Notes: generated from the letters alone by a model not told the origin. A DNA stretch of 38,337 nt from Candidatus Peribacteria bacterium (GCA_041691135.1 JBEPVF010000014.1:1-38337); one strand, 5' to 3'; positions 1 through 38,337 are shown, counted from the first letter of the stretch. Numbers and translations are program-made.

Positions 1-315
<315 letters not shown>

Positions 316-420
316 TTTTCTCACACTGCTTACTGTTCGTGTGCTACAACTTGGATATTCCAAGCTGTAGAATACACGAGCGAACTACAGTAGTTTATTC
401 TTCAATTTTTGATCTTTCCG

Positions 421-537
421 TCCTGGTGCTTTTTGCGACGGGGTCACACCCGATCCCATACCGAACTCGGCAGTTAAGCCCGTCTGCGCCGATGGTAGCT
501 GGCCTTATGGTCCGTGAGAGTAGGTCGGTGCCAGGAC
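421..537 (+). rRNA. rrf: 5S rRNA
   Basis: Terminal helix TCCTGGTGC/GTGCCAGGA, conserved CACCCGATCCCATACCGAACTCGG and GAGAGTAGGTC motifs, ~117 nt, located after 23S. Confidence 0.96.
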
Positions 538-610
538 AGAGAGATCAAGTTATCCAACGCAAATCTGGTCCAATTGCTTCTTAAAGAGGTTTTTTGGGTA
601 TCAGTGCATT

Positions 611-639
611 TTGCCATTAATTAAAAAATATGTTAAAAT
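611..639 (+). promoter_or_regulatory. sigma70-like promoter (TTGCCA-17-TAAAAT with extended TG)
   Basis: TTGCCA at 611-616, TG at 631-632 and TAAAAT at 634-639, ahead of the ORF starting at 667. Confidence 0.6.
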
Positions 640-666
640 ATATAATTGTTTTCCTTCCACATACAT

Positions 667-903
667 ATGCAAATCATACGAACCGACAGCCCAGAAGGTT
701 CAGGCAAACCTCATTTGAACGAACTTATTAATCGTCTTGATCCTGAACATGAAAGAACGATACGCGGTTTATTGCATCATAAGAGAGCTCAGTACCAGGG
801 AGTACTGCCTCAAGAAGAAGAGGAACAATTAACCCAGATTGCCGTGGGCTTCATTGCCGTACAAGAGGGTCGTGAAAGGAGAAGGAAAATGAAATCGGAG
901 TGA
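667..903 (+). CDS. small hypothetical protein (78 aa, charged, probably helical)
   Basis: ORF 646..903 with the more likely ATG at 667, a good promoter upstream and a protein-like composition. No recognised family. Confidence 0.55.
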   Translation: MQIIRTDSPEGSGKPHLNELINRLDPEHERTIRGLLHHKRAQYQGVLPQEEEEQLTQIAVGFIAVQEGRERRRKMKSE

Positions 904-978
904 TGCGTCGTAGGACAATCACAGCAGCAATTATTGGAGGAAAATTCGAGGCATGATGGATTATTATTTTTTGTATTT

Positions 979-1101
979 CTATTGTGGGTGCACCAAAGTT
1001 GTTTTGCCCAATTGATCAATGCGCTGTTTTTCACTGTGTACGAATTGATATGCCCAGTACACGCCGATGATGATCGCAATCAGGAGAATGTATTTAATCA
1101 T
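979..1101 (-). CDS. 40-aa single-pass membrane peptide (MIKYILLIAIIIGVYWAYQFVHSEKQRIDQLGKTTLVHPQ)
   Basis: Translated by hand (below the ORF-track cutoff). N-terminal hydrophobic helix; a TATTCT -10 box lies 7 nt before the ATG. Confidence 0.6.
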   Translation of the reverse strand: MIKYILLIAIIIGVYWAYQFVHSEKQRIDQLGKTTLVHPQ

Positions 1102-1403
1102 CGGCGCAAGAATAGCTGCTTTCGGTACTACATGCACTTATGTGTCGGCCAAAATATCTTTATGACTTGTTTCATTTCGTATGTGTCAATTCTTTCTACT
1201 AACGCGACGCGATAGAGCATATTTGTTATTCAAGTGACGACATTTGCCTTTGCACCTGTGCTGACTAAGGATGAATGCTTTCGTAGTCAAAGCATGCTAT
1301 GTAGCACAATACTGTAAGTGCATCGTTCTGGTAAGGCCACTCGCTTGAACCTTCCTAACTTAACGGTAGCTTAGACGAATCCATTACTCCCTCCCCTTTT
1401 ACT

Positions 1404-3521
1404 ATGAGTATTCGCTCTCTTTACTTGCGCGGGCATAGCCTTCGTTTCCGCGCCAAGTCCATTGCAAGTGCGGTGGTCGTTCTTAGTATGCTTGCCACGA
1501 ATGTGGAAGCGGCGACTTACTATTGGGTGGGAACAGGCTCAGCTGATCGCTGGGAAGATTCCAGCAACTGGTCCACGGTGACCAAAGGTGGAGCCGGCGG
1601 CAGTCACGTCGTGCCGACTGTGCTGGATAATGCAGTGATGGTGTCATCAGGAACAACGGTGCGAATTCGCAGCGCAGCCAAAGTCCGCTCACTCACGATG
1701 ACCAACACGTGGTCAGGTTCTCTCCTTATGGGTACCGGCTCGTTGCAAGTCGGTTCGGGTGCGAATGTGACCGGCGTGCAGGTAAGGATTGGAAGCGGAA
1801 AACTGATCGGCGGTACGGGAAATATTTCCGTCGCTGGTAACTATACGCAGACAGGAGGACTCGTCTCTGCACAGGGCACGCTGTCCGTTTCCGGAAGTTT
1901 GTTCCTCGCCAATGTACTGACGAACTTCACATCTACGGGCACCATTGCCCTGACTGGATCCGGCAATCAGACGCTGACGCTCGGAACGGCGCCTCGTGTT
2001 CTAAAGCTAAACAACCTCACGCTGCGCAATGCAGGACAGTCCACCACCAACTCGATTATTGTGGCCAGCGGATCGCTCAACTTGTCAGGAGCTCTTACGA
2101 TCAACCAAGGCAAACTCGATCTGGCGACAAACTCAAAAAATCTCAACTATCGCAACGGACTGACAATTGGGAGTAACGCTCGCGCTTCTCTTTCTACGAA
2201 CAGCAACGTGACAAGCTCCGGTACCATTTCGGTAAATAGCGCAGGCGGTGGACTCAGTGTGACGGCCGGTACCTGGACGCTGCAGACCAAGGGCAATGTG
2301 TCACACGATTTCGGTGGATTCAAAGTGGTCAACCTTACAGTCAACAATACGGGTGTAGCAGATTCCAATGTCGTAACTATCACTGGTAATCCGCTCAACG
2401 TTTCAGGCGCTCTTACCGTCACTCAGGGACAACTCAATCTCGCGACAGCATCGATGGCTCTTGCTGTCCGCAGCGGCATCACAGTCGGTTCCAACAGTCT
2501 TGCCTCACTCAAGACCAATAGTAATATTGCCCTTTCCGGTTCACTGACGGTAAACAGTGCCGGCGGCGGTCTTAGTGTTACAGCCGGCATTCTGACTCTT
2601 AATGGCAGTGGTACACAGACAATCAGCCTTGGTGGCAATAGGCTCTACAGCATGACCATCAACAATAACGTCAATTCTTCCACCCAGAATACGGTGGTGG
2701 TATCTGGCAGTGATCTGCTCCTATCCGGTTCGCTCATTATCACCAAGGGTCGTCTGAATCTGAACGGACAAACATTGAATGCGGATGGCAGCGTCACGCT
2801 GGCCAATAGTTCGCTGGTGACATTGTCGGGTTCCAGCATGAACATCGGTGGTAACCTTACCGTCAATGGATCCTCTACTTTCACGCATCCGTACGGAACA
2901 GTCACGCTTGATGGATCGAATCAGACACTCTCGGGATCCATCAGCTTCTACAACCTTATCAAGTCACCGGTTGGCTCCGACACCCTCAGCCTCTCAGCCG
3001 GCAAAACCATTACGGTGGCGGGCGGACTCACATGGGTTGGCCCATCTTGCACCAGCAAGCTGGCCGTACGATCTACGGATACTGGCATCCAGTGGAAGAT
3101 TAATCCAACCGGCAGCACTAATCTGACCTTTGTTGATCTCAAAGATGGCAACAACACTAGAGTTCAGCTGTTGCTTGCCAATGGTGCTGACAGCGGTAAC
3201 ACCACCAATATGGGAATTGAGACATGTGCCACGTCCTCGAGTTCGGGCGGCACTGATTCGAATACAGGCAGTGGCGGTGGTGGAGGTGGGGGTGGCAGAG
3301 GTGGCGGAGGTTCTGCAGCGACGAAGACCATCTCGTCAAAAACCTTGGCTCCTAAGTTGAAGCCTGGTCAGGCCTCACCCAAGCTCATCAAAATGGTTCC
3401 GGCTAAGCCCACGATCGTAAAGACACCAGTAAACATCAAAGCTGCAGCCGATAAGATCAAGGCAGCCGCCGCCGCACGCGTGGCTGCACGCAAGGCAAAG
3501 CTTGCCGGCAAGAAACACTAA
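1404..3521 (+). CDS. secreted Gly/Ser/Thr/Asn-rich beta-solenoid/adhesin-like surface protein with ~106-aa internal repeats, a poly-Gly linker and a basic C-terminal tail
   Basis: 705-aa ORF with a signal peptide ending NVEA-A, then ATYYWVG...W...NWS (common at the start of passenger-like surface proteins), a repeated VNSAGGGLSVTAG, and an intrinsic terminator downstream. Confidence 0.8.
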   Translation: MSIRSLYLRGHSLRFRAKSIASAVVVLSMLATNVEAATYYWVGTGSADRWEDSSNWSTVTKGGAGGSHVVPTVLDNAVMVSSGTTVRIRSAAKVRSLTMTNTWSGSLLMGTGSLQVGSGANVTGVQVRIGSGKLIGGTGNISVAGNYTQTGGLVSAQGTLSVSGSLFLANVLTNFTSTGTIALTGSGNQTLTLGTAPRVLKLNNLTLRNAGQSTTNSIIVASGSLNLSGALTINQGKLDLATNSKNLNYRNGLTIGSNARASLSTNSNVTSSGTISVNSAGGGLSVTAGTWTLQTKGNVSHDFGGFKVVNLTVNNTGVADSNVVTITGNPLNVSGALTVTQGQLNLATASMALAVRSGITVGSNSLASLKTNSNIALSGSLTVNSAGGGLSVTAGILTLNGSGTQTISLGGNRLYSMTINNNVNSSTQNTVVVSGSDLLLSGSLIITKGRLNLNGQTLNADGSVTLANSSLVTLSGSSMNIGGNLTVNGSSTFTHPYGTVTLDGSNQTLSGSISFYNLIKSPVGSDTLSLSAGKTITVAGGLTWVGPSCTSKLAVRSTDTGIQWKINPTGSTNLTFVDLKDGNNTRVQLLLANGADSGNTTNMGIETCATSSSSGGTDSNTGSGGGGGGGGRGGGGSAATKTISSKTLAPKLKPGQASPKLIKMVPAKPTIVKTPVNIKAAADKIKAAAAARVAARKAKLAGKKH

Positions 3522-3538
3522 ACGCACTATGAATAAGG

Positions 3539-3565
3539 AAACGCGGGCTCCGGCCCGCGTTTTTT
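3539..3565 (+). terminator. Rho-independent terminator
   Basis: AAACGCGGGC-TCCG-GCCCGCGTTT followed by further Ts (UNCG-type loop), 18 nt after the stop at 3521. Confidence 0.85.
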
Positions 3566-3592
3566 ATTGTCTCCTTCGTGTATGCTCGACGT

Positions 3593-4411
3593 ATGTTCTC
3601 CGTTTGCTCCCTCAACGGCCGTATTGTTCCCTTCGATTCCGCAGCAGTGAGCTTGGCCAATGTGGAGTACGCGTATGGGTTCGGCGTGTACGAAAATATT
3701 CGTGTTACCCACAACGTCCCTTACTTCTTGGGCGAACATGCTGAGCGTTTGCTGCATTCGGCAACATTGATTGATCTGGTACATCCTTATGCCGTGGATG
3801 ACGTGGAGCGGTTTGTACGAGAACTCCTCGAGCAGATCAGCGTCGAGACGATCAATCTTAAAATTCTCCTGATTGGTGCGCAGGAAGAGCAAGATGTACT
3901 TCTGGCTATTCTTCCACTGGCGCCCTTCTTTCCCGAAAAAAAGTGGTACCGCGAGGGTGTCAAAACCATCACCGTGCCGGCTGAGCGCCCCTTACCGCAG
4001 GCTAAAACTCTGAGCATGCTTCCCAGCTATCTGGCCTACCGTCAGGCTCGTCGCAATGATGCCTATGATGCTCTGCTTGTCGATCGCAACGGCAATATCA
4101 CCGAAGGAACGCGTACCAACTTCTTTGTTCTCGATGGTTCCACCATTGTCTCCCCGCCGACCGATGCAATCCTTAGTGGAGTCACGCGTGCCGTGCTTCT
4201 GGAGACTGCGCGTAAAGAAGGATTCAACGTCATCGAACGTCCTATTCCTTTGTCATCACTCAAGCGGATAGAAGCGGCTTTTCTGACAAGCACCTCGGCG
4301 AAAGTGCTTCCCATTCGTCAGGTGAATGAACAGCTACTCGTTGTTGATGATCGACATCATCAGCTCCTGAAACTCTACGATGCCCGCTTGGACGATTTGC
4401 GTGTGCGGTAA
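3593..4411 (+). CDS. PLP-dependent aminotransferase class IV (IlvE/Dat/PabC family)
   Basis: Motifs YGFGVYE, H.ERL..SA, catalytic Lys in AKTLS, EGTRTNFF and ILSGVTR. ATG at 3593 preferred over the ORF-track start at 3578. Confidence 0.9.
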   Translation: MFSVCSLNGRIVPFDSAAVSLANVEYAYGFGVYENIRVTHNVPYFLGEHAERLLHSATLIDLVHPYAVDDVERFVRELLEQISVETINLKILLIGAQEEQDVLLAILPLAPFFPEKKWYREGVKTITVPAERPLPQAKTLSMLPSYLAYRQARRNDAYDALLVDRNGNITEGTRTNFFVLDGSTIVSPPTDAILSGVTRAVLLETARKEGFNVIERPIPLSSLKRIEAAFLTSTSAKVLPIRQVNEQLLVVDDRHHQLLKLYDARLDDLRVR

Positions 4412-4905
4412 GTGGCGGTTGGCTTGCGGTGCAGCGCCCGCTGTTGATCTTCTCGTTCGCGATGAAGGTCACCTGCATTCATTTCCAGCCAATTGCTGAC
4501 CGGTGCAAGGAAGTAGAGCGTTGTGACGCAGAGGAGTGTTACGAAGATCGCGACATACGATAAATTGACTGCGACAGCCATGCCGATACCCGAGACGACC
4601 CAAATGTCGGCTGCGGTGGTAAGGCCGCTCACATGGCCTCCACGATGGATAAGTGCGCCTGCGCACAGGAAACCTACGCCTGTGACAATCTGTGCTGCGA
4701 TACGACTGGGATCTACAATGCCGGCATCGGACTGAAATCCATAGATCGACAGAATCGTAAACAGACACGATCCGATGCAGATCAGCATATTGGTGCGCAA
4801 ACCGGCTGCCCGACCGCTCCACTCACGTTCCAGACCGACCATGCCGCCAAGTAGAGCGGCCAGCATAATGCGTCGGATCAAATCCAGTGTGAAATCAAGG
4901 GTCAT
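4375..4905 (-). CDS. MgtC/SapB family membrane protein
   Basis: Motifs GLERE...AGLRT, DPSRIAAQIVTGVGFLCAG and GLTTAA.IW. Likely start is the ATG at 4905. Confidence 0.92.
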   Translation of the reverse strand: MTLDFTLDLIRRIMLAALLGGMVGLEREWSGRAAGLRTNMLICIGSCLFTILSIYGFQSDAGIVDPSRIAAQIVTGVGFLCAGALIHRGGHVSGLTTAADIWVVSGIGMAVAVNLSYVAIFVTLLCVTTLYFLAPVSNWLEMNAGDLHREREDQQRALHRKPTATYRTRKSSKRAS

Positions 4906-5120
4906 AAAAGTATGTGTATGTCTTACACAGTATAGCATAGATTTGAAGAGTCAGGAATGGAGGTTTTGCTCTACTGTAAGGGCTATCTGTAAATTTTTTA
5001 CGCTCCTGCCATACAGGGGATTCCGTTCGTCTGAATCCTTGGATCTCTTGATCCCTTGGGTACTCACGCTCAAGAGGGATTGCTTCTATAACCGCTCTTT
5101 CCTGTGTATTGTGGCCACCT

Positions 5121-5879
5121 ATGCAAGAACGTCTGCAGAAAATCCTGTCAGCCCGTGGTATCGCATCTCGCCGAAAGGCCGAGGACTACATCGTGCAGGG
5201 GCTTGTGAAGGTGAACGGCGAAGTGGCGACGTTAGGCCAGAAGGCTGATCCGGAAGTCGATCAGATCGAAGTGGATGGAAAGGTGCTCGATGCGCGGAGC
5301 GAGATGCTTTACTACGTGATGAACAAGCCGGTCGGATTCGAGACAAGCAATGTGGATCCGGCCACACAAAAAAAACCAGAGACCAAAGATAAGAGACCGG
5401 CATTGCATCGACCTACTGTTCGTGAGCTCCTTCCACCTAACCTTCGCGGGAAAATTTTCCCGGTTGGCCGTCTTGATAAGGATTCCGAAGGACTGTTGCT
5501 CTTCACGACCGATGGCGTGCTCAGCTACCGTCTGACACATCCCAAATTCACGCACGAAAAGGAATACGAAGTTGTGCTGGGCAAAGCGATCGAACCGCTG
5601 GCTCTCAAAAAACTGGAGGAAGGTTTCGAGCTCGACGGATCGATGACCAAGCCGCTGAAGGCCTGGAAGATCGGGCCGAATGTGGTGCGAATAGTCCTCA
5701 CCGAAGGCCGCAACCGGCAAATCCGCCGCATGTGCCAGAATGTCGGCTACACGGTAAAAAATCTTAAACGTGTACGGATCATGACGCTGCAAGATGATCG
5801 TCTTAGGCCGGGTGTCATTCGTCTTCTGACTGAAGCGGAGAAGTCTGCGCTGCTGCAGTCTGTGGGAATTGAGCAGTAG
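5121..5879 (+). CDS. rRNA pseudouridine synthase, RsuA/RluB/RluF family, with S4 domain
   Basis: ERLQKILS..G.ASRRKAE S4 domain, NKPVG, catalytic GRLDKDSEGLLL and EGRNRQIRRM. ATG at 5121. Confidence 0.95.
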   Translation: MQERLQKILSARGIASRRKAEDYIVQGLVKVNGEVATLGQKADPEVDQIEVDGKVLDARSEMLYYVMNKPVGFETSNVDPATQKKPETKDKRPALHRPTVRELLPPNLRGKIFPVGRLDKDSEGLLLFTTDGVLSYRLTHPKFTHEKEYEVVLGKAIEPLALKKLEEGFELDGSMTKPLKAWKIGPNVVRIVLTEGRNRQIRRMCQNVGYTVKNLKRVRIMTLQDDRLRPGVIRLLTEAEKSALLQSVGIEQ

Positions 5880-6351
5880 CAGAAAACTTTAATGCGTTTT
5901 GGATGTTCTCCCTGAAGTCCGCAAATCTTTGTTGAACCTTTTTCTTGAGGGGGCTCTCCGGCAATTGAGAGGCTAACAACTTTTTGCGATAGAGCCCGAG
6001 TGTTTTTATTGGACCAGCGTTGTCTGCACCACCGAGAGCGAGGATGTACTCATTACAGTGGACCAAGAGCATTTCTAGCGTAGCTGGGTCGTCACTGTGA
6101 ACCATGAACATAGACTGACAGAGCGCCAGTTCGGTATCTAAAATTTGGACGATTTTGGCCTCATCAGTCGCTTTTTGTGCAGAAGCGGAATGCTCTTTAA
6201 TTCCATATGTAACCCCAGCGCCAGCGCAAAAACTGAGCGCAAGAAACATTGCAGTGCGCATTTTTTCACGCATGTAAGAGGGCTGAGGCGATTCCGGTAA
6301 AGTGGACTCAGGCTGTAATTCTCTTCTGAGGCTCAAGGGAGGAATATTCAC
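5815..6351 (-). CDS. hypothetical protein with one N-terminal hydrophobic segment
   Basis: 178-aa ORF with hydrophobic MFLALSFCAGAGVTYG; TTGACA-16-CATAGT upstream. Start uncertain. Confidence 0.6.
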   Translation of the reverse strand: MNIPPLSLRRELQPESTLPESPQPSYMREKMRTAMFLALSFCAGAGVTYGIKEHSASAQKATDEAKIVQILDTELALCQSMFMVHSDDPATLEMLLVHCNEYILALGGADNAGPIKTLGLYRKKLLASQLPESPLKKKVQQRFADFRENIQNALKFSATAQFPQTAAAQTSPLQSEDE

Positions 6352-6443
6352 GCGTTCACTATGACTCCTTAAAAATGACTGTCAATAAATACGCCAGTGG
6401 CCAGCAGGAAAGTGCCATGTCTCCAAGGTATTCTTCACTGCTC

Positions 6444-6923
6444 TTACCTGAATGGCGGAGGAGGTAGTGGAGCAGGTGGCATAGAATCGGTTGCTTCTTC
6501 CGGCGGTACGTTCGCTGATTGGGTTCTTTTCAACTCCGTTTCGAGTTCCTGAATGCGGTGCCTTGCTTCATCCAGGGCTTTGGCTGTATTAAATGGTTCG
6601 GTGACAGGTGATGACTCGGAACGCATAAAAATTTCACCCGCGGCTCCCAAGAGAAGGGCACCAGTAATTGTAAGGTATATCCGCAGCTTTTTTCGTGTAT
6701 GCCTAGCTTCCATGAGTAATGTCTCTGCCGTTGTGAGTTGCTTCAAATATTCCTTTGCTCTTTTTTCCGCATCGCTTAATGATTGCACAAGAATATCTAT
6801 CGTTGCTTCGGCTCTAATCCTTTCGTCGATTGCCTCGCGCTTACTCTCGAAGAGGACTGACAGCGTGTCAGTATGTTCTTGCGCTGAATAACCATCTCCG
6901 CCCCAGGTATTCTTGTTAGACAT
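6444..6923 (-). CDS. hypothetical coiled-coil protein with a central TM helix and Pro-rich end
   Basis: 159-aa ORF with charged helical segments around IYLTITGALLLGAAG; promoter TTGACA-17-TATAAA upstream. Confidence 0.7.
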   Translation of the reverse strand: MSNKNTWGGDGYSAQEHTDTLSVLFESKREAIDERIRAEATIDILVQSLSDAEKRAKEYLKQLTTAETLLMEARHTRKKLRIYLTITGALLLGAAGEIFMRSESSPVTEPFNTAKALDEARHRIQELETELKRTQSANVPPEEATDSMPPAPLPPPPFR

Positions 6924-6929
6924 GACATA

Positions 6930-6958
6930 TTTATAAAACTTTAAATTAATTATGTCAA
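6930..6958 (-). promoter_or_regulatory. sigma70-like promoter TTGACA-17-TATAAA, 6 nt before ATG 6923
   Basis: Consensus -35 at 6958-6953 and near-consensus -10 at 6935-6930 on the minus strand. Confidence 0.55.
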
Positions 6959-6998
6959 TAACTAGCTTGGTTTTTCATTATCCTGCACACTGGGAACC

Positions 6999-8399
6999 AT
7001 GAAGATTATTCCCCACGGTGCCGCGCAGGAAGTCACCGGTACTTGTCACGAGATTCAAGTGAACGGAAAAAGGATCCTCCTCGATTGCGGCCTATTCCAA
7101 GGCCATCGCTTGGAGGCAGCCGTGAAGAACTCATCCTTCGCTTTCGATCCGGCCAAAGATATTGATGCGATGATTCTGTCGCATGCACACATGGACCATG
7201 TGGGTCGTGTGCCGATGCTGTACAAGAAAGGCTATCGCGGTCCTCTGCACTGTACGTACGCCACCAAGGACTTGGCTGAAGTGATGATGAAGGACGGCGG
7301 CTACATCCAGGAGAAAGATGAGGAATTCTTCTGCAAGAATCTTTCCAAATCAATGATGCAATGCGATGGGCCGCTGTATACCCAACAGGATGCCATCGAT
7401 TGTATGAAGATCTTTCAGGGCAAGAATTACGGCGAGTGGTTTGATGTTGTCGACGGTGTTCGTGCGCAGTTCCTGGAGGCCGGCCACATCGTGGGAGCGG
7501 CGATGATTGTGTTCGAAATTATCGAGAATGGGAAGAAACGCCATATCGGTTTCAGCGGTGACCTCGGCCGGTCCACACTGCCGATCATTCGCGATCCGGC
7601 TGCCATGCCGCCGTTGGAAATGCTCATTTGCGAAAGCACGTACGGCAACCGCAAGCATGAGGATATCGACAGTGCCATGAGTCGCCTGAAGGAAGTGATC
7701 GTGCGAACAGTCCAGCGTGGTGGCAAAGTGATCATCCCCGCGTTCTCGCTCGAGCGGACCCAGGAGATTATTTATGATCTACACTTGCTATGGGATCAGA
7801 AAGAGATTCCGGCCATTCCCATCATTGTCGATTCACCGTTGGCGTCGAGTGTCACCGAGGTCTTCATGAAACATCCCGAATGCTACGATGAGAAGATGTT
7901 CGAAAACTTCCTGAGCCGTGCCCACAACCCGTTCCAGTTTTCGCTGGTTAAATACACCGCCACGGTTGACGAGAGCAAGGCGCTCAATGGTAAAAAAGGG
8001 CCGATGATCATCATGGCCGCATCGGGCATGTGTGAGGCTGGTCGCATTCGCCATCATCTGAAGAATGAAATTGAGAATCCTCTCAATACGATTCTGGTTG
8101 TCGGCTACATGGCTCAGGACACGCTGGGGCGCAAAATTGTCGATCCGACGATTGCCGAAGTAAAAATCTTCGATCAGGTCTACGAAAAGAAAGCCGAAGT
8201 CGTGCAGATTGATGCCTATTCGGGTCATGCTGATATGGCCGATCTGGATCACTATGTGCTGGCAGTCGAAGATCTGAAGAAGGTCATTCTGGTGCATGGT
8301 GAACTGGCACAGATGCAACCATTCGCCAAGAGACTCGAAGCGGCGAAAAGCGGATTGGAAGTTCGCATGCCCATGCGAGAAGAAGAGATCGTAATATGA
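6999..8399 (+). CDS. MBL-fold beta-CASP ribonuclease (Ysh1/CPSF73-like family)
   Basis: GAAQEVTG, LLDCGLFQG, SHAHMDHVG (HxHxDH), AGHIVG, SGDLG, ESTYG, ASGM.EAGRI.HH, YSGHAD and LVHGE. Confidence 0.95.
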   Translation: MKIIPHGAAQEVTGTCHEIQVNGKRILLDCGLFQGHRLEAAVKNSSFAFDPAKDIDAMILSHAHMDHVGRVPMLYKKGYRGPLHCTYATKDLAEVMMKDGGYIQEKDEEFFCKNLSKSMMQCDGPLYTQQDAIDCMKIFQGKNYGEWFDVVDGVRAQFLEAGHIVGAAMIVFEIIENGKKRHIGFSGDLGRSTLPIIRDPAAMPPLEMLICESTYGNRKHEDIDSAMSRLKEVIVRTVQRGGKVIIPAFSLERTQEIIYDLHLLWDQKEIPAIPIIVDSPLASSVTEVFMKHPECYDEKMFENFLSRAHNPFQFSLVKYTATVDESKALNGKKGPMIIMAASGMCEAGRIRHHLKNEIENPLNTILVVGYMAQDTLGRKIVDPTIAEVKIFDQVYEKKAEVVQIDAYSGHADMADLDHYVLAVEDLKKVILVHGELAQMQPFAKRLEAAKSGLEVRMPMREEEIVI

Positions 8400-8501
8400 T
8401 CAACTATTTTGTTCATTTTAAATCTTATACAGTGGAGATAAAGTCTATTGTATCAAAATTAATAATCGGAATTTTCTCTCCCAGAAAATACATTTTTCTC
8501 C

Positions 8502-11153
8502 TTAGAGTCCAAGCTGGTCGGCGACCGGCTTCATCGCATCGAGAGTAATTTGGATGAATTCATCCAGAGGAACACCCAGAAGCTCTTCGCATTTTTGGAT
8601 CTGCGACCGATCCACCTGCGCGGCGAATTCTTTCGTCTTCAGTTTCTTCGTTACACTCGATACCTCTACGTCGGCCAGTTTTTTACTCGGGCGGACTTTG
8701 GCAACGGCGATGATGAAGCCGGTGAGTTCATCAACGCAGTACAAACATTTTCGCAACATCGAATCCAGAGGATATTGATCACCGAACTTCATTGCATAGT
8801 GCGCACGGATATCGCCGATCAGTTCAGGCGGAGCTTGTATCGATGCCAGCATCTGTTCCAGCGTAGTACCACAGTGCTCTTCCCAGTCTTTATCCAATTT
8901 GTCCCAGTCCAGATCATGCAACATGCCGGCGACTTTCCAGGTCTTCGCATCGCCGCCGAACTTTTTGGCCAATGCTTCCATCGCAGCACCGGTGGCAATC
9001 AAGTGCGGTTTCGTTTGAGCGGTATTATCTTCCATGAGTGACTGGGCTGCCGGCAGAAGGTGACCGTACTGTGCATGTTCCATCAGCAAATGATCTTTGT
9101 CTTCGGTGAGCGCCGGAATAACAGGCGCTTTCTTGATCTCCAAAGCGGCTGCAGGAGGTGGCGGAGTCGGAGCAACAATCGGGGGAGTTGGCGTGGGCTG
9201 TTCGACAGGTTTGGGTGGTATCGGTGCCGGTTTGGGTTCAGATGGCGGCAATCCCAATGCTTCGGCAATAGCCGGTGTAGCGACGTCGGTAGGCGAAGGT
9301 TCCATCCGGCGCTTGAGGTTAGATTTCGGCTTCTGCAAGGGCTCTTTGGATTTTTCAGCTTTCTCAACGGGTCGCGACGGTACGAACTCAAACGTCGGTG
9401 TTTGCTCCTCGGATGCAAAGGTCGATTTCTTCATTGTCATCGGAGTACCGGGACCTGCGATCTTCGATGCGGCAGGTGGTTGAGCTTTGGCTGTTGCCGG
9501 TGCTGCTGGCGGTGGGTTCGGAAGTGGTTGGTCGACTGGAAGAGGCATGGGGGCTTCCTTCTTTGTATTCGTAATGGGAGCAACAGGTGGCATAATTTTT
9601 GCCACCGGTGCCTTTGAAACAGCAGCCGGCGTAGCAGCTGATGCTTTTGGGTCCTTCTTTTTTAGCTCGCTTGCATGCGCAGGATGTTCTTCGAGTGGCT
9701 TCATTAATGGGAAGAGCACTACGTCACGCAAATTCATCTGCTGAGTGATCAGTGCCACGATGCGATCGACGCCCATACCCCAACCGGAGCAAGGTGGGCA
9801 GCCATAACTCAGAGCCTGCACGTATGAGTCATCTTTGCGGTGCGCATCCGCATCGCCGCCGGCGTGGGCTTTGGCTTGGGCTTCGAAACGCTCGTTCTGA
9901 TCGACCGGATCGACGAGTTCGCTGTACGCATTCACGATCTCCCATCCGCCCACTACCAGCTGGAAACGGTCGGTAATCTTGTCGCTGTGATCATTGCGTC
10001 TGGCCAAAGGCGATAGCTCAATGGGATGTTCGATCAGGAAGGTCGGTTGCACGATATCCGGACGCGCCACTTTCTTATAAAGCTGATCGATCAGATTACC
10101 AAAACCGAGCTGGTCGATAGCCACATCGAGCTGAATTTTTTTCGACTTTATCTCTTTAGCTAGGGCTGAAGGCGAATCGAAATCCATGAAGTCGATCCCA
10201 CTTGCCTTCTTGATCGCATCCCGGATGCTTATCCGTGGCCAGGGGGCACGGAAGTCGACTTGGACCAGATTGCCATCGCGATCCGGAATGCTCACCAGCG
10301 TAGATCCGGTGAGTTCTGTGATGAGCGTACTGAGCATCTGTTCAGTGAACTCGATGTTCTTTTTGTAATCCCAGTAGGCTGCGTAGTGCTCCACCATCGT
10401 GAAGTCCTGCAGGTGGCTCGGATCCAGGCCCTCGTTGCGGAAGACACGCGCCACTTCGAAGACCCGATCGAAGCCGCCGATCAGACATTCCTTTAGGAAC
10501 GTTTCGGGAGCGATCCGCAGAAAAACATCGAGGTCATATGCTTCGTGGTGAGTACGAAAGGGGGTGGCGAGCGCGCCCGAAGCGGCATTCACCAGCACCG
10601 GCGTTTCGACTTCAATAAACTGATTCTTCCAGTAAAACTCCCGCAGTAGACGCAGAAATTTGCTCCGTGCCTCGAACCGCTCCAGCGTCTCACGATTGCT
10701 CAGCATATCCAAATACCGCTGACGCCAAGATATCTCTTGATCCGCAATCCCATGCCACTTTTCGGGCGGTTGGTTGAGGGATTTCGTCAGCATCACCCAT
10801 TCTTTGATGAGCAATGTCGGTTCGCCTTTCTGAGTCGTGAACTTCTCTCCGTGTACGCCGATAAAATCGCCGCGATCGAGCAGATGGAGAAGCTCTTTGT
10901 AGGCATCTTTGCCCAATGTGTCCTGCTTGAAACAAATCTGCAGTCGATCGGTATGGTCCTGCAGGGTGGCGAACGTCAGCTTGCCCATATCGCGCATCAG
11001 CATCAGGCGACCGGCCACGTGTGCGACCATTCCATCGGTGAGTCCTTTTGCTTCGCCAAGTGTATGCGTACGCTCGAAACTTGCCGCGTACGGCTGCTTG
11101 CCGCTGTCACGCAACTTCTTCGCCTTCTCGAGTCGAAACGGATCGATGTCCAT
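8502..11153 (-). CDS. lysS: class II lysyl-tRNA synthetase fused through a Pro/Ala/Lys-rich linker to a C-terminal HD-domain protein
   Basis: OB-fold anticodon domain (AGRLM..R.MGKLTF), motif 1 FIEVETP, LRIAPE, motif 2 FRNEG, EIVNAYSEL.DP.DQ, motif 3 GMGVDR and DVVLFPLMK at about aa 485. Then a low-complexity linker and an H...AGMLHDLD...H...DELTG domain. Confidence 0.95.
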   Translation of the reverse strand: MDIDPFRLEKAKKLRDSGKQPYAASFERTHTLGEAKGLTDGMVAHVAGRLMLMRDMGKLTFATLQDHTDRLQICFKQDTLGKDAYKELLHLLDRGDFIGVHGEKFTTQKGEPTLLIKEWVMLTKSLNQPPEKWHGIADQEISWRQRYLDMLSNRETLERFEARSKFLRLLREFYWKNQFIEVETPVLVNAASGALATPFRTHHEAYDLDVFLRIAPETFLKECLIGGFDRVFEVARVFRNEGLDPSHLQDFTMVEHYAAYWDYKKNIEFTEQMLSTLITELTGSTLVSIPDRDGNLVQVDFRAPWPRISIRDAIKKASGIDFMDFDSPSALAKEIKSKKIQLDVAIDQLGFGNLIDQLYKKVARPDIVQPTFLIEHPIELSPLARRNDHSDKITDRFQLVVGGWEIVNAYSELVDPVDQNERFEAQAKAHAGGDADAHRKDDSYVQALSYGCPPCSGWGMGVDRIVALITQQMNLRDVVLFPLMKPLEEHPAHASELKKKDPKASAATPAAVSKAPVAKIMPPVAPITNTKKEAPMPLPVDQPLPNPPPAAPATAKAQPPAASKIAGPGTPMTMKKSTFASEEQTPTFEFVPSRPVEKAEKSKEPLQKPKSNLKRRMEPSPTDVATPAIAEALGLPPSEPKPAPIPPKPVEQPTPTPPIVAPTPPPPAAALEIKKAPVIPALTEDKDHLLMEHAQYGHLLPAAQSLMEDNTAQTKPHLIATGAAMEALAKKFGGDAKTWKVAGMLHDLDWDKLDKDWEEHCGTTLEQMLASIQAPPELIGDIRAHYAMKFGDQYPLDSMLRKCLYCVDELTGFIIAVAKVRPSKKLADVEVSSVTKKLKTKEFAAQVDRSQIQKCEELLGVPLDEFIQITLDAMKPVADQLGL

Positions 11154-11247
11154 GGCTGACAGGATAGCGAAGTTCGGAGGTGCGACAAATGGAGAACGTC
11201 ATATCAAAAAAACGGACATGACGAATCAGGGATGCTCACTGTGATTT

Positions 11248-12540
11248 TTATGCCGTGATTTTTGTCTCCTCAGTGGCGTGCAGTGCGAGCAAAAAAACCA
11301 TCAGTCCGCTCACCAGATAATAGTAGTTGCAGTAGGCACGTGCACCGAACAGGAAGATGGCAAAGGTGGTGATGGTTGTGGCGAATAGATACCCGCGCAG
11401 AGGAGGGAGACGACGAAAAATAACGAAGGTGAGAAGTCCCGCGGCGATACCACTAATCAGACTAACCGTGCTGCTGAGTTCGATCCCGTACTGCATCAAA
11501 AGCGGAGCGAAATTTAGACTGTCGGCCGATGCGCTTCCCTGCAGGTTATAGAGAATGCCATTCTCCCACAGGCCGTGTGGCGAAATCAGCAGGAACGGAA
11601 TAGCGGTGAGGATCGCGGTGCCTATCATGATCCCCAATTGCGTCCAACGCCGCTCCAGCAGGAACCAGTGCAGGACAAAGAAGATCAGGTATTGCTTGAG
11701 ACTCAGCATGTATCCGTAGACAGCCGCCGACCAACGTTCACGGCCGTTCTGTCGCAGCAGGAGAAAGACCGAAAACATGAGCAGAATAAGCGGGTCGAGC
11801 CACGCTTGTTCCAGTACAAACAATGCGCGCGGATGAAACAGAAAAATCAGCGTGAGCAATTGGCGCCGTCGCATGCTTTGTCCTTTTGTAAGCGACCAGA
11901 TCGTCCATGCCACGAAGAGTTCGGCGAACACGTAGATGTAGCGCGCATCTTTGAACAGCACGTAGGCGATCGTGTGGAGATATAGATCGGCGGGCGGATA
12001 CACGTATCCTTGCAGCACAGGCGTGAGACTGCCGTACACGTCTCTTACCGGCGTGGAGTAGGGGTCCAACCCGTTGAGCATGTGCGCGACGGATTCCTGG
12101 ATGTCTGCGAATACATCGATCACGGGCTTTGGCGATGCAATCGGCATCAGGATCCGATAAGTAACGGCAAGTACGATGGCCAGAATGAAAAAGCTGCGCG
12201 TCATCGTAGTCCGCTTTGTCAGAAATGCGATCGGTGCGAGGAGGGCCAATAACACTGTCGTCAGATGGACAAAGAGTACGTAATTATTGTTGCCGATGTA
12301 GATGCCGGGCGGATGAAAAAGCGACAAGACTAAAAAGAAAATGAAGGCGGCCGTCAGAAGCCGGTCGGAACCGGCTGCGATCCGTGTCGGATATTTGCGC
12401 GCCCAAAAGCCTGCAATACACACGCCCAAAAAACTCAGACACACGCACGCCAAACCGTACGGCGTATACGCGGCGTTGTGTTGGAACATGGCGAACGCCA
12501 ACAGGGTATACGAGCCGACCAATAAGCTACCTGTCGTCAT
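11248..12540 (-). CDS. polytopic membrane protein, probable GT-C-fold glycosyltransferase (GT87/DUF2029-like)
   Basis: About 10-12 hydrophobic segments; first-loop acidic motif IDVF, G.DPY, YVYPP and KQY pattern typical of GT87-like enzymes. Confidence 0.6.
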   Translation of the reverse strand: MTTGSLLVGSYTLLAFAMFQHNAAYTPYGLACVCLSFLGVCIAGFWARKYPTRIAAGSDRLLTAAFIFFLVLSLFHPPGIYIGNNNYVLFVHLTTVLLALLAPIAFLTKRTTMTRSFFILAIVLAVTYRILMPIASPKPVIDVFADIQESVAHMLNGLDPYSTPVRDVYGSLTPVLQGYVYPPADLYLHTIAYVLFKDARYIYVFAELFVAWTIWSLTKGQSMRRRQLLTLIFLFHPRALFVLEQAWLDPLILLMFSVFLLLRQNGRERWSAAVYGYMLSLKQYLIFFVLHWFLLERRWTQLGIMIGTAILTAIPFLLISPHGLWENGILYNLQGSASADSLNFAPLLMQYGIELSSTVSLISGIAAGLLTFVIFRRLPPLRGYLFATTITTFAIFLFGARAYCNYYYLVSGLMVFLLALHATEETKITA

Positions 12541-12585
12541 ACAGTCAATTGGATGTCAGTCTAACAATGTGTACGCTGATCTCCA

Positions 12586-13803
12586 ATGTTGTGGACGCAT
12601 CGTGCCGGCATGGCTGCTGCTTTCCTAGGATCGCTCCTGTTAGTGACTCCTGCTTTCGCCGCGTTCTCCGATGTCCCATCCTCACACGTCAATGCTGATG
12701 CGATTGCATACGTGCAGACGAAAGGAATCGTGCAAGGCTATGCCGATGGATCCTTCAAACCGGATGCGCCGATCAACCGGGCCGAGTTCGTACAGATTCT
12801 GATGAATGCCATCTATGGTCCAAGTGCGGTGCCCATGCATCCGACATGTTTTTCGGATGTCGACAGTGCGGCGTGGTACAACCGAGCCGTGTGTCTGGCG
12901 GTCGACAAAGAAGCGGTCGGTGGTTATTCCGATGGGACGTTCCGGCCCGCACAGAACATCAACTTCGCTGAGGCGGCCAAGATCATCACCAATGTGATGG
13001 GCAGCGTCCATGTATCGCCGGACGACATCAGTCCGTACTTTCCGTGGTACAAGCTCTATATTGATGCGCTGGCGAATCAGCAGACGGTTCCCACTGATGT
13101 GATGTCCTTTGATTCGCCGCTCACGCGCGGACAGATGGCTGAGCTGATTTTCCGCTTGCAGATGCAGAATATCTCCAAGCCGTCGAAGACGTACAACGAT
13201 CTGGCCGGCTCGAAAGCCGAACTCATTCCGTTCGAGAATATCGACATTCCGCTCTCGTTCTCGTACCCGATCGGTTGGGGTGATGTGGAGAATAATCCCT
13301 TTGCTCCGAATACGTACACGTACCAATTTTCAGAATTGAAAAATTCTCCGAGCATCGAGATCGATCTGCTCCCCTACGACACCGGAGTCCATCGTTTCGT
13401 CACCGAGTGCCAAGGGTGCGGCGAAGGATCGAGTGCCGAGCAGCATGATCTGATTCAGGAAAAAGTCGATCTGGAAGCAAAGACAAATGTGACTGTTGCC
13501 GGCTACAAGGCACTGGAGAAAGATTTTTATTCGGGTGAAGGAGGAAACCTTTCGCGCAGCTATGAATTCTTTTCGAAGAATTATCGTGTGCAAGCCTATG
13601 CCAACTATGGGATTGATCCGGCGGTCATCTATCCGAATGCCACCGGTGGCACATCAGTGACAGAGCTGGTACAGGCCGAACTTGGGTTAGAAGCCAAAGA
13701 TCCTATCCATCGTCTCATCCAGAAACATCCGGATCAAAACGGTATGAAGCAGTTCTACGATAACTTCGACGCGTTCGTACAGACGATGAATTTCTCTCAC
13801 TAG
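12586..13803 (+). CDS. secreted S-layer homology (SLH) domain protein
   Basis: Signal peptide ending PAFA-A; SLH repeats FSDV...GIVQGYADGSFKPDAPINRAEF and FSDV...GGYSDGTFRPAQNINFAEA, plus a partial third (LTRGQMA). Confidence 0.9.
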   Translation: MLWTHRAGMAAAFLGSLLLVTPAFAAFSDVPSSHVNADAIAYVQTKGIVQGYADGSFKPDAPINRAEFVQILMNAIYGPSAVPMHPTCFSDVDSAAWYNRAVCLAVDKEAVGGYSDGTFRPAQNINFAEAAKIITNVMGSVHVSPDDISPYFPWYKLYIDALANQQTVPTDVMSFDSPLTRGQMAELIFRLQMQNISKPSKTYNDLAGSKAELIPFENIDIPLSFSYPIGWGDVENNPFAPNTYTYQFSELKNSPSIEIDLLPYDTGVHRFVTECQGCGEGSSAEQHDLIQEKVDLEAKTNVTVAGYKALEKDFYSGEGGNLSRSYEFFSKNYRVQAYANYGIDPAVIYPNATGGTSVTELVQAELGLEAKDPIHRLIQKHPDQNGMKQFYDNFDAFVQTMNFSH

Positions 13804-13895
13804 TCAGCATAATGAAGAGCTGAAGAGATGCTGATGCGCCCACCTAAGGAAGCGTTTCTGACTGGGTGGTCTTATTCAGTTTACGAAAAAAGAAG

Positions 13896-13925
13896 TTGAC
13901 TCTGCTGCTGTTCTATCACTAAACT
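13896..13925 (+). promoter_or_regulatory. promoter of the ribosomal protein cluster (TTGACT-18-TAAACT)
   Basis: TTGACT at 13896-13901 preceded by an A-tract; TAAACT at 13920-13925. Confidence 0.6.
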
Positions 13926-14045
13926 GCCGGCGCTTTCGAGTCGTGTCTTCGTTTTGAAGCCACGCTTGTGTTCCAGTCTGCCTTTCCCTTGGGAAACAAG
14001 CCGACCAGACGAACCTCCAAGCTTTCATTTTTCACCGCCTCTTTT

Positions 14046-14645
14046 GTGTCTAACGGTCTTATTGCCAAGAAGGTCGGCATGTCTCGCATTTTTTTGCCCA
14101 CGGGCGAAGCGATTGCCGTTACCTACCTGGCCGTCGAGCCAAATGTGGTCGTGCGGACCAAGACCAAGGAAAAGGATGGCTATAACGCCGTCGTATTGGG
14201 TATTGGTGCCAAAAAGTGGAAGAGCCGCAAGGGCAAGGAGAATGTCCGCTATGCGCATCAAAAGGAATGGAAGGTCGAATCGCTCGAGGGACTCGAGCCA
14301 GGAAAAGAGGTGACAGCTGACATACTGCCAGCTGAGACCATAGTTACCATCACTGGAACGTCAAAAGGAAAGGGTTTCCAGGGAGTTGTGCGCCGCCACG
14401 GGTTTGCCGGCGGTCCCAAGACCCACGGATCGCACTTTAAGCGTGAGCCGGGATCGGTCGGAATGCGCGCCCAGCCAGGACGTATCTTCAAAGGACACCG
14501 CATGGCCGGACACATGGGTCACGAGACCGTCACGGTCCAGCATCGTCCTATTATGCGCGCCGATCTGGAGAAAGGAGTAATTGCCATCAAAGGCCCGGTT
14601 CCGGGACCGAACGGTTGCACCGTGTTCCTCACCAAAGAATCATGA
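14046..14645 (+). CDS. rplC: 50S ribosomal protein L3
   Basis: GTG start giving MSNGLIAKKVGMS; DGYNAV, SKGKGFQGVVRRHGF, THGSH, REPGSVG and GPVPG. Confidence 0.97.
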   Translation: MSNGLIAKKVGMSRIFLPTGEAIAVTYLAVEPNVVVRTKTKEKDGYNAVVLGIGAKKWKSRKGKENVRYAHQKEWKVESLEGLEPGKEVTADILPAETIVTITGTSKGKGFQGVVRRHGFAGGPKTHGSHFKREPGSVGMRAQPGRIFKGHRMAGHMGHETVTVQHRPIMRADLEKGVIAIKGPVPGPNGCTVFLTKES

Positions 14646-15406
14646 CCATCGATGTGTATTCCGCCACCGGCAGCAAGAACGGAACAGTGGATCTCCCGGA
14701 GACGCTCTTCGGCGCACGTATCAACCATGGCCTGATGCACCAGGCAGTTGTGGCTCAGCAGAGCAATCGCCGCACGGCCATCGCCCACACCAAGAACCGT
14801 GGCGAAGTGCAAGGTTCTACCCGCAAGCTGTACGCCCAAAAGCACACCGGCCGCGCCCGCCGTGGCTCCATCCGCAGTCCGCTGCTCCGTGGGGGCGGCA
14901 AGGCATTCGGTTCGCGCAATAACGAGAATTTCATTAAGGATATGCCAAAATCCATGCGTCGTGCGGCTCTGTTTTCCTGTCTTTCGTGGCAGGCTAAGAA
15001 AGGCGCGATCCTGGGCCTGGAAGAGTATCCAGATACCGTCAAAACCAAGCAGATGCACGGCCTGCTGACCAAGTTGCCAGTCGATATCGGCCGCAAGATC
15101 CTCATCGTACTTCCGGCTCGTCATAAAGGTATTGAATTCTCGACGCGTAATATTCAAGGCATCAAGACGATTACCGCTGCCTACCTCAATCCCGAAGATA
15201 TCCTCAATGCCCGTCACATCATTTTCGTCAGCGATAGCATCAAGAAGGCCGACGAGATCTTTGGCACCAGAGCATCGAAGGTGAAAGTAAAAGAAGAGGT
15301 GGCCAAGGTGGCAACCGAAAAGAAGGTGAAGAAGACGGCTACGAAGAAATCTCCTGCAACCAAAACGAAGAAACCCACTTCTAAATCTGATTCCTCCGCA
15401 TCCTAA
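14642..15406 (+). CDS. rplD: 50S ribosomal protein L4 with Lys-rich C-terminal extension
   Basis: TKNRGEVQGSTRKLYAQKHTGRARRGS.RSP...GGG. ATGA overlap with the rplC stop. Confidence 0.97.
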   Translation: MTIDVYSATGSKNGTVDLPETLFGARINHGLMHQAVVAQQSNRRTAIAHTKNRGEVQGSTRKLYAQKHTGRARRGSIRSPLLRGGGKAFGSRNNENFIKDMPKSMRRAALFSCLSWQAKKGAILGLEEYPDTVKTKQMHGLLTKLPVDIGRKILIVLPARHKGIEFSTRNIQGIKTITAAYLNPEDILNARHIIFVSDSIKKADEIFGTRASKVKVKEEVAKVATEKKVKKTATKKSPATKTKKPTSKSDSSAS

Positions 15407-15711
15407 TGGATCTTTCTCGCGTCATCCTCGGCCCGGTTGTGACGGAAAAGGCAGAGCGCTTGAAGGCAGATGCCACGCATCGGACATACACGCTGCGCGT
15501 AGTGCCGGAGGCGACCAAAATCGATGTCACCAATGCCATCAAGCGATTCTACGATCTGGAAGTCGAGAGCGTGCGTGTGCTCCACACTCGTCCCAAGGTG
15601 CGTCAGATCGGAAAGGGGACTATGGAGAAGCGTCATCGCACCAAAAAGGTAATGGTCACGCTCGTATCCGGGAGTAAGCCGCTCGATCTTACTGCTTTCC
15701 ATACTGCTTAA
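15406..15711 (+). CDS. rplW: 50S ribosomal protein L23
   Basis: PVVTEKA, ATKIDV..A and KKVMVTL; TAATG overlap; gene order. Confidence 0.96.
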   Translation: MDLSRVILGPVVTEKAERLKADATHRTYTLRVVPEATKIDVTNAIKRFYDLEVESVRVLHTRPKVRQIGKGTMEKRHRTKKVMVTLVSGSKPLDLTAFHTA

Positions 15712-15758
15712 TTACCGCGGGCTGAATGCTCGCTCTCCAGATTCCTGATTTATCTCTC

Positions 15759-16604
15759 ATGCCTATCCGCAAGCCTAAACCAACGACTCCCGCACGACGT
15801 CAGATGACGATCGCGGATTTCTCTGGCCTGGCGAAGAAGCGGCCGGAGAAGCGTCTTTCAAGCGGCAAGAAGCAGAATGCCGGACGCAACAGCATGGGAC
15901 GTGTGTCGATCCGTCACCGTGGCGGCGGACACAAGCGGTTGCTGCGCGAAATCGACTTTAAGCAGCTGCACAAGATGAACGTGCCGGGTACGGTCGCATC
16001 CATCGAGTACGATCCGAACCGTTCGGCCCGCATTGCATTGATTCACTACGCCGATGGCGACAAACGCTACATTCTGGCGCCGGAAGGTCTCAAGGCCGGT
16101 GATCAGGTGATGGCTGGCAAGCGCACCAAAGTGAAGCTCGGCAATCGCATGGAAATGCAGTACATCCCGGTGGGTTACCGTGTGTACAATGTGGAACTCA
16201 AACTGGGCAAAGGCGGACAGATCGTCCGTTCAGCCGGTACGTCTGCCACTCTGGTCGGCTTCGACGGCGACTACGCCATCGTCCAATTGCCATCGAGCGA
16301 AATCCGCAAAGTGCGCAAGGAGTGTGCGGCATCCATTGGAACGGTCAGCAATCCTGAGCACAACCTCATCACGATCGGCAAGGCCGGACGCATGCGCTGG
16401 ATGGGTTGGCGTCCCACTGTTCTGGGTAAATCCATGAACGCAGTCGACCACCCGCACGGCGGAGGAGAAGGCCACAGCCCGATCGGTCTGAAGGCACCGA
16501 AGACGCCATGGGGAAAGAAGGCACTCGGCGTGAAGACACGTCGCAAACGCAAGGCAACCGATATGATCGTTCGCCGCCGCACGCGCAAAAAGAAGAAACG
16601 CTAG
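15759..16604 (+). CDS. rplB: 50S ribosomal protein L2
   Basis: RHRGGGHKR, IEYDPNRSARIAL, GKAGR.RW and MNAVDHPHGGGEG. ATG at 15759. Confidence 0.98.
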   Translation: MPIRKPKPTTPARRQMTIADFSGLAKKRPEKRLSSGKKQNAGRNSMGRVSIRHRGGGHKRLLREIDFKQLHKMNVPGTVASIEYDPNRSARIALIHYADGDKRYILAPEGLKAGDQVMAGKRTKVKLGNRMEMQYIPVGYRVYNVELKLGKGGQIVRSAGTSATLVGFDGDYAIVQLPSSEIRKVRKECAASIGTVSNPEHNLITIGKAGRMRWMGWRPTVLGKSMNAVDHPHGGGEGHSPIGLKAPKTPWGKKALGVKTRRKRKATDMIVRRRTRKKKKR

Positions 16605-16697
16605 ATCAGTGATCAATAGGCAGAAGACAGTAGTCAGTCTGCTTACGATCCTCCACTCCTTTGACCACTCACTCCTGACTTCTCTCTACTCACCCTC

Positions 16698-17009
16698 ATG
16701 TCCCGCTCTCTCTCCAAAGGCCCGTACGTCGACCCCAAGCTCTTTAAAAAGGTCATGAAGATGGTCCAGAATTCGGAGAAGAAGATTATCAAGACCTGGG
16801 CGCGCGACAGTGATATCCCACCGGAGTTCGTCGGCTTCACCTTCGCTGTCCACAATGGCAAAGACTTCGTGCCGGTGTATGTCACCGAACAGATGGTAGG
16901 GCACAAACTCGGAGAATTCGCCTGGACCACCAAGTTTAAGGGCCACGGTGGCAAAGCTGCCACCACCGTCGCGCCGGTTGCGTCACCGTCTCCTGGTCCC
17001 AAATCCTGA
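16698..17009 (+). CDS. rpsS: 30S ribosomal protein S19
   Basis: [22 protein letters not shown] and MVGHKLGEF. Confidence 0.98.
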
Positions 17010-17049
17010 TACCTGACGCTTCATTCACGCGTCTCTCTTCCATTCACCC

Positions 17050-17586
17050 ATGAAAGCTTCCGTCACCTCCATCCGCATCGCTCCCAAGAAGGCAAACATC
17101 ATTGCCCGAATGGTCCGCGGCATGCCCGTGCCGGTCGCCATGGAAGCGTTGCGACGCACGCACAAGAAGGCGGCGCGCATCGTTGAGCTTCTCCTTCGCT
17201 CTGCCATCGCCAATGCATCGCACAACGACAAGCAGAGTCCGCAGACGATGGTCATCAAGACAATCGTGGTGAACCAGGGTCAGCCGTTCCATCGCGGTGT
17301 TCCGATGGCTCGCGGCCGTATGCGCCCGATGAAGAAATATCTGAGTCACATCTCGCTCACGCTCGGATTCCCGGGCGATGAAACTCCGACAGGGAAGAAG
17401 GCAAAGGATTCGACGGCACCGAAGAAATCAACGGATAAATCCGGTAAAGCATCTTCACAGTCGGCGAAAACTCCTGTAAAAACGTCACGCTCACCTGCAA
17501 AAGCAGACAAGAAATCCGCGACTGCCACGAGCAAGTCTTCGGACTCCTCGGTTTCGTCGGATTCATCCGCTTCTCCTTCCGCCTAA
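17050..17586 (+). CDS. rplV: 50S ribosomal protein L22 with long Lys/Ser-rich tail
   Basis: RIAPKKA, LLRSAIANA and ARGR....K..SHI; gene order. Confidence 0.97.
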   Translation: MKASVTSIRIAPKKANIIARMVRGMPVPVAMEALRRTHKKAARIVELLLRSAIANASHNDKQSPQTMVIKTIVVNQGQPFHRGVPMARGRMRPMKKYLSHISLTLGFPGDETPTGKKAKDSTAPKKSTDKSGKASSQSAKTPVKTSRSPAKADKKSATATSKSSDSSVSSDSSASPSA

Positions 17587-17589
17587 CAC

Positions 17590-18273
17590 ATGGGTCAAAA
17601 AGTTAACCCCAACGGCTTCCGCATCGGATTCACGCGTACGTGGCCGAGCACCTGGTTTGCGAAGGGCCCGAAGTTCAAGGAGCTCTTGCTCCAAGACGTG
17701 AACATCAGGCGCTATATCCGTGATCGCGTGAAAGAAGGTGGTATCGCCGATATCGAAATCGATCGCAGCAAAAAAGTCACCGTTACCATCCACACCAGCA
17801 AGCCGGGAGTTCTGATCGGCAAGCAGGGTGCCGCTATCGAAGAGATGCGCAAGGATCTCGAGAAGCAGTTCACCGGATCGTTCCTGGTGGAAGTGCAGGA
17901 AGTGCGCAACCCGGATGCCAATGCCGATGTGATCGCCGAAACGATCCAAGGTCAGATTCAGCGCCGCATGCCGTACCGCCGCGCAGTCAAAATGGCCATC
18001 GAAAAAGGCATGCAGGCCGGTGCGATCGGCGTGAAGATCACCGTATCGGGTCGTCTGAACGGCGCAGAAATCGCTCGCGATGACCTATTCAAGCAAGGCA
18101 ACATTCCTTTGCAGACCCTCCGTGCGAACATCCAGTACGCCAAACGCCATGCCCTCACCAAGTTCGGCACGATCGGCGTTCAGGTGTGGGTCTATAAGGG
18201 AATGGTGTTCAAAAAGATACAGCAGGCACAGTCCGCCAGTCTTTCATCCGGTTCCCAGTCGCAGGCCGCGTAA
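17590..18273 (+). CDS. rpsC: 30S ribosomal protein S3
   Basis: [33 protein letters not shown] and PLQTLRA. Confidence 0.98.
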
Positions 18274-18296
18274 CGTAATTCATTTATTCTCCACCC

Positions 18297-18722
18297 ATGT
18301 TAGAACCCAAGAAGCTCAAACACCGGAAGCAACATCGCAATCGCGGTGCCTTCAGTGGTAAGGCATGGCGTGGTGCTGAACTGGCATTCGGATCGATCGG
18401 TCTGAAGGCCGAAAATGGTGGTGAACTGACAGCGCGCCAGATCGAAGCGGCTCGTCGTGCCATGACGCATAGCGTACAACGTGGCGGCAAGATCTGGATC
18501 CGCGTGTTCCCGCACAACCCGGTGACCAGGAAAGCAGCCGAGGTACCGATGGGTTCCGGAAAGGGATCGGTGGAATACTATGCCCTTATCGTGCGTCCGG
18601 GATTGATATTGTTCGAAATGGATGGTCTGAGTCACGAGGCCGCCCGCAAGGCCCTCACGCTCGCCGCACACAAGTTGCCGTTCAAGACGAAAATTGTTTC
18701 TGCCCGTCACCTCGCCGCCTAA
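18297..18722 (+). CDS. rplP: 50S ribosomal protein L16
   Basis: [32 protein letters not shown] and MGSGKG. Confidence 0.98.
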
Positions 18723-18724
18723 TC

Positions 18725-19015
18725 ATGCATGCCACTCTCACTGCCACCGAGCTTCGCAACATGACGGTCGCCGACTTGCACCGCGAGATTGCCGATCACA
18801 TGGCTGCGCTGGGAAAGACCAAGATTGCCGTGCGCTTGAATAAGGAGAAGGACACGGCCAAGGTCAAAAAGACGCGCCAGCTCCTGGCACGGGCCAAGAC
18901 TATTCTGGCCGAGAAACTTATGAACGCAGAGGTCGCCAGCCCGAAGAAAGAGGTCAAAGAGACGTTGAAGAAGTCACCGAAGACCAGTACAGTTCGTGCC
19001 CCCAAGAAATCATGA
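18725..19015 (+). CDS. rpmC: 50S ribosomal protein L29 with C-terminal extension
   Basis: ELRNMT..DL and R..LARAKTILAEK; position between rplP and rpsQ. Confidence 0.9.
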   Translation: MHATLTATELRNMTVADLHREIADHMAALGKTKIAVRLNKEKDTAKVKKTRQLLARAKTILAEKLMNAEVASPKKEVKETLKKSPKTSTVRAPKKS

Positions 19016-19338
19016 GAACCAAGAAAGGGATCATCACATCGGCGAAGATGACAGGCACCGTGACGGTGACCGTCCATCGTTCTGAATTCCATCAGTTGTA
19101 CAAGAAGCGTTTCCGCGTCAGCAAGAAATTCCTGGCCGATAGCGCCGGTATGGATCTGGGCATCGGCGATTCGGTCGTTATTACCGAGTGTCGTCCGATC
19201 AGCAAGAACAAGCATTTCCGTGTCACCGAAATTCTCAAGTCCGCACCGCGCGTGAGTGAGCTCAAGGAAGAGGCGGGTTTGGATGAAGCGCTTGGTAAAA
19301 CTAGCAAAGAAAAATCCGCTGACTCCCCTCAATCATGA
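19012..19338 (+). CDS. rpsQ: 30S ribosomal protein S17
   Basis: G...S.KM..T.TV, H.LYKK and GD.V.I.ECRPISK.K. Confidence 0.97.
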
Positions 19339-19703
19339 TCCAGACTCAATCCATCCTCGACGTGGCTGATAATACGGGTGCCAAGATAGTCATGTGCATC
19401 CGCGTGCTCGGTGGCACGCGACGCCGCTACGCCCGCGTGGGTGATGTGATCGTCGTGGCTGTCAAAGAGGCCGCACCGCGCGGAACGGTGAAGAAGAAAG
19501 CAGTGGAGCGCGCCGTCATCGTCCGTTCGCGCGCCGTTACCCGTCGCAAAGACGGATCGGGCATCCGCTTCGACGACAACGCCTGTGTCATCATCCAGAA
19601 AGACGGCTTGCCCAAGGGCACCCGTGTCTTCGGTCCCGTTGCCCGCGAACTGCGCGCCAAGGGATACCAGAAAATTATCTCCCAAGCTCCTGACGTTCTG
19701 TAA
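19335..19703 (+). CDS. rplN: 50S ribosomal protein L14
   Basis: [21 protein letters not shown] and [13 protein letters not shown]. Confidence 0.98.
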
Positions 19704-19705
19704 TC

Positions 19706-20263
19706 ATGCGTATTCATACGGGCGACACCGTCCTCGTCATCGCCGGCAAAGATAAAGGGAAGACCGGCACCATCATGCGCGTGCTGGACGACCAGAACCG
19801 CGTGATCGTCACGGGGATCAACATGCGTACCAAGCACGTGAAGAAGACCTACCAGCAGGCCGGTCAGAAACTTCACTACGAAGCCAGCATCCATGCCAGC
19901 AATGTCATGATTCTGGATCCGAAGACCAAGAAGCCGGCGCGCATCGGATTTAAAATGACCGAGAAGGGCAAGAAGCGCATCTCCAAAATCAGTGGCGAAG
20001 AGGTCGTCCGTGTCAAACCGGCCAAGACTCCCAAGAAAGAGACGGCCAAGAAGACCGACGAGAGCAAAGCGACCAAGGAGACATCTGCTGAACAGAAATC
20101 AGCGCCAGCCGGTGGCAAAGGCAAGCAGCCGTTCTGGAAAAAGATGGCCTTCGGCGCCGAGGCGATGGAGGGAGCGGAGGTCGATGAAGGCTCACGTATG
20201 ACGCAAGATCATTCCATTCCCGATGAACAAAAGCACGTCCGCAAGGGCGCTCGCGGTTCCTAA
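19706..20263 (+). CDS. rplX: 50S ribosomal protein L24 with long C-terminal extension
   Basis: KOW motif GDTVLVIAGKDKGKTG and EASIHASNV. Confidence 0.97.
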   Translation: MRIHTGDTVLVIAGKDKGKTGTIMRVLDDQNRVIVTGINMRTKHVKKTYQQAGQKLHYEASIHASNVMILDPKTKKPARIGFKMTEKGKKRISKISGEEVVRVKPAKTPKKETAKKTDESKATKETSAEQKSAPAGGKGKQPFWKKMAFGAEAMEGAEVDEGSRMTQDHSIPDEQKHVRKGARGS

Positions 20264-20274
20264 CTCCTGCTACT

Positions 20275-20886
20275 GTGGCTTACGCAACTCTCCATGATCG
20301 GCTCCGAGGTCCCATCGCTCAGAACTTGAAGAAAGGTCTGAAGATCGAGAATACCTTCGCACTTCCGCGCATCGATAAAGTGCTCGTCAACGTTGGTATC
20401 AATAAATCCAAGATGGACAGCAAGGATATGCATGAGTACGTTGCCGATACGTTGGGCAAGATCACCGGTCAAAAGCCGGTCTTCACCATCGCTCGCAAGG
20501 CAATCTCGAACTTCAAGACACGCGAAGGCATCGTTGTCGGCTGCAAAGTGACCCTCCGCGGTCAGCGTGCCGAAGCGTTCCTCGACCGTCTGATCAGTTA
20601 CGTTTTGCCGCGCATCCGCGATTTCCGTGGTCTTTCTTCCAAAATGGATGGCAACGGCAACTACGCAATCGGCCTGCGCGATCACACGATTTTCCCCGAA
20701 GTCCCTCCTGCCGAAGCCGGCAAAATCTTTGGCATGCAGATCCAGATCACGATGAAGGGCGGCAGCGACGAAGCGTCCCGTGCCCTGTTGCGCGAGATGG
20801 GAATGCCCTTCATTCGCAGCAAGAAAGATGCAAAGTCGATTGATCAGACCGCCGCTGTCGGCAATACTCCTCCCTCCGAATCCTAA
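20275..20886 (+). CDS. rplE: 50S ribosomal protein L5
   Basis: PRIDK...N.G, ITGQKP, FKTREG...GCKVTLRG, LPRIRDFRG and DGNGNY. Confidence 0.98.
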   Translation: MAYATLHDRLRGPIAQNLKKGLKIENTFALPRIDKVLVNVGINKSKMDSKDMHEYVADTLGKITGQKPVFTIARKAISNFKTREGIVVGCKVTLRGQRAEAFLDRLISYVLPRIRDFRGLSSKMDGNGNYAIGLRDHTIFPEVPPAEAGKIFGMQIQITMKGGSDEASRALLREMGMPFIRSKKDAKSIDQTAAVGNTPPSES

Positions 20887-20901
20887 TCTTCCTTTTTTAC
20901 C

Positions 20902-21126
20902 ATGGCTCGTCTCGCCCTTAAATTGAAGCAACAACGTGGCATGAACCGCTACATGCGCGACAAGCGTGCCGGTGACAAGACGCCGTTCCCAACGCGCGTC
21001 TACAACCGATGCGGTCTGTGCGGTCGTCGCCATGGTTACATGCGTTTCTTCGGTATCTGCCGCATCTGCTTCCGCGAACTTGCCACCAATGGCGAGATTC
21101 CGGGCATCACCAAATCCTCCTGGTAA
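20902..21126 (+). CDS. rpsN: 30S ribosomal protein S14, zinc-binding (C+) type
   Basis: [25 protein letters not shown]; 74 aa. Confidence 0.97.
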
Positions 21127-21127
21127 C

Positions 21128-21517
21128 ATGACCTACGTTAACGACCCTATCGGCGATCTTCTCACTCGCATGCGCAATGCGCAGCACGCACGTCGAAAGT
21201 CGTGCCGTGCCCCACACTCGAACATCAAGGTGGAGTTGTGCCAATTGCTCAAGCGCGAGGGATGGATCGAAGACATCGAAATCGTGGGTGAAGCACCGAA
21301 GCAGGAAATCGAAGTCACCTTTTCCAAAGAGAAGCCGGTCCTCAGTATCCGCCGCGTGAGTACGCCGGGACGCCGCTACTACACTGGCGCCCAGGAGATC
21401 AAGAAAGTGGAGAACGGTTTCGGCATCGCCGTCATCACGACCAGCCAGGGCCTTATGACCGATCGCGAAGCACGCAAAAAGCATATCGGTGGCGAAATTC
21501 TCTGTACCATCTCCTAA
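21128..21517 (+). CDS. rpsH: 30S ribosomal protein S8
   Basis: DPIGDLLTRMRNA, RVSTPGRR.Y, TSQGLMTD.EAR and GGEILC. True ATG at 21128. Confidence 0.97.
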   Translation: MTYVNDPIGDLLTRMRNAQHARRKSCRAPHSNIKVELCQLLKREGWIEDIEIVGEAPKQEIEVTFSKEKPVLSIRRVSTPGRRYYTGAQEIKKVENGFGIAVITTSQGLMTDREARKKHIGGEILCTIS

Positions 21518-21519
21518 TC

Positions 21520-22071
21520 ATGTCTCGAATTGGTAACAAACCAGTGGCTATTCCCTCCGGCGTCACTATCGACGTAAAGGGTTCCGATATTACCGTCAAA
21601 GGACCCAAGGGTGAGATGAAGATTGTCATCCTTCCCGAAGTCTCGGTGAAGATCGAAGACAACCAGGTGATCGTCTCGCGCCGCGATGACGAAGATGCGT
21701 CGCGCGCCCGACACGGTCTGACGCGCATGCTTATCAACAACATGGCTGTCGGCGTCTCCAGTGGTTTCCAGAAGACCCTCGAGATCATCGGCGTCGGTTA
21801 CAAGGCGCAGATCAAAGGCAAGACGCTCGTGCTCAGCCTGGGTCACTCGCATCCGATCAACGTCGAAATCCCCGATGGCATCGAGATCGCACAAGACGAG
21901 AAGAACAAGAACATTTTGTTCATCCGTGGCATCGACAAGCAACTCGTCGGTCAGATTGCCGCCGAGATCCGCTCGCTCCGACCACCCGAGCCGTACAAGG
22001 GCAAAGGTGTTCGCTACTCCGATGAGCATGTCCGTCGCAAGGCCGGTAAAGCTGCCACCAAGGGCGCATAA
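21520..22071 (+). CDS. rplF: 50S ribosomal protein L6
   Basis: MSRIG.KP, VKGPKG, GVGYKA and RPPEPYKGKGVRY. Confidence 0.98.
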   Translation: MSRIGNKPVAIPSGVTIDVKGSDITVKGPKGEMKIVILPEVSVKIEDNQVIVSRRDDEDASRARHGLTRMLINNMAVGVSSGFQKTLEIIGVGYKAQIKGKTLVLSLGHSHPINVEIPDGIEIAQDEKNKNILFIRGIDKQLVGQIAAEIRSLRPPEPYKGKGVRYSDEHVRRKAGKAATKGA

Positions 22072-22083
22072 CCATTCTCCTCC

Positions 22084-22428
22084 ATGACCAACTCCAAGAC
22101 CCACCTCCGGCAAGCCAGACAGCGTCGCATCCGTGCCAAAGTGCGCGGATCGGCTGCACGTCCGCGTCTCTCCGTCTTCCGCTCACTCAAGCGCATGACC
22201 GTTCAGCTGATCGATGACGATGCCGGCAAGACGGTTGCTGCGGCTTCCACATCCGAAGTGAAAACGAAGCTGACCAAAGAAGGTGCCAAGAAGCTCGGTG
22301 AACTCATCGCCGGCAAGGCCAAGAGCGCCGGTGTTACCACCATTGTCTTCGATCGCGGCGGTTACAAGTATCACGGCCGCGTGAAGGAACTGGCCGATGC
22401 GGCTCGTGCCGGCGGCTTACAATTCTGA
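22084..22428 (+). CDS. rplR: 50S ribosomal protein L18
   Basis: [14 protein letters not shown] and [25 protein letters not shown]. Confidence 0.98.
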
Positions 22429-22434
22429 TCTCTC

Positions 22435-22457
22435 AAGACGCCATAGCATGGCGTCTT
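22435..22457. repeat. perfect 10-bp inverted repeat (REP-like palindrome) AAGACGCCAT-AGC-ATGGCGTCTT
   Basis: Seen directly between rplR and rpsE; its core resembles the palindromes at 27012 and 38217. Confidence 0.7.
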
Positions 22458-22488
22458 TATTACCACTCTTCTCTCTACAATCTCTCCC

Positions 22489-23118
22489 ATGACAGCCAAG
22501 ACGTCCCAACCCGATCGCCGACGCCGCAATGACCGCGGTGATCGTCCGCCAAGCGAATTCGCCGAGGCGACTCTGAGCGTCGACCGTGTGACACGCGTGG
22601 TGAAGGGAGGCCGTCGTATGCGTTTCCGCGCCATCGTGGTGGTGGGCAATCGCAAAGGCAAAGTGGGACTCGGCACCGGCAAAGCGTCCGAAGTACAAGC
22701 AGCCGTGAAGAAAGCTTCTGCAGCCGCCAAGCGCGCCATGATCCGTATTCCGCTTATCAACGGAACGATCCCGCATCAGGTTGAACTCAAATTCAAAGCT
22801 GCACGCATCCGTATCCTGCCGGCCACGCCGGGCACCGGAATTATCGCCGGCGGCGCGCTCCGCACGATCCTCGATCATGCCGGAGTGAAAGATGTCCTGA
22901 GTAAGCGTTACGGCAGCCGCAACAAACTCGTCAACGCACAGGCGACGATTTTCGCTCTTCAAAAACTGAAAGGTACGGGCAAGGTGGAAGAAGCAGTCAA
23001 GAAGCCTGCCGATGGAACGGAAGCCGAAGGCAGCGAGGGCGTGAAGGTGCAGGAAATCTCGCGTGCTGATGTTGATAAGAAGTATACGAAGAAGGGCGAC
23101 ATTACGGGACAGGAATAA
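22489..23118 (+). CDS. rpsE: 30S ribosomal protein S5
   Basis: RVTRVVKGGRR.RF.A.VVVG, GTIPH and PA.PGTGIIAGG. Confidence 0.98.
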   Translation: MTAKTSQPDRRRRNDRGDRPPSEFAEATLSVDRVTRVVKGGRRMRFRAIVVVGNRKGKVGLGTGKASEVQAAVKKASAAAKRAMIRIPLINGTIPHQVELKFKAARIRILPATPGTGIIAGGALRTILDHAGVKDVLSKRYGSRNKLVNAQATIFALQKLKGTGKVEEAVKKPADGTEAEGSEGVKVQEISRADVDKKYTKKGDITGQE

Positions 23119-23169
23119 GAAGCACAGTAAATGCTGCGTCCGCAAAGAAGATTTTGCTATGATTTTCCT

Positions 23170-23688
23170 ATGTCCAAACTTGCTTTGCTCATCATTGCCC
23201 AGGAAGGTTTCCAAGATATCGAATTGAACGGCACGCGCACGGGGCTGGAAGAAGCAGGATTTACAGTCGAATTGGCTAGTAAAAGTCGCGGCTTGTGCGT
23301 CGGTAAATATGAAGCCGAGGAACAGGCAACCGTTGCCATCGCGGATGTCGATGTGTCGCGGTACGACCGCATTGGATTTATCGGCGGACCGGGAGCACAT
23401 GCGCTTAAGGATGATCCGCAGGCCCACCGCATCGCGCGCGAAACGCTGGCAGTCGGCAAAATTTTGGGGGCTATTTGCATCGCCCCGACCATTCTGGCCG
23501 AAGCGGGTGTTCTTAAGGGAAAGCGGGCAACCGTGTGGAATCAGGGCGGGGAAGAGGGGATCTTCCTGATCGAGCGCGGGGCGGACTATACGGGCGAATC
23601 CGTGACAGTGGATGGGCACATTGTGACAGCCGACGGGCCGGAGAGCGCGGAGGAGTTCGGACAGGTTTTTGCTGCGACAAAGGCGTAG
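23170..23688 (+). CDS. DJ-1/PfpI family protein
   Basis: GFQDIE, YD...FIGG.GA, nucleophile elbow AICIAP, GVLKGKRAT and VDG.IVTADGP. ATG at 23170 lies 6 nt after TGcTATGAT. Confidence 0.93.
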   Translation: MSKLALLIIAQEGFQDIELNGTRTGLEEAGFTVELASKSRGLCVGKYEAEEQATVAIADVDVSRYDRIGFIGGPGAHALKDDPQAHRIARETLAVGKILGAICIAPTILAEAGVLKGKRATVWNQGGEEGIFLIERGADYTGESVTVDGHIVTADGPESAEEFGQVFAATKA

Positions 23689-23734
23689 AAATTCCCTTTA
23701 CCATTGCTTTTTTCCCCTTTACCATAGCGCTCCA

Positions 23735-24181
23735 ATGCTTCACACCCTCAAGCCAGCACCGGGTTCTCGTTTCAAGCGCAAGCGCGTCGCTCGCGGCAAC
23801 AGTGCCGGTGGTGGTACGACTGCGGGAAAAGGAACAAAAGGCCAGGACGCTCGTTCCGGCAAGGGAAAGCGCAACCCGGGATTCGAAGGAGGCCAGGTGC
23901 CATTGGTCCGTCGTCAGCCAAAACTGGGTGGTTTCACGCGTCCGCGCCGTGTCACCTACGAGCCGCTTAATTTGGATACGCTGGAAAAACTGCTCGATGC
24001 CGGCAGTTACGATGTAAATGCCCTGCGTGTGAAAAAAATCATCCGCTCCAAGAATCCAGTGAAGCTTCTGTCACGCGGTTCCATCACCAAGAAATTCGAT
24101 CTCACTGTCAACGCTGCCAGCAAGTCAGCCAAGGAAGCGATGAAGAAGGCAGGTGGGACGCTGACCATTGTGAAGCAGTAG
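23735..24181 (+). CDS. rplO: 50S ribosomal protein L15
   Basis: LKPAPGS...RKRV.RG...G.G.T.GKG.KGQ.ARSG and GFEGGQ.PL.RR.PK. ATG at 23735. Confidence 0.97.
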   Translation: MLHTLKPAPGSRFKRKRVARGNSAGGGTTAGKGTKGQDARSGKGKRNPGFEGGQVPLVRRQPKLGGFTRPRRVTYEPLNLDTLEKLLDAGSYDVNALRVKKIIRSKNPVKLLSRGSITKKFDLTVNAASKSAKEAMKKAGGTLTIVKQ

Positions 24182-24327
24182 TGTTTCGAGACGCCTTTTG
24201 CCGTGTGGTTATGTATGCCATCTGAGAGCTACGGGCTCCTTAGTAATACACGTGTTGAATGTTTTGTATGTGCGTATCATTTCCCTTTGACCTGTACCGG
24301 TAAACCTATAACAATAGCCTCCGCTCT

Positions 24328-25611
24328 ATGCTCACGTACCTTCAGCAGATTTGGCGCTCGGAAGATCTTCGCAAGAGGATCATCTTCACATTGGCACTCC
24401 TCATTCTGTATCGCCTTGTGGCGCACATCCCGGTGCCTGGCTCCGATCCAGTCGCTCTGCGTCAGTTCTTGTCACAACGTGGCAACACCGGCGCGCTTGG
24501 TATCTTCGCGGCCCTCACCGGCGGCGCGCTCAAGAACTTCTCGGTGATGCTGCTCGGACTGTCGCCGTACATCAATGCGTCGATCATCATCCAACTCTGC
24601 ACGGTCATCTTCCCCAAGCTCGAAGCGCTCAGCAAAGAAGGTGCTCAGGGTCAGCAGGAGATTAACCGCTACACGCGTTGGGTATCGTTCCCTCTCGCAT
24701 TTTTCCAGAGCTACGGATTCCTCGTTCTGCTCAGTCAGAGTCAGATCCGCATTGTCGATACCGCCTTCCCATACGTGCTGGCTCCGATGTTGTTCGTCAC
24801 AACCGGTTCGCTTTTCCTGATGTGGCTGGGTGAACTGATTACCGAGAAAGGAATTGGCAATGGTACGTCGCTTATTATCTTCACCGGTATCGTCGCTGAC
24901 ATCCCGCAGACGATCAGTTCATTGTTCCTGGCCGGTCAGGACAAAGTTGCGGCATTCTATTTGTTCGCCATCGTTTCGGTTGCCATGCTCGTGGCGGTCG
25001 TGCTGTTCACGGATGCACACCGTCTGATTCCGCTCACCTACGCTAACCAGGGCGCCGGCCGCGGAGTGCAGGGTAACATTCCGGTTCGTCTGAATCAGGC
25101 CGGCATGGTGCCGATCATCTTCGCCATCTCCCTGATCACCTTCCCGGGGATCATTGCGCAGTTCTTGTCGACGGCGAAGCGTCCATCGATTCAATCATTG
25201 GTAAATTTTATCAAGACGTACATGACATCGCAGAATCCAAGTTGGTTCTACATTGCCGTCTACTTCATTCTCGTCATGGCCTTCACTTTCTTCTACGTGT
25301 CGGTCACCTTCAAACCCGACGAGTTGGCCGAGAGCATCCAGAAGCGCGGCGGCTTCATTCCCGGCGTGCGTCCCGGCGGGCAAACTGCCGTTCTCCTTAA
25401 GCAAATCAGTAACCGCCTGAACCTGTGGGGCGGGATGTTCCTAGGTATGGTCGCCATCATTCCGCTGCTCTTCACCAAGTTCAGCACGCTCAGTTCACAG
25501 GATCTCATTATCTCCGGCTCGGGACTGATCATCATCGTCGGTGTGGTGATGGAACTCATTCGGCAAGTAAACGCTCAGCTGCTCGCACACGACTACGAGA
25601 AGCTCGTTTAA
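24328..25611 (+). CDS. secY: preprotein translocase subunit SecY
   Basis: HIPVPG, LGLSPYINASII.QL, MWLGELITEKGIGNG.SLIIF, AGMVPIIFA and GGFIPGVRPG. Confidence 0.98.
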   Translation: MLTYLQQIWRSEDLRKRIIFTLALLILYRLVAHIPVPGSDPVALRQFLSQRGNTGALGIFAALTGGALKNFSVMLLGLSPYINASIIIQLCTVIFPKLEALSKEGAQGQQEINRYTRWVSFPLAFFQSYGFLVLLSQSQIRIVDTAFPYVLAPMLFVTTGSLFLMWLGELITEKGIGNGTSLIIFTGIVADIPQTISSLFLAGQDKVAAFYLFAIVSVAMLVAVVLFTDAHRLIPLTYANQGAGRGVQGNIPVRLNQAGMVPIIFAISLITFPGIIAQFLSTAKRPSIQSLVNFIKTYMTSQNPSWFYIAVYFILVMAFTFFYVSVTFKPDELAESIQKRGGFIPGVRPGGQTAVLLKQISNRLNLWGGMFLGMVAIIPLLFTKFSTLSSQDLIISGSGLIIIVGVVMELIRQVNAQLLAHDYEKLV

Positions 25612-25628
25612 TTTCCAACACCCCTCAC

Positions 25629-26435
25629 ATGCGTACCCAGGCGATCGCTCTGCTCATGGCCGTCTGCGGCATCGTCGTGATTTACTTTTTGGCGCAGCGT
25701 TTCATTCATCCGCCGGGAAGCATTTCCCGGCCGTTTCAAACGTTAAGCGGCAGCACAGTCAGTTCACTGCCGGGTGCATTTGCCGACATTGCCAGCGATG
25801 CTTCGTCTGAGACATCGACGGAACAGGAGTCATCGGCTGCTCCTTCCACATTACTCAGTGATGTATCTGCCCAGTTTGGACAAATGAATCTGCCCTCCGG
25901 TGCAAAATACAAATCTGAGGCGACATATATCTTTGAGCCGCCTGCTACCGAAACATCGTGGCCTGCATTGATGGTGCGAGTCGATGGCACCCTTACCTTT
26001 CAAGGCAAAGAAATAACAGTTCATGGTTTTTTCGAACCTTCCAGCAATGTAACGGCCGATCAATTGCAATCGCTCTTCCCCGGAGCGAAACGCATGGAAG
26101 CCAATACGGATTTCGGCATGGGAAGCGAATTGGATTTGTTCCAGAATCCTACGACCGATGTCGACCCGTTCACGACACAGCAGGGTCTGCAGGGGCGAAA
26201 GTTCATCATGGATTGGGGCAGCGGCATCTCGTCTGATATCGCGTCGTATCTTTTGCCTCAAGTACCGTTGCAGCAGTTCAACCGGGTGCTCATCGATTTC
26301 GTCGACGTCTGGCCGGGTACGGATTTGCCTTCCACGCTCAACACCAAGTTCATCAATGATCTGACGGCGTCTAACGATACGCATGCCCAGCCGTACAGCA
26401 TGCTCGATCAGCTCATACAGTCTCTCCAATTTTAA
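25629..26435 (+). CDS. hypothetical membrane-anchored or exported protein
   Basis: Likely ATG at 25629 (MRTQAIALLMAVCGIVVIYFLA), followed by a Ser/Thr-rich linker and an acidic globular region; fills the secY-adk gap. Confidence 0.75.
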   Translation: MRTQAIALLMAVCGIVVIYFLAQRFIHPPGSISRPFQTLSGSTVSSLPGAFADIASDASSETSTEQESSAAPSTLLSDVSAQFGQMNLPSGAKYKSEATYIFEPPATETSWPALMVRVDGTLTFQGKEITVHGFFEPSSNVTADQLQSLFPGAKRMEANTDFGMGSELDLFQNPTTDVDPFTTQQGLQGRKFIMDWGSGISSDIASYLLPQVPLQQFNRVLIDFVDVWPGTDLPSTLNTKFINDLTASNDTHAQPYSMLDQLIQSLQF

Positions 26436-26449
26436 TTCTTCTTTATCGT

Positions 26450-27013
26450 ATGGATCTCATCTTCTTCGGTATTCAAGGCTCGGGCAAAGGTACGCAGGCC
26501 AAAAAATTAGCAGCCGAATTTGGCTACGATATTTTTGAAGCCGGCGGCGAATTGCGCAAAATCGCGGCGTCCGGTTCGGAGCTTGGCAATCTGGTGAAGA
26601 CCTATGTCGATGCCGGCAATCTGGTGCCGCACGAGATCATCATGCAAGTCGTGAAGGAAGCCATCCTCAGTCGCCCCAAAGATCAGAAGATTCTGTTCGA
26701 TGGCATTCCGCGCGATACGAATCAGATGAAGGATTTCGATGACATCATGCAAAGTGCCGTGCGGGATTTCGTCGTCATCTATTTTGATCTTGATCGCCAG
26801 ACGGCGATTGAGCGGCTCAAAGGCCGGGCATCGATCGAAGGGCGTGCCGACGATGCCGATGAGCAGGCGGTTCTCCGTCGCTTCCAGATTTTTGAGGAAA
26901 AGACGAAGCCGGTGTTTGATGAGTATAAGAAGCAGGGGAAAGTGAAAGCAGAGATCAAGGCTGATAGATCGGTGGAGGAAATTTATGAGGAGTTGAAGAA
27001 GGTTGTTTCGTAG
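26450..27013 (+). CDS. adk: adenylate kinase (short form lacking the LID domain)
   Basis: P-loop GIQGSGKGTQA, G.LVP, FDGIPR and GRADD; lies after secY. Confidence 0.93.
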   Translation: MDLIFFGIQGSGKGTQAKKLAAEFGYDIFEAGGELRKIAASGSELGNLVKTYVDAGNLVPHEIIMQVVKEAILSRPKDQKILFDGIPRDTNQMKDFDDIMQSAVRDFVVIYFDLDRQTAIERLKGRASIEGRADDADEQAVLRRFQIFEEKTKPVFDEYKKQGKVKAEIKADRSVEEIYEELKKVVS

Positions 27014-27032
27014 AGCGCCATGCCTTGGCGCG
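27012..27032 (+). repeat. dispersed palindromic repeat, copy 1 (AGAGCGCCATGCCTTGGCGCG)
   Basis: 20 of 21 nt identical to 38217-38237; forms a GCGCCA/TGGCGC hairpin; GTAG at 27010-27013 overlaps its start. Confidence 0.75.
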
Positions 27033-27077
27033 ATTCTAAGATGTTTGCCTGCACCAACTTCTCCAGTCACCAGTGGT

Positions 27078-27114
27078 GTTCTTTTTCTTGTCTCCCCGCG
27101 ACAAGAAAAAGAAC
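27078..27114. repeat. perfect 15-bp inverted repeat GTTCTTTTTCTTGTC-N7-GACAAGAAAAAGAAC
   Basis: Seen directly in the adk-map intergenic region. Confidence 0.8.
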
Positions 27115-27301
27115 CAAAAAGAAACGCACCGCTTATCCCCACCACATAGGCGGAGGGGGTCATTGTCTGGAATAGCGAGCAGGCGAAGAGGTTGGGCGGC
27201 TTAGGGCCGCCTGGGAGTAGCGGGCAAGAAAGTTTGAGAGAGGAAAGAATGTCACTCCCCTGAATCCCTTGAATCCCCTCACCTCGGCTGGAATACAAGA
27301 A

Positions 27302-27329
27302 TTGCCTTCAGCAGTCGAACGCGTACACT
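27302..27329 (+). promoter_or_regulatory. map promoter TTGCCT-16-TACACT, 7 nt before the ATG (leaderless)
   Basis: -35 at 27302-27307, -10 at 27324-27329, ATG at 27337. Confidence 0.6.
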
Positions 27330-27336
27330 TTGTGCA

Positions 27337-28086
27337 ATGTCTCCCTTTCAGCTCTTCACCGCCGATGAGATTGCCTCGCTTCGAAAAGGGGGAAAAATTT
27401 TGCGTGATTGTCTGCAGGAAACGGCCAAGCATGTGCGACCGGGCATCACGACGAGGGAATTGGATGCGATTGCCGAGGAATTCGTGCTGTCGCATGCGGG
27501 TGCGCGGCCGGCGTTTAAGGGGTACCGCGGATTTCCCGCCACACTCTGTACGTCCATCAACGAAGAAGCCGTGCATGCCATTCCGTCTGATCGTGTTTTG
27601 GAAGACGGCGATATCGTCTCGCTCGATGGCGGTGTGATTTTCGACGATCTGTACACCGACGCGTGTCTGACAGTACCGGTGGGAACTATCTCGTCAGAAA
27701 CGCAGGCATTTCTCGCTGCTACGGAGGAGGCATTGCGTTTGGTAGTCAAAATGCTTCATGCCGGTGTTCGGGTGGGGGATATCTCCCACACCGTTCAATC
27801 TTTTATTGAAGGGAAAGGATATAAGTGCCTGCGGGCCCTCACCGGTCATGGACTCGGCAAGACACTCCACCAGTTCCCGGATGTGCCGAATGTAGGCAAG
27901 GCTGGCACAGGCGCAATCATCCCCGCCGGTACCATCCTGGCCATCGAGCCGATCACGTCCATGGGATCCGACGAAATTCGTGAGGCTGACGATGGCTGGA
28001 CCCTCTCGACCCGCGATGGCGCCCTGGCGGCGCATTTTGAACACACACTGCTTATCAATGAGGCGGGATGCGAGATATTGGCATAA
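27337..28086 (+). CDS. map: methionine aminopeptidase type I
   Basis: PAFKGY.GFPA.LCTSINE...H.IP, DGDIVSLD.G, GHG.G...H..P.VPN, AIEP and AAHFEHT. Confidence 0.98.
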   Translation: MSPFQLFTADEIASLRKGGKILRDCLQETAKHVRPGITTRELDAIAEEFVLSHAGARPAFKGYRGFPATLCTSINEEAVHAIPSDRVLEDGDIVSLDGGVIFDDLYTDACLTVPVGTISSETQAFLAATEEALRLVVKMLHAGVRVGDISHTVQSFIEGKGYKCLRALTGHGLGKTLHQFPDVPNVGKAGTGAIIPAGTILAIEPITSMGSDEIREADDGWTLSTRDGALAAHFEHTLLINEAGCEILA

Positions 28087-28229
28087 TGAAAGAACAGAGG
28101 TCCGATGCCTCTTCAATCACCCCGGTCACCCGTTTCTGGCTCTTTAGATGTATTTAATACCTGATAAAACATTTTTAATAAGTTGCAAGTCCATTTTCTT
28201 TTCCACATCCAAAATACAGGGCTTATTGC

Positions 28230-28258
28230 TTGAGAGCAGGCACTTCTCTCTGTAGGAT
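28230..28258 (+). promoter_or_regulatory. promoter for the infA-rpmJ-alpha cluster (TTGAGA-17-TAGGAT)
   Basis: -35 at 28230-28235 and -10 at 28253-28258, about 30 nt before the infA GTG. Confidence 0.6.
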
Positions 28259-28288
28259 TCGTCGGCTTTTGACCCCGCACTTTTCTCT

Positions 28289-28597
28289 GTGTCTAAGGAT
28301 GTAATCGAACTCGTCGGCATTGTTATTGAGAGTTATCCCAATGCCACGTTTCGCGTCCGAGTGACCAGTGACCAAGCCAAGGATCACGAGCTGCTTTGCC
28401 ATCTGGCAGGGCGCATGCGCGTTCATCGCGTACGCATCCTGCCAGGCGACAAGGTGAAACTCGAGATGACACCATACGATCTGAACAAAGGCCGCATCAC
28501 CTACCGGTTCTCGGCAGGCGGCCCCGGTCCCGGCAGCACGCCTCCGCCAAGTGTTCCCGCTGTTGCCCCCATCGATTCTCCCGCCACTCCTTCCTGA
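28289..28597 (+). CDS. infA: translation initiation factor IF-1 with Pro-rich C-terminal extension
   Basis: [42 protein letters not shown]; GTG start. Confidence 0.97.
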
Positions 28598-28603
28598 AGT
28601 CCC

Positions 28604-28732
28604 ATGAAAGTCCGTCCATCCTGCAAACCCATCTGCTCCAAGTGTCGTCGCGTCCTTCGTCGCAACGGCAAGGGTAAAGTGATCCGCCGCATCGTCTGCG
28701 AAAATCCCAAGCACAAGCAGCGTCAGGGTTGA
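28604..28732 (+). CDS. rpmJ: 50S ribosomal protein L36 (42 aa, zinc-ribbon type)
   Basis: Translated by hand: [42 protein letters not shown]. Not in the ORF track. Confidence 0.97.
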
Positions 28733-28760
28733 TTCAATCCGTACTTTTCTTTTTCTTCTC

Positions 28761-29141
28761 ATGATTCGTATCTCAGGCGTCGTCCTACCGGGTAACAAAC
28801 GCATCGAAATCGCTCTTACGGCGATCAAGGGCATCGGCCGTCCCATGTCCAAGCGCATCCTCAATGAACTGAATGTAAGTCTGGACATGAAAGCTGATGC
28901 ATTGACCGAAGCCGATCAGGCCCGTCTGCGCTCCCGTGTCGAAAAGGAACTCACCGAAGGAGAGCTCGCCCGCAAGATATCGCTCGACGTGAAGCGCCTG
29001 CAGGACATCGGTACGTGGCGCGGTTACCGTCATCGCCGCAAATTGCCGGTTCGCGGCCAGACATCCCGCCGCAATGCACGTACCAAGCGTGGTAAGAAGC
29101 GCACAGGCACATCCGGTCGTACGGTTCTGACCAAGACATAA
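28761..29141 (+). CDS. rpsM: 30S ribosomal protein S13
   Basis: RISGV.LP..KR..IALT.I.GIG, RG.RHRR.LPVRGQ and NART. Confidence 0.98.
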   Translation: MIRISGVVLPGNKRIEIALTAIKGIGRPMSKRILNELNVSLDMKADALTEADQARLRSRVEKELTEGELARKISLDVKRLQDIGTWRGYRHRRKLPVRGQTSRRNARTKRGKKRTGTSGRTVLTKT

Positions 29142-29176
29142 TTCTGCATTTTCAATTCTCAATTCTCAATTAATTC

Positions 29177-29614
29177 ATGGCTGATACTCCTGAACTCTCC
29201 GTCGATACGACCGCCATCAAGGCTCCCGAGCCCAAGGCCGGTGCCCGTAAAAAGAAGATCAAGCGTAATCTTCCCAAAGCACGTGTCTGCATCAAGGCTG
29301 GGGAGAACAACACTATCGTCACATTTACGGATCTGGAGGGAAACGTGATTGGCTGGAGCAGCTCAGGCTCGGCCGGCTTCAAAGGAACACGCAAGTCGAC
29401 GCCGTACGCCGCCAAAGTTGCCGCCGAATCCGCGGCTATCAAAGTGAAGCCTTTCGGTATCGAATCGGTGAGCGTGGAAGTAAAGGGTCTCGGACCAGGA
29501 CGCGAACAGGCGTTGCGTGGACTCCAGAGCAGCGGCCTGAACCTGGATGCCATTGTCGATACAACCCCGATTGCGCACGGCGGATGTCGTCCTGCAGGTC
29601 GACGTCGCGTGTAA
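29177..29614 (+). CDS. rpsK: 30S ribosomal protein S11
   Basis: NNTIVT.TD..GN...WSS.G..GFKG.RKSTPYAA, GPGRE.A.R and D.TPI.H.GCRP. Confidence 0.97.
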   Translation: MADTPELSVDTTAIKAPEPKAGARKKKIKRNLPKARVCIKAGENNTIVTFTDLEGNVIGWSSSGSAGFKGTRKSTPYAAKVAAESAAIKVKPFGIESVSVEVKGLGPGREQALRGLQSSGLNLDAIVDTTPIAHGGCRPAGRRRV

Positions 29615-29659
29615 TTCTCCATCTGTCATCTCACCTTTTATTCACTCTCTCGTCTCTCC

Positions 29660-30274
29660 ATGAAATACACTGGTCCCAAAGCGAAGCGTTGCCGACGACA
29701 GGGGATGAACCTGTACGGTACCGATAAGTACGACAAGATCCTTCAGCGCAAGCCGCAGGGTCCGGGCAAAAGTCCGCGTGCGCAGACGAGCAAGCCGTCC
29801 GAATTCGGCAACCAACTGCGCGAGAAGCAGAAAGCGCGCGATATGTACGGTCTGTCCGAGAGTCAGTTCCATCGCTTGTACCGAGAGGCGTCCCGCGTGA
29901 GCGGTCAGACGGGTGAGGCTCTTAAGCAACTGCTTGAGCGTCGTCTGGACAATGTCATTTATCGCAGCGGCTTTGCGATGACCCGCATGCAGTCGCGCCA
30001 ATTTGTAAATCACGGTCTGTTCCTGGTCGACGGCGTCCGCGTCACCACTCCCAGTTTCCAGGTGAAGCCGGGTCAGGTGATTACGGTTCGTCCGCGCACC
30101 AAGAACTCAGCCGTTTTCGGTCCTATCCAGGCGGCCCACGAGAAATATAATGCCCCGGGCTGGCTCAAAATGGATCGCGTTGCCATGCGCGTGGAGGTGG
30201 CGGCTCTTCCCGCACCGGATGACGCCGAGAAGGCGATCGACACCCGGCAGATCATTGAGTTCTATTCGCGCTAA
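29660..30274 (+). CDS. rpsD: 30S ribosomal protein S4
   Basis: YTGPK.K.CRR.G, QLREKQK, LERRLDNVIYR.GFA, RQ.V.HG and IIEFYSR. Confidence 0.98.
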   Translation: MKYTGPKAKRCRRQGMNLYGTDKYDKILQRKPQGPGKSPRAQTSKPSEFGNQLREKQKARDMYGLSESQFHRLYREASRVSGQTGEALKQLLERRLDNVIYRSGFAMTRMQSRQFVNHGLFLVDGVRVTTPSFQVKPGQVITVRPRTKNSAVFGPIQAAHEKYNAPGWLKMDRVAMRVEVAALPAPDDAEKAIDTRQIIEFYSR

Positions 30275-30311
30275 TCGCGCTCCTTCTTCCTCTCCTTTTC
30301 TCCTTCTCGTT

Positions 30312-31307
30312 ATGCATATCATTCAGGAAGAAATCGGTCTCCCAACCTTTACGGTCACCCCGGTGAAGAAGGGCGACGATACTCATGCCATTTTCTCCAT
30401 CGCCCCGCTGCCTCCAGGCTATGCGATGACGTTGGGCAATGGTTTGCGTCGTGTGCTGCTCTCCAGCTTGCCTGGTGCTGCGGTGACTTCGGTGCGCATC
30501 AATGGTGTCCAGCACGAATACACGACCATCAAGGGCGTGCGCGAATCGGTTCTCGACTTCACACTCAATCTCAAGGGCCTCAAGATCCGCAAGCATCGCA
30601 AGGAGCCCGAAGTGATCACCCTGGAAGCCAAGGGTCCGGCCCGCATCACAGCGAAGGATCTGAAGGTGACGTCCGATATCGAGATTCTCAATCCGGAACT
30701 CGAATTGTTGACGCTCGAGAAGGGTGCATCAGTCGATATGCAACTGACGATCGAGAAGGGCGTGGGATACATCTCCGCTTCCGAACGCAATAAGAAGCAG
30801 AACGAGCCGGGTCTGATCTACATCGACGCGATCTACTCGCCGGTGATGAAAGTCCGCTTCGATGTCGAAGCCGCTCGTGTCGGTCAGCGCACCGATCTGG
30901 AAAAACTGAGCTTGAACGTGAAGACCAATGGTTCGCTCACGGCTGAGGAGGCGATGCAGTTCGCGTCGCAGCTGCTGCAGAGTTATTACGGTTACTTCGG
31001 ATCGGATCAGAAGATCGTGGAGCCCGAGTTCATCGCTGATTTCTCCCGCTCGGCTGCCGCCCACGTGGACGACAATACGCACACGCCGGTCAAAGAGACC
31101 TACACGCCGATCGAAATCCTCAACTTCAGCCCACGCACGCTCAACGCACTCATCAATGCCGGCGTCGGTTCCATCGAACAGCTCACCAAGTGCACGGAAG
31201 CCACGCTCAGCAACTTCCGCGGTTTCGGTGCCAAGGCGCTCGACGAAGTGAAGGCCACCCTCGGTGAACGCGGACTCAAGCTCGCTTCCGACACCATCGA
31301 GAGTTGA
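30312..31307 (+). CDS. rpoA: RNA polymerase subunit alpha
   Basis: PL..GY..TLGN.LRRVLLSSLPGAAVT, HEY.TI.GV.E, IDAIYSPV, RVGQRTD and alpha-CTD SPRT.NAL...FG.KAL.EV. ATG at 30312. Confidence 0.98.
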   Translation: MHIIQEEIGLPTFTVTPVKKGDDTHAIFSIAPLPPGYAMTLGNGLRRVLLSSLPGAAVTSVRINGVQHEYTTIKGVRESVLDFTLNLKGLKIRKHRKEPEVITLEAKGPARITAKDLKVTSDIEILNPELELLTLEKGASVDMQLTIEKGVGYISASERNKKQNEPGLIYIDAIYSPVMKVRFDVEAARVGQRTDLEKLSLNVKTNGSLTAEEAMQFASQLLQSYYGYFGSDQKIVEPEFIADFSRSAAAHVDDNTHTPVKETYTPIEILNFSPRTLNALINAGVGSIEQLTKCTEATLSNFRGFGAKALDEVKATLGERGLKLASDTIES

Positions 31308-31370
31308 TGCGCTCAGGAATTGACAAAACTGCCCTAACCATAGACTATTCTCGCCCTCTGAATCTCCCCC

Positions 31371-31829
31371 ATGCGTCACCGTCACAATCGTCTCCGGCTC
31401 CGTCAAAAACCGCCCCATGCGCGTCTGCTCAAGCGTAACCTCGTCACGTCCCTCTTCCTGTACGAAAGCGTGCGCACGACCAAAAAGCGCGCCGAAGTGA
31501 TCCGCCCGATCGTCGATCGTCTGATCACGATCGTAAAGACCAAGGAACCGATGAACGCCATCCGCGCGATCAACATGGTGGTGACCGACAAGAACGCCAG
31601 CCGCAAAATGATGGAGGTGATGAAACCGCGCTACGCCAAACGTTCATCCGGGTTCACCCGCATGACGCCGCTCGGTGCACGCCGGGGCGACGGTGCGGAG
31701 CTCGTCACACTCGCCTTGTTGGAAGGTGAGGAAGTAGTCGTGGCAAAGAAACCAGCCAAAGAAAAGACACCGAAGACGAAAAAGACAGAGAAGAAATCCG
31801 TAGCATCATCCACTTCTTCCGCATCATGA
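31371..31829 (+). CDS. rplQ: 50S ribosomal protein L17 with Lys-rich tail
   Basis: MRHR, RNLVTSL...E...TT..RA, SGFTR and RRGDGA. Confidence 0.97.
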   Translation: MRHRHNRLRLRQKPPHARLLKRNLVTSLFLYESVRTTKKRAEVIRPIVDRLITIVKTKEPMNAIRAINMVVTDKNASRKMMEVMKPRYAKRSSGFTRMTPLGARRGDGAELVTLALLEGEEVVVAKKPAKEKTPKTKKTEKKSVASSTSSAS

Positions 31830-32257
31830 AGACGACGACTACTCCCGTATCGGCTCCCGCCTGGCATCTGGTCGATGCCGAGGAACAGACCATCGGACAC
31901 ATCGCATCCAAAGTCGCTCATGTTCTGCGCGGCAAGCACAAGCCCACGTTTTCGCCGCATCAGCTGTGTGGAGACCATGTAGTGATCGTCAATGCTGACA
32001 AGATGGCCATCTCGGCCTCCAAAGCGATGAAGAAGCTGTACCGCGATCACACCGGCTATCCCGGTCATCTGCACACCCGCACGCTTGGTACGCTTATGAA
32101 AGAAGATTCGAGCGAGGTCATCGAGCTCGCTGTCAAAGGTATGCTCCGCAACAATCGTCTCCGACCCCAGATGCTCAAGCGCCTCCATATCTTTAAAGGT
32201 GGCGAGCACACCTACGCCGCTCAGAAACCCGCTCCCATCAACCTCTCCGCCCTATGA
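31826..32257 (+). CDS. rplM: 50S ribosomal protein L13
   Basis: W..VDA, LRGKHKPTFSPH..CGD.VV.VNA, HTGYPG and AVKGML. Confidence 0.97.
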   Translation: MKTTTTPVSAPAWHLVDAEEQTIGHIASKVAHVLRGKHKPTFSPHQLCGDHVVIVNADKMAISASKAMKKLYRDHTGYPGHLHTRTLGTLMKEDSSEVIELAVKGMLRNNRLRPQMLKRLHIFKGGEHTYAAQKPAPINLSAL

Positions 32258-32661
32258 ATCCTTCCGACACCAAGCGCCAGTACTTCTATGGCACCGGCAA
32301 ACGCAAGACAGCCATTGCCCGCGTCAAACTTTTCGACGATGGTAAAGGCGATCTGACGGTGAACGGATTGAAAGCGAAGGAGTACTTCACGCCGGATCAG
32401 ATCGAGAATGCAATGGCACCGCTCGTATTGGCCGGCAAGAAAGGACAGTTTGATGTCGAGGTCATCCTGGTCGGCGGTGGCAAGTCGTCGCAATCCGATG
32501 CGTTGCGCCACGGTATCAGCCGCGCGTTGCTGCTCATCAATCCCGATTATCGTACCGATCTCAAGCGAGCCGGATTCCTCCGCCGCGACAGCCGCATCAA
32601 AGAGCGCAAGAAGCCGGGACTCAAGCGAGCCCGCCGCGCACCGCAGTTCAGCAAGCGTTAA
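32254..32661 (+). CDS. rpsI: 30S ribosomal protein S9
   Basis: YGTGKRKTAIARV, GGG.S.Q..A.RHGISRAL and RD.R.KERKKPGLKRARRAPQFSKR. Confidence 0.98.
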   Translation: MNPSDTKRQYFYGTGKRKTAIARVKLFDDGKGDLTVNGLKAKEYFTPDQIENAMAPLVLAGKKGQFDVEVILVGGGKSSQSDALRHGISRALLLINPDYRTDLKRAGFLRRDSRIKERKKPGLKRARRAPQFSKR

Positions 32662-32670
32662 TCACTATTT

Positions 32671-32889
32671 ATGCGCGATGTCGTTGGTCCACTTGCCGAT
32701 CCGGACGGAGTGGCGGATATTAGGCATCTTCTTCCTGAGCATTTTCGTTCCTGTAGCCTGGAGAAACTGCAGTTGGCTGTGGAGCGCATACGAGATAGAG
32801 ACACTCGTGCTTTTCTTAGTCAGTTGCTCAATGAGGTGACTGTTTGGGAAAGCTGTAAACTGCCGAAAGATAAGCACGTCCGATGGTAA
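32671..32889 (+). CDS. possible small hypothetical protein (72 aa)
   Basis: ATG 9 nt after the rpsI stop; the ORF fills the gap to the convergent gene ending at 32902. No family recognised. Confidence 0.4.
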   Translation: MRDVVGPLADPDGVADIRHLLPEHFRSCSLEKLQLAVERIRDRDTRAFLSQLLNEVTVWESCKLPKDKHVRW

Positions 32890-32901
32890 GCAGGATCTCG
32901 C

Positions 32902-33252
32902 TTATTGCAGACTGATCATACAACCTTGTCGGTGCAGATTCTGAAGCTGACTGATAGTCGCAGCAGGATTTTTCACCTCATTCATTTGAATAGTGCGTTG
33001 GTTGTCGGGACCTTGCAGTGAGAAACTGACCTGAAATGATTCCAACTGATCAACAGCGGCATCGTGAAAATCACCTTCTGCACCGTTTTCCACCCTCTTT
33101 CGAAATTGTTCCGGGAAGATAATGTTCATAATTATCGGATGACGCGCCGACACAATTGCGTCGATTATTTCCGGATCCAGTAGCATTTCTTGCTCAGGAG
33201 CTTGAGGTTCGATGTCTTGAAGCGTGTCTGTTTCAAAAGCTGCAATACTCAT
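32902..33252 (-). CDS. hypothetical acidic protein
   Basis: ORF 32902..33303 with the likely ATG at 33252 (MSIAAFETD...); AT-rich promoter-like region upstream. Confidence 0.6.
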   Translation of the reverse strand: MSIAAFETDTLQDIEPQAPEQEMLLDPEIIDAIVSARHPIIMNIIFPEQFRKRVENGAEGDFHDAAVDQLESFQVSFSLQGPDNQRTIQMNEVKNPAATISQLQNLHRQGCMISLQ

Positions 33253-33394
33253 GATAAGTGGAAGAAAGTTCAGGCATGATTCCTTCGATGAGTCAAAAAC
33301 CAAAACAACTTGCCGTTTTTCTACTATTTAATCCATTTATGTTATAAACATAACAAAAAAGGTCCTCGGTCATCTCGGTTCCTTCGGATTCCTC

Positions 33395-33751
33395 TCAAAC
33401 AACTGCCATCTTTACATAATACAAACTCTTGCCGTCGTCCGTATCCAGGATGAATTTTGCATCGAGTTCACTCAATTGCAGGATTGTCTGACACATCTTG
33501 AGCAGCATATGGGCAGGCAAGCTGATGCCTGATTCCAGGCAGGTGGCGCACAGGCCGGCGGCGTCTTTTGAGCGGAGATACTTCTCGCCGCGTTCCAAAA
33601 TCACGTTGTACATCGATTCCTGGACCTGCAGCACGAACTTCTCGACGAAGGTTTCCAGTTCCTCAAACGGAATATCCTGCATCTGCGGCAGAACCTCCAT
33701 GATGTCGAGGTCAGTGTGGATCGCATGGGCGATGCAGGCATCGATTGTCAT
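33395..33751 (-). CDS. hypothetical protein (Cys-containing, CATC motif)
   Basis: Likely ATG at 33751 (MTIDACIAHAI...), G-free A/C leader, TGgTATCAT extended -10 upstream, GC3-rich codons like the core genes. Confidence 0.75.
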   Translation of the reverse strand: MTIDACIAHAIHTDLDIMEVLPQMQDIPFEELETFVEKFVLQVQESMYNVILERGEKYLRSKDAAGLCATCLESGISLPAHMLLKMCQTILQLSELDAKFILDTDDGKSLYYVKMAVV

Positions 33752-33979
33752 AGGTGTTTGGGGTGTTTGTGTGTGATTCGAACGAATCCAGATATGATAC
33801 CAAAAAATGGCCATTTGCGGTAGGGCCAGATGCTGAAAACAGCGAGAGTGTCCTTGCGTAAAAATGAATATGTTTTGGAGTTGCGAATTCAGCACTGAGA
33901 GGCGTCCCATGTCTATCAATTCGTTTGCTCTCCATCATTCCTTATTCCGGATTCAAGCTGCTCGTATTACAGTAATCGC

Positions 33980-35887
33980 ATGTCTCAGTCAGAGTTGCCA
34001 TCATTGCCTCAGCGATCCGTTCTGTTGTGGATTGTTGCCGGATTCGTCCTCTTGCTGTTTGGTATCTACGGGGCCTCGCTCCGGAACGATTTTGTCCGCT
34101 GGGATGACGGTCTGCTGATCTACGAGAATCCTGCCATGCGGCAGATCTCACCCACCACGCTCAAGACAATCTTCACCACGTACGACCCGGAGCTCTACAT
34201 CCCGCTCACTTTCCTGAGCTACCAAATCGATTATCAGTTGGGTGGCGTCCATGCCTTTGTGTATCACCTGCAGAACTTGCTGTGGCATACACTCAATGCG
34301 TTGCTCGTCGTGTGGTTGCTGTTTCTTCTGTCGCGGCGCGGATGGATCGCGATCATTGCCGGTCTCTTGTTTGCCGTTCATCCGTTGAATGTGGAGGCGG
34401 TGGTGTGGGCATCGGCGCGCAAGGACCTCCTTGCGACGTTTTTCTTTCTCGGATCCACCATCGCCTATCTATGTGGGCGCGACCGGCGCAGTGGCCGGTT
34501 ATATTGGCTCAGTTTGGGTCTCTTTCTGCTCGGTCTTCTTTCCAAGGTCGTCATAGTCACACTGCCTTTGGCGCTCCTGCTGATCGATGACCTGCAGGGA
34601 CGAAAATGGAATCGATGGATTCTCCTGGAGAAACTTCCCTATTTTGTTCTCGCTTTGATCTTCGGGCTCATTGCACTGGGCGGAAAACATGATCAGCTGA
34701 CAGCCACGCCGCTTCTCACGATGCTGTTGCTCGGCATCAAGAGCAGCGTGCTCTACTTGCAGCTCCTCTTGTGGCCGACACATTTTTCAGTCCTGTATCC
34801 CTACACGGGTGTTGTGTCTTTGTTGTCGGCTGATTTCTTCGTGCCACTGATCATCCTGTTCGTGCTTATCGCCACGGCGTTCGTTCTGCGCCGCCGGGCG
34901 CGCGTCCTCTCGTTCGCGATCATGTTTTACCTGCTGACGCTGATACCGACGTTCACCAATCTCGCCAAAGGCGAAGATACATACTTGGGTTCCGACCGAT
35001 ACGCCTATATCCCATCGATTGTCATCTATTTGCTGGTTGCGACTGGCCTGTTCGTCCTTGTCCAACGTGTACATCAAAAAAGGATGGAGCAGGGAGTGAA
35101 CGGTGTCGTGGCAGTACTGATCGTTCTTCTGGGGGCCAAGAGCATGCAGCAGGCAACCGTGTGGGCCGATACGACAGCTCTTTTTCAGAACGTGATTGCG
35201 CAATATCCCGATTCCGAGATCGCGCACAACAACTTGGGCAATGCGTACCGGCGGCGCGGGCAACTGGATGATGCAGTGAAGGAGTTTCAGATTGCCTTGA
35301 AGTCTGCATCCACTGCACGTCGGCATTCTTCGGCCAAGATCCACAGTAACTTGGGGGCGGTGTACCGCAAGCAGGGTCAGATGGATGCAGCATTGGAACA
35401 GTACCGCCTCGCACTGGCTGCGGATCCCAAGAGTGATGAAGCCTATTTCGGCCAGGGCATCGTCTATGCAGCGATGGATGAAGATGATCAGGCATTTGCG
35501 TCCTATGCCAAGGCCCTTGCCATCCAGCCCGATTATCCGGATGTCTACATCAATCGCGGTGCATTGCATGTGCAGCGTGACGAGCTGGATGACGCACAGA
35601 AAGATTTTCAGCAGGCCATTGCACTGGAACCGCTCTATATGCAGGCACACTATAATCTGGCCGTGTTGTACGAGAAGCTAAAGAAGCCCGCCGAAGCGCA
35701 GAAAGAATACGAGACAACCGTCAGTTTGCAGACCGACTACACGCCGGCGCGCATCAACTTGGGACTTCTGTATTATTCTGAGCACGATATCCCGCGCGCA
35801 CGGGCGCAATTCGAATCGATTCTACGCTACGACCCTGCCAATGCCGCTGCGCGGTCTGCTCTCGCTCAGCTTCAAGGAACAGAGTAG
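33980..35887 (+). CDS. TMTC-like membrane protein (GT-C fold, probable protein O-mannosyltransferase) with C-terminal TPR repeats
   Basis: N-terminal F..WDD acidic motif, Y.PLT..SY, LFAVHPLNVEAV.W.S.R.D.L and DRY.Y, then about 6-7 TPRs (AHNNLG, IHSNLG, AHYNLA, ARINLG). Confidence 0.85.
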   Translation: MSQSELPSLPQRSVLLWIVAGFVLLLFGIYGASLRNDFVRWDDGLLIYENPAMRQISPTTLKTIFTTYDPELYIPLTFLSYQIDYQLGGVHAFVYHLQNLLWHTLNALLVVWLLFLLSRRGWIAIIAGLLFAVHPLNVEAVVWASARKDLLATFFFLGSTIAYLCGRDRRSGRLYWLSLGLFLLGLLSKVVIVTLPLALLLIDDLQGRKWNRWILLEKLPYFVLALIFGLIALGGKHDQLTATPLLTMLLLGIKSSVLYLQLLLWPTHFSVLYPYTGVVSLLSADFFVPLIILFVLIATAFVLRRRARVLSFAIMFYLLTLIPTFTNLAKGEDTYLGSDRYAYIPSIVIYLLVATGLFVLVQRVHQKRMEQGVNGVVAVLIVLLGAKSMQQATVWADTTALFQNVIAQYPDSEIAHNNLGNAYRRRGQLDDAVKEFQIALKSASTARRHSSAKIHSNLGAVYRKQGQMDAALEQYRLALAADPKSDEAYFGQGIVYAAMDEDDQAFASYAKALAIQPDYPDVYINRGALHVQRDELDDAQKDFQQAIALEPLYMQAHYNLAVLYEKLKKPAEAQKEYETTVSLQTDYTPARINLGLLYYSEHDIPRARAQFESILRYDPANAAARSALAQLQGTE

Positions 35888-35899
35888 GATCAGTCATAC

Positions 35900-36439
35900 A
35901 TGAAGCGTCGGTTATTCTTTGGCGTTGTTGTTCTCACCGCATTTCTCTTTGGATGCGACGCGCGTTCTTTGCCAGTGCAAACCGATCAGGCATCGAGCAG
36001 CAGTGATATGCCCATGCATTCATATGCCGGGCCGGAAGGGATCTTCCTGATTTCGCTGCCTGCCAACTGGACCGCCTTCACCCCGCAGACACACGAAGCG
36101 GTTCCTATTTCTCTGGTCGGCGATACGCTGGAGTATGGAACGAACAATCACACGCTCATGACCGTCGAAGTGGCCCGGGCGCAAAATGCGACTCTGCAAC
36201 CGGATGAAACGTGGTTGCAGTTCTACATCCGTACTGCCGTGTCGCCGCGAAACTTTAAGTGGGAGAAAGTAACTGAAGGTGACAATTCCTACGATCAGAT
36301 CGCTTTCACCGAGCCGGCAGACGGCTTGATGCAGTATCACTATCTATTGGCTACCCACGACGGAATCCTCTCGTTCGGCTTCCCGCAAAAATCGGGGCTG
36401 GCCGAGGAGATATTGGGGTCAGTACAAGTACTGCGATAG
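35900..36439 (+). CDS. putative lipoprotein
   Basis: Basic N-terminus MKRR, hydrophobic core, lipobox LFGC, then a Ser-rich linker. Confidence 0.75.
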   Translation: MKRRLFFGVVVLTAFLFGCDARSLPVQTDQASSSSDMPMHSYAGPEGIFLISLPANWTAFTPQTHEAVPISLVGDTLEYGTNNHTLMTVEVARAQNATLQPDETWLQFYIRTAVSPRNFKWEKVTEGDNSYDQIAFTEPADGLMQYHYLLATHDGILSFGFPQKSGLAEEILGSVQVLR

Positions 36440-36523
36440 GATTCAAGTGATTCAAGGGATTTCGCATCTTTCTTTGAATCTTTTCACTTGAATCTCTTGA
36501 TTCCCCTGAATCTTTTGAATCCA
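36439..36523. repeat. degenerate 9-bp tandem repeat (TTGAATCYY), present in both orientations
   Basis: GGATTCAAG TGATTCAAG followed by TTGAATCTC TTGATTCCC CTGAATCTT TTGAATCCA; similar units at 5031 and 27260. Confidence 0.7.
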
Positions 36524-36563
36524 TCAACTGTTCTATTTTGATGAAAAAGGTTACTATTTCTCC

Positions 36564-37103
36564 ATGCAACCCCTTGTCGCCATCATCATGGGCTCGCGGT
36601 CGGATTGGGAAACGCTGCAGCATGCGGCCGATCAGCTGACGCAGCTGGGCATCCCGCACGAGACAAAAGTGGTATCGGCGCACCGCACGCCGGATTTGTT
36701 GTTTGCCTATGCGAAGGCGGCTGAGGAACGCGGCTTGCAGGTGATCATTGCCGGCGCCGGCGGCGCTGCACATTTGCCGGGGATGGTAGCGAGCATGACC
36801 GTCTTACCGGTGCTCGGCGTGCCGGTAGAAACGAAGGCGCTTAAAGGGATTGATTCGTTGCTCTCTATTGCGCAAATGCCGGGCGGCGTGCCGGTTGGGA
36901 CATTGGCAATCGGCAAAGCCGGTGCAATTAATGCAGCCCTACTGGCTGCGGAAATCCTGGGTCTCGCCCATCCTGCTGTCCGCGAAGCAGTGCGCCACTT
37001 TCGCCACGACCAAACCGAGAGCGTACTCGCCCATCCTGATCCGTCGGTACAAAATGCAAAAGAGGTGAAGAAGAAACCGAAGTCTTCCGCCAAACGCCGA
37101 TGA
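36564..37103 (+). CDS. purE: N5-carboxyaminoimidazole ribonucleotide mutase
   Basis: [45 protein letters not shown] and NAALLA. Confidence 0.98.
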
Positions 37104-38182
37104 CCGTCGGCATCATCGGCGGCGGCCAATTGGCGCAAATGTTGGGGCTCGCCGGTATTCCGTTGGGACTGACATTTCGTGTGCTCGATCCATCCGCTGA
37201 TCCACCGGCACGTTCGATCGGTACATTTATCCATGGTGCGTACGATGATACCGATGCGCTCGTCGAACTGGCTCGTGGATGCGATGTCATCACTTTCGAT
37301 TTTGAAAATGTTCCGTCATCGTCAGTCAAATTCGTGCAGCAGCACTGTCCGGTTTTTCCCGCGGCTGACATCCTGGCTATCGCCCAAGATCGTTTTGACG
37401 AGAAGACAACATTCGAACAACGCGGCATTCCAACTCCCGCCTTCATTCGTGTCGATTCGATCGACGATTTGCAAATCGGCCTGCAGGAACTGCATTTTCC
37501 GGCTGTCCTCAAGACGCGCCGCCAAGGCTACGACGGTAAGGGGCAAGCGGTCATTCGCACGCCTGACGATATCGAGCCGGCCTGGAGGCGACTTGGTGGT
37601 GTACCGCTCCTGCTTGAACAGTTCATTCCCTTCGAACGAGAAGTCTCGATCCTCGCTGTGCGGGGACAGAAAGGAGAGACGCTGTTCTATCCTCTTATCG
37701 AGAACGTTCATCGCGAAGGCATCTTGCGGGTTTCACGCGCACCGGCAAAAAAAATCGATACTCTACAGTCCCTTGCCGAGAAATATGCTCGTTCTATTCT
37801 CGATAAGTTCCAGTATGTAGGGGTGTTGGCTATGGAGTTCTGTCAGTATCAAGATCAACTCCTCGCCATCGAGATGGCACCGCGTGTGCACAACTCGGGA
37901 CACCTGACAATCGAGGCTGCCGTAACCAGTCAATTCGAAAACCATCTACGTGCTGTCTGTGGCTTACCGCTGGGCTCAACAGAAATTCAAGAACCGTCTG
38001 CCATGATCAATCTGATCGGCTCTCTTCCCGATCTCACAGCCGTACTCTCGATTCCTGGAATCCATGTACACGAATACGGCAAACAACAGCGGCCTGGGCG
38101 CAAGCTTGGCCATGTGACGGTGACCGGTAAGACATGGGATGAGGTGGAAGAGAAAGTTGCCAAAGTTGAGGCTCTTTTGTGA
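37100..38182 (+). CDS. purK: N5-carboxyaminoimidazole ribonucleotide synthase (ATP-grasp)
   Basis: [44 protein letters not shown] and [11 protein letters not shown]; ATGA overlap with purE. Confidence 0.98.
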
Positions 38183-38216
38183 AGCTTTAATTCATTGAGT
38201 ATGTGCCGCACCCCGC

Positions 38217-38237
38217 AGAGCGCCATGCTTTGGCGCG
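38217..38237 (+). repeat. dispersed palindromic repeat, copy 2 (AGAGCGCCATGCTTTGGCGCG)
   Basis: 20 of 21 nt identical to 27012-27032; downstream of purK. Confidence 0.75.
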
Positions 38238-38337
38238 GTTGTGTTCTATGTCTTCATCATTCCTTGCTTCAATTTTCTCTAGGGGAGCGGGTTTTCTACC
38301 CGCGGATGCTCGGGTGATTCCCCGGCACAAACTTTTC

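Follow-up and report, generated by a model that had tools for sequence, protein, structure and literature searches.

Pyrimidine-rich leaders, promoters placed at the start codon and a drifting anti-Shine-Dalgarno site in Peribacteraceae

Start codons in Peribacteraceae are probably selected without Shine-Dalgarno (SD) pairing: part of the mRNAs would be leaderless, the others would offer C/U-rich leaders to bS1 or other platform proteins, and the anti-SD would be constrained by a hairpin. The absence of SD sequences, the altered 16S tail, the local base composition before starts, the geometry of the promoters, the position of a UUCCC motif and the covariation between tail and trailer were each shown. 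The window, i.e., the whole 38,337-nucleotide stretch of DNA that was analysed, comes from an uncultured groundwater-type bacterium of the Peribacteraceae (Peregrinibacteria, candidate phyla radiation, CPR), and the record titles of the rpsC loci closest to its own (66–93% identity) read Candidatus Peribacteria or Peribacteraceae.

Leaders in the ribosomal protein cluster and beyond

An earlier note had described C/T tracts in place of SD sites throughout the ribosomal protein cluster. All twelve tracts that it quoted were found directly before their start codons, and the SD core (GGAG, GAGG or AGGA, scored at -20..-4) was present in none of the 28 genes called by the gene finder between 14030 and 31400; it occurs in 10.9% of random genome 17-mers. 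Over -20..-1, these 28 leaders have a mean pyrimidine fraction (Y) of 0.738 and a mean G of 0.091, while the average over all 20-mers on that strand of the region is Y 0.492. Fifteen of the 28 reach Y 0.75 or more, compared with 4.0% of same-strand 20-mers in the region, and 12 contain one G or none. The cluster is also more extreme than the genome’s other starts (Y 0.630), its mean being reached by 0 of 10000 random 28-gene samples.

All leaders described here are on the + strand. Pyrimidine content is highest before rpoA, where the C/U tract runs for 30 bases (30282..30311, start 30312; Y 0.95 over the last 20), and rpsM (28741..28760, start 28761; Y 0.90). Leaders with Y 0.85 belong to rplC (14026..14045, GTG 14046, one G; gene identified by NCBIfam), rpsS (16678..16697, start 16698, G-free), rplV (17030..17049, start 17050, one G), rpsE (22469..22488, start 22489, G-free) and rpsD (29640..29659, start 29660). 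Those with Y 0.80 precede rpsC (17570..17589, start 17590, within the Ser/Pro-rich coding end of rplV), adk (26430..26449, start 26450), infA (28269..28288, GTG 28289) and rplQ (31351..31370, start 31371), and Y is 0.75 for rplW (15386..15405, start 15406, within the coding end of rplD), rplP (18277..18296, start 18297, G-free), rplN (19315..19334, start 19335, with CUCCCCU at -14) and rplF (21500..21519, start 21520). Values of 0.70 were obtained for rplB (15739..15758, start 15759), rpmC (18705..18724, start 18725), rplE (20255..20274, GTG 20275), rplR (22064..22083, start 22084), rplO (23715..23734, start 23735, with a UUUUUUCCCCUUU run just 5' of the leader) and rpsK (29157..29176, start 29177, G-free), and 0.65 for rplX (19686..19705, start 19706). 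Before rpsN type Z (20882..20901, start 20902) the quoted tract ends in ACC and abuts the ATG. The rpmJ leader (28584..28603, start 28604), within the coding end of infA, was judged pyrimidine-rich by eye, and two leaders just beyond the range of the earlier note, those of rplM (31806..31825, start 31826) and rpsI (32234..32253, start 32254), are C/U-rich. Exceptions within the cluster are secY (24308..24327, start 24328) and rpsH (21108..21127, start 21128), both with Y 0.60, the weak tracts of rplD (14622..14641, start 14642, within the coding end of rplC) and rpsQ (18992..19011, start 19012), both with Y 0.55, and most clearly map (27317..27336, start 27337), with Y 0.50 and five G. Many junctions are coupled, either by overlap or as TAATC-ATG (the latter at rpmC and rplX). 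NCBIfam confirmed rpsS, rplV, rplP, rpsN, rplR, rpsE, infA, rpsM, rpsD, rpoA and rplQ along with other cluster genes; no NCBIfam family matched the 705-aa gene, whose leader (1384..1403, start 1404) has UCCCC at -13.

Genome-wide starts are gene-finder predictions (1251 genes over 78% of the genome, an incomplete gene set), and the start model, having been trained on these same data, could reinforce the pattern. The controls were 193 unambiguous starts, free of any start model, and a homology-anchored set drawn from 80 loci around rpsC, including 32 Peribacteria loci (355 starts) and 42 non-CPR loci (408 starts). The lack of SD sites extends beyond the cluster, with the SD core in 8% of genes genome-wide vs 12% at the control site. 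Among 1242 genes, GGAG, AGGA and GAGG were no commoner at -22..-3 than at -62..-43, and GGAGG was counted in 9 and 19 genes, respectively. A motif search by EM that was seeded with the SD ended on a 3.8-bit pyrimidine motif instead. The unambiguous starts gave Y 0.62, G 0.14 and an SD core in 9% vs 13% at the control site, and for the homology-anchored Peribacteria starts Y was 0.68 and G 0.10, with the SD core at 2% of them; as a positive control, the same procedure found the SD core at 91% of the non-CPR starts.

The C/U enrichment is limited to about -25..-1. Genome-wide, the last 20 bases have Y 0.63 and G 0.158, the stretch at -80..-41 has about 51% Y and 24% G, that at -100..-61 has Y of about 0.50–0.53 and G 0.22–0.23, and sequence 3' of stops has Y 0.47. 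The earlier note had named C/T enrichment equal to the sense-strand intergenic background as grounds against its reading, and the leaders surpass that background (0.63 vs 0.50–0.53 upstream). Even for the leaders of 73 overlapping genes, which at the same time encode part of the preceding gene, Y is 0.61 and G 0.176, compared with 0.49 and 0.274 for the coding-sequence reference. Folding is also weaker around starts (mean MFE of 40-nt windows -4.2 at the start vs -7.8 within genes), in line with the unstructured tract that had been supposed. However, A is depleted besides G (0.21 at -20..-1 vs 0.25 upstream), and thus the avoidance of structure alone fails to account for the choice of pyrimidines.

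The SD-free leader is a feature of the whole family and partly also of its class. Four relatives were compared, namely G063 (same genus, CCUCC tail), G036 (CCUCC), G068 (UCUCC) and G132 (CUUCC); their leaders have Y 0.64–0.65, G 0.13–0.18 and an SD core in 5–7% vs 8–16% at the control site, and the two with a canonical tail are likewise devoid of SDs. Sister families of the class are SD-free with A/U-rich leaders (A 0.43 in G296 and 0.48 in G171). This family-wide extent, along with the UUCCC box and the anti-SD/trailer covariation described below, was absent from the earlier note.

Promoters at the start codon and the UUCCC box

A -35/-10 promoter whose spacing to the AUG is fixed precedes about 32% of genes, in a sigma-70-type layout of TTG at -35..-33, TG at -15/-14, TAnnnT at -12..-7, C at -1 and A at +1. 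Of 1246 genes, 195 have a TAnnnT that begins at -12, compared with about 20 for each position elsewhere, and the profile of these 195 genes has T at 0.56 and 0.46 at -35/-34, G at 0.44 at -14, C at 0.64 at -1 and A at 0.92 at +1. Among unambiguous starts, TAnnnT was found at -15..-12 in 31% vs 5% at the control site, and the four relatives have it in 25–32% vs 2–6%. Because the promoter is fixed relative to the AUG, transcription should start at the AUG, which implies leaderless mRNAs. Judged by sequence, about a third of genes, mostly those first in their transcription units, would make such mRNAs; only 13% of operon-internal genes have TAnnnT, compared with 33–39% in other gene classes. This leaderless-looking third was not part of the earlier description.

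A UUCCC box, sharply positioned at -15..-10, is present in about 5% of genes. TTCCC occurs at -16..-12 in 67 of 1243 genes vs 7 at the control site, and 36 of the 53 copies at -15..-13 extend to TTCCCC (14, 15 and 7 genes for a beginning at -15, -14 and -13, respectively). The peak position is identical in all five family genomes examined, and operon-internal genes (8 of 175) and the others bear the box equally often. A fixed, sequence-specific box is unexpected from a loose single-strand binder alone. It nevertheless seems unlikely that the UUCCC(C) box, lying 9–10 bases ahead of the AUG, has taken the place of the SD in Peribacteraceae as a new, sequence-specific element for ribosome binding; if it had, its reader would be a platform protein or, in the boldest version, the GGGAR after the 16S tail, through base pairing.

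The 16S tail, its trailer and the platform proteins

The 16S 3' tail reads ...GGAACAUUUCCUUA where the Rfam consensus has ...gGAUcACCUCCUUu, and its anti-SD core is UUUCC in place of CCUCC (tail CAUUUCCUUA). Neither the CCUCC core nor the SD enrichment of canonical initiation is found here. The earlier note had suggested that leaders pair with an altered, purine-rich rRNA segment; the tail is indeed altered, but UUUCC is more pyrimidine rather than purine-rich. Pairing between leaders and the real tail was not borne out either, the duplex energy (-3.61 kcal/mol) being no better than that of controls (-3.86 and -4.02). The cognates of the real tail, GGAAA and GGAAAU, are not enriched before starts (GGAAA in 8 of 1242 genes at -22..-3 vs 30 at -62..-43). 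Since UUUCC pairs GGAGG through two G-U wobbles, the change of tail would by itself leave pairing possible. Within the 16S, the sole copy of GGGGAA sits in the paired h41 hairpin.

The anti-SD site varies as YYUCC among Peribacteraceae. A hand tally of 119 tails from 117 of 151 genomes gave UCUCC in 46, CUUCC in 34, UUUCC in 21, the canonical CCUCC in 16 and other sequences in 2. Tail and 16S trailer covary at the drifting base: of 116 rows, also tallied by hand, 112 have the second Y of the tail paired with trailer base +8, as C:G in 59 and as U:A in 53. In 21 aligned sequences, 96.8% of the hairpin cells are paired vs 51–72% with the partner slid, and other families in the class have comparable compensated pairs. 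CCAGGGAR follows the tail in 114 of the 151 family genomes searched, and no other part of the trailer is conserved. It follows from the covariation that a hairpin in the pre-rRNA now constrains the former anti-SD. We propose that six base pairs with the first trailer bases would be the only remaining constraint, which would explain the compensated C/U drift, and the hairpin may act in rRNA maturation.

The genome encodes a four-domain bS1, the protein that had been suggested to bind the tracts. The candidate is a 475-aa ORF with S1 domains on contig C3, matched by rpsA models over about 350 residues (E 1e-79 to 1e-91) with scores under the curated cut-offs of every bS1 model. Both bS18 and bS6 are present, and a bS21 candidate scores 24.7 bits, under its cut-off of 28.95; its gene has a UUCCCC leader. 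YbeY, the 3'-end maturation nuclease, was looked for in the genome and not found. uS11 has HGG at the position where a preprint (10.64898/2026.08.26.747336), in its available text, puts N119.

Selection of starts: proposal, alternatives and known systems

Initiation in Peribacteraceae would thus take two modes. Genes with a promoter at the AUG would be read as leaderless mRNAs, and the remaining genes through the G-poor, C/U-rich last 20 bases; the genes of the ribosomal cluster, being operon-internal, cannot be leaderless. The C/U tract, unable to fold on itself and in a subset bearing the box, would serve as a single-stranded landing site for the ribosome on the 30S platform, without rRNA pairing. 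It may be held there by bS1, which has four S1 domains, or else by different proteins of the platform.

The tract could instead be no positive signal but a residue of G avoidance that keeps the start unfolded at 52–63% G+C, with the AUG, its context and coupling selecting starts. We consider this improbable, though worth taking seriously: G depletion is the only feature that the nine examined genomes of the class all have in common (G 0.04–0.18), leaders are not conserved in sequence across species and keep only their composition, predicted folding is weakest at the start, and coupled junctions abound. However, such avoidance does not explain the depletion of A in Peribacteraceae, a sequence-specific box kept in place in five genomes, or the stronger tracts of the highly expressed ribosomal genes.

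It is distinctly unlikely that the SD has been inverted, with UUCCC of the mRNA pairing to rRNA purines, for which GGGAR after the 16S 3' end would be the best candidate if the trailer were retained. The arrangement would place purines on the ribosome and pyrimidines on the message. GGGAR lies in the only conserved part of the trailer, GGGAA exactly complements UUCCC and GGGAG pairs with it via one wobble, the spacing of the box is fixed as for an SD, and trailer retention is thinkable in a lineage where YbeY was not found. Yet the favoured fourth C of the box would oppose an A, and most leaders are boxless and generically C/U-rich. Nor is there covariation, as genomes with GGGAG have no positioned CUCCC peak (counts at -15..-13 of 1, 1, 1 in G063, 2, 2, 4 in G036 and 3, 0, 1 in G068). 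Moreover, GGGAR is already engaged in the covariation-backed hairpin, and sister families whose leaders are of other styles likewise have SD-like trailers pairing with the anti-SD, which fits a processing helix.

A role of the tracts in transcription rather than translation, be it as promoter, as initially transcribed region or as remnants of upstream terminators, is very improbable. A -10-like hexamer does occur at -37..-28 in UUCCC genes (71 hits in 181 genes vs about 18 per 100 others), which would set the box 4–6 bases behind the predicted 5' end of the transcript; however, tracts and box are anchored on the start codon and are equally common before operon-internal genes (gap at most 30 bases), where they sit inside upstream coding sequence; this covers most of the ribosomal cluster. 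An artefact of mis-called starts or local strand composition, which predicted starts and a model trained on the same data might invite, was rejected, because the homology-anchored starts (from a procedure that readily detects SDs elsewhere) and the model-free unambiguous starts agree, the NCBIfam alignments begin at residues 1–5 for most cluster proteins, and the sense strand of the region is just 49% pyrimidine overall.

SD scarcity and loss of CCUCC are already in print for ‘Ca. Peribacter riflensis’ (PMC10783764), which shares with the present genome its family, few SDs and a CCUCC-less 16S tail. The available text of that account offers a single table row for one species, and holds nothing on leader composition, motif, leaderless share, tail variation in the family or trailer covariation. 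The present genome combines the few SD-led genes and non-CCUCC tail of class iv in that paper (PMC10783764), whose thermodynamic criterion was not exactly reproduced. Pyrimidine leaders, the UUCCC box, the leaderless share and compensated drift were not found in print, and a literature search for leaderless genes in the candidate phyla radiation found no report.

Bacteroidia have A-rich leaders, which the depletion of A here does not match. Their SD-blind ribosomes, as described in the available text for Flavobacterium johnsoniae (PMC9976891, PMC13000453), resemble those of Peribacteraceae in genome-wide SD disuse and little leader structure. Bacteroidia mostly retain CCUCC, sequestered by bS21, bS18 and bS6, and their rpsU has a strong SD (PMC9976891, PMC13000453), whereas in the present genome the core is mutated and a marginal bS21 has the UUCCCC leader. 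Ablating the anti-SD of F. johnsoniae impairs 16S maturation (PMC9976891, PMC13000453). An anti-SD kept for a reason other than the SD parallels the trailer hairpin of Peribacteraceae.

Actinobacteria and Deinococcus-Thermus are rich in leaderless genes, with a -10 hexamer about 7 bases from the start codon, and keep a canonical anti-SD and SDs on leadered genes. The present genome shares with them a -10 hexamer at this fixed distance before between a quarter and a third of genes, which would place the transcription start at the start codon, but unlike them its leadered genes bear pyrimidine tracts. Initiation that depends on bS1 and pyrimidine- or U-rich leaders is known from E. coli enhancers and from cyanobacterial and chloroplast mRNAs. 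The likeness lies in a single-stranded, pyrimidine-rich leader as a landing pad without SD pairing, and in the presence of a bS1 gene. However, those cases are individual mRNAs alongside a working SD system, whereas here the mode would apply generally, to every leadered gene, and include a C-rich box at fixed spacing.

Start contexts in the ribosomal cluster, the genome and the class

The window corresponds to contig C14 of a 1.74 Mb Peribacteraceae assembly (G000; 35 contigs, ~53% G+C), and its positions 14030-31370 hold the str/S10-spc-alpha ribosomal gene cluster, rplC to rplQ. The pyrimidine tracts quoted in the earlier note are all present, immediately 5' of the named start codons. Among the 28 cluster genes called by our purpose-written gene finder, the last 20 bases before the start averaged 73.8% pyrimidine and 9.1% G, and 15 of the 28 leaders were at least 75% pyrimidine, a level reached by 4.0% of all 20-mers on the same strand. 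The claim that these genes lack Shine-Dalgarno (SD) sites also held, as none of the 28 carried an SD core (GGAG, GAGG or AGGA) at -20 to -4, compared with 10.9% of random genome 17-mers. The tracts were weakest at map (pyrimidine fraction 0.50), rplD and rpsQ (0.55), and secY and rpsH (0.60). Many lie within the coding end of the preceding gene, and the encoded end is then Ser/Pro-rich (tails of L22, L4 and S17).

The gene finder, which combines a dicodon log-odds score with greedy choice, called 1251 genes covering 78% of G000, so that short genes were missed. Starts were considered in three sets, each defined in a different way. The first, which involves no start model, comprised 193 unambiguous starts, i.e., first ATGs without a rival within 25 codons; here the pyrimidine fraction was 0.62 and the G fraction 0.14 at -20 to -1, against 0.50 and 0.24 at -80 to -41, and no purine peak preceded these starts. 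Iterative refinement of the starts of 1243 genes gave fractions of 0.63 and 0.16, and the tract was stronger in ribosomal genes. The enrichment is gone by about -25 and is seen neither at -100 to -61 nor downstream of stop codons (pyrimidine fraction 0.47), which sets it apart from the general sense-strand intergenic background that the earlier note had weighed as its possible source. Of the leaders, 40-51% contain a run of six or more pyrimidines, compared with 13.9% of random 22-mers.

For the third set, starts in 80 loci were placed by homology with proteins of the window. The 355 starts in 32 Peribacteria loci had a pyrimidine fraction of 0.68 (C 0.40, G 0.10) and an SD core in 2%, and the 61 starts in six other Peregrinibacteria, Gracilibacteria or Patescibacteria loci had A 0.47, G 0.06 and likewise an SD core in 2%. 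As a positive control, 91% of 408 starts in 42 loci from outside the candidate phyla radiation (CPR) carried an SD core, so the procedure detects SDs where they are present. The lack of SD enrichment extends across G000: neither SD words nor words cognate to its actual 16S rRNA tail were enriched before starts, and motif EM from four seeds, including an SD seed, converged only on a generic 3.8-bit pyrimidine motif.

Besides pyrimidine words, the enriched 6-mers included the -10-box words TACACT, TATACT, TATAAT and GCTATA. Of 1246 genes, 195 have a -10-like hexamer (TAnnnT) beginning at -12; 91, 65 and 57 genes have it at -14, -13 and -15, respectively, against ~20 for any other position. The 195 genes with the hexamer at -12 also have T/T at -35/-34 (0.56, 0.46), G at -14 (0.44), C at -1 (0.64) and A at +1 (0.92), a profile that is, judged from sequence, a complete sigma-70-type promoter predicted to start transcription at the first base of the AUG. 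This signature marked 31% of unambiguous starts (5% when scored at a control offset), 25-32% of the genes of four Peribacteraceae relatives (G063, G036, G068 and G132), and 13% of operon-internal genes versus 33-39% in other classes. About one third of the genes look leaderless on this prediction.

The top enriched 6-mer in leaders was TTCCCC (47 vs 2), starting at -15 in 14 genes, at -14 in 15 and at -13 in seven. The corresponding UUCCC(C) box, scored as TTCCC at -16 to -12, was found in 67 of 1243 genes versus seven at the control offset (11 of 193 versus none for unambiguous starts), and its peak was equally sharp and equally placed in the four relatives, regardless of their tail variant. 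The box was as common in operon-internal genes (8/175), which argues for a role in translation, not transcription. In 181 box-bearing genes from the five genomes a -10-like hexamer was enriched at -37 to -28, and leaders of about 20 bases are thus predicted.

An identical pipeline was applied to ~400 kb per genome for the four family members and to 200 kb per family for four further families in the class. The family members, with tails that are canonical (G063 and G036), UCUCC (G068) or CUUCC (G132), had pyrimidine fractions of 0.64-0.65, G fractions of 0.13-0.18 and the same enriched words as G000, with SD cores at 5-7% versus 8-16% in the control. The outgroups were also without SDs and G-poor (0.04-0.09), their leaders being U-rich in G185 (family f4) and G239 (f26) and A-rich in G296 (f27) and G171 (f22). 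Since relatives and outgroups all lack SDs, SD-independent initiation seems to characterise the entire class. SD use seems to have been lost before the tail changed, and more widely, and the C/U flavour of the leaders belongs to the Peribacteraceae, which are richer in G+C, and to some neighbours. The outgroup G171, with 25% G+C, is a TGA-recoded relative within the same class; in 200 kb (L188-L197), the gene finder called only four genes when TGA was treated as a stop and 147 when it was read through as sense.

The 16S rRNA tail and its precursor hairpin

The single 16S rRNA gene of G000 lies on contig C9 and has the 3' end ...GGAUGGAACAUUUCCUUA; a 23S rRNA gene was not detected on any of the 35 contigs, though the 16S is complete. 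Infernal alignment of this tail to the consensus ...gGAUcACCUCCUUu shows that the anti-SD core begins with UU in place of CC. The canonical CCUCC, whose retention the earlier note had wished to see checked, is thus not kept in G000, which has a UUUCC core. Across the Peribacteraceae, a pattern search with three mismatches allowed matched 117 of 151 genomes (119 rows), and a hand tally of the cores gave UCUCC 46, CUUCC 34, UUUCC 21, CCUCC 16, ACUCC 1 and one further variant 1. The state varies even inside the window's genus (g1), being canonical in G063 and UUUCC in G000, G110 and G148. In a class-wide sample, in which 100 of 201 genomes matched, CCUCC was kept in most other families, UCUCC was found in f22 and f30, and f26 had CUUCC in part. 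The pattern matched none of 22 genomes within three mismatches in each of families f8 and f11, where tails may have diverged further or failed to assemble. One family genome, G025, has two 16S ends with unlike cores, CUUCC and UUUCC (its contigs C11 and C14), and may hold two operons or be a mixed bin.

A pattern search found CCAGGGAR immediately 3' of ...YYUCCUUA in every family genome. Tail and trailer (the pre-rRNA bases directly after the annotated 16S end) are predicted to form a six-pair hairpin, YUCCUU/AGGGAR, with the annotated 3' end within the three-base loop; over 21 aligned sequences, 96.8% of cells were paired, versus 51-72% with the partner slid. The R of CCAGGGAR covaries with the second Y, with 59 C:G and 53 U:A among 116 rows by hand tally and four rows not fitting (G011, G081, G082 and G115), where the pattern permitted either purine with either pyrimidine and related sequences inflate the row counts. 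One compensated switch falls within genus g1 (G063 versus G000, G110, G148 and G131), and further compensated changes occur in families f17 and f26, the latter having CUUCC with GGAAA and CCUCC with GGAGA. The anti-SD is, as far as these comparisons indicate, drifting and held only by the pre-rRNA hairpin. In SD-blind Flavobacterium johnsoniae, the anti-SD matters for 16S maturation according to PMC13000453. The compensated tail/trailer changes offer a natural experiment on the role of the anti-SD once mRNA binding is gone.

An inverted pairing, in which the UUCCC box of the mRNA would bind the GGGAR of the trailer, matches the first five bases of the box, but is improbable: the preferred fourth C does not fit, GGGAR is already taken up by the tail hairpin, and across the five family genomes the box did not covary with the variant of tail or trailer. 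Pairing of leaders with the actual tail was rejected because the duplexes are no better than controls, with means of -3.61 kcal/mol for leaders, -3.86 for -62 to -43 and -4.02 for coding sequence (-3.94, -4.63 and -5.17, respectively, with a canonical tail). Pairing with another accessible purine run of the 16S fails as well, the sole GGGGAA sitting in the paired h41 hairpin. A self-hairpin of the tail (GGAA/UUCC), RNAfold's preference, is unsupported given that only its Y side varies, the GGAA side being constant, and a leader-trailer stem to explain CCAGGGAA found no complement within 300 bases of 5' leader.

The trailer start CCAGGGAR was invariant in G000 (C9:2850-2958, - strand) and in 20 family genomes (L208-L227), in most of which a second hairpin, CCAGG...CCUGG, lies close behind the first.

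Ribosome platform and relation to known systems

The earlier note had proposed that initiation uses an unstructured C/U tract, either bound by bS1 or paired with an altered, purine-rich rRNA segment. The tract itself stands, being localised, G-poor, free of SDs and accompanied by weak computed folding at starts; pairing with the 16S does not, as the tail is not purine-rich and its duplexes do not exceed the control. bS1, which favours pyrimidine-rich single strands, has 475 aa and four S1 domains here. We suggest that the 30S subunit would land on the C/U tract, which bS1 or other proteins of the platform would hold in place.

The uS11 gene (29177-29614, + strand) encodes a protein ending ...PIAHGGCRP, where G occupies the conserved Asn position, and no YbeY was detected in G000, which is 92% complete. 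This matches the statement on the class Gracilibacteria, in a 2026 preprint, that the uS11 Asn is changed and YbeY lost (10.64898/2026.08.26.747336). Peregrinibacteria are described as often without bS21 and bL33 (RNA 2022, PMC9297842), a paper whose accessible sections treat anti-SD motif loss for Parcubacteria only. bS21 was marginal in G000, and bS18 and bS6 were present. The uS11, YbeY and bS21 findings fit a remodelled platform.

To our knowledge, SD-less start selection is understood in some depth for Bacteroidia only. The Peribacteraceae differ as a second, large, uncultured lineage, where leaderless messages would be combined with C/U-rich leaders and a UUCCC box at a set position. SD-scoring gene callers will misplace starts in these genomes, and Peribacteria genes will need foreign leaders in heterologous hosts.

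The SD-less C/U-leader finding is real and partly known, and several of its features were not found described. Ca. Peribacter riflensis is SD-scarce and without a CCUCC tail, according to a recent study (PLoS One 2024, PMC10783764); in the description of that organism (PeerJ 2016) 'Shine', 'start codon' and 'promoter' do not occur. C/U leaders, the UUCCC box, leaderless genes in the CPR and compensated tail/trailer drift were not found in the literature searched, subscription journals and supplements being outside the search, and the supplements of PMC10783764 and PMC9297842 may hold more tail variants.

Gene content and junctions of the window

Peribacteria and Peregrinibacteria belong to the CPR, and the nearest relatives of rpsC in public genomes (66-93% protein identity) were all Candidatus Peribacteria, Peribacteraceae or Peregrinibacteria. 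Among the sequencing runs listed for this DNA, one DNA run, possibly from the source sample, contained the stretch, and no RNA run did. NCBIfam models confirmed rplC, rplD, rplW, rplB, rpsS, rplV, rpsC, rplP, rpmC, rpsQ, rplN, rplX, rplE, rpsN (type Z), rpsH, rplF, rplR, rpsE, rplO, secY, adk, map, infA, rpmJ, rpsM, rpsK, rpsD, rpoA and rplQ in the cluster, as well as rplM and rpsI directly downstream of its rplQ end. No rpsJ was found upstream of rplC within the window; the 405-aa gene directly upstream of rplC (12586-13803, + strand) gave only a faint leucine-rich-repeat match. The 705-aa gene (1404-3521, + strand) matched no NCBIfam family at E 0.001 and is therefore not EF-G. Between rpsE and rplO, an interval usually occupied by rpmD (uL30), lies a DJ-1/PfpI-family gene (23170-23688, + strand; TIGR01382, E 5e-28). 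uL30 is absent from CPR genomes according to PMC9297842.

Several ribosomal proteins have C-terminal extensions (17350-17586, 14642-15406 and 31371-31829): L22 (178 aa) ends in a Ser/Lys-rich tail, L24 is 185 aa long, and L4 and L17 match NCBIfam 'sunset domain variant' models. The final 80 residues of bS1 (locus L082:973-1212, - strand) show a weak similarity (E 0.0034) to the sunset portion of the L17 variant. A TAATC-ATG junction, comprising a stop codon, two bases and a start codon, recurs at rplP/rpmC, rplN/rplX and rpsH/rplF (18717-18727, 19698-19708, 21512-21522 and others), with a similar AATC-ATG at rpsQ, rplN and rplD; the TAATC-ATG junctions suggest translational coupling.
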